DNA of 64,000 nt from Isurus oxyrinchus. Lineage: Eukaryota. The notes below the pieces were generated by a model. It had not been told where the DNA came from. It was given only the letters and a program-made list of their open reading frames with translations, and ran no database searches. The DNA is taken from assembly GCA_026770705.1 (NCBI GenBank), contig JANJGN010000047.1:3534001-3598000 (forward strand), in the 5' to 3' direction. Positions 1 through 64,000 of the stretch are shown piece by piece. The position numbers and the translations under genes are program-made. Positions within the stretch are counted from its first letter, which is position 1; each line of letters starts with the position of its first letter.

Positions 1-352
1 TGCATTTGGACATGGACTGCAGAAGTATTTGAGGAGTCATGAATGGTGCTGAACATTGTACAATGATCAGTAAACATTCCAAGTTCTGACCATATGATGG
101 GAAGAAGGTCATTGATGAAGCATCTGAAGATAGTTGTGTCAAAGACACTAACCTGAAGAACTCCTGCAGTGCTGTCCGGGTGCTGAGGTGATTGACCACC
201 AACAACCACAGCTATCTTCCTCTATGCTAAGCATGACTGCAATCAGCGGAGAGCTCTCTCTAGATTCAAATTGACTTCAGTTTTGCCAGGGTTACTTGAT
301 GTCATACTCGGTCAAACGCTGCCTTGATGTCAAGGGCAATTACTCTCTCGTC
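1..352 (-). mobile_element. Non-LTR retrotransposon (CR1/L2/Jockey group) reverse-transcriptase fragment
   Basis: Reverse strand gives LDIKAAFDRV, a degenerate GVPQGSVLGP-type motif and a CFINDL/FADD-type region; interrupted by stops. Confidence 0.8.
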
Positions 353-499
353 ACGATAGTAAATACCCAAGACGACATTTCCTACATTCCAGTTGGTGCA
401 CGATCAGTCAGCAATGCAAAATTCTGTGATCCCCCCTCTACTGCTGGTCCATTGCTGTTGTCCATTCTTGGAAATTCCTGCCTTTTGATGTGACAGAAA

Positions 500-1000
500 C
501 ATCTTTTTAAAAGCTCTGTGCCACAAATCTGTGGGTAGCATGCAATCAAACGTTTGCAACTTTACAGAGGAACAGTTGCAAACGAGCAGTGACATCTCTC
601 TGAAATGTGTCCGTGCCTGCAGTTCGCTGCAATGCTGCAGGCAAACTTATTGGAGCTGACTTGCAACCGCCAGTGCAACTAATCTTACAACCGTACATTA
701 AAGTGATTTCAATTAAGCAATCAACAGCCCTATACAACAATTACTAATGCTTTTCCCAACAACTCCACGCAAATGCTGCCTCTTTCCGCAATGCTGCCTG
801 TTTGTAAGCAAATTCCCTTAAATGCTGCCAGCTGCTGGCTAGGCCAAAAATAAAAACATTTGATACTTCGAGATGTTTTATTTTTAAAAAGCTGCACAAC
901 GTGTGCTTCATTGTTGAGCTACTTATAAGCGGCACATCATCTGTGTTGCTGAAAAACCAATGCCTTTCCCATGCCTTTTTTTGTCAATCTCTCCTTAGCT
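500..1000 (+). repeat. Copy of the tRNA-array spacer sequence (paralogous to ~50780-51290)
   Basis: Shared collinear blocks such as gcagtgacatc, ccgtgcctg, gttcgctgcaatg, aaagtgatttca, aggccaaaaata. Confidence 0.75.
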
Positions 1001-1241
1001 GTCACCTACCCCTGACATTATATGTTGTTCTACCTGCATCTATCCCTTCAAAACAGTATAAAATCCATCACAAAGATATTGGTGTACATGCTTTGTCTGT
1101 AAATTAACATGTAACAAAGAGGCTAGCGATTGCAGTCTCATTTAGCTAGTCAATGGAGGAAAGATATTTCAGATAGATGTTGTGTTAATGGTTTGCAAGC
1201 CTATAAGGTTGTACAGCATGAGAATTGAAAATTTACTATGG

Positions 1242-2217
1242 TGTTACGGACCATGATGAGAGGTGTGTGGATGTAAATCTAGCAGCACCTCCCCACAGGT
1301 GGCTGCAATCCTTTAAATGTTTAATTAACTCACCAAATGACCATTTATTTACATTTAATGCTGCCATGCACATGCATAACAAAAATCTTTAACCAGGCTT
1401 CTTTCAAGTAAAACAAAATAATTGATTTATTGGAAAACAAAGTACGTATTAAAAAAAAAGTTGCAAAGCTGGTTCACAAACACTTTGCAGTTTGCAGGTG
1501 TAATGATTTCAAGCCCTTTAAAAAAAAAACAAACAGGTACCCCGACACCCGTACACTCACATACAAACACAAACACAAAACAAATACAATCTCTGCAGGG
1601 GCTGGAGTATGGGAGGGTGTTGTTTTAAAGCATAAAGTTAGGAAAGTTCTCGACACTGTTGACCTAACAGAACTCTGGTTACAATAGATCTGGAAGTGCT
1701 TTCAAATGGATCTATGGTGAAACAACGTCTTTGATAATTCTCGTTTTTCACAACGTGGTAGACAGTTTAAAAAATCTAGAGTTATTCTGATAAGACTTTT
1801 CAGGTTGAAGGTTAACTCAATTGCACTGTAGGTAATTCTGCTTAGAGAGAGAGAGAGAGAAGGGGACAGGACGACCAACTCCCTTTGCAGCCTGCTCTCA
1901 AGGCACAACACAAACACACTGACTCTGAGTTCAAAAATAATAAATTGTTCATACTTCTTTGCCCGGCAATAGTCGCTCTTCTTTAACTCTGCTAAACAAA
2001 GAAACTCCTCTCACCCCGTGACCCGCTGGACATCTAGCTGTTGATCTGTGGTTTCCGCAAAAATAACAGCATAAGCAAATTAAACTTGTATTGTAAAAAA
2101 AATCAGGAGCATGAGTCCCTAAAATGAATTGTTTTTCCAACATTCTAAACAGCATGTTCCTCACACTGGTCACATTTATTATCGAATATTTCGGATTAGA
2201 ATGATTTTTAAGTGACA
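1242..2217 (-). mobile_element. Probable solo LTR (gypsy-type) just downstream of GPCR copy A
   Basis: Ends TGTTAC...GTGACA (TG..CA with short inverted termini); TTTATT poly(A) signal on the minus strand; no clean TSD. Confidence 0.5.
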
Positions 2218-2267
2218 GCATGGAATGAACTTTGAAAAGGGACTGATTTGCAATGCTTAGAATTCAG

Positions 2268-3200
2268 CTATTGTTGAGATTCGCTTTCATATTGCCGTTC
2301 AAATAATTTAGCAATTAGAATAAATGGATATTTAAGTCCATTCTTTAACTCCTCTGTAAATTTATTCAGGGTTATTGCATAAATGCAAGTGTTGGTGCAC
2401 GAGCTCAGAAGCCGTAGCAAGAACCCAAATTGTTGGATACAATAGGCTGGATTACTGAAATATTTGTTCGTAAAATTGTAGTTTACAACTTGCCAGTTTA
2501 ACGAATGTGCAACATATGTAATCCACAGCAGGATAAAATTGGCAGACAAAGCAATGAGTAAAATGATGGATTTCCTTCTGTTCTCCATTTCTGGGTCACT
2601 ATCATTCTCTGATCTGCCTTGGCGTCGGAGGCCCTTCCGGAGCCGATTGAGAATTAGAATATTCCTGACAGTCATAGAGTTGAACACCAAAATCAGGATA
2701 AATGGAAGCAACGGTGTTAATATGCTGTCAATCATCTCACACGCTATGCAAAAGGATGAGGTATAAAACTCTTGTGTTTCAATGCAAAAGCATGGTATAT
2801 TGTCGATAATTATGAAAGGAACAAAGGCGAAGTACCAGGGAATGGACCTCACACAGCTGACAAAGCTCACAGTCCCTATAACCACAGTTGCCGTTCTCTT
2901 GTTGCAATATTTTGGTTTTAGTTTCTGACAAGAAATGGCTACAAATCAATCAAAGCTAAAAGCGACTGTGAACCACACGGAACAGTGCAGGGCCGCAAGA
3001 GCCAAAACTATTTTCAGTTTACACACTTGGAGTGATGAGTAAAAAATTAATTGGGAAATAGATGTTATTAATCCGATTCAGTATAACATCAATGGTGACG
3101 AGTAGCAGATCTGGTTTGGTCATTGCCATTAGGTACAGAGTGATACATTTGGAAAGGCCGCAATTCCATCGTTTCAGGATCACAATCACCACAAAGTTCA
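2268..3200 (-). pseudogene. GPR139/GPR142-like orphan class-A GPCR copy A, exon 2 (disabled)
   Basis: Acceptor tttcctgcag|TG AAC at 3202/3200; motifs CGLSKC, MAMTKPDLL, CSVWFTVAFSFD*F, DPEMENRRKSIILL, SSCTNTCIY. A +1 frameshift near 3028 gives TAA 3019-3021; CGA>TGA at 2946-2948 falls in the DRF motif. Confidence 0.9.
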
Positions 3201-3795
3201 CTGCAGGAAATAGGATTAAATAACAACTTCTTAGTAGGCAAATTTCAGATAAAAATGGCATCAGTTTAAAAGGATATACTGTAAAAGTTACGATTATGCA
3301 TCAATTGCAACAAATCTATTGTCATTCCACAGAACAATACAATGCTGCTTTAGGGTGTCATTATACAACAGGTATAAAAATTCAATGAAAAAAATGGAAC
3401 AACATTTTGGTAAGTAACAAATGTTAATAAAGAATAGAGAAATTATAGAAAATAGGTAAAGAACAACAATGGTATATAATGAAATTGAAGATTTTGGTCC
3501 GTGCTGTTATAATTATATTTAGGAGCCAGAAGCACAACATTGTGCTTTCAAATCTCAAGTTGTAAAACTACGTTAAATGAAGCTGCTATTGTCTGGAGTG
3601 GCACTGGACATAATCTTGGAATCTGATACCGAGACATAAAAAAAAATCTGTTTCAGTGTGTCCTGAGGTCAAGGAACCAGTGTTCTTATGGACTGGCATC
3701 CTCGAACACAATATCAGGGTAAATTATGGATAATCAAAGTTCAATGGACCGCTATCAGAACTGGGGGAAAACAAAACATATATTAACTTAAGGAA

Positions 3796-4575
3796 TAGAG
3801 TCATAGAGGTCCACAGTACAGGAAAAGGCACTTTGACCCATCGAGCCTGCTCCGGTCAAATAAGTTCCTAACTATTCTAATCTGATTTTCCGCAACTTGG
3901 CCCATAGCCTTGTATGCCATGGCATCACAAGTGCACATCCAAATACTCCTTAAATGATAGGAGGGTTGCTGCCTCTATCACCCTTTCAGGCAGTGAGTTC
4001 CAGATTCACACCACCCTCTGGGTGAACAAATCATTTCTCACATGCCCCTCACCTTAAATTTATGCCCGCTGGTTATTGATCCCTCCAGCAAGGAGATACT
4101 CTTCTTCCTGCCTACACTATCTATCCCCTCATAATTTTTGAACCTAAAAAATGTACCACTTCTATCTCCTCTATTCCAGGGATAATAACCCCAGTCTTAG
4201 CAATCTCTCCTCATTACTAAAACTCTCCAGCATAGGAAAAATCTTGTTCAATCTCCCTGCACTCTGTCTAGTGAAATAACTTCCTTCCAATAATGTGGAT
4301 TCCAGAACTGCACGCAGCGCTGTAGCCATGGCTTAGCCAGCATTTCATACAGAGAAGGAGAAATCCATCTGGTCCATTGAGGCTGCTTCACCATGCAGTA
4401 TGACCATGGTTGATCTAATTATGGCTTTAACTCTGCTTTCCTCATTGACCCTCATAATACATGACCCCTTTTACAAGCGATAATGTGTGTAACCCAGCCT
4501 TGAATATATTCAATGACCGAGCATCCACTGCTGTCCAGGGAAAGATATTTCCAAGGACTAGCGACCCCCTGGCGG
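3796..4575 (-). mobile_element. Two CR1-type LINE 3' fragments in the copy A intron
   Basis: Microsatellite-like tail (atagagtcatagag) followed by CR1 3'UTR/ORF2 C-terminal sequence (taatgtggattccagaactgcac reads VQFWNPHY in reverse). Confidence 0.75.
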
Positions 4576-5559
4576 AATTTCGTCTTCCTCAAATTACAGT
4601 CCCAACCAGTTTAAGCAAATGCAGTTACACGAAAGGGAGTGCTGGCGAACAACAGGAGGAAGTCTAGGGTAGATTAGATGACGGAGACAATGATGTTGCA
4701 ATTGAAAATCAGAGCATGATGGTACAAGGAAAGAAATAAAAGGCCGGCCTACAGTTTGTGCAAATGCAAAAGACAGCAATACTAGCAAGTGATTCTTTAC
4801 CTTTATCACCATCCCTATCATCATTCCTCCACTCATTCCTTCCACTCTATCACAAATATTCCGCACTGTTCTCTCCTACCTCCCCAATTTTCCTTTCTCG
4901 TCCATTGCTCGTGGAATGCCAGGAGAAAATTGGAAGTAGGAAAGGAAACAGGGTTTGGAAAGGAGAGGTGTTAATGAGTAGCACTAGTGTTAGAGGCCAG
5001 GATGATGGTGCTTTATAACAGATACAGTAGCGTGGAGTTTATATTATGGGACTAGTCTATGCTCGAATGGTTGTTTCCCGACATGAATTTCATTTAAAAA
5101 TAACCAATTTTCTCAGTATCGAAGCTCATGTCATTAAATGGGGAGCATCAATGTGAATCGGAATGTGGCTGTGAGTCAGAAAAATGAAAATATTACTAAT
5201 TTGTATCAATCCACTCAAGGGGGTTACACACGTGTCTCGCTGGGTATTAAACCAATCCTCTTGTTGATATAAACTAATGAGCTGAATTTCGATATAAAGA
5301 TAATACTTTCAATATTTACATATGAGACAAGCCGTGGAATTATAGAAAATGGCGAAGAGAAGCTCTTCATGAGGACACAAACTGAGAAGTGAAAGGTGCA
5401 AAAATCTGACTGGTCAAAGTAAACTTGGATAAATGTGGTGCTTCAGCCTGGAAGAGAGAAACCTGACAGGCTGTACTAACTTCAAGGTGAAATGGAATAC
5501 CAGCTGATGAGAAAGCCGCTAACAAGGCATAATAATGATAAATAGAGACACAGAGAAGA

Positions 5560-6060
5560 AACACGTGTCAGCCACGGGAAACATTAATGAAGAACTTCAA
5601 CAGGACTGATGGACCTCAGTTACGCGGAGAGTATAGAGATGCAGGAATTATTCCTCTTTGAGCGGGAAAAGTAAAAAAAAATGACATGATCGATGTGTTC
5701 AAACATATTAAGTGCTTTGCTATTTAAGGTAGCTAGAAACGCCGTCCATTGGCATGAGTGTCAATAACCAGAAGACACATAATTATGATAATTGACAAAA
5801 TAAATAACCAGCGAGGACACGCAGACTTTTTCTTCCCATTTACACAACATGTTGATTTGGTCTGTAATACTTATTTAAATTAATGAAGAAAACAAATTAT
5901 TTCGTGACTTTCAGAAGCGAACTGGCTCCCTACTTAAAATCAAATAATTTTCAGGCTATTGGGAAAGAGCAGAATCGTGAGATTATTTAACAGCTTTAAC
6001 AAATATATTTGAAAGATGAAGAAAATGGCTTATTTCCATGCTGTATGATTTAATGAATTA
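5560..6060 (+). mobile_element. Degenerate CR1 LINE 3' end
   Basis: Typical CR1 ORF2 end (LSY.E...LFxLE.....GDxIxVFK) and 3'UTR. Confidence 0.6.
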
Positions 6061-6489
6061 AATGTCTTCGAGCAGTAAAATTGACCACCTAGACATTTGA
6101 ATATCATAAATACCTAATAGATTTGTTAATCCCCTTCAGGTAAGGAGATAAAACATTACTCTCTAAGGTACCATCTGAAGTTGTCCAGCCATCCATTCAG
6201 CTGTAACAACGGTTAACAAGCAGCAATGTGGAATCACATGAAACTCACGGACTGTAACATTTAAAGAGGGAGGGACAAAAGGTATAGGAAATAAATATCA
6301 GTTCTGCCAGTGACGCGCATATCGCAAAATCGAATAAAATCAAGACATCTTTTTTCAAATGACTAATTTGTTTCTCTTTCTTCAATTAAGATACAAATTA
6401 AACAAGTTGTGTTAAGCAAGAAGGAGTTTGGTTTAAATAACCACTCATCCTACTTACAATGTTAAGCATTCATTTACACCTGCATTTGA

Positions 6490-6940
6490 AAAGAAAGCGC
6501 AAGACACACTTATCTTACCGCTTTCACGACCACAAGACGGCACAAAGTTCCTCAGAGCTAATTAAATTCTTCTGAACTGCTGCCAGTGTCATATTTTAAG
6601 AAACGGCCAATTTGCGCTTAACAAACTCTCACAAATACCAACGTGAAACGCTTAGGTAATCTGCGGTCTGTAGCATTTATTGTGGGGTGAGTATTGGTCA
6701 GGTTATGTGGGATCATTCGCCCTGTTTATTGGGTATTGCTATGAAATTCTGAATCCCTAATTCAGAGAACAGAGGGAAATCTATTTAACGACTGATCCGA
6801 AAGGCAATGCAAAGCTCCCTCAATATCGGACTGAAATGTCGGCTGTTATTTTTGTACCCAAGTCCTGGGTTCCGCCTTGAGCACATAACCTTCTGACACA
6901 AAGGCGAGAAGAGTACCAATTTAGATACATTCGAACACTA
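6490..6940 (-). mobile_element. tRNA-derived DeuSINE (SacSINE1-like)
   Basis: tRNA-like head at the right end (reverse of ttgagcacataaccttctgacacaaaggcgag) and Deu-domain-like ggccaatttgcgc...ctcacaaatac. Confidence 0.65.
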
Positions 6941-8348
6941 TATTTGCAACATTGAAGAGTTTTTGTAATGAATTAAATTCGGATAATAATTGAAAAAGAC
7001 TACGACGCTGAGCATAGGAGTTAAGATGTGTTTTCAAGTGTCAGGTCCAGTATTGAAGTGGTGAGAAAACTTTCAAGCTGCATATTTCTCCAGATGCGAC
7101 TAAGGCGCTGAAGTAAGAAATACCTGTTGCAGCAATCATTCAGAATGGCTTTGTTCCATGGGCGAACTACTAATTTCACATGAGAGCTAAACGGTGGAGG
7201 GATGAAATAAGCGGGAGTTTTCTATCTCAGAAGTTAGCTACAATTCTAGAGCATTGGGTTATAAACAACTTATTGCGGATCTTACCTTAATTTGTGACCA
7301 TTAAAACACATGTTGCGTGATTATGTTCATTATCTTGCTCGGTGCTGAATTTTTTTTATCCTATTGCTCGTATAAAGAGTGCAAAATATGTAAAGTTGAT
7401 TAACTTTATTTAATGTATTTGCTATTGTTTCTCCTTGTCTCTATTTCAACAAGGAAAGTACAAATTTTAACGCTGCGTTAAACAGTGACAGGTAGAAAGC
7501 CATCTCGGACAATAGCGCAAAATGACTGAATCATGTCAGTCGCCCATTGCAAGCAATGCTGGGTATTTGGTAAGGTTGACAGTAATGGCCCTAAATATCA
7601 GCTGCTGAGTGTGATAGTCGGTTGATCCAACACCAACACCTGTGCATTACTATCTGAAATGAATTTCGATCTCTCAGAGTTTAAAACGACAGTACATCGT
7701 TACAGAAGATATGGAGTGTACAATTTCACCTGAAATATTGAACATCTCGTGAAGTATGAGTAGAATTAGAAAGGTTAACACGTGGTTCTCAGATTTAAGA
7801 TAATATTGAAATTTAATGACTATATTTTACATTGTAGAATGACTCCATATTGTATTGTGTTATTTTCCTTCTCATTGGCCAACGAAATCAATCAATCAAT
7901 CAATCAAATGAAAGGTGCCCAACACACCTGCCAGCAAACCAAATTAAATGTTTATTTATCGCAAACAAAAAATAAGTTAAAAAATACTAACATAGAAAGT
8001 TCATTGGCCTAGATTGAATAAACCACTTACAAGAATATGAGAATTAAAAACAGCTCTTAACCATGAACCTACATTAAAACTCTGATTGTAGTATTTGTAC
8101 TGTACAAAAGTCTATAAAGGCGAAGATTCCAGCAATATTAACTGCATCCAGCACTGAAAAAAGCAGAGTGTATCTAAGCAACCCTCCCACAGCAAAAGGA
8201 AAACTACTCTTGTTTGAACAAGTAATAATGACTTTGTAACTTCATAACACACAGAGCAATCTGAGTATGTTCCTGTACAAGGCAGTGAGCAAGAATAGTA
8301 ACAAATCAACATTGCTTAACACCATTAATTCAGGATCCAAAGGCTTAC

Positions 8349-8418
8349 CAGTAACGCCCATAGCTGTAAGAACAGGGTAGAATATGCTTTCTATTTGCAA
8401 GATTAATGGATATCCCAT
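8349..8418 (-). pseudogene. GPCR copy A, exon 1 (N-terminus and first half of TM1)
   Basis: ATG...MGYPLILQIESIFYPVLTAMGVT + G|GTAAG donor; 70 nt; phase-1 intron matches the exon 2 acceptor. Confidence 0.88.
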
Positions 8419-8485
8419 TATCTAAGACGTAAGTATACGTGTGAAGCCAACTACTTAAATATCATTGCGCCTTCGAAGAATTCGC

Positions 8486-8572
8486 TATTTATATTAGAGA
8501 GAATTCTCTGGGGAGACTATTGGGCTGGTTACATCATAAACAATATTAGTTACAGTTATTTAACAAACAATA
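8486..8572 (-). promoter_or_regulatory. Proximal promoter of GPCR copy A: forkhead-like, TAACTAA, C/EBP-like, O/E(EBF)-like site, TATA
   Basis: Minus strand: TTGTTTGTT 8570-8562, TAACTAA 8552-8546, TGATGTAA 8536-8529, TCCCCAGAGA 8514-8505, TATAAATA 8493-8486; first three motifs have the same spacing as upstream of copy B. Confidence 0.6.
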
Positions 8573-9849
8573 AGGTAAAAACGTAGACCAAAGATAATGA
8601 TGATACTAATGTTTTGAAATTTCCTCAGAAAAAAAAACACAACTGCTAGTGGCAATATAGCTATTCTTATCCACGTATTATTAGAGGTGTATACACACCT
8701 CAGCTACTGCTCCGATACAAGTTCTCTGCAAGCAGATGTAGGAACAGTTAATCGAGGGGGTCTTGGCTTTGCAAATTAATTTGAACATTTCGCTTCAAGC
8801 CACGAACCATCCAGACATTGGCATATATGTTTTTTTCCCTCATCATTTCCATCCAGATTCCTTGGAAATAATTTCCAAAACGACTAACTACAACTTTAAC
8901 GTCTGCAAAAGCTCAAGAAGAAACAAGTGTTGGTCGGCAACGAGTGATGTTTAAGAAAAGTGGCCTGGCCAATATCACCCACACTCTAAACACAAGGTTA
9001 AAGCAAAAACCTTGGCATGAGGAAAGCCGATATGATTCCTTAATTTTTCCTTAATCCCTTAATTTTAATTGATAATTTTAATTGATAATAGTTAATTAAA
9101 CTTGATGATAGATTTTAAAAGTCTAGCCTGAGGAAGACAGCAGTAAATCTTTAACACAACAATTTTGGCCAGAGTCTGCCCTGAAAACAGGTTTAACAGA
9201 ATGCATATATTGCAATTGCGAACGAAATATCAAAGTGGGTTCAGGCATGAGAAGATCATCTATCAAAATTGAAGATCCATAGAATCGCCTCCAGCCTGCC
9301 ATGCCACCTCACCACAATAACCCATTCCCTTCAGCACATGTAACTAAAAGATAAAGTCCAGTCAGCCAGATATTCCTTTCAACCGTTCCATCCCATTAAT
9401 TCATAGTGTTTCCTTCAGCTCATACAGCACATCTGCGTACAGTATTCCATTTAATCCATCTAAATTTCTCACTCGACATGATTCCTTCAGCAATCATTTC
9501 CTGGAATAAGGCCTCTGTGTTTCCTGTGTTGTTAATGGTTATGGGGTTAATACTGACTCTAATGGCATTAACTGGCTCAAGATATGCAGCCCCAGACCCT
9601 GATCCCCTCAATCCGCCCCATTTCCCCTCCACTCCCACGCAATCAGTTGGTCATTGTGTCGCTAGCTGGTTATAGCCGATACAGATATCGTCTTACACCT
9701 CGAGGCCAAATCAGGTTGACATTTCGCGATGAGTTCTTCATACTGCACTCATGGAAATCACATCGAGTTTACAGCACAGAAATGGACAATTGTGCCTGCG
9801 CCGGCCAACGGACACGCTACCTTGTTTAATCCGACGGTATACCAATGTG

Positions 9850-10550
9850 CTGCCACGCCTGGTGGGTCTGGCTTGACTTAAATTTGGTCGTTAATTCGGG
9901 GGAGTTGCAAGTGCAGAGAACTGAAACATGCCTTCCGCCTAGTTCGCAATCAACGACTTTAGGCGTTTTGAGCAAGTTAGGACATCAGTAAATAACAGAA
10001 CAAATATCAGGCCAACTGCCGTTGTGATTTATGTAATTATCTCAGTAACAAACATACAGCAAAGCTGCTTCTGAGTGGGAAAAAGCTCATTGTTAGTTTC
10101 CCTCTATCTTCGTAACAAGATTGTTTGAGAGAATTTGGAACGACAGCAAGATGCATGAGGAAGCATTGGCTACTCAGCGACCTAGTTTATGTTTGAACTG
10201 CACGGGCAATGAGGAAGACTTTGCCAAGCTGGATATTTTGCTTCGTTCCTGGCGGGCTTCAAAGTATTTAACAGCACATTGGGAGTTCGTTGTGCAGCTT
10301 AAAAAAAACATCACGAAGCAGCAAATGTATTTTGGCCTAGCCGGCAGCTGACTGTTAAGAAATACGCTTATGGATAGACTTTGATGAAAGAGGTATCGGA
10401 AATAAAATGACTTCTGGCAGCTGCAGTCATAAACAGGGCCACAACAAAATTCAAGCAAAAACAACTCAGATTTAAACATTACAACATTGGCAAAATTTCG
10501 GTAATGGGAAATGTGCGCAGTAAAAATGTTCGCCCTCAATTATGGTAACT
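9850..10550 (-). repeat. Inverted copy of the tRNA-array spacer
   Basis: Reverse complement matches 51050-51570 (e.g. catacagcaaagct, tttggcctagccggcagctgactgttaagaaata). Confidence 0.7.
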
Positions 10551-11169
10551 CATTGTTGGAAGTCCGTTTTTTATTCCTTCAACATTTCACCCCATAACGC
10601 AGTTCAAAGTAAACTCATAGTTTAATGCACAGTTAACGTACACACCAATTATCTCAAAAGCAGGCGAAACTGGTGGTTGAGTATAATTCCGCAGATGAAA
10701 GGATGCATCAGGAGGTGGATAAACGTAGCAGGTTGTGAGTTATCCATTAATTCATTCAACACAGATAGAGGTAATTGGACTAATCATACATTTGACCATT
10801 TTTAAAATAACCATTCCAATTGGTAGGAATGAAACTGCCTTGCACCGTTAGCTCTGTTTGTTTTCCCATAATTCATGTCGGCATTCGGACGCTCTGATAA
10901 GTAAATGTTTTCAATTGGCCTTGTAGCTCCTTCAACAGGAAGAATCCTCAGTGATGTTTGCAGCACTACCGTGATGCATAAAACAAATCTTTGCATTAAC
11001 CCTCCGGGGTTCAGAATTCTAAGGAATAGCTTCCAGTCCAGTGAAGGAATTTCTCTTCACCTCAGTCACAATGTTCGGTCTCTTATCCAGACATTGTGGC
11101 CACAACCAACCCCCAATCCGGACCCCCGCCCGCAGTCCCCAAACCCAACCCCGATCCCCATCCCCATAT

Positions 11170-11700
11170 TTTGGATTCCCCTGTTAGCAGAAAACACCTC
11201 TCAGCCTCTGTCCTGTCAAGCCACTTCAGAATTGTGCATGTTTCACTCAAACCACCTCTCATTCTTCTAAACTCCAGAAAATATAGGCCCAAATAAATCC
11301 GTCTCACATAATAGGCCAAGCCTTCCTGCCCAGGCACCAATTTAGTGACCATTCCTTGTGGCGTCTGCAATGCAAACATATCCTTCCTGAAGCGGGGGCT
11401 CGAAAACTGCACATTTTATTCCAGATGTGGTCTCACCCAAACTCTGTGCAATTATAGCAAGAGTTCTTTATTGTTGTGCACCCCTGGCAATGATGGTCCA
11501 CATGACTCTTGCCTTCTTAATTGCTTCCTATTCCTGCCTGCTAACTTAGTGTGTTCATTCAACAAGTACACCCAAATCTCCCTGAACATCAACATTTATT
11601 AGTTCAACACTTTAAGAAAATGGATTTTCTACACTTATAACCAAAGTGAATAAACCTCTCCACATAACATCATCTTGTTGCTGATTCACTTAACCTGCCT
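11170..11700 (-). mobile_element. CR1 LINE 3' fragment
   Basis: aaaactgcacattttattccagatgtggtctcacc and neighbouring CR1 ORF2 C-terminal motifs in reverse. Confidence 0.7.
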
Positions 11701-12404
11701 TTTTATCTGAAGATTATTTCTGTCTTAAATAACTCAATGGCATTGTATCCTTCACCCTCATCTCTCTGTCACAAACTTTATGCTGCTGCAATTTCTGTGC
11801 ATATTTTTTCTAACCATCTGAAACTTATATTTTCACAAGCATCTCCTCATCAACATCCTACCTGACTCACTGTCTTTCACAGAAACATACACAAAAACAC
11901 AACCTAAATTAAAATAATACCTCATAAACGCACTTTCTTTCGATAACATTCACAACACCCCGTCTCCCACACACAGCCCACACAGCATGTATCGGCCAAT
12001 CTCTCTTCTCTCTTTTTTCTCTCTCACACACATACAAACACACACATAGAAACACAAACACACACACTAACATACATGTTCTCTCCATTTAGATTTTCAA
12101 AGCACATTCTAAATATAAATCTGGCTAAAGTCAGAAAAAGCACTTTCAGGGCACAGTTCAGTAAGTTGGCTCCAAAAGCAAAAAAGAGTGTCTTCAGTGA
12201 CTGGCAGAAGGTAGCATTTCGCACAAACCGATGCTTGGGCCACTGCCGTTCACTTTATAGATATGGAAACGCAGTAGGGAGTCAGAAGTTTAATTTCAAA
12301 CTTCGTGAATGGCACGATTTAAGGGGGAGGAGAACTGTGATGAAATATAGGGCGGCATTCCTAACTGTGAGAATGTGAATGTAATTACCAAATGTACTTC
12401 AATG

Positions 12405-13050
12405 CGAGAACATAAGGACATGTGGAATAGGAGCAGGAGAAAACCAAACAGCCCATCGAGACTGCTCCGAAAGCCAACAGGTGAATGGCTGATCTTCGGC
12501 TGCAACTCCACTTTCCCACACACTCCCCATTTCCCTAGATTTCATGACAGACCAAATTCGGTCTCTCTCAGCCTTCAACGTTTTCAGTGCTGGATCATCT
12601 ATAGGCTTCTGGAAGAAAAACATTTCAAAATTCATAGATTTTGAGTGAAGAGGTTTTATCTCATTTTTTCAAATAATTGGCCATTTATCCTGAGATTGTG
12701 ACCACTTACAGATTGCAAGATAGGAGAAACTACCTGTTTGCACCAATTATGTGAAACCCCCTCTTAGGTATTTCAGTAAGATCGCCTCTCATCCTTCCAG
12801 AACCCACAGAATATTAGAGATTATCACTCAGCCTCGCATAATATGAGCGATCTAGCTCATTTTCGCTATTCTGTTTCCATTGTCCTTCCAGAATATGATG
12901 ACCAAAACTCTACACGATAACCCAGGTGCGGTCTCACAAAAACCCCGTGCAGCTGGAAAAGTGTGGATGTTTCTTTTTAATGCGCTTACAATATCCACTA
13001 GCAATAAAGGCCAACGTGTCATTTCCTTTCCGAATTGCTTTCTGTGCTTT
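12405..13050 (-). mobile_element. CR1 LINE 3' fragment
   Basis: gaacataaggacatgtggaataggagcagg tail plus reversed ORF2 end. Confidence 0.7.
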
Positions 13051-13069
13051 TTTCTGAAGGAGGTTTGAT

Positions 13070-16000
13070 ACCTAGAATGTTAGTGGAATTTATATTTTAA
13101 AATAGAGCTCTAGTGGGGACTTATTTAATAGAAGTAAATGTGTAGAAATACATATGTAGATTTACAATCGTTCTTGCATTAATAAAGGTTTAACTTAGTT
13201 TTAAAAATCCTCTAGAAACTCAGTGGCCTTATTACTAATGAATTCAAATCCTGCATCTCAAAACATACAAATTGCAAAAATGGGTTATGACAGTTGTTTC
13301 AATTTCCCTCAGTCACTTGAATAACTCAGCCTTTACCATCGGCAGTGTCATAATAATTGGGAGCTCTTTGTGGGATACATCTGTTATCCTTGCTGTTTTG
13401 GAATTGGTGAATCTAACGTCAACGAACAGAAGAAGCGTTTTGAATTCAGGAGAGTGTGTAAAGTATTTTCGAATTGGTGAGACTGCAAAAATGGCTGTAT
13501 CCGTGGCTAAATCTTTTTTGGAAGTAGAGGATATAAGTGTGGTTGGGTTACAGACAGTATCCAAGAATAGTTTAAGAGAGTTGGCTGTTATATTCCAATT
13601 TGAGTTACCTGTAGCAGCACGGAAAGTAGCTGAAATTGAAATAATAACATGGGATTTAAAATTGGAAGGAATGCCTGAGGCACAGAGTTCTCCAAGGGGT
13701 GGGTAATTGGGATGGGCTCAAATTCAGGTGCAAATGAAACGTTTGAAATGGAAGGAAAGGAAGGAGAAAGATAATTGCCACGGAAGAACCATAAAGGCAT
13801 GGGAGAGAATGAAAGCAGAGAGTTAGAAATTGTGAACATAAAGAAGTAGGAAAGAGAGAGAGAGAGGAGCAAGCGCGCGAGAGAGAAAGAGAGATAAAAT
13901 AACAACTGACAAAGTTAGGAGATAAAACAAAAGGGACGCCGGGAGGTGAAGAAGAACTCATCTACCGAGTAGAAACCAGTGGGAGAGATGTTTAACTTTG
14001 TACAAGCTCTTCCAAAGTTTGAGGAAAAAGATCTTGAAACATTCTTTATTTCTTTTGAACAGTTAGCAAAACAGATGAAATGGCCACAGGAAACTCTTCT
14101 TGCAATCCAGGGTATGCTTAGCATACATGAGCTATAATCTTCGCTATCAGAAGAAGATACGGTGAATTATGTGTGGAAAATAAAGGCTATTTTGAGCGCA
14201 TATGAGTTGGTTCCTGAAGCATTCAGGCAGAACATTAGGACTATGAGAAAGCAGTCTGGGCAAATTTCATTGAGCTTGAGAGAGTAAAACAAAGTAACTT
14301 TGGCTGGTGGATACAGGCATTAAAAATAGAAACAACTTTTGCAGCTCTTAGAGAAGAAATTCCTTCGGAAGAATTTACAGATTCAATTTTGTACGCAGTG
14401 CGAACTCAAGTGGAGGAACAGCGGGTTGTTTTTGTACGACAAGCAGCAGATGATTATGTGTCTGTGCTTAGAGCTAAAAAATTTTCTTGTCAACTTTTTA
14501 ATCTCCGAAAGGGAGAGAAACTGGGAGGGTGAAAGGAATGTGGGCACATGGGGAAGAGAAGGTTTAGGTGTAACTTCCCAGGAAGTTTATTTCTACAAAT
14601 AAAAACGGAAGTATTGTAGGTAGAAGTGACTTTCGAAAGTTGAGGTGTTTTCACTATAATTAAGTGGAGCACACGAAGTCGGCGTGTTGGCAATTGTAGA
14701 GCAAATCATTTGGAATTATTGGGGGGCAGAAATGTTCTGGAAGTAAAAGTACTGTGGGTTATGAGGTTCAGACACAGGAAAAAGCAGTTGTTTGTGCACA
14801 AATGAATCAAGAAGAATCAGTGACACGTAAAGGACTGGGAATGTGTTCACAATTTACCCAAGCTAATTCTGATGAGCAGGTTGTAGTAATGTTTAAAGAC
14901 ACTGTGTGTGAAAGGAAAGATTTTCCATGTGTAACTGGTGGAGTAGGTAAAGATGTTAAAGTTTTAAGAGACATAGGGGCAAGTTAATCATCAATGCTGT
15001 AGGGTAGTGATACTTGCTTTTTGGAAGGGAATTACAGGAATAGGTGATATGAGTTGGGTTTATGGAAGTGCTAAGCTTATCATATAGTGGAAGGCAAATA
15101 AAAAAAATAATAAGTGGAAAGCTGGGGGAGTGACCGTTGAGATGCTGGAAAAAATGCTCATTGCAGGGATACAATTTATTCTGTGTAATGACGCAGTTGG
15201 ATCGCTAAGTGGATATTGCCTATGGCAGTTGAGCCATCTGTAAAATTATTTAAACAGAGGTGATACAAGATGAGCATTCTTGATTGTTTCCAGATTGTCT
15301 AAAAAGGAAATGACAGGCACAAAAGTTGAACAAAGGAAACAAGTTGGACAGACAGTTTAAAGGCAGGAAGAAGGTAATGAAATTCAATCAGCAGGTACTG
15401 TGTTTGATAACATTGTTCAGAAAGACACAACAGATGAAAATTCGAATGAGATGCTTAACTGAAGGCAGTTAATTGAGTTGCAGCAAAAGGATTTGCTATT
15501 AAAATAGTTATATCGGACAGATGACACGGAAATAGAAGCAACATGTATTTCACAGTGTTATTATCTTAATGGTGATATTTTAAATGAAAAAAAATGGAGA
15601 CTGAATCATGTCTCATCAAATGAGAGCTGGAAGGTGGTAAATCACATTGACATCCCATTAGGGTATATGAATGAGTTTCTGAGGATTGCTCAGGAAATGC
15701 CAATGGGGCGACATTTTGGATTAGAAAGACGCTGGCAAAAAATGTGGAGAAATATTTTTATTGTCCTGGTTAGCACTGGGATGTAGTAAAATTCTGTAGA
15801 ACATGTCACAATGTCAGGTGATAGCGAAACTACAGGCTGTGATTAAGTCGAAACCTTGAATCCCAATACCAGGATTTGAGGGACCTTTTATGAAGGTCAT
15901 GGTTAATTCTGTAGGGCCCTTATGTAAGAGTACAAGTGGGAATCAGAACTTACTGAGAGTAATGGGTGTGTCCACCAGATTTTCTGAAGCGATGTATTTA

Positions 16001-17120
16001 AAAATATTACAACAAAGTAGATTGTGGAAGGCTTAACTTTTTTTTAATGAGATATGGTTTTCCTAAGAAAATACAATCAGATCAGTGCTCAAGTGTAATG
16101 TCACTGCTGTTTATGGAAATAATTAGCATTTGTGGATAAAGCAGTTTAGGTCAACAGCTGATCGATTGGTGTCACAATGAGCTTTGGAAGGATGGCATCG
16201 AACATTAATAGCTACGATGAGAGGGTACTTTCAGAATTATCCAAGGATTAGGGTAGGGGAATTTTGTTCTTGTTTTTTTTGCTATTAGGGATGCTCCTAA
16301 TACATCGACTCGTTTTCGTCCTTTGGAACTACTTAATGGTCATGAAGTAAGGGGACCACTGAGACTTTTTTCTGAGAAATTGGTGTGCTAAAGTCCAGAA
16401 ACTACTCCCCTGAATTACCATTATCAAGTAAATGTATCGGAGAGAGCAATGGACACCAAATGGATAATATCAGTTTAGAGTTATTGCATTTGCATGAAAA
16501 ATGCACCTGTGACACTTCAAAGGCTGAAAAACAAAGGGATTGCAGGTCTAAGCAACTGTGCTGTTTAGATTGCTGACTTAATCATTTTCAGTGAGATTTG
16601 GGAGGAGCATTTGCAGCATCTGGAACAATTATTACTCGATTACGAGAAGCACATTTAGTGAGGAGGTTGCCTAAAAGTGAATGTGCAGAAGTGCAAGTTA
16701 CATACCTTGGCCGTACCATTGGACAAGAGCTTTGAGAGTGAAAGCTAACGTGGATTTCGCAGTGCCTACAACAAAAGGGGAAGTTGTAAGATTTCAGGGC
16801 ATGAGTGGGTTTTGCTGGAATTTTGCACCAAATTTTAACAGTGTGCTTGCTTCACAGTCCGAACTGTTAAAAATGAATAAAGAGTCTCAATGCACACTGG
16901 AGTGTCAGAAGATATTTGATAGTATGAAAAGTTTATTAACTACGAAAACAGTTTTTGCAGCACCCCATTACACCAAGAAATTAAAGTTGGCCGTTGACGA
17001 GAGTGATATAGGCACTGGGGCTTGACCGTTTCAGAAAGATGACACTGAAATTGAGAAATCGTGAGAGTCTTTTTTTCACTGAAGTTGAATGTGCAAAAGA
17101 GAAAATATTCAAAGTGCTTA
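13070..17120 (+). mobile_element. Degenerate Gmr1-type Ty3/gypsy LTR retrotransposon (partial 5' LTR, PBS, gag, PR, IN, RT, RNase H)
   Basis: LTR end ~13355; tRNA-Pro-like PBS tgggagctctttgtgggat 13358-13376; gag FEEKDLETFFISFEQLAKQMKWP; knuckle CFHYN*VEHTKSACW 14646-14690; protease RDIGA 14967-14981; integrase H..GxHFG..CRTCH and core 15680-16380; RT MKNAP 16494 and V*IAD 16563; RNase H KLAVDESDIGTGA ~16984. Confidence 0.9.
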
Positions 17121-18329
17121 TTTTTTGTGAGTTCACTGACAAATTATTAGGTGGTTCTGCCCGGTCTGACTGAAGTTCTTCATCAGGTTTTCTGAGGGAT
17201 TGAAGTGGCACCTCTATATATTTGGCAGTGGGTTGCTTCCTCTATTAGGAGGGAAATGTAGAACGTGAAGACATGGAACGAAAACCAGGTGCCAGAAAAC
17301 GTCTCCAAGCAAGAAGCAAATAAGAAGCATCATATGAATGTTCTATTGATTCCCGACATGTCGATCTGAATGTTGGTCAACCTGTCTGGATTGCATAGAG
17401 TTGAGGGAAGAGGTATTATGAACACTTCTGCCGTTTCGGTGTCTGAATTACTTTGCAGCAGTGCCGTTCAAACGATTGGTCACCGATATAAAAGGTTACA
17501 GCTCCTTCTCTCTTCGCAGATGTTGCCTGAACTTCTGAGTATTTCCAGCATTATCTTGATGTTATCTGGATTATACAATATTAAAATGAGGTAATGCAAC
17601 TTCCCCTAACTTTTGATAACATTGCAGCAACATACTGGTATACATATCATAGCATTGGATTACAATGCTTGCTTGCATGTTGTCACCGTGGAAAGCGCCA
17701 GGCTATTAAGCTGAAGACCCCAAATCTGAATCTCAGCACTGTCTCTGTCTGTTTCTGCAATGTATGGCTTTAAGTTAATGCGGCAAAGAAGTGGCAATTT
17801 TCAAGGCCGGAGGGAAATGATCACGTGTGCTTATAATGAAGCACGATTGGATAAATGTCTTCTATGAAGAAAACGTGGACCATAGTGCTAACATCTCGCG
17901 ACCTCTTCAGAATATCCCAATGGGATTTGAGACGTTCCGGGAATGAGGACAGCTTCGACATTTTTTATTTCTTATCGTTGTCACAAAGGCTTTCGAAGTC
18001 GCCAATTTTAGTTATCTCTCCAGCATAAGCTGAAACTTGTCTGACATGTTGACCTTTGCAGGAACAGTTGAGGGCTGAGTAGTTGAGAACAGTCTCTTTG
18101 CTGTGACATTCCCTGTCGCAGTTTTAATTACCAGCAAATGCACTATGAATCGGGACTGGATTCATTTCCTGTACTGAAATCGTAAAATCTGATGATCTGA
18201 GTTCCAGTGTCACGAATGGAATCAATGCCCAATATTATTTAATGATTAATACTCCACCCATTTTAAAACGACAGAATTATTCAGGCATGTGCTGGCGACG
18301 GCCTGACAAGAATGGATGCTCATTTTAGC

Positions 18330-18950
18330 AAATAACAACGTTCATTGATATCACACTGTTCACTTAATAAAACATCTCCGTGGGGATTAACAGGAACCAG
18401 GTAAGGATTCTCAGCCAGGTAATTAAAGCAGTAGGACGAGTGAACAAACATTAGTTCTAAGGACGATTGTGAAGGAGGAGAGAGATTTTGGGAGTGGACT
18501 CCAAATTGTAGATCCTAGAGATTTGAAATCACGTCCAACAGTGGTGAAGGGAAGGAATTATGGAGTGAAAAAGGCGCCAGAATATGAGGGATATAGAATT
18601 TTCAGAAGCTTGCAGAGAAGGAGATCACAGGTGTTGGCAAGGACAAGGCCATGGATGGATTTGAATACGGGAATGGGAACCATAAAATTGAAACGTTGTT
18701 AGACCGAAAGTAAGCTTTCAACGATCACTAGTGTTTTGTGAAAGTGACGCAGTGCCAGTTACATTCTGAGAATTAGGACTTTCCCTGATACAGCATTTTG
18801 GGACAATGGGTGGAGGAAGGCCGGAAGGGTAATATTTTATAAGCAAAGCCTGGAGTTGACATAAGCATGGAGGGTGAGGTTAGCAGCAGAAAGGGCCGAG
18901 CTGTGTGACATAATGTAATCTATGCGATCGAGACGATATATGGTCAGGCG
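18330..18950 (-). mobile_element. L2-type LINE 3' fragment
   Basis: Reverse strand TLHAYVNSRL-like ORF2 C-terminus; aataacaac tail at the left end. Confidence 0.65.
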
Positions 18951-19016
18951 CTGACGTTATGCTCATATCCTCCATATGACGTCTTCTGTGACTTTGACAA
19001 GCACTTATTCAGTGTT

Positions 19017-19414
19017 AAACAAAAACAGAATTACCTGGAAAAGCTCAGCAGGTCTGGCAGCATCGGCGGAGAAGAAAAGAGTTGACGTTTCGAGTCCTCA
19101 TGACCCTTCGACAGAACTTGATTTCGAGTCCAAGAAAGAGTTGAAATATAAGCTGGTTTAAGGTGTGTGTGTGGGGGGGCGGAGAGATAGAGAGAGAGAG
19201 ACAGGTGGTTGTGTAGACAAACAAGCAGTGATAGCAGTGACGGAAATCTTGTCGCAGAGAGGAACAGAACTTCTTCAAGGAGGTAGGCATTTCTGGAAGA
19301 GCAGTGGCAGTCAATTAAACACAGAGATAAAAACAAAAAAAACTGCGGATGCTGGAAATCCAAAACAAAAACAGAATTACCTGGAAAAACTCAGCAGGTC
19401 TGGCAGCATAGGCG
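19017..19414 (-). mobile_element. Internally deleted Penelope-like element with direct terminal repeats (pseudo-LTR) and 8-bp TSD
   Basis: 47-bp direct repeat at 19017-19063 and 19363-19409; TSD tcagtgtt at 19009-19016 and 19415-19422; putative ORF start MPTSLKKFCSSLRQDF; hammerhead-like motif. Confidence 0.75.
19080..19118 (-). ncRNA. Minimal type-I hammerhead-ribozyme-like motif (core variant)
   Basis: AGUU-CUGUCGA-A-GGGUC-AUGAG-GACUC-GAAAC-GUC-AACU: stem I, stem II, GAAAC/GUH core; CUGUCGA deviates from CUGANGA. Confidence 0.5.
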
Positions 19415-20999
19415 TCAGTGTTGTCGCACTGGGTTCCATTGTGAAGTTTGACTTTTGGAGATTCTCAACATGAAAGAGGGCATGGCAGAATGTTGCTTAA
19501 AGTAAGCAGCTAATGACAGGCCATTCAAAAACAGCATATGTTATATCGCTATTGAAGCGTAAATGTTTTAATCATGTACTTGAGCAATGAAATCAATGTT
19601 TCTCTTACTGAGAACCCACTCCGTGCAATTATGTTTAAAATATGTTTAATCGGTAGAAATTGCTGAGGCAGGCAATGATTTTTTATTGCGGCGGAGGCGG
19701 GATTGTGGGTGGGGGAATGGCGTGGGCGGATATAAACCTTGCATTCTCCACCATCTGAAATAATACGACCACAATTCTACACAGTGCTGTCGATCCCTCC
19801 GTGTAGTAATCCATTTAATTCTGCATTATATAATTCTGTAATGGTTACATTTCAATACCATATAATGCGAATTTAATTTGTTTTTTCCTATTCCATGTTG
19901 ATAGTTTTCCTTATTGAACCAACTGGTTTTCCCATCGGCCAAAAATATTATACCGTTAACTTTTTGTCTAATAGACTGTTTTAATATTGATCAATATAAT
20001 TGAAATTCTACCAAATCTTGAGGTATATATCTTGCTGTTCCCCTGTGTCATTGCTACTAGTAATGTTTCCTGAATTTTATGAATCAGCGTGCAATAGCAC
20101 AGCTTGAAATACATTTAATTTCACTTCATCCTGAAACTGACCCTGACTGCAAGGTCAGTATTGGCCCGTTAGCCACGTGTTGCTTCAAATTGACGTATTC
20201 TTCGCTGCTCAGCAGGTAGTGGTTAATGATACAATATTAGGAGAAAACAACACGATTCAATATGGACAAACTTCATTAATTCTAATTGAGAAGGTCTTCC
20301 AGTCTACACCATCTGTTGGAAAGCATTCCGGCAATTTCCGGTTATCTATTCCGGAGGGGTGGGCCTGCAGATCTTTAAATGGAACCTCTTCAGTACGGTT
20401 CCTGTAATTTGAGCAGCTGCGACATGTAAAATTCATTCTTCTCTGTTGCAGGTGCAAGGAGAAAAGCATCTTTTGCTGAAAGTATTAATTAGCTGGTTTA
20501 ACTGCAGTCGCTTCGCCTTCACTGGATTATCAATTTATATATGATTGATATAGTTTGCTGAGTTGGACACAGGTGATTTAACGTAAAAAGGGAGGGAAGA
20601 AGCACATTCCTTCCACGATTTGAAGAGTCAGGAACGAATGGCCACAATTGAGATGATGTAAGGAATATTAAACTAACAGAATAACCAATCCCTTTACCCA
20701 GTGAGTTCTGAGGCTGTGAAACTTAGGGAGGCGGATGTTATACCTCAGATCTTCCAGACAGCTGTAACGATGGGCAATTGCCTCTGCCTGTGACGTTTCC
20801 TGATCCCCGATAATACGACGCATTTTCTGGCATGACTTCTGATCCCAGCTGAATCTACAGTGGCCGAGTGCGAATTCTCGAGGGCAGGTCCAATGAGCAA
20901 AATAAAAGGTTTGCATAAGAGGGGACATAAACTCATTTTTACAACACAGGCTGCCATATTCAGATAAGTTTTTTTTTATATCTCAAGTATTTAAAGGAA

Positions 21000-22530
21000 T
21001 GCATGTGAGTTATTGACTGTATGCGTGAGTGCATCAATGGGTGACTGGCTGGGTGTGTGATTACATTGTGGGGTCGAACGTATAAATGGGTGGGCTGGGC
21101 AGTTGGATAGGTTGGGCAGTCGGGACAGGGGTATAGTAAGGACGGCTGGGCAATCCTGCCGTTGGTGTGGTCGGGCTCGGTAGGCAGTCAGGTCCAGAAG
21201 CCAAGTGGGAAACCCAGTAGCTTCAGCTGTAAGTGAGTCCTGATACAGAAGGTATTTCAATTGAACTCTAGCTTCAGTCTCACCATGTTGAATACATTCC
21301 ACCAGTTCTTATGAAGTCACAAAATTAAACTGTGCTTGCGCCTCTGAAGGAGGAATAAACACTTCACAGTTCACAGGCCGTTTGACCCAACCCACCGAGA
21401 AATGCAGAAAGGTAATGACAATCTTGATTCAGATTATCCCGTCCTCCGAGCTGAATTGTTAAATCAACACTTGGGGAGCAGCAACTCAGATGTCAGTTTG
21501 TCTGGGCAGTCGGGTGGGTGGTAGGTGGTCGGATCGTGGCTAACTCAGGTTTGTTGCACTGTTGGGTCTGGGGGTAATCAGGCTGGGAGTGGGTAGTCAG
21601 GCTGGGAGTGGGTAGTTGGGTGAAAGATGGGTAGTTAATTGGATAGGATAATCAGTTAGGTCTGGTGAGCAGTCAGGTCACGCAGGTGGATAATGAAGTT
21701 GGGTGGACTGTCAGGTCGTGTAGTTAGGTACTCAGTTTGGGTGAGTAGTTGGGTCATGTAATTGGTTAAAGGGGCTGGGTGGGCGTTCTGATCTGTCATT
21801 GTGTATTGAGGTTGAGTAGGCAGTTGGGGCGCGAAGTGTTTAATCAGGTTGGGTGAGCATTCGGGTGGGGTAGGCAGTCCGATCGGGAATATTCACAATG
21901 GATCACTTGGGCCGTTGAGTCATTTGGGTAGTCAGGTTAGAGGACTAGTTGAGTAGGGGAGTGTAGTCGCGTTGGCAGACAGTCAGTTGGAGAAAGGATG
22001 GTCCGGTCCTGAGGAGGGGGTGGTTGGGAGTCTAGTTCGGAGGTGGAGAGATGAGTTGGAATGGGTAGTCGGAGCGGAGAGTCATCAGTCAGGCGAGGTG
22101 GGCAATTGAATTGATGAGCCATTGCGTCCGGTGGGCAGTCGGATCGGTTAGGCTGTGAGGGTTGGGGAACTATTCAGGATTTTTGGGGGTGGGGTGTGGG
22201 CATGTTGAGCTGGAGTGTTGGATGTAGTGTTCAGTTGATTTATGCAGGTTAATCTCTGAGTTAGACCGCGTTTTAACCAGCATAACTTTTGCAGCGTAAA
22301 TATGAAACAGGTCCCGTGTATCCGACCCAAAGCTCTCACACTGAGCTCAGTGTAAGATACATTGACAGAGCGCCCAGGACATCGTAAATCAACCAGTCAG
22401 GAATTTAAACTTCCGAGGGAAGTTCAGCGCATGCGCACGTATCAGGACGTCCTCAGGGTTCCCGATTCACAACAACAGCTTATATTAACTGCTGTGGGCA
22501 TTGGAAGTTTTGGGATCTTAGCTGTTCAGT
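21000..22530. mobile_element. G-rich low-complexity interspersed repeat(s), probably non-autonomous DNA elements
   Basis: Reiterated gggcagtcgg/gggtagtcagg motifs with a more complex right end; no ORF; family not assigned. Confidence 0.4.
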
Positions 22531-22800
22531 AAACTGGCCCTTCTCATTGCAGTTGCTGCCGCTCAAGGTAGTGAAGGCCAGCACAGAGAGGTTTTACTCC
22601 ACTGCTGGAACATGTTAATGACGGTTCACTCTGTACCCTGAGTGACAAATGCACCGCTATTGGAAGAAACAATTATAACCCCCATGGAAATTCAGCAGGC
22701 ATAAAACCCATGACACAAAGTGGAGCAATGTTTTCTGATACCTTTAAAAAAAAGTGGCAGCAGAAAGACCAACATTAAAAACTGGAGCATTAGCTACAAT

Positions 22801-23738
22801 TTAAATACAGTTAGAACAGGAAGACTTGGTTTCATTTTGCATTTTGTTTATCAGTATCAGAATTTTTGTCCAAGAAGATTTCAGTATCTTCTTCAGCTCT
22901 TCCCTGAACTTACTTTGTGTAGCTGCATAAATAAACGTGTTTGTGCAGGAACTCAAATACATGAGCTTTTGTCCAGTTTGAGTGGCGATGTATGCAGGAG
23001 CTGTATAATCCGGTCGTACATGAATGAACATACCACTGACTAACGAACAAACGACTGATGTCAGCCACAACAGTATATAAGTAAACGATACAGTGAACAG
23101 TAAGATAATCGATTTCCTTCGGTCCTGTATTTCTGGATCAGTCTGATTCTCACTGCTGTGACCCCGAATCTCCTTACGGGTTCGACTGGCTACTAAAATC
23201 CGTCTGACTGTCAAACAATTACACAGTAATATCAAAGTGAAAGGAATCTCATTCAGCAAAATACTTTGCAGGCAAGTAAATGTTACACCAAAAGGAGACC
23301 TATAAAAATCCAGGCTGGGTTGGAAACCCCAATGAGCATTGTTAATTATTTGCTTAGGTTCAAATGCAAACCAAAAAGGGATGTTCACTAAATATAAGAG
23401 GACAGAAATGGCTGTTAGAACTGCAGCCGCAGTTCTCACTGTGTAATACCTTGTTCTAAACTAGTGACTACAAATAGATACATGCCGGTCAAATGTGAAG
23501 CAGACTGTATATCACACCGTTAAATACAGGTTCACATTATTTGTGTATATTATGAACTTGCAAATAGATGTATAGGACAGGATAATATTTGGAAAACGCT
23601 TACGCAGGATTTTATAGACGAGAGCATTGTTGAGCATAACTAGCAAATCGGCTGTTGCCATGGACACCAGAAAGAAAGAAATACATTTTGAAAGGCCACA
23701 ATTTCCTCTGCAGAGAATCACGATTGTGATCAGGTTCG
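22801..23738 (-). pseudogene. GPR139/GPR142-like GPCR copy B, exon 2 (two nonsense codons)
   Basis: Acceptor ttttccccacag|CG AAC; NCGLSKC, MATADLL, V*YTVCFTFDRH, CSH*FRTRY, DPEIQDRRKSIILLF, SSCTNTFIY. TGA 23512-23514 and TAG 23461-23463; no frameshift. Confidence 0.9.
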
Positions 23739-23999
23739 CTGTGGGGAAAAGAAAGAGAAAGTAGGTAACATGGACACTCAGATACGTTCCACTGATAATT
23801 ATAGGAGATGTCACTGTGCATTTTTGCCTCGCATTATATACAGGCATTCGATTTACAACATTGGACAATGTTGATGAAATTCTTAAAATAAATAAAGGAA
23901 TATGCACTGTACTGTGATTATTTTGAAGGGCAGTATTTTTGATATTACCACGAGCTGAAGCAGAGACTGGAACCAGATTTCTGGGGTGGGGTGGGGGGA

Positions 24000-24800
24000 T
24001 CTCCACATTGGTCACGAGCCTTCTGAGAAATCAACCTGTGCATGTAATTGGTAAGAGAATGGAAACGGATTGGGAGCATAAACAGGTTGGAGCTAGGATT
24101 TCAGTCTGTGATCGGAACAAGCAGGTGTCTAAAAAATTCTTTTCTTTTTTCAGCAGAAGCGTCTCAGGCCCAGGGGCTCTTGCTGAAGCTGTGTGGGGGA
24201 GGAATCTTGAAAGAGTGAAACCTGAGAAACCTGTGGTCCACCCAGGCACGCTGAAGAGCTGGGAGATGTTCGTCTGTTATTTTAACCAGACCTGATCATA
24301 CTGTGTACCAGAGCGCTATTGAATGGTGAGTGACAGTGCCTCTGGTAAAACTCCACCATCAGGAGTGTTGTGACGTGAGTGAAAGAGGCTCCACAGAAGT
24401 AGGCCTTGTTGATGATAATCATATCTGTGGACCTGGGATGGTGTCAACTGGCTGTTGGAGGCCACTTGGGAAACAGACCCTGCGTGAAGAAGAGTAGCTG
24501 AGCACTGCTGAAGCAGGATGGATCTTTGAGAGACATTGGCACTGAATACAGGGCCAAATACGTGCTGAGTGCTAGCTGAGAAATCCTTGAGACTTACCAT
24601 TGTTGTATCAACTAAATAAACTATAATCAATACTTTCTACTGAATGCAATTAGCAGTTAATTATATATTTTTGCCTTTGATTTGATTTTTAAAGGAAAAG
24701 TTTTAAATAGTGAAATCTTCTCCATTGTTTCCTTCCATCAGTATCCTTTAGGAAGTTGGGCTATTTCAGGCAATTGATCCTCAAGTGGTCAGTAATACTA
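24000..24800 (+). mobile_element. Possible solo LTR in the copy B intron
   Basis: LTR-like composition, AATAAA ~24615 and a ...tcagtaata end resembling the other gypsy LTR ends here. Confidence 0.35.
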
Positions 24801-25953
24801 TGTATAGCGAGTGAAACTCTGCCTTATTCCCGGTAAATTGCAGTCTGCTGTTTTCATGGTGCTGAGAGAAGGGTCACTCGAATTCAATCTGGAGAATGGT
24901 ACCGGAGTGTTGCCCCAGGCTGCTCCAACTGCCACCTAGTCTGATTCATTGATGCTCAACTGGGGCTAATGTAGGCTTCTGATAATAGTATATAACTGGC
25001 AAAATCAGATCAACCGTCCATCATACATATCTCCCGATTCCCTTTAAAAGTCCATCGTCCCTGGCATTGGATTGCAGCTTAATTTACATTTAAACTGGAC
25101 AGTGCAAGTTCCCCGTGAGTACCTTAGAGACGCGGTCCCGTTACAGAAACAAAGTTTTGTAAAGGGAAAATGGGATATTTCTATAACCTGTATTTAAAAG
25201 GACAAATAATAAAGATGTTTCCTGGCATACAAACTTCCTGTCATCAGGCCGTTACCGTGTGATACACCATGTGAATTTGATAACTTGCCGCTGGGGATCC
25301 ACTCCAAGTTACATTAAATATAATTTTACTGCTGGCTCCTCCTGATAATTTGGAGATGGGAATCTCGGGAATGCTTCAGATGCCGGCGGTACTCAGGAAC
25401 ATTTCCAATCCCTTACAGGAAGCAAGAAATTCAAATAAAACTTTACGTTGGAAAAATATCTATGCAATTTAATTCAAAACATTGCGCTTTGCCTATTTAT
25501 AATCGCTCTGAAGGAGCCGCTCAGGAACTAAACAGGAACCGATGGAGTCACAAAGAGGGAGGAAGGAGGAGCAGCTTCCTGATCCTCAAAATATCTTCCC
25601 GTCCCCTGCTGGACAGAGGACGCTGCAGTGCTAGGAATTATCACTGTAAAGTAGACAATGGACAACATGAAATATGAGATTGTTACCATGGACACTAAGC
25701 AACACATTATATAATTATGTATGAACTGTTAACTGGCGGGATTTCAAACTCCCTCTCCTTCAATATGAGGAAGCTCCAGGTGCCCACAAACTATTGAGCA
25801 GAACTGCCGGGCCCTGTAAACAGCTGTAATTCCCATTTATATTCAGCAATTCATCCCGCTAGAAATATGACTGGGCAATGAGACATTCGCACAATCAGCC
25901 ACATAATCGCTAGCAGTGAAATACTCAACAGCTGCCAGGCAACAATGACTTAC

Positions 25954-26023
25954 CGGGAATACCAAAGGCTGCGAGAATTGGGTAGTAAATTTCCGTTACT
26001 TGTAGAATCGTTGACCGGATCAT
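25954..26023 (-). pseudogene. GPCR copy B, exon 1
   Basis: MIRSTILQVTEIYYPILAAFGIP + G|GTAAGT; 70 nt; phase 1. Confidence 0.9.
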
Positions 26024-26092
26024 TTTTGTGGAAGAATGCGATAGATCACTTAGCTTTCTGAATTGCATTGAAGATCCCTAACTGCTTCCCCC

Positions 26093-26172
26093 TTTATAGG
26101 CCAATTCGTGTCCCGATGAGGGAATCAGCTTACACAATAATTCGTGTTAGTTATGGTCTCTTAACAAACAAG
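26093..26172 (-). promoter_or_regulatory. Proximal promoter of GPCR copy B
   Basis: TTGTTTGTT 26171-26163, TAACTAA 26153-26147, TTGTGTAA 26137-26130, TCCC-N5-GGGA 26123-26111, TATAAA 26098-26093. Confidence 0.6.
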
Positions 26173-28384
26173 TGGGTAATTTACCTCTTAGAGACCCCGG
26201 TCCGCCAATGTGGAAATTGACCAGATCAGTTCCAGAAACTTCGTCAATTAAAATTAATGAGGGGAAAGTAGTCCCAGGGTGAATCTGTGCTGCGTATGCC
26301 CCCTGGAATGTTGTAAAGACCACCCCTCCTGTACAGTGTTGAATTCCTGGGGCTTCAAGTTATTCTTTTGCAATCTTGTCTCATCCATTCCAGAATATAA
26401 ACGAGCGATAGAGTGTAATTACTCCTTTTAAATTTCCTATCTTCTGTGGTGAAACCTCCTGATGACGCTGCATTATTAATACTAGCGATGATATTGCTCT
26501 GACATTACGAATGCTGGCGATATCCATATACTAATGTTGTTGCTGTCAGTCAACATTGCCAGTCATTATCCAATCTAACATGAATAGAGGGAAACATATT
26601 GGGAAATTTTCCGTGCTGATTTTAATCTATTATTATCAATGCGAACGCCATTCATAAGGATGCACTGCTCCAACATTATTAGTTAGGAAATACAGACATA
26701 AAATACTGGGAATACTCAGCAGATCCTGTAGAATCAGTGGAGGGTGAATCAGAGTTAATGTTTCAGGTAATGTTCAGCATTAACGTTTATAATTTCAGAT
26801 TTCCAGCATCGCCGTATCTTCTTGTTGGATTATTGCTTTTGATTCTTTTCCAGAATTTTCACAGTGTCTCTATTCTAGTGCTGATGATGGTGATACTGGC
26901 ATAAAATCACATAGGTTCTGTCTCCTGCTCAAATCAATACTGGTGATCTCCTTTCAATAACATGACTGTTGGTGACGTCACTGCATCTTTACGTATGGTG
27001 ATTTTAACTTCACTGAGGAAGCACCCACACCAGCATTAATCATTGTGTCCGTGCAGAGAATCATTCTAATATTTCGAACTGTAACCCGACACTAACGTTA
27101 CTGTTGAGGCCTGAACACTAAGCTATTCGTGATGACATGACTCAAATATTGTTGGAGGTGATTCAGTGCCTCCAGGTTTCTTTTTTCATGTTTTGTTTTA
27201 GTTCCTTCCGAAGTCTGGCCACTTGATTATAAGGTCATGTTCCGCATGGCCGGAATAAATGCAGATATAATTTAATAAGCAAATTGGTTAAAATGGGAAA
27301 GCCCCTTTTGAATGAAAGTGATGCTGCTTGCAATCCTCTATTTCACATTTGCAACATTGTTGATGCTTTGGCTAAGTATCATGACACACTGATGCCCATG
27401 TCCTGGGCATAGCTAAAAGAGGAATAAGGAAAATTCTCAGATGCGTTTTGCTTGAAACTGGGCTTGCAGGCATTACATGTAGGTTTTAAGATACTCTGTT
27501 AGTTACATGGATTTGTACTCAGATTGTAGCAGAAGATTCAAGACAGTTGTCTAAACTTCGAATGTAATAAGTTGATCCTCGGATATGAAAGCCTGGCAGG
27601 CGAGACCTTAAAATGTTTTTTTTTTTGTACACTTAGAGAGGCAATTAGTGATCCCTGTACCTGGAGACATAAATCCTTTTGCTTTTTGCCGGCCCCTTTT
27701 TTTTTTATCACCGCATAAAAAATACACCCATTGCTCAAATAGTGCCTGAAATATGTTCTCATTGTGTACTCGCCATACCCGTAGTGACTGGTTCTGCATC
27801 AACTGCTCATTGTGTTCCCATTCTGCCTCCTGTGTTATGAATACACAGACCGTTCAAGAGATAGTTCCTTTCGACCCATTCTATCGAATTGTCTGGTAGT
27901 TTTACTAAAGTGAATTGCTGAATGAATACTGAAAACGATAATAGAATATAAATTTGAGTTTCTGCCATCAAAGAGTTGTTGACCTGTTGCATCTTTAAAG
28001 TAGCGATTGTGGCATCTCGTCATTGTGTTACTGCAGGTTCTGAATGCCCTTTAAAATTAACACTGTTTTGTTTGAAAATTGATTTTGTGCTCGTTCTGAA
28101 TTAATATGTATGTGTGACTGTTTTATGTCTCAAGGTATTTGTGTGTATCTGCGTTGTGTGTAAATATATTTAGGAGTGATTGCGAAAAGAAAAGAAATAG
28201 GCAGATAAAAACCTTTTCGCATCAAACCGGATTCAGACTAAATGAGGAATATGCAGATCTGTGTAACTAGCAGAATGATGAAACATTTTATATTCAGCAC
28301 AAGAATTCAAAATCACACCAGGGAAATACACTTTCTCAACGTTGTTAAGAGCGGAGATCAATGTGCTTTTCAGTGCCATGTTAA

Positions 28385-28467
28385 GTAGTCGTGGCCGCTT
28401 GGTTAAAGCGGTGGATTAGAAATCCATTGGGGTTTCCCCACGCAGCTTCGTAATCCATCCCACCACG
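28385..28467 (+). pseudogene. tRNA-Ser(AGA) pseudogene
   Basis: gtagtcgtggccgcttggttaaagcggtggattagaaatccattggggtttccccacgcagcttcgtaatcc aligns to vertebrate tRNA-Ser-AGA; T-arm and acceptor stem damaged. Confidence 0.85.
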
Positions 28468-28799
28468 CATCCTGATCAGTCTTAAAATTGACCGGATTCC
28501 TTGGGCACACATCATGCATATATCATCCAATCTCCCACGCCTTTCAGTAACAGAGGTCGTTTTCCTCATTATCTGCGTGTATTCAGGAAATTTCTGTCTT
28601 GAATGTACCTAAATTAGTGACACCATTCATTTTTCCGATGTCACTTTAAGTATAATTATATGCGCCCTACTGTGTGCGCGGGCATGCTTGTGTTTGTACT
28701 TGTACCTGTGTGTGTTGTTTTGGTTTATTGCTCTACTGTTATTCTTTGCTTATTATTTTTTTTGAGATGCTCTTCTTAAACAAAAACATTTCCAATTTG

Positions 28800-29180
28800 C
28801 TTCCAAAGTAATTGACGAAATCACGCCCTAACACCTTTTCAGATAGTGCGTTCCAGACCTCACCAACTCTGGTTGGAAATGTCTCTGCTCCCGTCCTCTG
28901 TATGTCTTTTGTCAATTACTTTGAATCCAGGGCCCTGCGTTATCGGCTTACACGCAGAACGACTATTTTATTCCTGTTTATCCTCTTAAACCTCGCATGA
29001 TCTGGAAAGCCACTATTTGCTGATTTTCTAATCATCTATGTCCGACGTACAACAGCCCGAACTTCCACAATAACTCCTGATAACTGAGAGAGCCTCGCAG
29101 TAAGCGTCCTTTGCCCCCTTTCTAATGTGATTACTTAAGTGTGGTGACCACGATTAATCACAAGACTCCTTCAGAATGTC
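28800..29180 (-). mobile_element. Degenerate CR1 3' fragment
   Basis: Reversed CR1 3' motifs (acaccttttcagatagtgcgttccagac). Confidence 0.55.
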
Positions 29181-29889
29181 GAACAGCAGGTGTTAAAGTC
29201 CAGGATTATCCAGGTCACCTGCGGTCTCGGGGAGGTGCCTTTCCAATTCTGTGAACAGGGAAAACTTTGGACAGCGTGTTTCGCATTCCATAACCAAATA
29301 AGTCACATGATGACGTTCCCAGAATTGATATTCACAGAAAAGTTCAACAGGCCGCAGCATTAATTAATTACTTTGAACGTAACAATTAATCTATTTCTAA
29401 TAACTTGAATGTAGGTGCATGGTATTTCTGCTTTATTTTCTCGTTTTAATTAAAAAGGGTGTGTCCAACAGGTTGATGTGCCATATCTAATGTGTGGTTT
29501 AAGAGAGTTAGCATGCTTTCTGCTTTTATGGGCTATATTGCTTCTCATTTTCAGCCCACACTGCAGGCTGACAGGCATTGTGAAAAAGAGAGCCAAATGT
29601 ATAAATCTCCCCCTGGCAGCACAGAGCCTCTCAATCAGCAAGTTCTCGGCTGTGCCTCTTCGCAGTGAACATGGAAGCTCCTCTCTTACTGCACCAGGCT
29701 GCAGATTCAGAGGAACGCAGAGCAGGTTGTGCCCATAGACAGTCAGTGTACAATCCACCAAACTCGGAATTCCTTAGGAACCGTTTGAAGTATAGTCCAC
29801 AATTCTGGGGGACAGTTAAATCTCGATAGAATATTGAGATGTCGTTCAACAGAAATCACGGCACAACTAAAATCAAAAGCAGGAGAAAT

Positions 29890-30490
29890 CAACACTGACT
29901 GCTATTAGCTGTTGGAGAGATGATGATACACAACCTTGCGGGGAGTTTTTGGGGAAGCATTGTCACCAGAGAAGATCTAGGCACCGTAGGAATCAAGCAT
30001 GACTCAGCAGAGCTGGATATCGAATCCAACTGGAGGAACTTTTCAATAGCATTCACTCACTCGGTATAATCAAATCTCCAGGTGTTGGTGCTTTCTCGCC
30101 AGTACACAACAAGCACAGGAAATTAAACATCCCTGCAACAGCTGCATGAAATTCTTTGCTTCTGCTGGTGGGAGGAGGAAGTGCCCAAGAAAATGCACAA
30201 TACATGTATTGTGAAACTGTGCAAGAATATAGGCGACCACACTGATTGCAAAAACTGTCAAGGTATCGGCCTGCGGAACGTCATGTGCAAGGTATTTGCC
30301 CAAGTTTCCCTTGTCAGGCTGCAGATCTTGGCTGAACCCAAGTGTGGGTTGAGCACTGGAAGTTCTACAATTGGCATGCCCTTCTCAGTCTGGCATCTGC
30401 AAACAAAATACCGTGAGCAAAGGAGACCACTGTACATTGTCTTCAACCATCTCATCAAGATATTTGACCAGGTGAACAGAAGTACATCTT
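29890..30490 (+). mobile_element. RTE-clade LINE fragment (endonuclease remnant and RT N-terminus)
   Basis: KNIGDHTDCKNCQGIGL..KVFA..RLQILAE..CG..S..QTKYREQRRPLYIVF..L.K.FD.V.R matches the RTE RT consensus pattern. Confidence 0.85.
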
Positions 30491-31042
30491 TTGTTTCTTT
30501 ACAATAATCATTACACTTCTCTTTGCTTTCCTACCAGGAAGCTGCCCGCTAAACTAAAAGGCCTTCGTTTTTGTGTTTCCCAACTGTTATGTTTATAACT
30601 TTCTTCATTATAATGAGAAATCATCGCCTCAAACATTCACTCTGTTTGGATCGAGAGAGGTTCGCTGACATTATGAGAAACTCCGCCATTTTCAGTTCAT
30701 TCCATATTTTCAGCAGCCACACTATTTGTTTTCCTAACTGACAGGATGGTGGAATCATAATCAAAATGGACTAAAAGAAAACTAATTTAGATGGTAATGG
30801 GGAGGGGGGAGTAGAATTGTGCAAAGAATCTGATAACACTTTTCAAGATCCTGCACAGACTGGAGGGGCCGACTAGCCTCCTTCTGAACGGTGGGATTCT
30901 ATGATAGCACGAGTTTCATTTCTATATAGATTGGGAGATTAGAAACATCTCAAGACGTAAAGCTGATGAATGAATGTTTCCGGATGATTGCCTGATGGTT
31001 TGCAGAAACCATATATTGCAAGAAACAAGGCTGCATTTGGCA

Positions 31043-31126
31043 GCCGTGGAGGCCAAAGGGGTAAATTGTTTATTATGAACTTTGTACATGGATTTCAGTG
31101 CGAACGTTCAAACACTGGTTGTAGCC
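31043..31126 (+). pseudogene. Very degenerate tRNA-Ser-like relic (inverted paralog of 53554-53637)
   Basis: Lies in a block homologous to the reverse complement of 53400-53780; shares gaacgttcaaacactg. Confidence 0.5.
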
Positions 31127-31854
31127 TCCAGATTTGGAATGATTATCATCTTCCATCAGCTTCTTGAGTTGAAAATGGATTAAATTTAATAATTTGACAC
31201 AACATTTAGAAACACAAATAATATATCAGAGAGCAACTGTTTAAAGTTGAATTGTTAGAAAGTGAACAAAATGTAAAAATGAGAGAGCAGCAAACACCGA
31301 AAACTGCTTGAAATGCATTTTTCCAAATAACCTGGAAACATTTTGGAGGAAAATCAGGATCTTTCGCTAATGAACGTTAATCTGGTTTGGTTTCATTCAG
31401 TTGGGCTAGTTTTATCTGCAGTATAAACGAGAGGCCTCGAACCAGCAATTATCAGACACTATCACCATTTACACCAATGGCTAACGCGTGATCCAACCGG
31501 CATGGAACAACCACAGCTTGGTTTAGGCAGAAGTTAATAACGAGAAGTAAACAACATGTTTGTGTTTATATTCTATTTTCTGGGCACTGCACTAATTAGC
31601 AGATGCTTGGCAGTAAGGGACATGAACTCCAGTCCCTCAATGTTTCTCCTCACAAATATTTCAGCTTTTTCCCCTTTGCATCTCTTTTTGTCCCTTGAAC
31701 TCCTTCCAAGGTCCCCTCAATTGTGCACATTAAACGAAAGCCTGGTCCTCACAATTAATACAACGACTGCCCATTTAACCACGCCCTCGCTTATGATTGA
31801 AATAGCAATTTGAACCAAGTTTGAATAGTTAAGGGGAACATATAGACAAACAAA

Positions 31855-33550
31855 AACATGGTATGAAAGGACTTATGATCAGGAGTAGGTGCTTCAGCCC
31901 TTCGAGCTTGCTCTGCTATTCGAGAATATCATGGCTAACCTGATTGTGGTCTCAACACGACTGGGCTTTGTGTCCTTCATAAGCCTTCACCAGTAAAAAT
32001 CTGTCTTAGTTAGCCTTGAATAAATTCAATGACCCAATCCCTAATACTTTTGGGGGAGGACGTTCGTTGGGGAAGAGGTGGCGGTGCGCGCTGAGTGTTT
32101 GGGAGTAGTGAGGTGGGGGTGAGTTCCGGGAAGTGGGGTGCAGAATTACACAGATGAATGCCACTCGAGGAGAAAACAAAATCTTCATCACATCTTAAAA
32201 TGGAGACCTCTCCATTCTCAACTGTGTCCCTTAATTCTCATCTCCACCCAATTAAGTCATCTCAGGATCGGGTTTGATTCAATAAGATCACCTCGCTTTC
32301 TTCTGAACTCCAATGAGAGCAGGCCCAAACTGTCTTCATAACAGAAACCCGGCATCATTGGAATGAATTGAGTGAATTTTCTCTGAAATGCTTCATATTC
32401 ATTTGTTATAGCATGGCATGTGATATGTGCCAGTTGGACGTAATCCACAGAAGAAACTTGGCCACTGCATTCCAACGGCCTTGCAATTTGTATTTATGAT
32501 GTGAAGGCTTATGCACTGAACTCAGAGGAATTGATTCCACTAACACTTTTAGACATTTTAAAATCAAGTTAATGCATTGAATAACAAAAGGAAAAATTAT
32601 TAAAATATAAACACACACAGGATTAATGTTGCATGGTTATTTAGCGTTAGCAGTTCCCAGAATTCTTAACTAAGCAAGCTGCCAACTCCACTTCCCCTAT
32701 AAGGCAACAGTCCAAAATAGATTAAAACAGCAAAATCAAACCGAACACGGTTGCAACAACAACAACTCGATAGTGGATTTCCAAAAGCTTTTCACCCAAC
32801 TTTTCTTTTACTGGACACAGCAGACTTCTGCTAAAGCTGCTGGATGCTTTTACCCAAGGACTACCTTTCAATCTCACACGGCCACACCCCATATATAGTC
32901 TTTCATGCCTCTTTATATGTGTTTTTCTCTCTCTTTAATCTGTAAATTCCATTGCTCTTTCGAAATTTACTTTTACCATAATATAAAAATAAAATTCTTT
33001 CACGTAGTCAATATTGCCTCTATCGTTTCGGAAAAATAAAAAAAACAAAGGTAATATCCTTGCCCTCTTTATTTATATACACCCTAGCATCCCTTTGAAA
33101 CCCAACCACCTTTCCACTTCGTCAAAAATGCAATTTTCCTTCCCACTCTACACGCTGCCCTCGTCCAAAATTCCACCAGCATTTCTGCCTATTTTTACAC
33201 CGAAATTATTTTGATAATTTCATCCTTGCAGCCTACCTGGTCGGAATTCAATTAATGCAGTCACACACAGAACCATACACAAACATATAAGCTTAAGATA
33301 ACCTGCAAAATATTATTGTTTCATGATAAATTAATGCATTTTCATTTCAAATACGGAAGCCAGAACTATACACAGAATTCCAGACCTGCTCTGCCCAAAC
33401 TCCTGTACAGCTGCAGTAAAACTTCACTACTTTTATATTCAAATCTCCCTCAATAAATGCCAACATCCTCTTTCCCTTCGTTATCACTTGCTGATCATCA
33501 AACAAACTTCTTTAATGATTCATGTATTTAGACACCCAGATTCCCCTGTG
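31855..33550 (-). mobile_element. CR1 3' fragment interrupted by an LTR-like insertion (~32590-33330)
   Basis: MMPGFCYEDSLGLLSLEFRRKRGDLIE (CR1 ORF2 end) left of the insert; CR1 resumes at ~33340 (ccagaactatacacag). Confidence 0.65.
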
Positions 33551-33719
33551 CAAATATGGTCAACTGAATGAAACTATGTCCGTTCGCTTGGAACCTGGGA
33601 ATAAGGGCCACAGTTTTTTAAAAGAAAGACAGGTTTCAACATTGAAATCAGGAAACCTTCCCACACATCAAGGATGCCGGACGCTCAGAGGTCCCTTCGG
33701 TACATGGCAATTGGAAGTT

Positions 33720-34150
33720 TCATTTTAAACCTGTGATCGATAGCGTTCTATTACACAAATCTGTGGATGCACGACAATGGCTGTATTTTATAACCCGCGT
33801 CTTTACTTTCATTCCCCTCCATGAATTCGCTCTTAATTTCTCTGTGACCTCCTGCAGTCTAACAAATCTTCTAGATTCATGCCCTTCTGCCATCTTGAAC
33901 ATTCCCAATTTTGTTCCCACAGCATTGACAGTCGTGCTTTCAGCTGACTTATTCTAAAGTTCTGGTGCCCTTCCCTATAATTTTCCAGTTCTCTAGCTCC
34001 CTCTCACCTTTAAACGCTTCTTAAAATCTATGCATGAACCAAAATTTTGTCATCTGACCTAATATCTCCTCCTGTGGGACAACAACAACTTTGCGTTAAT
34101 TTTAATCAAAAGACCTCTTGTCAACTACCTTGAGAAATTTTGTTAGATGG
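33720..34150 (+). mobile_element. L2-type LINE 3' end
   Basis: Same 3' sequence family as 40140-40430 (ctttcagctg, cttaaaatcta). Confidence 0.55.
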
Positions 34151-34164
34151 GCTTCATGCAGCCT

Positions 34165-34236
34165 GTCATGTTGACGCAGTGGTGAGCATATCCAACTTCG
34201 GAACACTTAATCCCCGTCCGATTCCGGCCTTTCGCA
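34165..34236 (+). pseudogene. tRNA-Gly(TCC)-derived pseudogene
   Basis: AGTGGTGAGCATA D-arm, CTTC anticodon loop, TCCGATTCCGGCC..CGCA end; 72 nt; stems broken. Confidence 0.6.
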
Positions 34237-34599
34237 ATATGCTGAATGTTATCCTCTGAAATCAGCAGTTTGAGCTGAATTTGACCATTTTCGGTCCGAT
34301 TCTGCTCCGAGAACGACGCGTGTCGAAATTAAATAAAGAGATTTATAGCCTGTAGGTACCTTCCATTTAAAATGTCACTCAGTTTTGTTCCTTATTGCTG
34401 ATAATGACGTGTTCCCGTCAACTGCAGTGTGGAGCAGTGATAGAATTATTCGGAATCAGTGACATGCACTGATTCTCTGAATCTGTTCCCTCTGTTGCTT
34501 CAAGTTTGTTAATTGAGTATGGATTAATGCGCCCGGATTGTTTCATTGTTCAAAAAGCTATTCACCGCTTAATCTGGGCACCTGTCATACTAACATAGG

Positions 34600-35365
34600 G
34601 TGAAAGAATCATTTTGATTCTGTAAATATCAGACACTGGTAATATTTGTGAGCCTGGGATTCATTCTGTAACTGTCACTCTCTGGTACTGTTGTGAGAGT
34701 GGAATTGATTTGATTCAGTCACTACTACATCTTGTGAGTTTCGGATTTATTCTGTAAATATAAGCCTGTGGCACTATCCCTGGGTGTTGGATTGAGTCTG
34801 TAAATGTTACTATCTGCTGCTCCCTATGAGTGTGGAATTGATTCTACACATATCAGTCGCTGGTACTATTTTTCATGTAGGATTGAATCGTTGAATCTGT
34901 AAATATCAGTCTCTTGCACTCTCTGTGAGTGTGGGATTGATTTGGTAAACATCGGCCTCTGGTAGTATCTGTGAATGTGAGATTGACAATGTAAATATCA
35001 GTCTCTGGTACTGTCTGTGAGTGTATGATTGATTCTTTAAATATCAGTCTCTGGTATTGCCTGTGAATGTAGAATTAATTTTCTAAATATCAGTCACTTG
35101 TCCAGTTTGTGAGTGTCGTGTTTACTCTGTAAATATAAGTCTCTGGTATGAACTGTTTGTGTGGCACTGATTCTACAAATATCAGCCTCTTATACGACCT
35201 GTGAATGTGGGTTTGATTATGTAACTATCAGTCCCTGGAACTATCTGTGAGTGTGGGATTGATTCTGTAAATAAAATTCTCTGGTACTAGCTGTGAAGGT
35301 GCAATTGATTCTGTTTATGACAGTCTTTGGTATTATCTGAGAGTGTGGGACTTATTATGTTAATA
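34600..35365 (+). repeat. Degenerate 46-bp minisatellite (~16 copies)
   Basis: Consensus ctgtgagtgtgggattgattctgtaaatatcagtctctggtactat; ctgtga recurs at 34923, 34969, 35015, 35061. Confidence 0.9.
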
Positions 35366-35757
35366 AGACAAGGCAAGCAAAAGAGCCAACTGCAGGTTTG
35401 CAGACATTCTGCGAGTTGTATTGATTCTATGATTTATCAACAAAATCACCACATTTAAACAGTGCAGCCACATTCCAGATTACAGACGGGGAGACCGGAT
35501 AGAGCATTCTGAAGTTAAAAAATTCAGTTACTGAATGATCAGTTAGATTGAATGTCCTCTCTGAAACAATATGAGAACAACAGCTGGGAGTCATGATGTT
35601 TGAAGGGACGTTCCTGTTGATGTTTAACACAGTTTCAAATTAAGATTTGCTATTTAATGCATTCAGGTTTCTCCAGCATATGAGGTCGGGCGTCGCCACA
35701 TTAAACCTCATCGCTGCTTCTAATCCCTCAACAAGAAATTAACACAGGTGTTGAAAT

Positions 35758-35845
35758 CTATTTGTTCAAAATTTGAGAGAAAAAAAAAACGTTGAACAAT
35801 TTTGCAAACTGAATCCAAACGTGGAGATCCTGGAGGATATAAATT
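35758..35845 (+). promoter_or_regulatory. Proximal promoter of GPCR copy C (partial match to the copy A/B footprint)
   Basis: TATTTGTT 35759, TTTTGCAA 35800, palindromic TCCTGGAGGA 35828-35837, TATAAA 35838-35843. Confidence 0.4.
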
Positions 35846-35930
35846 TAATGCACTGGGGATGTATTACCTGAGGTTTTAACTCAGAGGCATTGCATGCTGC
35901 GCCAAGGAACAGAATCACTTCACACAGAAA

Positions 35931-35997
35931 ATGCATCAACCTATTCAATGGGCCTAGAACACATTCTATATGATCCTTGCCATAGTTGGTGTTTCTG
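35931..35997 (+). pseudogene. GPCR copy C, exon 1 with in-frame stop
   Basis: MHQPIQWA*NTFYMILAIVGVS + G|GTAAGT; TAG at 35955-35957; second in-frame ATG at 35970. Confidence 0.85.
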
Positions 35998-36839
35998 GTA
36001 AGTTTATAAAACCAAAGGTGTTGAGTGAATTTGGACGTGACCTGGTTTTTGCTATTGTTCTGCGAGTGGTCATGTTACGTTGGGTCGAATTGTTACAGTA
36101 ATACAGGCGCTCATTCTTTTCCTCATATTCACTCACCAGATGTGTGCTTCGTTGCCAATAACAACATTTAATGCCTATTCATAGTTGCCCTTCAGAAGCT
36201 GGTAGCGAACTGCCTTTCTGAAACTCTGCAGTCCGTGTGGTATAGGTACACACACGGTGCAATGAGAATTGAGTTCCTAATTAAATAATTGCAGTAATTA
36301 AATTTCCTGAACTACCTGTGCAGCTATGTTTTGTTTCATAATCTGTTTCTAGCTCACAGGCACTTTGTATGATAAAGTGATTGCATTCAACACAAGGTTG
36401 TGTCCTGTTGAATCAAACGTGAAAATGAGAAACTCCTGAGATGAACGTGTAACCGGAGGTATGTGTCAATATCATATTGTACTGTATGTACTGACTAACT
36501 GGAGCGGAACACGAGACTCCAGAAAGCGTGTATTGCTGGGACTATTTATTTCTTTAAAATTGAACTGCGTGGGTTATTAACTGAAGTGCAGCACACGAAG
36601 GCAGTGAGCATATATTGCCTGGAGTATCTGCCTTTTTAAAGTTGTGTTTCATGTGGGACACCAGCATGCATTACTCCGAGTAAAGGTAATGACAGCAATT
36701 CTGTTACTGATTAATCTTCTTCCAACACATGGTCCAGATAATCTATGGGTCACGAGTGCAGTTCTTTAATATATAATCTGTTTCAATATTATGGAAAATA
36801 ACCTGATATCTATGATTAGTTAATACTCTAGTTACACAT

Positions 36840-37310
36840 TTAGAAACACAGAAATTCATCCCAATTGGGTAACGTCAGTCTTCATGCTCAGCACAAGGCT
36901 CTTGAAATTCCATCTCATCTAACCTCCATCCCTGCCTCAAACATGTAAAACCTGGCTACTTCGCAAATAATTTTACATCAAGCACTCTATGTTGTAACAA
37001 ATTCACATGCTCAACATTTTCGGAGGAAAGCATTTTGTCTTGAATATTTTAGTGGATTTATATGGATTGTCTCACCTCTGAGTTTTGGTAATATTGTGCA
37101 ACTGCCCCAAAGAGTCGATCTTTCTTTTGTAATGTGAATACAAGAACCATACACAGTACGCTAAGTGTGTTTCACCAAGATTTTATAAAATATAGCATTG
37201 GCTCTCTTATTTTAGAGATATTCTAGTAGGGATGAACACCTGTGCATTGAACCCATTTCCATCATCTCATTAAACTTCTTTCTCAATTTAAACCTTTCAT
37301 GCATCAATGG
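36840..37310 (-). mobile_element. Degenerate CR1 3' fragment in the copy C intron
   Basis: tagaaacacagaaatt tail and reversed CR1 motifs (agaaccatacacagtac). Confidence 0.55.
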
Positions 37311-37517
37311 TCTCGGTACCACAGTCGCAGGGAGTGGCCCAAGGTGAATGCGGTTCTCTGCTCTGAGGGAGTGCTAAGAGTCTGGGAAGAAGCCTGGAAA
37401 TGTACTGGTTGGAGATGAGTAGAGGTCATGATTGAGGTTGGCCAATCTCTGATGCGATCCCAACCCACAAGCTTTTGATGCTAAATTCAATTCTTCATCC
37501 TTAGAAAAAGAGGATAT

Positions 37518-38456
37518 ATGTCAGCCAATTACGGTGTATCTTCCCTCCTTTCTCTTACTGTTAACTTGGTGGTAATCGTGATCCTGTCCCGTGGAAGTTG
37601 TGGCCTCTCCACCAGCACCACTTGCTACTTGATGGCAATGGCATCGGCGGATCTCCTGGTCCTTATTAATGAGGACATACTCAACCAAATCAGTGATTAT
37701 GTTTTCTCATTAAATTTCATGGACATCACCCCTCTGTGTAGTGTTCGTTATGTCCTTCTCCGTGCAGCTACAGACTGTTCTGTCTGGTTCACCGTTGCCT
37801 TCACTTTTGAGCGATTTGTCACCATTTGCTGCTCGAAGTTGAAATCTAAATATTGCAGCAAGAAAACTGCGTCTATTGTCCCAGCCACAACCGGCATTTT
37901 ACTCTGTTTAAAAAACATTCCCATCTACTTTAGATTTAAACCGAGGAGGATTGTCCACAATGTACCATGGTTGTGCTCTAATAAGCCAAGTTATTTTACT
38001 GACACTCCATGGATTGGATTCAGAAAGTTTGAAAAGATTTTAAACTCATTGATACCATTTGGTGTAATTCTGTTGCTCAACGCTCTGACGGTCAGACACG
38101 TTTTAGTGTCCAGTCGAGTCCGTAAAGGCCTGAGGGGTCAGAGTAAGGGAGAGAATCACAGTGATCCGGAGATGGAGAGCAGAAGGAGGTCTGTGATATT
38201 ACTCTTCACTATATCGGGCAGCTTCATACTCCTGTGGTTGGTGCATATTTTATATTTCTTTCATGCTGCAATTGTCTTAGATAATTATTCGTTTTCTATC
38301 TTTGAAAACATTGCCTATATTCTACGGAATTTAAGTTGCTGCACAAACACATTTATTTATGTGGCGACTCAGTCCAAGTTCAGAGAGCAGTTGAAGGGTG
38401 CTGTGAAATATCCGGTTATATCAATAATTAAATTAATTAATAAGCGCAAAACCTGA
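37518..38456 (+). CDS. GPR139/GPR142-like orphan class-A GPCR copy C; intact exon-2 frame (exon proper 37561-38456), functionality doubtful
   Basis: 312-aa ORF with seven-TM pattern: CGLS, MASADLL, CSVWFTVAFTFERF, NALTVRH, DPEMESRRRSVILLF, SCCTNTFIY; expected acceptor AG at 37559-37560 reads TG. Confidence 0.8.
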   Translation: MSANYGVSSLLSLTVNLVVIVILSRGSCGLSTSTTCYLMAMASADLLVLINEDILNQISDYVFSLNFMDITPLCSVRYVLLRAATDCSVWFTVAFTFERFVTICCSKLKSKYCSKKTASIVPATTGILLCLKNIPIYFRFKPRRIVHNVPWLCSNKPSYFTDTPWIGFRKFEKILNSLIPFGVILLLNALTVRHVLVSSRVRKGLRGQSKGENHSDPEMESRRRSVILLFTISGSFILLWLVHILYFFHAAIVLDNYSFSIFENIAYILRNLSCCTNTFIYVATQSKFREQLKGAVKYPVISIIKLINKRKT

Positions 38457-39189
38457 GAGCAGCTTTAAGATGCAGGGTTATGGGGCAAGAGGCGACCGCC
38501 AGTGGACCGAAAGGAAAGAGCCTGGAGGATTAACAGACATCAGAGAGCTGTTAATGACGGCCAAAGGGGGCTAGAGAGAAGGAGGATGAGAAGAAAGTTA
38601 GCAGCAGGTACCGGTTACGTCGAACAGCAATGAGCCAGGATAAAGGGCAGATATTCAGATCACCAGAATAAATGAACAGCAGCAAACAGACATAATAAGG
38701 AGCAGCAGGACAAACGCACGTGAAATTTTCGGAGAAGCTGCAGTGACTCTGCAGACGGAGTCAAACATGCCAGTGGTCAGCGGGACAATGGCGATAGGTG
38801 GCATGTGGTGTCCAGGAGTAAATTAACAGCAGGGGTCAGGCAGGGAAGAGAGCAGTGAACAAAGGGCAAAAGCGGACATTCAGAGGAGCGCACTTTGAGG
38901 AGCCAGGGGGGACAGTCAGAACGTTTCCCCAAGGACAGGAAGTAGAACAGCAGACACTGTGTCTTCTAAACCTCCTCTGCTACGATCCCCAACTCCTTAC
39001 AATTTCTGAAAGAGAAAACAAAACGATTTCTTGCAAAAGAAAAATGCTGAACATTTCTGAAATCTGCTTTGGCCAATGTATTGTTTATTTAATTATCTAT
39101 CCACCTATCTGTCTATCTTTCCATCTATCTATCTATCTGCCCATCTGTCCCTCTGTCCTTCCTCCTGTCCGCCCGCCACCTGGAACTAG

Positions 39190-40430
39190 ACATTTGGCCA
39201 TCACCTTTATTCATCTCTACAACGTCGCCTGACTCCCTTCCTGTCTCAGCTCATCAATAGCTGAAACCCGTACCCATTTCACTATTTCCTCAAACACGAT
39301 TTTTCCAATGCAATTCTACCAAGTCTCCTACTGTCTATCCCACACCCCCGTTCCTTATAAACTCGACATCAGCAAAACCTGTGATTAACTCACACTAAGT
39401 CCTGTACTCCAATCTTCCCCTCCGCTCTCTGTCTGGTTTTCCGTCCGTCAAAACCTTGATTTCAAAAAGCTGAAAAATGCATTCAAAGCTCTTCACACCA
39501 AAGCTCCTCCTTATCTGCTTAAACTTATCGAGCTCTGCAAAACTGTCAAGCGCAATAAGCTGCTCCAGTCCCTAAAACCGCTCCTCCTATCACTTTGTAA
39601 CACGGCCAGCACCTATGAAACAATTCAGATTTGTACTCTCCTTCAGCCGCAATAACATTCCCTACCTTGGAAATATACTGCTGCATTCGCCTTATCTCTG
39701 CAAAGGACCGCATCCCTATACTTCCGATCTTTTTAAAGCTGATTCAGCCATTACAACACTATCTGTCTCAGCAAACTGTCCGGCACCCTCAACTCTCCCT
39801 ATCTCTAAAACCTCCACCAGACTCTTCAACTCTCCTGATCTCTGTAACCTACTCCAGCCTCTAGAACACTCCATACCTCTGTACCCTGGCCCAGCACCTA
39901 CAACCTTTCCTATCTCTGCATCATTTTCCAGCCCCTACAACCCTCACTATTGCTGTAACTTGCTACAGGCCATGCATCTCTCCCCACCTCTGTAATCTCC
40001 TTCAGTCCCAGCAACCCTACTTATCTCTGCAACCTACTCCAGCCTCAGCAACTCTCCTCACTCTGTAACGTCTTCCAGTTCCCACAACTTTCCCTAAGTC
40101 TGTAAAATCCTCCAGCCCATGCTACTCTCCGGAACTCTGTAATAACCTCCTGCCACTCAAACCGTGCAGGATATCTCTGCACTCCCATTATGGGCCTCTG
40201 TATTTTGCTATTTTAAATTGCTCCACTATTGGAGGCCATGACTTCAGCTGTCTGGCCGAAAGCTCTGGAATTGTATCCATTAACCTCTCCGCCCCTTTCA
40301 TTCGCTCGTAGAGGACGTGCTTTAGAATCAATCTCTCCATCCTAATATCGCCTTAGATTTGTGTAACGATGTTGCTCTCCATCGCTTCTGTGAAGAGTCT
40401 TGGAAACTTTGACTATCAGAAGGACGTTTA
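39190..40430 (+). mobile_element. L2-type LINE 3' end with internal ~36-bp tandem amplification (39500-40150)
   Basis: IHLYNVA*LPSCLSSSIAET ORF2 end; reiterated ctccagccctacaaccctccctatctctgtaac units. Confidence 0.75.
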
Positions 40431-40439
40431 ATAAGTGTG

Positions 40440-40468
40440 GGCTGTTTTCAACGTATCCCGTCTATCCG

Positions 40469-40503
<35 letters not shown>

Positions 40504-41230
40504 TCCTCTCTGAATGTCTGTATCGCTGCTTCTCAAACACTCTCACACTGCCTCTGTCCCTGTTTCTATCTCTGTCTCTATCCCTCGCTCTCTCTGTATC
40601 TCAATCTCTCCCTCGCTCTCTCTCTGAATTCCAATATCTCTGTTTATCGAACACTCTGACACTGTACCTTCCTCTCTCTCTGCCTCGCTATCTATCTCTC
40701 CTTCTGTCGCTCGCAGCTTTGTCTCTTCGTGTCACTCCGCCTCCCTTTAATGCTCTTATTATTCCCCCCGCCCCCTCACTTTCTCCAGCCAGCCTTTGCT
40801 CCCTCTGTCTTTCACTATTTGTACGATTATGTTAACCAGGTTTTATTCTCATGCTGACACATACTCTCTCGCTTTAGTTTTATTTTAGGCTGCCTTTTTT
40901 ATTGCCTTTTTATGTTTTCTCTTGCTCAAAATCGCTCCTTCCTTGTGGTTCTTATTCTTTTTCAGCCTGTCTCTGCAGCGAGACCCTTTCTCTCTCTCTC
41001 ATATTTTTATCAGTCGCTTTGTTCCTAACACTCACTATCTGTCTCGATAATCCTTTCCTGTTACATTTGTCACTCTTCAGTTATTTCCCTCACTATTCCA
41101 TGAATATCTCATTATCATGTTCTCGCTACCTTCCCATCTCTTACATATTCCCTGTCCATCATTCTTCCTCCTTCCCTCCCTGTTCCAACATGCCTTATCT
41201 ATTTCCCTCTGTCCCTCGAGGGCTTTCGTG
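40440..41230 (+). repeat. CT-rich low-complexity tract
   Basis: (CT)n and degenerate tctc runs. Confidence 0.85.
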
Positions 41231-41239
41231 CACTCTCTC

Positions 41240-42345
41240 CTTGTCTCTCAAAGTTAAATTATGTTCGAACCTTGGCGATAACATTGATTTGAACCTCGCT
41301 ATCCAGTAGGGAGGGGTCCGCATGCAGCATAAAGATGATCATCAATTTCCCGCCATGGTATCAATAAAATATTGCAGTTTTATTTATCCAGTTCAGTTGG
41401 AGACAACCCAACTTAAACAAAATTGATCTAACTGAAATGCACTTTACTCTGGAAGAATTGTTGAAATCATGGACTCACTTAGTAACTTCCAAAGTTTTCC
41501 TCCCTCTTCTGGGAGTGAGATCTCTGCAGCACCTACATCTATTGACTTTCATTTTCAAGAAAATGCTACTGAACCTGAAATAAATAAATAAATAAATAAC
41601 ATGAGGATTACATTTTTTTTTCTCTGACCTATTTAAGTCCTAAGAATTCTTCAAAATACCCGCACTTAACCTAGTCTTGGCCTCATGAGTTCCATCTGCT
41701 GGGACGTTTCCACTGTGCATTTGTCTTGGTGATAATGCTGGTTCGCCTCTATTGGGATCACTGAAATCATGCCTAACTCCCTCCACCACTCGAACTATTT
41801 CTGTTTACACTCCCATATGACATTATCCCATAAATTATTAGCTGCTGCAACAACATTTCTGCCATGGCGGCTTTTGCATCTATGATGTTGTCAGGATGGT
41901 TCAATATTTTCCATTCTACAGTGTTTCACACTTTACACACGATCACCACTCCTCTGTTGATGTCTTTTCAAATTACTACTATTACATCCCCTGTATACCC
42001 TAGCAGAGAGCCTTAACACCGTTACTGAATGCTTCCTCAACCGGGATTAATCGTCCAACTCATTGTTCTGACTGGAGTTACAAGTCCTTATTTTCCACTC
42101 GGGCGCTTCATTCGCCCAGTCCATGACCTTCACTGTTTGTCCATCATTCTTGACATTCAATCAATTCTTAAATTCTACAGTAGGTTTCCCAGCTCGTCCT
42201 ATTATTTTTGCATCTCTCCAGTTATTCTATCCCCCTGGATGGCCTGACATTTGTGAACTGAATTTGGGCAGTTGGATTTCAGACCAAATAGCCCTTTCCT
42301 GTTCATCACTATCAGACTATCTCTTGGCGTGAAACCCCTGATCTA
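41240..42345 (-). mobile_element. Ty1/copia LTR-retrotransposon pol fragment (IN-RT linker and RT)
   Basis: Reverse strand: WRDAKIIGRAGKPT, WWRELG, ADGTHEAKTRL (KARLVARGF box), KSIDVGAA (DIKAAFL box), GKLWKL, LFKLGCLQL, YHGGKL..IFMLH (HVDD box). Confidence 0.8.
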
Positions 42346-42399
42346 TCACAGCTTGTTCCTCCTTCAAAGGAGGATTAGGGCCGATTAGGGCCCAAAAAG

Positions 42400-42772
42400 A
42401 CGTTTTATACTAATGGAGGTTGTGGGCAAAGCTGAGATAGTTAATTAACATTTTGCATATTTTTTTGACCAAGAATGAAAATCCTCCCCAAGCCATGTTG
42501 AAAGAGAATCAAATTCAGTGACTAGAAAGGGATGAATTTGATAAAAAGGAGTTGTTGAAGACGCTGTCTGCATTTAAAGTTGACGAAGCTTCGTGACAGG
42601 ATGATTTCCATCCAAGGCGACTGAGGGAATCGAGAGATTTATTGCAGACGACATAATTTTTCAGTCTTCCCTAAATTCAGGGGTGGTGCCCAGCGACTGG
42701 AAAATTGAAAATATTACACCCTTGCTCAAAAAAGCTTGCAAGGATAAGCCCAGCAACTACCGATCTATCAGC
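42400..42772 (+). mobile_element. CR1 ORF2 internal fragment
   Basis: VPSDWKIENITPLLKK..KDKPSNYRSIS. Confidence 0.85.
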
Positions 42773-42774
42773 TC

Positions 42775-44110
42775 GCATAGAAGCAGTTTTTTTTTACGCC
42801 ACTTACCCACCTTCACCCGAAAGTGCGGTCCATTTTTCATTTTCTTGAAACAATCCAATTCTGCTGGATGTCCCAGCCTTCCCCCGAGCGATGCTGGTCA
42901 CAGTATGCAGTCAAATGGGAATGCGACGATAACAATAAAAGTCAACTTCCTTTCATCACAACTTTTTACCACGCAATTTGGTAGAGCTTGGATTCCATGG
43001 CCCCTAACGTACGAGTTCCAGAGCAGTGTACACGGGTAAACCACAAAGATGAGCTGGGAACCCGCACCACACCACCCGCCCACGCCCCAACCCGCCCCCC
43101 CACGTCCCCCCCAAACCCCCACCTCCAAACCCTGCCTCCCACCCGCCCAGATGTTCCCAGGTCAGTTTGCACAAAAATTGCCTTGGAAGTTCAAATTTAA
43201 TTTGGGCAATTTCCCTGCACTGGGAAACATCCGAAACTGCAATGTAAATTGGAGAATTCTGTTGTTTCTAACCGTCTTACGTCAATAGTTAAAAAAAAAT
43301 TCTAACTTCTGGGTTACTATTGCAAAGACTAGCACGGAACCTGATGGGACCCGCACCACCGAAACCCAATTCCTGACCGCACCGTCCCACCACCCCACCC
43401 CCCACCCCCCGCACAACCACCACCCACACACACACACCCGAGACCCCCTGGGGACTCCTCCCTGCCCAATCTACCCCACACTCACCGGACACCACCCACG
43501 CCTCTGAGGCTGCACCAAACACTGACCCTAACCGGCCTCCTGGAACTGGCGAACCCTCCAACTCGACTAACCGAAGCGCCGACAACCCGACGCTACAAGA
43601 ATCCCCCACTCCGACTGGCCGACCCAGCCCAACTAGGCCACCCTCTCCGCAGAGTGTACGACGGCCTGCCTACTGCCCTAGTCTACCCCTCCCTCTTCAC
43701 CACTGAGTGCTGGAACTCCCGATGACCCGACCCTTCATCTGGACTGCTTAATCATTTCCCCCGACGGCCTGTGCAGCCACTACCCCAACTGCTTCCCCCC
43801 TCCAGGTTTCCCGCCTTTCCTTCTGCCCCGGCTGACAGAACCCCCCCCACCCCCCCAGTACCCCGCCCCCACCCCGATGAGCAAATTCTAAACACTTACC
43901 AGACAAACCTCCCAACCCTCGGCTTTAAAGTGGCTGGACCTTTAAACTTTTACGGCTGCCAGTGCCATTAAAGCGGACACGTGGTCTGTTTGCATCCGCC
44001 CCTGCCCTGGTGTACGGCAGGAACAGGGAGTCTGCTCGAATGTCACGGAAGGAAAAGAGCAGTGGAACTTCAAACCGACTCTGGTTGTCACTCCGCGGAA
44101 ACTCAGTCCC
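42775..44110. mobile_element. C-rich non-autonomous DNA-transposon-like repeat(s)
   Basis: C-rich low-complexity core; terminus ggaaactcagtccc resembles Harbinger-like TIR ends; partner TIR not found. Confidence 0.35.
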
Positions 44111-45149
44111 AATATTGATGTTGATCTTATAAATGTCGGGTGGCGTGCTACATTAAAGTGTGATTATGAAAGGGAACACTTAAATATTATTATACAATTA
44201 TTCCCATACACAAGTAAATTCATGGCACAACTGTTAGCATAGAGATTTCAATAATTTTTGTGACATTGAAACGAGGCAACATAGTTTTCTAGGCCCCACA
44301 ATACATGTATTTGAGCACACCATTAAAATAACTTACAGGTTACAGCTGCAATGAATGATAGTTCTTTAGGAATTCAATTGAGTTGCAGTTTTGAACTCTG
44401 TGTTGGGATTTTTGTTTTAAATTCAGAATCTCGGCTCAGAGGGCTATTTGTTTACATTTTCTCACCTCCCCCATTGGCAGTGAGCGCAGATATTATTTGC
44501 AGAATCTTATGAAATGTTTAAGTCCAAGTTCATTTAAGGAACCTTTAATTTACCACCCTTGATCAGCTATGATAAATTTACTCTTGTTTTTTTTTACTTC
44601 TTTTCATTATACTGAAGACATGTTGGATTTCCCGACATTTTTGTAAATACACAGTGATCCCGAGGCTGACCTTCGACACTTCCGGGGTCTGGAAGTGAGT
44701 GGATTTCAAATGAAATCTCTCGCGGAATATACCAGTGCATTAGATATTAAATCGATTATTCTCACTGCTCAATCCCAGCAAGGAGATAGCGGCTGTGTTC
44801 TTCTCTTCTCGTTTTTTCCAAAATAAAGTTCTGAAATGACCGTTTAAACTACACATTAATATAAGTTTAAGAGATTGTGCATTGATACAAGTCTGGTCTA
44901 CTTTGACGAGTCCTGCCAAGGGGATTTATGTTTAGCATGGAAACGAAGGATAAGAGCAAACAGCTTCTTTAAGTTCAAAAAGTTCTGTAAATAACTCACA
45001 CTATTTAAGAATATTTTAAGCAACTTAGAATGGATGGACTGCGAATATTAGAATAATGAGGAGAGTCAAACTGAATCTGGAGATCAATGAACGTGGGCAA
45101 AATATATGTAACACATGAATGACTGGTAAACAGTGGGTAGGTTCGGTCA

Positions 45150-48100
45150 GTATTTGCTACTTTTATCGCTTCCAGATTAAGCTTTTTTGTGCTTTATAGT
45201 TTGTATATTCTATAGTAATGAGGATTAGGAAAGAAGGGCCCTAGTTTAATTGATTAAAACGTTTAATTTAAAAAGATAAGTCATGGCAGGAGAGCTCAAA
45301 TCCGTGGTGTGCTCCACGTGCTCCATGTGGGAAGCTGGGAACAATTCTAGTGCCTGGGTCCAGCATGTATGCCGGATGTGTGCCCAACTGCAGTTCCTGA
45401 AAGCTGGGGATTTGGAGCTAGAACGGCGGCTGGGAGCACCGTGGAACATCTGCGAGTCTTAGAGCATCGTGGGTAGCACATTTAGAGAGGTGGTCAAACC
45501 GCAACTGAAGGGACTTGAGGAAGGAAGGGAATTGCTGACCACGAGAAAGTCCAAGATAAACAGGCAGGCAGTTCAGGAGTCCCCTGTCATTCCGCTTGCA
45601 ATCAATATTCCATTTTGGAGGCTGATGAGGGCACTGCTTCCTCCAGGGATTGCAGACAGAGCCAGCTTCTGGCACCACAAGCAGCCTGACTACAGCAGGG
45701 GAGGAAGAGACGAAGAGCAATAGTAATAGTTGCTTCTAAAGTCAGAAGAACAGATAGGCGCTACTGTGGCCATCAACGAGGCTCATGGATGGTGTATTGC
45801 CTCCCTGGTGCTAGGGTCCTGGATGTCACTGAACGGCTGAAGGGCATTCTGAAGGGGGAGGGTGATAAGGCAGAGGTCATGGTGCATGTTGGCACCAATG
45901 ACATAGGTAGAAAGAGGGATGAGGTCTTGCATCAACAATTCAGGGTGTTAGGCAGTAGACTAAAAAGCAGTACCTCCTGGGTTGTAACCTCTGGATTAAT
46001 CCCAGTGCCAGTGCTAGCGATCACAGAGATAGGTGGATAGTGAAGAAGAGTACATGGCTTAAGAATTGATGCAGGAAGGAGGATTTTAGATTCCTGGATC
46101 ACTGGGACTGCTTCTGGGGAAGGTGGGACCTGTACAAGCGGGATGGTTTACATCCGAACGTGTGCGGAGCTAAAATCCTTTTGGGAGAGATTGCTGGTGC
46201 TTGTGAGAGGATTTGAAATATTTCGGTAAGGCGAATGGTCACAGAATATTAGCAGGATCGGAACACATCATAAATTAGTATAAGAATAAATTTAAGGTAA
46301 AACGGATGTACTAAAGGTGAAGATTGACACCTGGAATTATGATATAGTTGCCTTCAGAGACAGGAGGTTAAGGGAAGGTTAGGATTGATCGCTCAAAATT
46401 TCAGGATATAGAATCTTCAGGCGAGACAAGGGAGGTGGAAAAGACAAAGATGCATAGCAGTATTAGTTAAGGATTCCGTTACTGCAGTACGGAGAGATGA
46501 CATTTTGTAGGGGGCATCGAAAGTAGATTTGTCAGTAGAGCTTAGGAGTAAAAACGGGGCAGCCACATTGTTAACTGTTTATTATAGACCCCCAGATAGT
46601 CAGCGGGAAATTGACAAGCAAATATGTGCACAATTCGCGAAGATGTATAAAAATAATAACAATAGAGTAATTATATTAGTTGATTTCAAGTTTCCCAAAA
46701 AATAATTGGAATACATATATTGTTCAGCTCTTGGCTGGTGTGGATTTCTTGAAATGTGTACAGGGCAACCTTTTCGCTCAATATGTGGAGGATCCAACAA
46801 GGGAAGGCACATTGCTGGACCGACCTCTGGGGAATGAAGCCCGACAGATGGCTGAGGTGGTGATGGAGGATTATTTTAGTGATAGCGACCACAACATGAC
46901 AACACTTAAGCTTGTTGTGGACCAAGAAATAGACCAATTGCAAAAAAATATTTTGGATTAGGGGAGAGTGGATTTTCGTAAAATAAGGCAGGATCTGGCC
47001 AAGGTGGATTGTTGACAGATTCTTTTGGGGAAATCTACAGAGGAGCAGTGGGGGCGTGCAAAAAGGAAATGCAGCGGGTACAGGCTCAACATGTTCCCTC
47101 TCGGGTGATAGGAAGAAGTAACAAGCGCAGAGAACCATGTGTGCACAGAGATATTCAGGATATGATGAGATGGAAAATATCGGCTTTTTGTAGATACAAG
47201 GGGAGCAACTGAGTGGAGGCATTAGTAGAGTACAGAAATTGCAGAGTGGAGCTTAAGAAAGCAATTAGGAGAGCATGGAGGGAATATGAGAAAACTCTGG
47301 CTGGTGAAAGTAGGGAAAACTGCATGTTATTGTATAGGTATATAAATTGGAAGAGGATAAGCAGGGAAAGAGTAGGGCCCATTAGGGACCAAGGGGCAAT
47401 CTATGGGGGGAGCCACATGGTATCGGTAGAGACTTGAACGAACGTTGGCAGGCTTAAAAGTGGACGAATCTCCCTTCGGTTACCTTCTCTCTCTCCTCCG
47501 TTGCTAAACTTTCCCTCTGGAGTTCAAGTTATTGCATTTCCATTTCTGTTTGAAATACTCTTTGATTTTTGCTTTTGCCTCCAAATAAAGTACGTTGGTG
47601 AAAAAGACATATGAGGCACTTCCCTTTATCGATCGAGTCATAGATTACAAAAGTTCAGAGCTCATTTTGGAGTTTTATAGAACCTTGGTGAACCCACAGT
47701 TGGAGTGCAGTCCTGGCCGCCACATTATAGGAAGAATGTGATTGCGCTGAAGGTAGTGAATAAGAGATTAACAGGATGATGCCTGGGATGAAACAGTTAA
47801 GTTATGTGGAGAAGTTGGATATACTTGAGTTGTTTTCGTTGGAGCGCAGAAGACTGAGGGGTGAATGGGTCGAGGTGTACAAGATTATGAGGGGCATGGA
47901 CAGGGTGGATAGGGAGCAGCAGTTCCCCTTAGTGAAGGGTCGGTCACGAGGAGATACAAGTTGAAGGTGAGGGGCAGGATTTATCGGGGGAATGTGAGGA
48001 AAACCCTTTTACCCAGACGATAATGACAGTCTGGAATGCACTCCCGGGGAGGGTGGAGGAAGCGGGTTGCCTCAAATCCTTTAAAAATTACCTGGATGAG

Positions 48101-48245
48101 CACTTGGCACATGATAACATTCAACGCTATGGGCCAAATTCTGATAAATGGGATTAGGTACGTCGGTCAGTTGTTTCTCACTTGTCAGTGCAGACACGAT
48201 GTGCCGAAGGGCCTCTTCTACTCTGTGTGATTGTGTGATTCTGTG
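45150..48245 (+). mobile_element. CR1 LINE with zinc-finger/SGNH-esterase ORF1, APE endonuclease, deleted RT core and 3' end
   Basis: MAGELKSVVCSTCSMW..C..C at 45283; CLPGARV..VHVGTNDIG; YDIVA, VYYRPP, DFKFP, SDH; sequence jumps ~47475 to ~47590 into the ORF2 C-terminus; tgattgtgtgattctgtg tail. Confidence 0.9.
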
Positions 48246-48360
48246 TATTCCCTTCGACTTGTTTGAACTCCGCAACTGCATTACATTACTCTTCTCCGGG
48301 TTATATTCCATTTGCCACTTCTCCGCCCATCAATTGATACCTTTCTGCGGTCTACAATTA
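48246..48360 (-). mobile_element. Inverted CR1 RT C-terminal fragment
   Basis: WAEKWQMEYNPEKSNVMQL in reverse. Confidence 0.75.
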
Positions 48361-49572
48361 TCCTCCTCACGACAAAACACCGCCATTTTGTTACGTTGCC
48401 TGAAAGCTTCATGATGATTCCTATATGTATGTCCAAATAGTTAATAATTACCACGAAAAAAGGAGAAACCCGATTGGTACACATTAATCTCCCAAATACC
48501 GTTCATGCTAATGTTTTCAGGATTCCTGTCGGTGCTCGGGCACTTTTTTTAACACTAAGTTCTCTATTCCCTCTGTCATGCAGCCCGATAACAGATGAGA
48601 AATTCCCCATGTGTTTACAGCAAAAGAGTGCAATGCAATTGGAAACTTTGCATTATAACTACACGTTGTTGATTAGTGACACACAATCTCATTGGCTCGG
48701 ATACCGTTGCCTCCCCCTTCAAATTCCAACCAATCTCGGAGACTTAATACGAACACATCAAGCAGAGGGTAAACACAAGGCAACATAAGAGTGAGCTCTC
48801 CCCACAACGTTGCCCTGCGGCCTGTGAAGTGGCGCTGTTGTATGACTGTTACTCAGATAAATACATCACTGACAGGCTGTTAACTTGTCATTTACCGCTT
48901 TCCTAAACTGCGCTAAACGCCTAGCGTAATTGTTTGAGGGCCAGACGGAAATATATTTCAGTGCCTGCCTTGCAGCTCCCCCGAAATATAGTGCCAAATT
49001 TAAATATCAACAGGCAGTCGGAAATTTCTCGTTGAAGCCCCCATTATGCGTTTGCACGACTTTGAGCTCCTGCCTTCTAATTCGCCATGAAATCCACACG
49101 CTTCACCTGCAACATCCTTGAGATACGGCCACATTTCGACATTATTTTTACTTCAATGTTTGAAGTGCTTTAACTTTTTTGAATTTAGCATCGTTCCGAA
49201 GGCAATTGTGAATGACCAACTTACACTGCTCATGCCCGACATTCCCACATCCCGAGTGGAAGGAATAGAAAAGAAGAGATCCTTGAGATATCAGCCTAAT
49301 GATCACAGGAACTTGTGTAGCTTGAGGTTTGCTTTCCGCAGAATGTTTTCAACATTAAGATGAAGGAGAGCGTATCTGTTGCTGAACAGCATTGTGAAGA
49401 TCGGATCATTCAGCAGCCCCTGGGAAAACATACCCTTACAGCTCACTGGTAACCTGAAGCTTAGACTCAAGAAATAGGAGAATTCCAGCCTATGCGCGAG
49501 CAGCTAGCAAGCAAAAATGCTGAATTCTCCATTCACTGCCTGTTGAATTTGAAAAGCTCGTGACAAGACCCA

Positions 49573-49633
49573 GGGAGTTTACTTCAGGTGGTTAGAGCGT
49601 GCTGCTGATAACGCCAACGTCACGGTTTTGCTC
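49573..49633 (+). pseudogene. 3'-truncated tRNA-Ile pseudogene (anticodon reads GAT)
   Basis: tcaggtggttagagcgtgctgctgataacgccaacgtcacggtt aligns to tRNA-Ile; 3' end lost at the duplication junction. Confidence 0.8.
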
Positions 49634-50303
49634 TGAACGCCTAAAGTTGTTGATGAGAGCGAGGCGGAAATATATTTCAGTTCCCTGCACTGAAACTCTC
49701 CCGAATGATAGCCCCACAGTTATATTTCAACAGGTATTCAGTAATTTCTTGTTGAAGCCCCCGTCGTGAGTTTGAGTGACTGTGAAAACCTTCTTTCTAA
49801 TTCGCCATGAAATCCACACGCTTGAATTGCAACATCCTTGAGATACAGCAACATTTCGACACTGTTTTAACTTCAATGTTTGAAGTGGTTATACTGCTTA
49901 AATTTAGCATCCTTCTGAAGGCAATTGTGAATGAGCAACTTACACTGCACATGCGCGACGTGCCCACATCCCGTGAAAGGAGTAGAAAAAAGAGATGCCC
50001 GAAATATGAGCCTATTGATGACAGAATTTGTGCAATTTGAGCTTTGTCTTCTACAGAATATTTTCCACATATGGCAGAAGGAGAACCTATCCGTTGCCGA
50101 AAAGCTTTGTGAATGTCAAGTCATTCAGCAGCTCTAGGACAATCATATCCTTATAGCTCGCTGTTGACTTGAAGTTTTGACTTGGCAAATACGTGATTCC
50201 CAACCTGTGCGGGATCAGTCAGCAAGGGAGAATGCTGAATTCTCCACTCACTGCTAGACTGAATATGAAAAGCATTTGATCCAAATGGCGACCAGTTAGC
50301 TCC

Positions 50304-50462
50304 TCGATAAAAGCAAAATACGGAGGATAATGGAACTCTGAAACAAAAACAGAAAATGCTGGAAAAACGTCTTCAGAGTCATACGGACTCGTAAAGTTAA
50401 CTCTGTCTTTCTGTCTTCAGATGCTGTCAGACCTGCTGAGTTTTTCTAGCTATTTCTGCTTT
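50304..50462. mobile_element. Penelope-like terminal fragment with inverted arms and 15-bp TSD
   Basis: aaacaaaaacagaaaatgctggaaaaac followed by the reverse-oriented terminus; TSD cgaccagttagctcc 50289-50303 / cgacaagttagctcc 50463-50477. Confidence 0.75.
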
Positions 50463-50463
50463 C

Positions 50464-50536
50464 GACAAGTTAGCTCCGTTGCTTAGAGGATGATGCTAAT
50501 GACAGTGAAGTCGCGGGTTTATTCTCGCATTAACCA
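50464..50536 (+). pseudogene. tRNA-Ile(AAT) pseudogene
   Basis: gacaagttagctccgttgcttagaggatgatgctaatgacagtgaagtcgcgggttt...taacca; AAT at 50498-50500; B box and stems damaged. Confidence 0.75.
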
Positions 50537-52359
50537 AACGGACAAGGAATATTCTGGTCCTTCAGTTCAGTTGCAGTCTTCTACTATTACGTTTTTAGAG
50601 TGGTAGTTTCTTTACTGTCACGTCTGAAGGGGATTTCGAGTATGACCGTGTTGCCTTGCGACATCGCAGGTTGCATCTTTTTTCATTCATACTTCTTGCC
50701 TCTGCAAAATTTCTGCCTCTTATTCTGACAAACCTGTCCTTCTTTTAACGCTTCTGTGCAACATATCTGTCGGTATCATGACAACGAACCTTTCACCCTA
50801 GACAGCGAAACGCTTGCAGACCAGCAGTGACATCGCTGTCAACTGTGGCCGTGCCTGTCGTTCGCTGCAATGCCGCAGGCAAATTCATTCGAACCAACTG
50901 TTAAGTGTCAATGCAACCAATTATACTAACCTACCTTAAAGTGATTTCATTCCAGCTATTAACATACCTCCACACGAAATAAATAACTTGTGTCCCAACA
51001 ATTTCACGCAAAGACTGTATCTGTCAGCAAAGCCTATCCATTATCATATTTCTTAACAGTCAGTCAGATGCGGGCGAGGCCAAAAATACATTTGCTGCTT
51101 CGGGATGTATTTTTTTTAAAGCAGCACAGTATACTCCTAATGTATTGTTAATTATTTACAGGCACGCCCGGAACGAAATAAAATTTCCAACCGCGCAACG
51201 TGTACTTCATAGCTGAGCTACTTGTACGCGACGCATAAACTTGGTCACTGAGAAGCCAATGTCTTCCCGCCAAACTTGTCGTAATTCCAATCTCTCTCTC
51301 TGAAATTCTAGTCATGAAGACACTCAGCAGAGGGTGAACTCAAGGCAAAAATAACAGTGAGCGCTCCCCACTGTGAAGTAGCTTTGCTGTATGTCTGTTA
51401 CTGGGATAGATTTGTAAATCACCAAGGGCATTTGGCCTGATATTTGTGCTGTCATTTACCATTTCCGCAACTTGATCTAATCGCCTAAAGTCATTGATTG
51501 ACAGCCAGGTGGAAATATGTTTCAGTTTCTGGCACCTGCAACTCCCCCGAATGGACCGACCGAATTTAAAATTCAACAGGTACTCGGTCATTTATCGCTG
51601 AAGAGCCAGTCATAAGTTTGTAAAGCTGTGATCGTCTTACTTATCATTTGCAATTCTGTTCAATTACAAGCTTCACTTGCATCAACGTAAGGGGAGGGAA
51701 ACACTTCAAGACTAATTTTGCTTCATTGTTTGAAGTCCTTTCAATTTGTACATTTCGCAATCCATCTCAGCACAATTTCGGATGACCAGCTTATACTGGT
51801 CGTGGAGGCATATCCATATCTCATGAAATAAATAGAAAAAGGGAGATTGGATAAGATATCAGCCTGTTGATGGCGAGAAGTTTTTCCGCTTGAGGTTTGC
51901 TTTCGGCAGAATATTTTCAACATTCAGAAGGGGAGCGTTCAAGTTGCTGAGCAGCTTTGTGAAGATCGGAAAAATGAGGCAGCTCTGGGGAAAACTCATT
52001 CCCTTCCAGCTCGCTGGCAACCTGAAGCTTTGAATTTACAAATACGGTTGTTCCAACGTTCCAGCTGGTGCGTGGTCAGTCAGCAAGGACTAAGTGTCGA
52101 TGCTCCTTGGGTCGTTCATCAGTAACATTTCAGAAACAGGATCTGAGTGACCCTCCGCCTTCTGCCCTGATACTGTCTCATAGAAGTGTACTGGAAGGAT
52201 ATTGTGTATATGTTGTTTTAGTGTTTTGCAAAAGTGTCTGCCTGTATGGTAAGAAAATCAAGCTGCATAATTCTCAGTCGAACACATCTGAACAATCCCA
52301 CTGCATACTGTGATATTTATCTGGCTGTCGCTATCACTGATCTCGTTTCCCTCTTATGG

Positions 52360-52820
52360 CGAACGTATTTTCAATCAAGATTCTCGCCAGAATAAACTCT
52401 GGCCTTCCCACATGTATCTCTGTTTATAGGGTGTATGGAAACAGCAGATCTACTGGCAATATTTTTTATAGAGTGGAATATCAAATTTTCAGCAAAGACT
52501 TTCCACAATCATTCCTCTCCAACACTCATCGTTATGGTACTACCAAACTTAAAATTCAACAAGCACCTATCATAAATTGACACTGCTGTAACCGCTTACT
52601 TTTCATTCACAATTAATTTCCAATCCCAATCTTCAATTGTTACTGTCACTGACAACGACATTTTGCCAGAATTTCAAAGCAAAGTATGTTACTGTGAAAA
52701 CTGCTATAGTGAACATAACAGCGGTCTCTGTGCTGATCTATTGGGGGAAAATGACATTTTGGTTAGCTTAGGAACAGAACTGTTCGTGTGTCAGCTACTA
52801 AACAAACTGAATTAACGGGT
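52360..52820 (+). pseudogene. GPCR copy D: heavily decayed 5' part of exon 2
   Basis: ANVFSIKILARINSGLPTCISVY / METADLL / YQIFSKDFPQSFLSNT ... FCQNFKAKYVTVKTAIVNITAVSVLIYWGKMTFWLA*E parallels copy B TM1-TM4; frameshifts; acceptor lost. Confidence 0.8.
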
Positions 52821-53553
52821 GATCAACAAACTGATATTAACAATGTTCACTGGGTTTCCCGCCCTGCCGCGGATTTTTGTTCACTGCCTTCCGGGTAGCG
52901 GGACTTTGGTTCAGATGTATTTTAACTCCATTGCTCATTTTCATTTTATATTATTGTTCAGTTTTCTGACGCATTTTAACGGCTACCGGAGCCCGCAGGG
53001 GATTCCGGACACAGAACAGTAAGAAGTGGAATGGTCTAGAGGTGGAAACCCCAATAAAACCCATTATTTGCCTGCTCAGTACTTCAGGCAGTTTTATGAT
53101 GTTATGGTTCTCAGCTGTTGTCTATTCTGTAACTAACAATTTCGCGGTTCATTACCGACCCGATTTTACATCGCCCCTCAAACTGGTCATATGTTGATTT
53201 ATTTGAGTTCTTGTACAAACATATGTCGTTATGCAGCTACGCAAGCTGTGAACATCCTTTTATGCAGATAAACCTCCTCCATCTAAATAAAAGCAAACTG
53301 TGTTAATACTCATGAGCTGAAAATCCAGCTTTTCCTCCCTAACGTTTCAGGTTTCTTATTAAAATGCATTTCAACCAGGTTCCTGAGTTTATTGATCACC
53401 TGTTTTTTGCAGCTTGTTCCGTTTCTGGCAAATCATCATAATTTAAATAATTTGGATAAATTGTTGTTTGTCCAAGCTTCGGCCAATGGATTCAATTTAA
53501 TGCACATTCAAGTCAGGGAGCTGATAGGAGAAGATAATCATTTCAATCATGGA

Positions 53554-53637
53554 GGCTGTGAGCAGTGTTTGAACGTTCACTCCGAACTGCATACACAATA
53601 ATCATGCACAACACCTTAACCACTCGGTCACCAGAGC
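53554..53637 (-). pseudogene. tRNA-Ser(CGA)-like pseudogene
   Basis: Reverse strand gctctggtgaccgagtggttaaggtgttg...gttcaaacactgctcacagc matches the ends of tRNA-Ser-CGA (GCTGTGATGGCCGAGTGGTTAAGGCGTTG...CTGCTCACAGC); middle decayed. Confidence 0.65.
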
Positions 53638-54329
53638 TGGACAAATGCAGCCTTGTTACATGTCGGTAGAAAATATCAGACAATTGCCTGGACTCATTCA
53701 TTCATCACCTTCACCTCATGAGCCCTTTTTTAACCTCCCAGTCCATGTAAAATTGAAAGTCGAGAATCGTGGAATCCTAAAGATGTGAAGGACGCCTGTC
53801 CGCCCATTGAGTCTGTGCGTGCTATTGTAAATTTCTGAACTCAAGGAAATAGAAACGTTTAGAAGACCTGAAAAGAGGAAAAAAAATGTCGGGATCAGGG
53901 AGAAGGCGAAGGATTGACACTTGGTGAATTTCTATTTCTGAAATCCAACACAGAACGGATGGGCCAAATGGCCTTCTCCAGTGCTTTGCCCATTCTACGA
54001 TTATGTTGGTTCTGGCAGTGTGTAGGTGATGAGGTTGAGGTCACTATGGGATTCTTTCAACTGAAAATGGGACATTACCCTAGGGTGGGGTTGCCGTGAG
54101 GTTTGGAATAGGTCGACATCTTTTTGACTAGTATTCGTTCTTGTATGAGAGCATCGCTGGTATGGTCCTCATTTATTTGTGGAGCCTTCTTCTCCAGTTA
54201 GTTCTTTAATTCTCCACCACCATTCACTACCATATGTGGAAACTCTGCGCAGCTAAAATCTGTTCCTTTGATTGTGGGACGACTTCAAAAGCGATTGTCT
54301 GTGAGGACAGATGACAATAGGGACAGAAA

Positions 54330-54820
54330 CCAAGTGCTGTAATGGGCATGAAATAAACCGAATTTATAGAAGGCACTAGTTGAATCTCAGTTGTTGTATC
54401 CTGTCTAGTTCTGGGCGGTGCTCTTTATGAACGATGTGATGATGTGCAGGGTGTTGGAAAGAGGCCAGTAAAGATTCACGAGAATAGCGCTGGGATGAGG
54501 AAATTCAGTTATGATGGTAGATCGGAGATGTTTGGACTGCTTTCATGGGAGAAACGGAGGCTGAGATGAGATTTGATAGAGAGTTTGAAAATCAACAGGG
54601 TCCTGGCCAGATTAGACAGGGAGAAAATGTTCGCGTTCTTGAAAGGATCAACATGGAGAGGGCAGAGATTTAAAGTAGTTCAATTAAAAAGAGCAACAAA
54701 AAAAAAACACGAGGAAAACATTTACTCTTCTTGCAAAAAGTGGTTAAGGCCTGGATTGCACTGCATGGGAGTGTGCTGGAGGCAGTTTCAAGTGAAGCAC
54801 TAAAAAGGAGATTAGAGGGC
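54330..54820 (+). mobile_element. CR1 ORF2 C-terminal/3' fragment
   Basis: LNL*KALV..QL.Y.V*FW, EKRRLR*DLIE motifs. Confidence 0.75.
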
Positions 54821-55729
54821 TATCTGGCTTTAATTCCTTGCCTGTCGCCCTGGGTCCTGGTTCCAAGTCATCAGAAATGGTTTTAGGCAGATCTTTCCTG
54901 TTCAACGTCACAAATAAATTTATCCAATCCCTCCTGCAATCATGAATAAGGGCTTCGGTACAGGCAGTTAGTGGGGAATATGCATGTACTGAGCTGTTGT
55001 TTCGTGCTTGGAATTGAAGAGAGTATGGACTGAGATTAAGAAGCAAACATATTTCCGGAGGAAGAAAATTGAAAGATTGGCGAGGAAGAAGATCAAGGAA
55101 TATCAACGGCGCTCACCATCTTTCAACTTTTACTCAATGAAGGACCCAAAGGGAACTTCATCTCTCTGCCAAGGAGCTGCTGATCAGTGCAGTGGCCAGA
55201 AAATAAAACTGAAAGGAGCAGAATCCTGATGTTTACTGATGGTGATGTAACCGGGGTAAGCAAGGGAAGGAAATATGGTGGATCCTGAAAAGCTGCCGTC
55301 AGAAAGCCGATGTAAGAAGTACATTTAAAAGACGAACAAAATGGCGGAAGAGATTACAATGTAAGTTACGGTCACTGTTTACAAGAGACAATATACTCAT
55401 TACCAAATCGAGCATAGCCGGTTCCTGTCGGTTTTCGAGTATCTTGTCCCAGCAAACCTCTAATTTCAGATTCAGCCCAGTTGCGGTGAAAGAGCCAAGT
55501 TCGGCGTTAACGCACACACGGAAATGTCACCTGACTGTGTGGGCCCTTCCTTTCAAGGGGCCCTTATATCCCGGGAACTTTGAAAACCATCGCTCATTTG
55601 TGACTCTGAATTTTGTTAGTACACCATCTTTACCTCCATATGTCTTCGACAGACCAACCAATGATCATTTTTCTTTTAAAATCCTATTTCCAATTGCGTG
55701 TGCATTCTTTCTATAGATAATAGAGTTTC

Positions 55730-55801
55730 TTCCTAGTCACGGAATTGAACCATAGTCTCCAAAGTAAAAGGTGGGGATACCAACCACTAAACTAAGGAAG
55801 A
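55730..55801 (-). pseudogene. tRNA-Asp(GTC)-derived pseudogene
   Basis: TCTTCCT TA GTTT AGTGGTTG GTAT C CCCAC CTTTTAC TTTGG AGAC TATGG TTCAATT CCGTG ACTAGGA A: 72-nt gapless alignment to tRNA-Asp; anticodon arm broken. Confidence 0.8.
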
Positions 55802-56084
55802 ATGCAAGAATGGAGCTACACAGGCGCGTACAGGCTTAGATCTTCCATGGCTCTGACATGCGCGCACAGACTCCTTTGCAACGCACCACGAAAAATGATC
55901 ATTGCGCTGTTGCAGAGGAGATGCTATCTGACTGGCCTAAAAGAGCATAATTATCGTCCTTTGTAAAACAAGCTATTAGATATAAAGCAACAAAATGTAA
56001 TTCTGAACATTGTGTGTGTGAGAGATGCAGAGATAATGAAAGAGAAGTGTGGAGAGAGACAGAGAGACCCAGTGGTGCCAGAGG

Positions 56085-56660
56085 AAACTGGAATGGGGAT
56101 ATTTATTTATTGATTCCCAGAGCAATGGGAATGTTATATCCGTATTGAAGAAATTGGAGGTTGGAAATCTACTAATTTGAATTTCTCCCGTGTACATTTT
56201 CGAAAAAAAATCTCACAGAAACTGTTAAAATGCATCTCCTAACTACTGACGCCCAGTGACTTCGCGCCTGCGTGTGTCCACAGGGAACCGCGTTCCCATG
56301 ACAACGGGCCGCGGTGATGATGGCGGCGGCTGTTTCCGGTCAGAAGGCGGGGTCTGGGCCCCGGGGGTCTGGGACTGGCGCCGTGAGGGCGGCCCCAAGC
56401 GGCAGCCTCTTCCGGCTCCAGGTCGGGTAGTGAGTGAGGGAGGTGAAGAATCCCGGACACCAGAGCCCCTGAAATAAGAAACAAAACCAGGTCCCAGGCT
56501 TTTAAATTCCTAGCCGCGCGGCTCTTCCCCGATTAGAAACAGGAGCTTTGGAACGGGGCCGCTCATGTGGGTCCCACAAACCCGTGGAATTGTAAATGTT
56601 TTTAAATCTCGATCCATACACAGACTGATCATCAATAAATAAATATCCCCATTCCAGTTT
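56085..56660. promoter_or_regulatory. CpG-rich promoter-like island bracketed by a perfect 30-bp inverted repeat
   Basis: Arms 56085-56114 and 56631-56660; RFX X-box GTTCCCATGACAAC 56292-56305; YY1-like GATGGCGGC 56319-56327; ETS-like TTCCGG; possible donor GTGAGT ~56430. Confidence 0.65.
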
Positions 56661-56889
56661 GTGAAGGTTACAGTGTTGTGGGGGAGATCAGTCAGGCAGG
56701 AGAGTGATTTTCTAGCTTTGGGGTTCTTTGGGGGGGGTCTCCAGGTGACTGGACGCCCCCATGGAGTCTCCGCTCGTTCACAAAGTTCACTTCATCCCGT
56801 TTCAGTTTCTCTGTGGGAAGGAGAGGGTTTGAAACGAGCTGCTGTCCCGGTTTAAATTCCCAGTCTGAATACAGGATAGACCATTGAGG

Positions 56890-57145
56890 ACTGAGTTGAG
56901 GAGGATTTCTTCACCCAGATTGTGGTGAGCCTGTGGAATTCGCTACCACAGAAAGCAGTTCACAGTAAAACATTGTATGTTTTCAAGAAGGAGGAAGATA
57001 TAACTCTTGGGGAGTACGGGAACAAACGATATGAGGAGAAAGCAAGAACAGGCGATTGAGTTAGGTGATCAGCCGTAATAATATTGAATGGCGGAACAGG
57101 CTCGAAGGGCGAATCGCCTACGCCTGCTCCTATTTCCTATATTTC
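56890..57145 (+). mobile_element. CR1 3' end
   Basis: gaggaggatttcttcacccag...ggaacaggctcgaagggcgaatcgcctacgcctgctcctatttcctat. Confidence 0.8.
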
Positions 57146-57149
57146 TCTT

Positions 57150-57900
57150 TCTACATGGTCAAAACTGAAGGAGATCTGCACTCTCAGTGGGTCAGAAATC
57201 AGGGAGCGCTACACTTTCAAAGGGTCAGGAAAACGGGGGCGCTGCACTGTCAGATTTTCATGACTGAGGTACTGCCGAATTGTGGGGTGTCAGGAATATG
57301 GGGGAGCTGCTCTGTCAGAGATGAGGGCTGCAGTACCGGTGCATTGTCAAAGGATCATGATTGAGGCAGCGCTGCAATGTGAGAGAGTCAGGACTGCAGT
57401 ACCGCTGCACTGTCAAAGGATCAGGATTGAGGCAGTGCTGCAATGTCAGATGGTCAGGAATGAGGCAGCGCCTCACTGTCAGAGGTTCGGGAACGAGGGA
57501 GCGCCGCACAGTCAGTGGGTGAGAACTGAGAGAATTCTGCAAAGTCAGTGGATGGGTAGGGAGGGCCTGCTACATACTTAGTGGGTAACGACTGGAGGAG
57601 GGCTGCACTGTCGGAGGGTCAGCTCTGAGGGACGGCTGCATTGTCAGCGGGTCAGGACTGAAGGAGCACTGCATTGTTAGACGGGCAGGCTGAGAGAGCG
57701 CTACCTTGTCTGAGGACCAGGCCTGAGGGATTGCTGCACTGTCAGAGGATTTGGGCTGAGGAGCACTGCACTGTGTGTGAGGATTGAGGGAGTGCTGCAC
57801 AGCTAGATGGCCAGTACTGAGAGAGTGCTGCACTTTCAGATGTTCAGGTCTACTGGAACGCTGCACTTTCAGTACGTCAGCGCTGTCAGAGGGGAGCTGA
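57150..57900 (+). repeat. Degenerate ~33-bp minisatellite
   Basis: Consensus gtcaggactgagggagcgctgcactgtcagagg; tgtcaaagg at 57345 and 57411. Confidence 0.9.
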
Positions 57901-59386
57901 GCCATGGACTGAGCTCATACACTGACCCTATTCCGCTCCTTAATAATCCCACTCCGACCTGGAACGCTGCCGGCAATTTTTTGATTATAAGAGGAATAGC
58001 CAATGAACATTTCAGGAATTAAATTCAGACACAGAGAGAGAGAGGCTTAAATAGAACAAGTCGAAGAACGTTAAAGCTTTGCTGAACGCCAAGTAGACGA
58101 CTTCAATTGCATTACTCCCATCTGCACACCTGGTCATCTCTTCGAAACATTTGCCCTTCCAACAATTAGCCCTCTCACAAACAGATTTCTGGTTACCCAT
58201 CTATTTCTAACCCATAACATTCTTTTCCTAATTACTTGCTTACAAACTGAAGATAACTAAAGTTAGTAAAATGATCAGTACCAACAACACAAACCTTTGA
58301 GTTGCCCCCAAAAATACATTTAAAACCATTTTGAGTAAAACCTGGTAACAATTGACTTTGATTCATCCTCCCCACCTGCACATCACCTCATGCAATTCTA
58401 AATTATTGGAAAGTCCTGAGTACATACAGTTCAGCAAATGTTTACACATGGACTTTAAAGATTCTCCAGCTCTCTCCACCTGCATCCACCTTGTGGATAT
58501 TTTCTAAATCAAAATCCCTTTTCATTTTAATTTTCCTCCTCCTGGTAGATACCAGTATGTTTAATTTTACCCTGATTCTTCTAAAGTCACTTTTTCCTGT
58601 GGAATATCTGCTTTATGCTTTCCTGATTTATAATGTTTTATCACGCTACTGATCACATTAATCCATTCATGTGCTTCTGTTGCCAAGTATCTGAGCAAGT
58701 CTGGGGCCCATTCTTCAGTACAGGATCATCATACATTTCCACTCTTTAGTTAATGAACGTTAACAAATCATATCTGCACACTCATACCGATATGCCAATA
58801 TCATGCCATCTAATACAAGCCACTCTTAACTCTTAGGTAATGTTAACAGAAGTTGTTCATGGGAAAGGGGGTGATGGGAGAAGGGGGTGGCATCTGCATT
58901 TAGATATTTGCTTATCCACCCGGCATGTGCTGCAGTGTCCGACGGAGTGGGTAGATTATCAAAAGGAGTTTCCTGCAATCATTCAGAGGCAAATACACAA
59001 AATATCAAGATAAAGCCCTCAACTTATTAGTTTCATCTACACTTTCCTGACTGTCATTAAAATGTACATAGATCCATATGGATTGATATATTCTAATCAC
59101 CTTTCGCCAGGAAGAGTTGTTCATTTCCATTTGTTGCTGTTAATCTGCTCCTATATTGTAAGTGGGACATCCCAGTGATTACTCTTCGCTCTCATGCATG
59201 AGCCCTGGAGGAAGTTATCGTCCAATAATATTCACATAATCCAGTGTTTTATATCAAAGACAGAAGTTTTTGCAATCAGTTTATCAATTCACTGTGTTCT
59301 CAGATTGATTAAGGAGGAACAATGTTCACTGCAGTAGGTGATAAATGGGGGCAGATATTTTAGATAATTGGTTCAAAAATGAGGTA

Positions 59387-60400
59387 TAAGAACATAAGAA
59401 TTGGAGAAGGACTAGGCCATTTTGCCCTTCCAATTGCCCCCTCCATTCAATAAGATCATGGCTGATATGCCCCAGATCTCAACTCTTCTTTTGTCCCAGT
59501 TCCTCATAGCCCTCAACTCCCGAATAATTCAAACATCTATCTACCTCCACTTTAAATACATGCAGCGATCTCGCCTCCACAACTGTCTGAGGTCGAGAAT
59601 TACAGGCATTGACTGCCCTCTGAAGGATGAAATCCCTTCGCATTTCAGTTTTAATTGAGTGTCCCCTTATTCTGTAATAATGTCCCCTAGTTCGAGATTC
59701 CCCCATGATGTGGTGTCTTCAACGAACGGACCACAGAAGACTCAGGTACAGGTTAGGAGCGTTTATTCGAGTCATTGCAAGGAGGACACCATCTCAATGT
59801 AGCTTGAGAAAGTACTCTGCTTAAATACAAGTGTTCAACATATTTATATATTATTGGTCACGTACAAGAACAGGTTCCAGATTCCGATCTCGTCAACATT
59901 TAGGTTTACATTACAAAACATCTCTGGTAACAAGTACAACCGTATTTGTTTTCACCCAGGCAGGGACCTTACCATCTGTTCATCCCCTATCAGTTGAAGA
60001 GCACACTTAATCTTAATTGATATTGCCATCCTCTGACTACAGTCCTGCTCCACCGCCTTTCTGTTGTTTGCAGGCCCTAAAGGCTGTGCAAGGTTCACCT
60101 GGTAACCTGTAACTGCCAATGTGCTTAGAGATTTTAAATAATTCATTCTCTTTCAATAATTCATACTGTACCCCGATATTCTGCCTAATAATTACTGTAT
60201 CCATTTATTACCACCTAACAACCACGAGTGGAAATATCTTCTCAACATCAACCCTGTCAAGCCCCCTGAGAATTTTTTACATCTCAATGGGATCGCCCTT
60301 CATTCTTCTAAACTCTAATAAAAACCTCACCTTTCATTGATAAGTCAACCACTTCATCCCTGGGATCAGCCCAGTGAAATTCTTGTGAACTGCCTCCAGT
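59387..60400 (-). mobile_element. CR1 3' end split by a solo LTR (59709-60221)
   Basis: CR1 sequence ...gattcccccatga | ccacgagtggaaat... resumes after the insert; insert starts TGT and has minus-strand TATA (~59845) then AATAAA (59762-59767); TSD ccatga/ccacga. Confidence 0.75.
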
Positions 60401-60689
60401 TTAAGGCGACATAATCCTATGAGAATGATGTAATATCTCGCCATTATTGCAACTAATGCACCAGCAAGAAATCATGGATAACTTGGAGAATCGAATATCT
60501 GCCGCTCATATTCCTCTCTCCACTCTTTCACAATTGACTCCAACATGTTTATTGCACCACTTAATTAGCTGGTCAAAATCTGAATGATACGTTCAAGAAA
60601 GATGGACTTGGAATCGAGAGCGGCATCATAGTTAAAACAGTGAGCACAAATTACAAGCACCAAATTCCAAGGTGTAAAGAAAGATCGAG

Positions 60690-61045
60690 AGAGTTAAATG
60701 TGCAGGCAAGTAAACCGCCAGGTAAAGAGAGAGGTCAAGAGGTCGAGATAGAAGCAAGTACTGAGAAAGAGAGAGAGAGAAGGGGCGGGTAGATGGGGGG
60801 AGAGCCGTAGACTTAGAGAGATGACTAGATTGGTATTGAAGCACATAGAGAAACAAACAGACATATAGATAAATAGAGAGATAGAGAAATAGAGAAAGAG
60901 AAACAAATCTGAAAATATGTCGATTCATATACATAGAAAAATTGAGTGGTAAATAGAAAAAGACAGATAGGTTGAGAGATGGATGGCTAGATAGAGAAAA
61001 ATAGGTAGACAGAGATACACAGATAGAGAGGCAGATGGTGAGAAG
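60690..61045 (+). repeat. GA/GATA-rich low-complexity tract
   Basis: agag/atag reiterations. Confidence 0.8.
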
Positions 61046-61619
61046 TCGTTCCCTCAGTTTTCATTGCTACCTCCCAATTTTGCCTGTTCTACTTCCGTTT
61101 GACCCAACAGGCTCTTGCCTTGCACCTTTGTGACAAAACTCATTTACCACCCCCTCTGGGGCTTGACAGTTGATCCTAAAGTTGACATTTTGGCATGGCG
61201 AGAATTACAACTTTTTTAGTTAAACTGCCGGTGTCAAATATTAGAGTGACGACAACGTAAATGGGAGCCGCATTGCCTCCTGGTGGCTATATTGTGCAAC
61301 TGCAAGTCTCCAGTTTAATGGAATAGGGATTCCACCCTGTGATACAGGCGGTTTCCAATTTCCTCTGCTGCTTCACATGGTAGCACATGTTACATTGCAT
61401 CGCGTTCAATAACTAAAACACTTCGGTCTGCCGGATGTATACTGGCCCTAATGCTGCCCGCCAGCCCGCCTGCACTGCCCTTTATCTTAACCTATTGCAT
61501 TCTACTCCTTTTACACCACCTGTAACATTTCCTCTTCTTACTCCTATCTACATTCACTTGGACTAAATCTGTGCCCTTTCCTTCAACTGTCCTAAGTGGT
61601 AGCGATTTCCAGATTCTCT

Positions 61620-62160
61620 CACATTTTAGTTTATGTTTCCTATCCTTTCATGGGAAGTAGTTGTTTCCTAGCAAGACCAACACTTGTTGCCCATGCCTGA
61701 CTCCCCTTTGAGGGCTTCTTGAACCGCTGGTATACGTTTGGTGCAGGTGCACCCGTGAGTTTGCACCAACGAAGTGCAGATTCCCAGGAATTTGATTCAG
61801 CAGTGTAGGATATAATTCCATCTCAGAACAAGCGGGTGGTGGTGATTGGTTTCACCAGTTGCCCTTGTACATCTCGGTGGCAGAGGTCCCAGGTGTGGAA
61901 GGAGCTGCAGTGAGTACGACAAACTCACTAGTTTGGGAGTGATAGCAAACTATCCTTTAGCTCCTTTAGATCCCTGGCCTCACTGCCTGGGATATCCATA
62001 TCAGGAAAGGATTCATGAGTCGCGTCTCTCTTCCCTTGATCGAAGATGCCTATGGGGGTGACTAACAGATGTGTTTACAGTGATCCACAGGGTTTTGTCA
62101 AATGTGATAAAGGGTGAATGTTTCCTCTTGTGGGTAAGGGCCTGAGTGTGTTATTCGCTT
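61620..62160. mobile_element. LINE 3' fragments
   Basis: ttgttgcccatgcc...gcttcttgaaccgctg (LINE 3'UTR in reverse, also at ~36110-36280) followed by a small CR1 piece. Confidence 0.55.
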
Positions 62161-62209
62161 TTAAATAGCATCTGCAACTAGCTTTTTCATGATGCTTACA
62201 CCCAAGATT

Positions 62210-64000
62210 TAATAATAATGTTATTATTATTAGCACTAATAATAATAATTATTATTGATAATAATAACATCAGCAAGAGGCCATTAATTAAAGCTAATAA
62301 TTACTATTCATGATGATAATAAGAACATCAGGAAGAGGCCATTAATATAAACTAATAATTAGTATTCAACATGATAATAACAGTAGAAAGAGGCCATTAA
62401 TATAAGCTAATAATTATTAGTCATGATGAGATAATAACATCAGCAAGAGGCCAAAAATAAAAGCTAATAATTATTATTATCAACGATGATAATAATATCG
62501 TCAGCAAGAGGTCATTAATAAAAGCTAATAATGATTATTGTTAATGATGATAATAATAACGTCAGCAAGAGGCCATTAATAAAAGCTAATAATTATTATT
62601 ATTAATGATGATAATAATAACGTCAGCAAGAGGCCATTACTAAAATCTAATAATTATTAATATAAATAATAACGTCAGCAACAGGCCATTAATAAAAGCT
62701 AATAATTATTCTTATTAATGATGATAATAATAACGTCAGCAAGAGGCCATTAATATAAGCTAATTTTCATTATTATTAATGATGGTAATAATAACGTCAG
62801 CAAGAGGCCATTAATATAAGGTAATAATGATTATTATCAATGGCGATAATTATGATGTCAGCAAGAAACCATTAATATAAGGTAATAATTATTATTATTA
62901 ATGATGACAATAATAACGTCAGCAAGAGGCCATTAATAAAAGCTAATAATTATTATTATTACTGATAATAATAACGTCAGCAAGAGGCCATTAATAAAAG
63001 CTAATAATAATTATTATTAATGATGATAATAATAACGACAGCAAGAGGCCATTAATAAAAGCTAATAATAATAATTATCAATGATGATAATAATAACGTC
63101 AGCAAGAGGCCATTACTATAAAGTAATAATGATTATTATTAATGGTGATAATTATGACGTCAGCAAGAAGCCATTAGTATAAGGTAATAATTATTATTAT
63201 TAATGATGAAAGTAATAACGTCAGCAAGAAGCCATTAATATAAGGTAATAATAATTATTATTAATGATGACAATAATAACGTCAGCAAGAGGCCATTAAT
63301 AAAAGCTAATAATTATTATTATTACTGATAATAATAACGTCAGCAAGAGGCCATTAATAAAAGCTAATAAGTATTATTATTACTGATAATAATAACGTCA
63401 GCAAGAGGCCATTAATAAAAGCTAATAATAATTATTATTAATGATGATAATAATAACGACAGCAAGAGGCCAATATTAAAAGCTAATAATAATAATTATT
63501 AATGATGATAATAAGAACGTCAACAAGAGGCCATTAATATAAGCTAATAATATATATTATTAATGATGGTAATAATAACGTCAGCAAGAAACCATTAATA
63601 TAAGGTAATAATGATTATTATTAATGGTGATAATTATGACGTCAGCCAGAAGCCATTAATATAAGGTAATAATTATTATTAATGATGAAAGTAATAACGT
63701 CAGCATGAAGCCATTAATATAAGGTAATAATAATTATTATTAATGATGACATTAATAACGTCAGCAAGAAGCCATTAATAAAAGCTAATAATTATTATTA
63801 TTACTGATAATAATAACGTCAGCAAGAGGCCATTAATAAAAGCTAATAATAATAATTATTAATGATGATAATAATAACGTCAGCAAGAGGCTATTAATAT
63901 AAGCTAATAATTATTATTACTAATGATGATAATAACGTCAGCAAGAGGCCATTAATATAAGCTAATAATTATTATTACTAATGATGATAATAACGTCAGC
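62210..64000 (+). repeat. AT-rich ~60-bp tandem satellite, ~29 copies, continues past the window end
   Basis: Monomer aataataacgtcagcaagaggccattaataaaagctaataattattattattaatgatgat, 58-61 bp. Confidence 0.97.

Follow-up and report, generated by a model that had tools for sequence, protein, structure and literature searches.

In mammals, MRGPRs and formyl-peptide receptors (FPRs) form clustered, fast-turnover families of class A G protein-coupled receptors (GPCRs) with broad ligand ranges. Large, lineage-specific families of rhodopsin-type orphan receptors, clustered and with truncated copies, are also described from nematodes (Srw), Aplysia (AcCR, candidate chemoreceptors; PMC2700072), and flatworms (PROF1). 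GPR139, which like GPR142 is a class A orphan that senses aromatic amino acids, is one conserved gene, with two exons and 70% conservation between human and zebrafish (PMC7318219); its Trp/Phe site comprises F3x33, H5x43, W6x48, and N7x38 (PMC5430874). Beside GPR139 and GPR142 stand GPR210A/B, low-copy orphans of coelacanth, gar, and fishes (PMC6504862), a paper whose text contains no mention of sharks. Genome papers credit cartilaginous fishes with a “relative paucity” of GPCRs and with only a small number of olfactory receptors (PMC8455134). Our searches of the literature and supplements, subscription journals excepted, turned up no description of an expanded GPR139-like family in these fishes.

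Here, we analyzed a 64-kb stretch of shark DNA (the window), in which tblastn and nhmmer locate four receptor paralogs, two per strand (Table 1). A first-pass annotation had proposed four paralogs in both orientations, a common architecture for copies A to C, and a different lesion in each copy, and all of this was borne out. Copies A, B, and C are two-exon genes with 41 to 47% pairwise protein identity, an exon 1 of 67 to 70 nt that ends in phase 1 at a GTAAG donor in every case, and an exon 2 of ~0.9 kb; each has a TATAAA upstream of its start codon, for which the chance expectation is ~0.015 per 30-nt window. Copy D is a relic with stops and indels throughout and with no exon 1 found in the window, so that all four copies are damaged. 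The nhmmer E values for the four copies are 1e-259, 3e-253, 1e-251, and 8e-54, and because the model was built from A to C, only D is an independent match; no fifth copy appeared in the window up to an E value of 1. The extent first assigned to the cluster, 2268 to 52820, holds at its start and falls short at its end, where nhmmer extends copy D. Additional exon-1 pieces at ~30290 and ~45800 were dropped as repeat-derived frames with no donor, and the exon-1 models matched A, B, and C only. An Rfam search of the window gave no matches, and a ~720-nt repeat at 48.7 to 52.1 kb had no credible match in Pfam or protein-cluster searches.

Table 1. Positions of the receptor copies and their parts within the 64-kb window
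Feature	Position	Strand	Remarks
Copy A exon 1	8349..8418	-	70 nt, open, phase-1 GTAAG donor; TATAAA 75 nt upstream
Copy A intron	3201..8348	-	5148 nt, GT..AG
Copy A exon 2	2268..3200	-	Pseudogene; 1-nt frameshift near 3027, TGA 2948-2946
Copy B exon 1	25954..26023	-	70 nt, open, phase-1 GTAAG donor; TATAAA 75 nt upstream
Copy B intron	23739..25953	-	2215 nt, GT..AG
Copy B exon 2	22801..23738	-	Pseudogene; premature TGA 23514, TAG 23463
Copy C exon 1	35931..35997	+	67 nt; in-frame TAG 35955-35957; TATAAA 93 nt upstream
Copy C intron	35998..37560	+	1563 nt; TG (37559-60) where AG acceptor expected
Copy C exon 2	37561..38456	+	Fully open
Copy D	52360..~53247	+	Exon 2 of B type, heavily decayed; nhmmer E 8e-54, 2e-45 with copy B alone

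The four copies belong to a large family. Database searches at an E value of ≤1e-3 returned 1706, 1030, and 1146 clusters for copies C, A, and B, respectively, of which the best 120 per query were taken; among the matches listed, all relatives with an assigned taxon (353 of 357) are from cartilaginous fish. These relatives are gene models, and a canonical start and length are present in only 173 of the 357. After merging at 95% within species, which makes the counts lower bounds, there are at least 116 distinct members in one horn shark (Heterodontus), at least 57 in Heptranchias, and at least 47 in Pristiophorus, rather than a handful of copies. For the source species, raw-read depth of 69 to 108 on conserved exon-2 bins, against 1.4 to 1.8 around exon 1, suggests about 110 to 340 copies if a 3- to 6-Gb genome is assumed, or 100 to 350 in round numbers.

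Phylogenetic analysis places A, B, and C in three old subfamilies, and subfamilies are common to sharks, rays, and a chimaera. Because the chimaera sequence nests inside, the expansion is taken to be old and chondrichthyan-wide. Same-species pairs make up 79 of 107 cherries (permutation mean, 18; maximum, 34), single-species clades reach 18 members, and these species-specific bursts followed the chondrichthyan-wide expansion. Monophyly of the chondrichthyan sequences is moderately supported (SH-aLRT, 89; UFBoot, 83; 0.66 in another tree); GPR139 and GPR142 are absent from both trees, and five gappy outgroup rows were left out of the latter, two of which, lamprey P0517 and amphioxus P0478, are present in the former. 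Evidence for gene death comes from the damage to all four window copies and from copy A, in which a TGA replaces the arginine of the DRF motif (R3.50) and whose white-shark sister model, P0121, is intact at 89% identity, a match by which the window probably derives from a lamniform shark; white-shark P0238 shares 72% identity with exon 2 of copy B. Counts, same-species cherries, and lesions together support the earlier description of a large, lineage-expanded, birth-and-death family of class A orphans, and none of the results obtained here falls under the refuting outcomes that the first-pass annotation had named.

The family belongs to the class A (rhodopsin-like) GPCRs. PF00001 scores 60.1 bits on the copy C open reading frame (cut-off, 30.5) and 51 to 70 bits on relatives, and an AF2 model (pLDDT, 88.8) has seven long helices and H8. 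Foldseek matches are class A throughout, among the matches listed, with GPR139 at rank 3 in a comparison that does not tell class A receptors apart. Each of N1.50, D2.50, D3.49, R3.50, P5.50, W6.48, N7.49, and Y7.53 is kept in 98 to 106 of 106 sequences, in which P6.50 and P7.50 are mostly Thr.

How these receptors relate to GPR139 can be stated more closely. Human GPR139 is the best solved-structure match to the family profile (84 bits), followed by chemokine receptors (58 bits), and it matches copy C at an E value of 1.4e-8 (37.5 bits). Like the shark family, GPR139 has two exons and retains W6.48, and the database label of the shark proteins is “probable GPR139.” However, orphans of salamander, coelacanth, amphioxus, and lamprey outscore human GPR139 (119 to 230 versus 84 bits), and the high conservation to human GPR139 that orthologues show is lacking in the shark family, which has more than 100 copies and has mostly lost P6.50, whereas GPR139 is a single gene. 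In the solved-structure alignment, GPR139 has Asp at 3.25, in contrast to the C3.25 (102/106) and ECL2 cysteine (98/106) of the sharks. Mapped through a solved-structure alignment with GPR139, the Trp/Phe site retains F3.33 in 22, H5.42 in 75, N7.39 in 14, and W6.48 in 334 of 339 shark sequences, and all four together in one. On this evidence, “GPR139-like,” the name given in the first-pass annotation, is apt as a statement of distant kinship only, and the copies appear not to be GPR139 or GPR142.

The closest kin outside the chondrichthyans are vertebrate orphans from salamander, coelacanth, teleost, and lamprey, which form sister groups in the tree, seem to be low-copy, and share ~29% identity with copy C. 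Alternative gene models of these kin (P0504, P0505, and P0507) break at the TM1 point of the shark intron. They are probably the GPR210 of Rinne 2019, given the matching taxa and tree position; the Ensembl identifiers of coelacanth and gar GPR210 had no match in a look-up of the supplement (PMC6504862). Two of six low-copy kin tested pass the Srw Pfam cut-off, and PF10324 (Srw) is found on 16 to 74% of members in protein clusters; shark P0006, P0121, and P0238 have no Srw match in Pfam. The Srw, AcCR, and PROF1 expansions are independent of the shark family, and PROF1 and most AcCR genes are single-exon. By ancestry, the family belongs to a neural branch of neuropeptide receptors (PMC12208981).

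Sequence variation is concentrated in the predicted pocket and the outer loops. Across 106 sequences, 32 pocket positions, assigned by generic numbering rather than from model coordinates, have a mean entropy of 2.40 bits, compared with 1.95 bits for 55 other outer-half positions (p=0.003) and 1.02 bits for 97 positions of the inner half (p=1.5e-10). The mean is 2.15 bits for outer loops and 1.26 for inner loops. A variable outer half and a conserved inner half are a general class A trait. Among 116 horn-shark proteins, there are 112 distinct eight-site pocket signatures.

We interpret the family as a likely repertoire of chemical sensors in cartilaginous fishes, with a probability of roughly 0.5. 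Its ancestor would have been one chordate orphan, low in copy number and distinct from GPR139, within the GPR139/SPR/FMRFamide-receptor branch; tandem duplication would have begun before the split of chimaeras and elasmobranchs, and duplicates would have diverged in the pocket and been kept or lost. Each intact member may recognize a different outside ligand, possibly a peptide or an amino-acid derivative of water-borne or luminal origin, and share a G protein with the others, with coupling of the Gq or Gi type predicted by analogy to GPR139. Expression would be expected in chemosensory cells of the olfactory rosette, the taste buds, or the solitary chemosensory type. The tandem clusters, pseudogenes, species bursts, variable pocket, and conserved inner face recall OR, TAAR, V1R, T2R, and V2R receptors and co-options of the TAAR and FPR type; the shark genes differ in having a coding intron in TM1 and a different ancestry. 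Olfactory, vomeronasal, and taste models gave no match to the shark proteins, which matched PF00001 only, and none of those five receptor types is among the best 60 solved-structure matches. Somewhat short of even odds, and so tentatively, we suggest a separate chondrichthyan family of chemoreceptors, with a hundred to several hundred genes, of GPR139-branch origin and hidden as “probable GPR139.”

If so, vertebrate chemoreceptors would have arisen independently one more time, the family would be larger than the known odorant-receptor set of cartilaginous fishes, and the view of sharks as GPCR-poor would be overturned; if the receptors are sensory, the means by which sharks smell or taste could be put to a direct test. 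Whatever the tissue, more than 100 diversified class A receptors stand under a misleading name in cartilaginous fish annotations, a large unstudied repertoire in the lineage that is sister to the remaining jawed vertebrates, and the ancestral ligand could be approached through the conserved low-copy kin of salamanders, coelacanth, and fishes.

Receptors of immunity and itch, MRGPRs and FPRs among them, match this genomic signature too. Although rather unlikely in our judgment, an innate-immune or barrier repertoire, sensing microbial or damage peptides on leukocytes, skin, gill, and gut, would be the shark counterpart of the MRGPR/FPR systems and would be in keeping with the clustering, turnover, and variable pocket seen here; the likeness to those mammalian clusters is one of analogy, as we found no special sequence affinity. 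The sole signal resembling a transcript is a copy-C-type contig that is unspliced and lacks exon 1. It comes from a bulk run tentatively taken to be RNA and has a depth of 285 against 3 to 8 in the neighboring intron (~60-fold); such depth in a bulk run would fit expression in a common cell type. At its 5′ loose end, this contig has no match in the window, which leaves no upstream exon to assign. Chemokine receptors are the next solved structures after GPR139, but their scores are at the generic class A level, and their N-termini are unlike those of the shark family, where N1.50 stands at median residue 25, so that most N-termini are very short, and glycosylation is rare (3/173). Tan 2021 discusses a lack of MAS1-family receptors in cartilaginous fishes, which would leave an MRGPR-type role vacant; the neuropeptide-receptor ancestry (PMC12208981) speaks against an immune repertoire.

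A chemical-sensor repertoire facing the outside also has to be weighed against internal nutrient or neuropeptide sensors, like GPR142 of gut and pancreas and GPR139 of brain, multiplied for dosage or fine-tuning. We consider this improbable: GPR139 as best solved structure, the two exons, and the near-universal W6.48 speak for it, but the Trp/Phe site is lost, and a receptor whose ligand is endogenous is usually conserved and present in few copies, like the salamander kin (88 to 94% identity). Mostly neutral amplification, in which a duplication-prone unit multiplied in shark genomes that evolve slowly and are rich in repeats, and few of the copies work, seems very improbable, since the damage to every window copy, the seeming amplification of copy C despite two lesions, and the lack of a canonical start in about half of the database models are set against 66 columns that are ≥90% conserved over 339 proteins (median pairwise identity, ~52%), variation that falls in the pocket and outer loops, and subfamilies common to sharks, rays, and a chimaera.

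Copy C has several further features. Its intron and flank look amplified ~10- to 30-fold by read depth, in line with gene birth, and a high-copy repeat lies inside the intron at ~36140 to 36260. An intronic ATG at 37518, in frame with exon 2, would give a candidate 312-amino-acid product with a hydrophobic first helix; functional rescue from this codon is a possibility on paper and is unsupported, since nine earlier ATGs precede it and many database models read into this intron tract as well. An AATAAA lies at 38667. As a further sign of gene death, the exon-1 stop of copy C is not read in a second organism, one contig of which has a G at 35956.

Translated searches with three long open reading frames as queries recovered four related loci in the window, and a DNA profile of the second exons of copies A to C gave exactly four matches there up to an E value of 1. 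Three are two-exon GPR139-like receptor paralogs (copies A to C); the fourth, copy D, is a decayed exon-2 relic with no detectable exon 1 in the window. First exons of A, B, and C are 70, 70, and 67 nt long and end in phase 1 at a GTAAG donor within transmembrane helix 1 (TM1), and TATAAA lies 75, 75, and 93 nt upstream of the respective start codons. These searches, together with exon mapping, bear out the first-pass annotation in its description of four copies, of which A to C share a two-exon build, and of separate damage; the profile extends copy D ~430 nt beyond the limit proposed there.

Receptor copies and surrounding elements (positions in the window)
Feature	Position	Strand	Remarks
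Copy A	exon 1 8418-8349, exon 2 3200-2268	minus	frameshift near 3027, stop at R3.50
Copy B	exon 1 26023-25954, exon 2 23738-22801	minus	two premature stops
Copy C	exon 1 35931-35997, exon 2 37561-38456	plus	exon-1 stop, TG acceptor; exon 2 open
Copy D, relic	52360-53247	plus	many lesions
Copy C unit	35998-38700		
~720-nt unit	48761-52088		three decayed copies, just upstream of copy D, 68-78% identical
Pieces related to ~720-nt unit	9878-10391 (inverted), 472-898		flank copy A
AT-rich satellite	62236-64000		61-nt unit, ~29.5 copies, runs past window end
46-nt tandem array	34614-35365		~570 nt upstream of copy C start
33-nt tandem array	57157-57872		~22 copies
Retroelement-like decayed fragments	30127-31613, 42605-43036, 45762-45980, 53263-53831		by-eye translation and internal match; no Pfam match among those tested
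Overlapping open frames	13242-13717	plus, minus	154 aa (+), 134 aa (-); no Pfam match

The ~720-nt unit has no credible match in Pfam or the protein atlas and may belong to the unit that was duplicated.

The copies belong to a large family. An intact Carcharodon model shares 89% identity with copy A and another model 72% with copy B, pointing to a probable lamniform source for the window. Searches with C, A, and B returned 1706, 1030, and 1146 clusters, respectively, at an E value of ≤1e-3. The best 120 clusters of each search yielded 357 distinct relatives, at least 353 of which, among the matches listed, are from cartilaginous fishes; 345 have the full core, leaving 336 after merging at 95% within species. 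Gene models give lower bounds of at least 116 distinct merged members in Heterodontus, at least 57 in Heptranchias, and at least 47 in Pristiophorus. Raw reads of Isurus oxyrinchus from run X21 (1904 million letters), matched at 85% identity or more, cover conserved exon-2 bins to a depth of 69-108. Depth is 5-11 over the copy C intron and its 3' flank but 1.4-1.8 in the region of exon 1. If the genome is 3-6 Gb, which is our own assumption, these depths correspond to ~110-340 family copies and ~8-36 near-copies of the copy C unit in this species, both rough figures in which partial matches are counted.

By raw depth, the copy C unit appears amplified ~10-30-fold in this species (organism A) despite its two lesions, with a copy-C contig depth of 350-370 versus 27-35 for paralog contigs; in a second read source (organism B) that depth is about 20-30, i.e., without amplification. 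At 37763, 95 raw reads of this species switch to another subfamily, with an HAVLLY motif in TM3, that includes the database proteins P0390, P0438, P0469, and P0479 and may be the largest in Isurus oxyrinchus. In several members of that subfamily, the N terminus is longer, is built of tandem repeats, and carries N-glycosylation sites, unlike in the short-tailed majority. Models of P0438 (catshark) and P0421 (smooth-hound) join a family member to integrin alpha-X and to a sodium channel, respectively, and are probably annotation merges that reveal neighboring genes.

Copies A, B, and C each belong to a different subfamily in a 382-sequence tree, with one white-shark protein as the partner of A and another as that of B. 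Single-species clades hold up to 18 members, and 79/107 sister pairs are from the same species (permutation mean, 18; maximum, 34) in a sampling biased to top matches. The A-type clade has a chimaera protein as its sister (97.5/98) in a 38-sequence maximum likelihood tree, and thus diversification of the family was under way before the chimaera/elasmobranch split. One contig from organism B carries G at 35956, so that the exon-1 stop of copy C is absent; run X1 of organism A, whose independence from the window is in doubt, contained no other letters at this position.

Among solved structures, the family finds its best match in human GPR139, yet a distant one: copy C matches it at an E value of 1.4e-8, and the family profile scores it at 84 bits (next receptor, 58 bits). 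Searched against 1.84 billion representatives, the profile matched 142 at E ≤ 1e-30. Among the 30 of the best 150 matches that were given names, picked mostly for divergence, non-chondrichthyan proteins scored 230 (salamander), 219 (coelacanth), 200 (silverside), 153 and 143 (amphioxus), 143 (catfish), 143 (anchovy), 124 (crocodile), 122 (jack), 122 (caecilian), and 119 bits (lamprey), all above human GPR139. In the 38-sequence tree, chondrichthyan proteins cluster together (89/83), with the salamander gene as sister (94/77) and a coelacanth-teleost clade next outward (99.9/100). GPR139 and GPR142 are absent from this tree, so their separateness from the shark family rests on scores and residues. 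GPR210A/B, named beside GPR139/142 in coelacanth, gar, and fishes (Rinne 2019, PMC6504862), are probably the same low-copy kin as these nearest relatives. The salamander orphan (P0446, P0503, and P0506; 88-94% identity across three genera), the nearest non-chondrichthyan relative among the matches named, retains an aromatic 3.33, W6.48, and N7.39, nearer the GPR139 pocket.

For an intact relative, AlphaFold2 predicts seven helices plus H8 (pLDDT 88.8). Core class A motifs are almost invariant across the family, C3.25 and a Cys in the second outer loop are retained, and at P6.50 and P7.50 most sequences carry Thr. In a set of 106 sequences thinned to <75% identity, mean entropy is 2.40 bits at 32 predicted pocket positions, assigned by generic numbering, versus 1.95 bits at 55 other outer positions (p=0.003) and 1.02 bits at 97 inner positions (p=1.5e-10). 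Entropy rises to 3.6 bits at 3.32 and 3.33. At eight pocket sites chosen as variable, 116 horn shark proteins carry 112 different signatures.

Public annotations already contain family proteins, mostly labeled “probable GPR139.” No account of the family was found in the non-subscription literature covered, including shark and ray genome papers and a transcriptome paper; the family is real and apparently undescribed, an earlier mention being possible. Tan 2021 instead ascribes a “relative paucity” of GPCRs to cartilaginous fishes.

The structure and turnover of the family are established. We propose that each intact gene would encode a short-tailed class A receptor, that these receptors would differ in predicted pocket but share a G-protein face, that the family as a whole would sample many outside ligands, and that copies would arise by tandem duplication and vanish by mutation. 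A chemosensory use has a probability of roughly 0.5 in our estimate. An immune or barrier use is a tentative second reading. Large orphan receptor repertoires are already known as a kind (PMC3261222, PMC2700072, PMC3963977); the present family differs in origin from the recognized vertebrate chemoreceptor families. Internal nutrient or peptide sensing seems unlikely. GPR139 is described as akin to SPR and FMRFamide receptors (PMC12208981), as coupling through Gq (PMC6367278), and as requiring four residues for its Trp/Phe response (PMC5430874), and all four occur in 1/339 shark proteins. Near-neutral amplification is improbable.

None of the runs on record as RNA contains the stretch. One contig of run X5, whose RNA origin is a guess, spans 37209-38700 at a depth of 285 with 17 differences and reads unspliced through the TG acceptor; depth is 3-8 in the upstream intron and 0 on exon 1, and raw DNA reads have no depth step at the contig start. 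The contig is compatible with transcription that starts inside the intron of a damaged C-type copy and says nothing of the expression of intact members. A catshark atlas reports no GPCR in the top 50 genes of a brain and olfactory library (PMC11979771), which is uninformative here. At its 5' end the X5 contig has 30 further letters that lack a match in the window, possibly an alternative first exon or an insertion in a paralog.

Follow-up and report, generated by a model that had tools for sequence, protein, structure and literature searches.

Two disabled GPR139-like receptor genes of Isurus oxyrinchus share an upstream block that is likely an inherited proximal promoter module

Two receptor genes, A and B, in a 64,000-nt stretch of Isurus oxyrinchus DNA (the window: the whole stretch analysed here) carry a similar block of non-coding sequence directly upstream of the exon that encodes the family N-terminus. 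The block aligns without a gap over 54 nt (A 8525-8578 versus B 26126-26179), is identical at 37 of these positions, and has a longest exact run of 11 nt. We think it likely, with a probability of roughly 0.7, that it is a proximal promoter module inherited from a common ancestor and likely kept by selection, on which forkhead-type, middle-site and C/EBP-type factors would sit at fixed mutual spacing.

The receptor genes

Genes A, B and C each have two coding exons, and the copies belong to GPR139-like class A GPCRs. The copies, A to D, are organized as follows.

8349..8418, minus strand: coding exon 1 of copy A, 70 nt with a GTAAG donor; 87% match to residues 1-23 of protein P0241
2268..3200, minus strand: exon 2 of copy A, 89% identical to P0241; 1-nt frameshift near 3027 and in-frame TGA at 2946-2948
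25954..26023, minus strand: coding exon 1 of copy B, 70 nt with a GTAAG donor; exon-1 profile E 9e-09, aligns to the N-terminus of P0121
22801..23738, minus strand: exon 2 of copy B, 72% identical to P0121; in-frame stops at 23512-23514 and 23461-23463
35931..35997, plus strand: coding exon 1 of copy C; in-frame TAG at 35955-35957
37561..38456, plus strand: exon 2 of copy C, an open frame (Pfam 7tm_1, E 2.4e-16); the expected acceptor reads TG at 37559-37560
52323..53250, plus strand: copy D, a decayed exon-2 remnant closest to B-clade proteins

All four copies carry disabling lesions, and none (0/4) retains an intact reading frame. The TGA in A stands where 350 of 350 named relatives have Arg, and the stops in B replace Trp (348 of 350) and a residue that is Lys in most relatives (288 of 350). 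An assembly error may account for the 1-nt insertion in A. For D, neither an exon 1 nor a block was found in the window, and none of the three other window ORFs of at least 150 aa matches Pfam. The initial annotation, made from the letters of the DNA, overlooked both the lesions and the membership of these copies in a large cartilaginous-fish family. Because every copy is broken, the present-day function of the block is doubtful. The end branches of A (0.056, versus 0.069 for P0241) and B (0.17, versus 0.22 for P0121) are not lengthened, which fits a recent loss of function.

The 7tm_1 domain and tree placement assign the copies to the GPR139-like class A GPCRs of cartilaginous fishes. When 39 selected receptor proteins are arranged in a tree, A, B and C fall into separate starred clades, each with ray or skate proteins (8 rows, support 100/96; 13 rows, 100/100; and 11 rows, 100/100). 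At 47% protein identity C is closer to A than B is, at 41%. The copies resemble vertebrate GPR139 and GPR142 in their best solved-structure match, to GPR139, and in the labels of their named relatives, which are mostly 'probable GPR139'. They differ in that this structure match is weak (E 1.4e-08), whereas the cartilaginous-fish relatives match strongly (to E 1e-147) and are many per species: of the 120 matches listed, 70 come from one shark species, in which a single GPR139-like clade has at least 70 separate clusters at 90% identity.

We found no paper on a GPR139-like family in cartilaginous fishes, in a search mostly outside the subscription literature that does not establish absence from print. 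The supplements of PMC11372145, PMC10529500 and PMC7677710 hold no match to the family, nor do 12 of the 20 supplementary files of PMC5568229. What is available of PMC8455134 mentions nothing beyond an orthogroup for GPR142, with 70 proteins in 35 taxa; GPR139 is reported to be a Gq/11-coupled dynorphin receptor (PMC12287315, in part), and GPR210A/B subtypes appear in PMC6504862 (in part).

The conserved block

The elements upstream of A and B are listed here, with motifs in the sense of the genes.

8525..8578, minus strand: conserved upstream block of copy A, containing TTACC, TTGTTTGTTAA (8560-8570), TAACTAA (8546-8552) and TGATGTAA (8529-8536)
26126..26179, minus strand: conserved upstream block of copy B, as aligned to A, containing TTGTTTGTTAA (26161-26171), TAACTAA (26147-26153) and TTGTGTAA (26130-26137)
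8486..8493, minus strand: TATA-like box of A, TATAAATA, of putative function
26093..26098, minus strand: TATA-like box of B, TATAAA, likewise putative

On the plus strand the initial annotation had placed TTACA at 8529 and 26130, TTAGTTA at 8546 and 26147 (+17 in both) and AACAAACAA at 8562 and 26163 (+33 in both), and there they are. The identical spacing claimed for them holds within the block but does not extend to the TATA-like box, which lies 4 nt farther away in A than in B (the 11-mer starts at -77 and -73, respectively). From TATA to ATG the distance is 75 nt in both A and B, and 93 nt in C. Identity between A and B is clustered in three runs of motif size, and the 54 nt contain no indel. 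Searched on both strands, the window contains the compound three-motif pattern exactly two times, and no third copy of the block was found there, the next matrix score being 10.3 versus 51.6 and 53.2 for the two blocks.

Two other accounts of the block were set aside: mismatches fall 5/6/6 on the three codon phases, so there is no codon periodicity, and folding z-scores of -0.6 to +1.4 give no indication of RNA structure. Rfam and ARAGORN return no matches over the window. HNF1 half-site, octamer, GATA, ETS, E-box and CCAAT patterns are not common to the copies at matching positions.

The match between A and B exceeds chance. Their 300-nt upstream regions reach a best ungapped score of 20, whereas dinucleotide shuffles reach at most 18 (0/12,000 at 20); with 1-kb and 2-kb regions the corresponding counts are 0/1,500 and 0/400. 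Gapped scoring is less striking: 3 of 2,000 shuffles equal the A/B upstream score, and A+T-rich tiles of the window outscore it, four of the top five lying in the terminal satellite. The ungapped result and the separate clades of A and B together identify a motif shared beyond chance by divergent subfamilies. Block identity, 0.69 (37/54), compares with 0.38 (19/50) at the four-fold degenerate sites of the two genes; between TATA and ATG, 16 of 69 positions agree. When the introns, the 3' flanks and the DNA far upstream are compared between A and B, none of four comparisons gives a significant alignment. Since the A and B clades each include ray or skate genes, and since introns and flanks can no longer be aligned, selection on the proximal promoter is the best reading, and the earlier proposal of a conserved cis-regulatory block inherited by both genes is supported.

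Copy C is another matter. Its upstream region matches neither that of A (1766 of 2000 shuffles score as high) nor that of B (206 of 2000) significantly, and a gapped B-C match (102 of 2,000 shuffles) was set aside, lying off the block. What C has may be a degenerate module:

35759..35807, plus strand: possible, weak module of copy C; forkhead-like TATTTGT (35759-35765), an A10 run (35780-35789) and C/EBP-like TTTTGCAA (35800-35807)

The middle motif is missing, and the outer sites are 41 nt apart rather than 33. Matrices trained on A and B rank C fifth of 65 TATAAA sites, a weak result that 170 of 18,192 random anchors equal. A match of the forkhead class together with one of the C/EBP class, each within the interval expected for it, accompanies the TATAAA sites of A, B and C and none of the others among the 65; the two classes were picked after the data were seen. 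The module had been called family-wide. Two of the three window promoters, A and B, agree with this, but C offers no more than faint forkhead-like and C/EBP-like traces, and the family concerned has hundreds of known proteins, against two promoters with clear instances of the block.

Olfactory-type promoters

The initial annotation also drew attention to O/E (EBF)-like elements beside TATA.

8505..8514, minus strand: putative O/E-like site of A, TCCCCAGAGA, which departs from the palindrome at one base and lies beyond the common block
26111..26123, minus strand: TCCC-N5-GGGA of B, whose half-sites are separated by 5 nt, unlike those of a canonical O/E site
35828..35843, plus strand: TCCTGGAGGA (35828-35837, differing from the O/E palindrome at two bases) and the TATAAA of C

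The strings lie where they were said to, 11 nt (A), 12 nt (B) and 0 nt (C) from TATAAA, but they do not form a common element: they fall outside the aligned block and their spacers differ. EBF1 recognises a palindrome, TCCCNNGGGA, with a 2-nt spacer, and does so as a dimer that clamps both half-sites (PMC4312928, in part). The site in A is like this, with the same spacer and seven of the eight specified bases of TCCC-NN-GGGA; that in B is not, on account of its 5-nt spacer, and C matches six of eight.

These elements could mark an olfactory-receptor-like promoter, with O/E beside TATA plus homeodomain sites, and family-wide expression in olfactory neurons or B cells, which we regard as improbable. 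In its favour, A has the only strict TCCCNNG(G/A)GA match in the window, where sites with at most one mismatch number 11 in 64 kb, or 0.004 per 30 nt, and the TCCC-N5-GGGA class of B is equally rare. Both A (-107) and B (-162) have an upstream TAATGA, and TAACTAA differs by a single base from a homeodomain-type site. In mouse, a conserved O/E site is present in 246 of 314 odorant-receptor promoters, and TATA in a subset (PMC3247239, in part).

Against it, the A site cannot be aligned between copies, and B has no O/E site with at most one mismatch in 250 nt upstream. C stands at the two-mismatch level, of which about 0.06 occurrences per 30 nt are expected by chance (174 in the window). An O/E site within 200 bp of the start is thus present, by pattern, in one of three promoters and is not kept between copies. 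TAATGA is found in two of the three promoters, at unrelated positions, against a background of 0.30 per 250 nt, and is missing from C; TAATTA is found upstream of none. The proteins, too, are not odorant receptors by Pfam: three window segments and three intact relatives match 7tm_1 only, and no olfactory-receptor family. The top 50 olfactory-library genes of catshark include no GPCR (PMC11979771, in part), a weak test. An olfactory O/E site is not supported as a common part of the A/B block.

Neutral decay, splicing and exchange

The block might instead be the part of an old duplication that has eroded least, in a genome that evolves slowly; it would then have been picked post hoc and be kept by no selection at all. 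The four-fold sites of A and B are not fully saturated (0.38 versus 0.25), and the 95% interval of neutral identity is 0.25-0.53; at 0.53, 5,720 of 20,000 simulated indel-free regions hold such a window. N-terminal extensions occur in 10 of 207 proteins with the exon-1 peptide and are informative on the 5' UTR only, not on the promoter; with one of them, that of catshark protein P0012, the translated 5' UTR of C can still be aligned, so the decay of non-coding sequence between orthologs is slow. The block, moreover, is missing from C. At the point estimate of 0.38, on the other hand, only 6 of 20,000 indel-free 300-nt simulations hold such a window, the identity is gathered in motif-sized runs, and outside the block the non-coding DNA of A and B does not align. 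We consider neutral survival quite improbable.

A splicing origin is very improbable. The block would then be the branch point and acceptor of a 5' UTR intron, the true promoter being further upstream; CTAAT (A) and CTAAC (B), which continue the middle motif, resemble a branch-point consensus, with an AG some 20 nt downstream, and in A and C a further AG precedes the ATG by 3 nt. But the candidate AGs have 7-9 pyrimidines in the 13 upstream positions, versus 10-13 at true acceptors, the AG differs in position between A and B, and the invariant 11-mer and the TATAAA at -75 in both genes are left unexplained. That both genes acquired the block through a short gene-conversion tract, or as a fragment from one repeat family, is scarcely credible: A and B are neighbours in the same orientation, and the inverted C is without the block, but identity is just 69%, the mismatches lie between the motifs, and the sequence has no third copy and is not among the dispersed repeats of the window.

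A proposed promoter module

We return, then, to an inherited promoter module. The block, 32-85 nt upstream of the TATA-like box, would have come to A and B from their common ancestor. Three factors, one of forkhead type, one for the middle site and one of C/EBP type, would bind it at fixed mutual spacing and activate RNA polymerase II at the TATA box, with transcription probably starting about 30 nt downstream of TATA and leaving a 5' UTR of about 45 nt. The geometry of the three sites would be rigid, and the distance to TATA would tolerate a change of 4 nt. As the genes have since been disabled in this genome, the block is now probably a recent relic.

The names forkhead and C/EBP follow short consensus motifs; judged by sequence, both may be right as factor identities, though the odds are somewhat against it. 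GPR142 is expressed in gut and islet. From this, and from the pairing of forkhead with C/EBP, we would tentatively guess at a non-olfactory epithelial or mucosal cell as the site of expression, and such a guess is rather unlikely to be correct.

Significance and comparison with known systems

Motifs common to the promoters of large receptor families are already known, and so this kind of feature is not new. The value of the block is as a handle on a receptor family that looks large and unstudied: catshark is reported to have no more than 5-8 receptors per family for OR, ORA and TAAR (PMC6368271, in part), in contrast to the 70 or more GPR139-like clusters in one clade of one shark species. Should the block turn out to be present throughout the family, it predicts the family's site of expression and supplies a short element that can be tested in reporters; if it is restricted to the orthologs of A and B, it is an ordinary conserved promoter on dead genes. 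A bolder view, with the chances well against it, is that cartilaginous fishes possess an unrecognised GPR139-like repertoire, tens to hundreds per genome, that is a chemosensory family, and that the rigid forkhead/TAACTAA/C/EBP module, older than the shark-ray split, is a common promoter code confining these receptors to one sensory cell type.

Two mammalian systems invite comparison. Mouse V1R promoters (PMC1955453, in part) are like those of A and B in serving a large receptor family, and in having short common motifs near the start in subfamilies that are otherwise unalignable. They comprise about 165 genes with mapped starts, whereas here two promoters are read from sequence alone, and the A/B block differs in belonging to an unrelated receptor family and in being directly alignable, with fixed spacing. 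Odorant-receptor promoters (PMC3247239, in part) share with ours an A+T-rich proximal region, TATA in a subset, and the O/E-like site of A. That paper reports no common motifs other than O/E and homeodomain sites, and the word 'forkhead' has no occurrence in its text; here, in contrast, what is conserved resembles forkhead and C/EBP sites, and O/E is not common to the copies.

Gene copies and receptor family

A class A GPCR gene with two exons is present four times in the window: copies A and B read from the minus strand, C and D from the plus strand. In a Pfam search 7tm_1 alone matched, and the top match among solved structures was GPR139 (E 1.4e-08). Used as protein queries, segments of C, B and A returned 1,910, 310 and 1,030 proteins, respectively, at E <= 1e-10. 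The best 120 of each were considered, and among the 356 distinct proteins listed all 350 that are named come from sharks, rays, skates or a chimaera; copy A shares 89% identity with a protein of the white shark, which makes a shark the likely source of the sequence. In cartilaginous fishes the GPR139-like family is a large one, Heterodontus francisci alone supplying 70 of the 120 best matches listed for the C segment. A literature search, with subscription journals mostly outside its coverage, found nothing on this cartilaginous-fish family or its promoters. A profile built from 198 family N-termini located exon 1 in A, B and C, which fixes the expected positions of their promoters, and found none for D.

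As read from the sequence, none of the four copies is intact. Copy A carries a frameshift and also a stop codon, the latter replacing an arginine that 350 of 350 relatives keep; in B there are two stops; in C exon 1 contains a stop and the acceptor reads TG; and D is a decayed remnant. The reading frame of exon 2 in C stays open on the upstream side of the lost acceptor (37518-37560) and there contains an ATG as well as an in-frame AG; a shortened product that begins at this later ATG and uses the upstream AG is conceivable.

A conserved block upstream of A and B

The initial annotation had described three motifs upstream of A and B at identical spacing, and this much is real: the window contains the compound motif with those offsets at two places only, 8529 and 26130. 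It sits inside a gap-free block with 37 identities in 54 positions, an exact 11-mer included.

Block and site positions (site starts on the gene strand, counted from TATAAA; order: first, middle, third)
8525-8578, minus strand: block of copy A; sites at -77, -59, -43
26126-26179, minus strand: block of copy B; sites at -73, -55, -39

The mutual spacing of the sites is rigid, and the trio as a whole shifts by 4 nt relative to TATA between the two copies. We take the first site to be forkhead-like and the third C/EBP-like, both by consensus; the first also matches a Sox-type pattern, and the middle one, TAACTAA, is by the same measure one base away from a homeodomain-type site. In both A (8460-8470) and B (26064-26072) a CAATG follows the start of TATA by about 27-33 nt, at the expected initiator position; C lacks it there.

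The best ungapped segment between the upstream regions of A and B, a statistic that is fair for motifs picked post hoc, scores 20. No shuffle reached this (0/12,000 for 300-nt regions, 0/1,500 for 1 kb, 0/400 for 2 kb), nor did any of 408 window tiles, the best of which scored 16 and 15. Gapped scoring is weaker (3/2,000), and A+T-rich tiles then score above the A-B match.

We put at roughly 70% the probability that A and B inherited this block as a proximal promoter module: it would have recruited three factors in a fixed arrangement, and this trio would have driven TATA-dependent transcription. Of the identity of the factors, and of the cell type, we are much less sure.

The region upstream of C aligns with neither A nor B. 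Matches to the forkhead class (-79) and to the C/EBP class (-38) are present there, and an A10 run stands where the middle site would be. When only A and B are used to train the matrices, C ranks fifth among 65 TATAAA sites, and 0.9% of random anchors do as well, a weak hint that a decayed copy of the module may lie here. A 46-nt minisatellite (34614-35365) starts about 390 nt upstream of C's putative module and runs away from it.

O/E-like sites

The annotation had read Olf/EBF (O/E)-like sites beside the TATA boxes as part of a family-wide module that directs expression to one cell type, and here it was partly mistaken. EBF1 binds TCCCNNGGGA as a dimer clamping both half-sites (PMC4312928). 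The site in A departs from this sequence at one position and is of a kind seldom seen in the window, a point in favour of that reading. B's half-sites are 5 nt apart, a pattern also rare in the window but different from the published site, and C's site, with two mismatches, is of a kind found at 174 places in the window. All three lie outside the aligned block, and we consider an O/E-driven olfactory or B-cell module unlikely.

Selection or leftover homology

That the block is a neutral leftover is a little harder still to credit. A and B share 41% protein identity, 54% of coding DNA and 19 of 50 four-fold sites; only 16 of 69 nt match between TATA and ATG, and no alignment was obtained for the DNA far upstream, for either end of the intron or for the 3' flank. 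In an unrooted tree (39 selected rows of 353 in a FastTree run, six unnamed proteins excluded) A, B and C each fall in a separate starred clade containing ray or skate proteins, so the A/B split is placed before the shark-ray split wherever the root lies. Sharks and rays parted roughly 250-300 million years ago. The sole chimaera protein groups, with moderate support (88/88), on A's side. That would push the A/B split further back, though the tree is unrooted; PMC6238376 dates the chimaera split to about 420 million years. In simulations without indels, such a window arose in 6 of 20,000 regions at the measured neutral identity and in 5,720 of 20,000 at its upper confidence limit, a range by which selection on the block is favoured, although two sequences do not prove it. 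Compared with the closest intact relatives, A and B do not have longer end branches, so the losses of function are probably recent relative to the duplication, which reconciles a conserved promoter with dead genes.

It is very unlikely that the block is a splice element of the 5' UTR; TATA and ATG are 75 nt apart in both A and B. Least credible of all is a conversion tract or repeat fragment: a matrix from the A and B blocks found no third copy in the window.

Start context and other repeats

Among 10 predicted proteins that are extended at the N-terminus, 7 have Gln-Lys directly before the usual start Met (P0012, P0031, P0058, P0164, P0190, P0228 and P0299, from all three clades), and so does copy C (35922-35933). 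The pattern points either to a CAxAAA-ATG start context common to the whole family or to an AG resembling an acceptor immediately ahead of the ATG.

Other repeats in the window
62236-63993, to the window end: A+T-rich 61-nt satellite, 29.5 copies, 85% matches
48761-52088, 9878-10391, 472-898: unclassified dispersed repeat, several copies, 68-78% identical
30840-31420 and 53263-53831: inverted pair, 588 nt, 68% identity
3877-4313 and 45200-48157: likely retrotransposon remnants, by eye; 64% match between the regions
57157-57872 and 39752-40143: degenerate tandem arrays, periods 33 and 37

Three copies of the dispersed repeat lie directly upstream of D, at the site of its missing exon 1, and one arm of the inverted pair begins right after D's coding remnant. 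One ORF from the likely retrotransposon remnants had no Pfam match.

Comparison with known promoters

In mouse odorant-receptor promoters O/E, homeodomain and TATA are the common motifs (PMC3247239); the conserved part differs here, and A-D, unlike the genes behind those promoters, are not odorant receptors. The boldest reading, in which one ancient promoter code governs a hidden family of chemosensory receptors, is rather improbable. Divergent V1R subfamilies offer a likeness: the block would work in a similar way to their shared promoter motifs (PMC1955453), and what we find of that kind is the pairwise sharing of motifs, A with B, alone.
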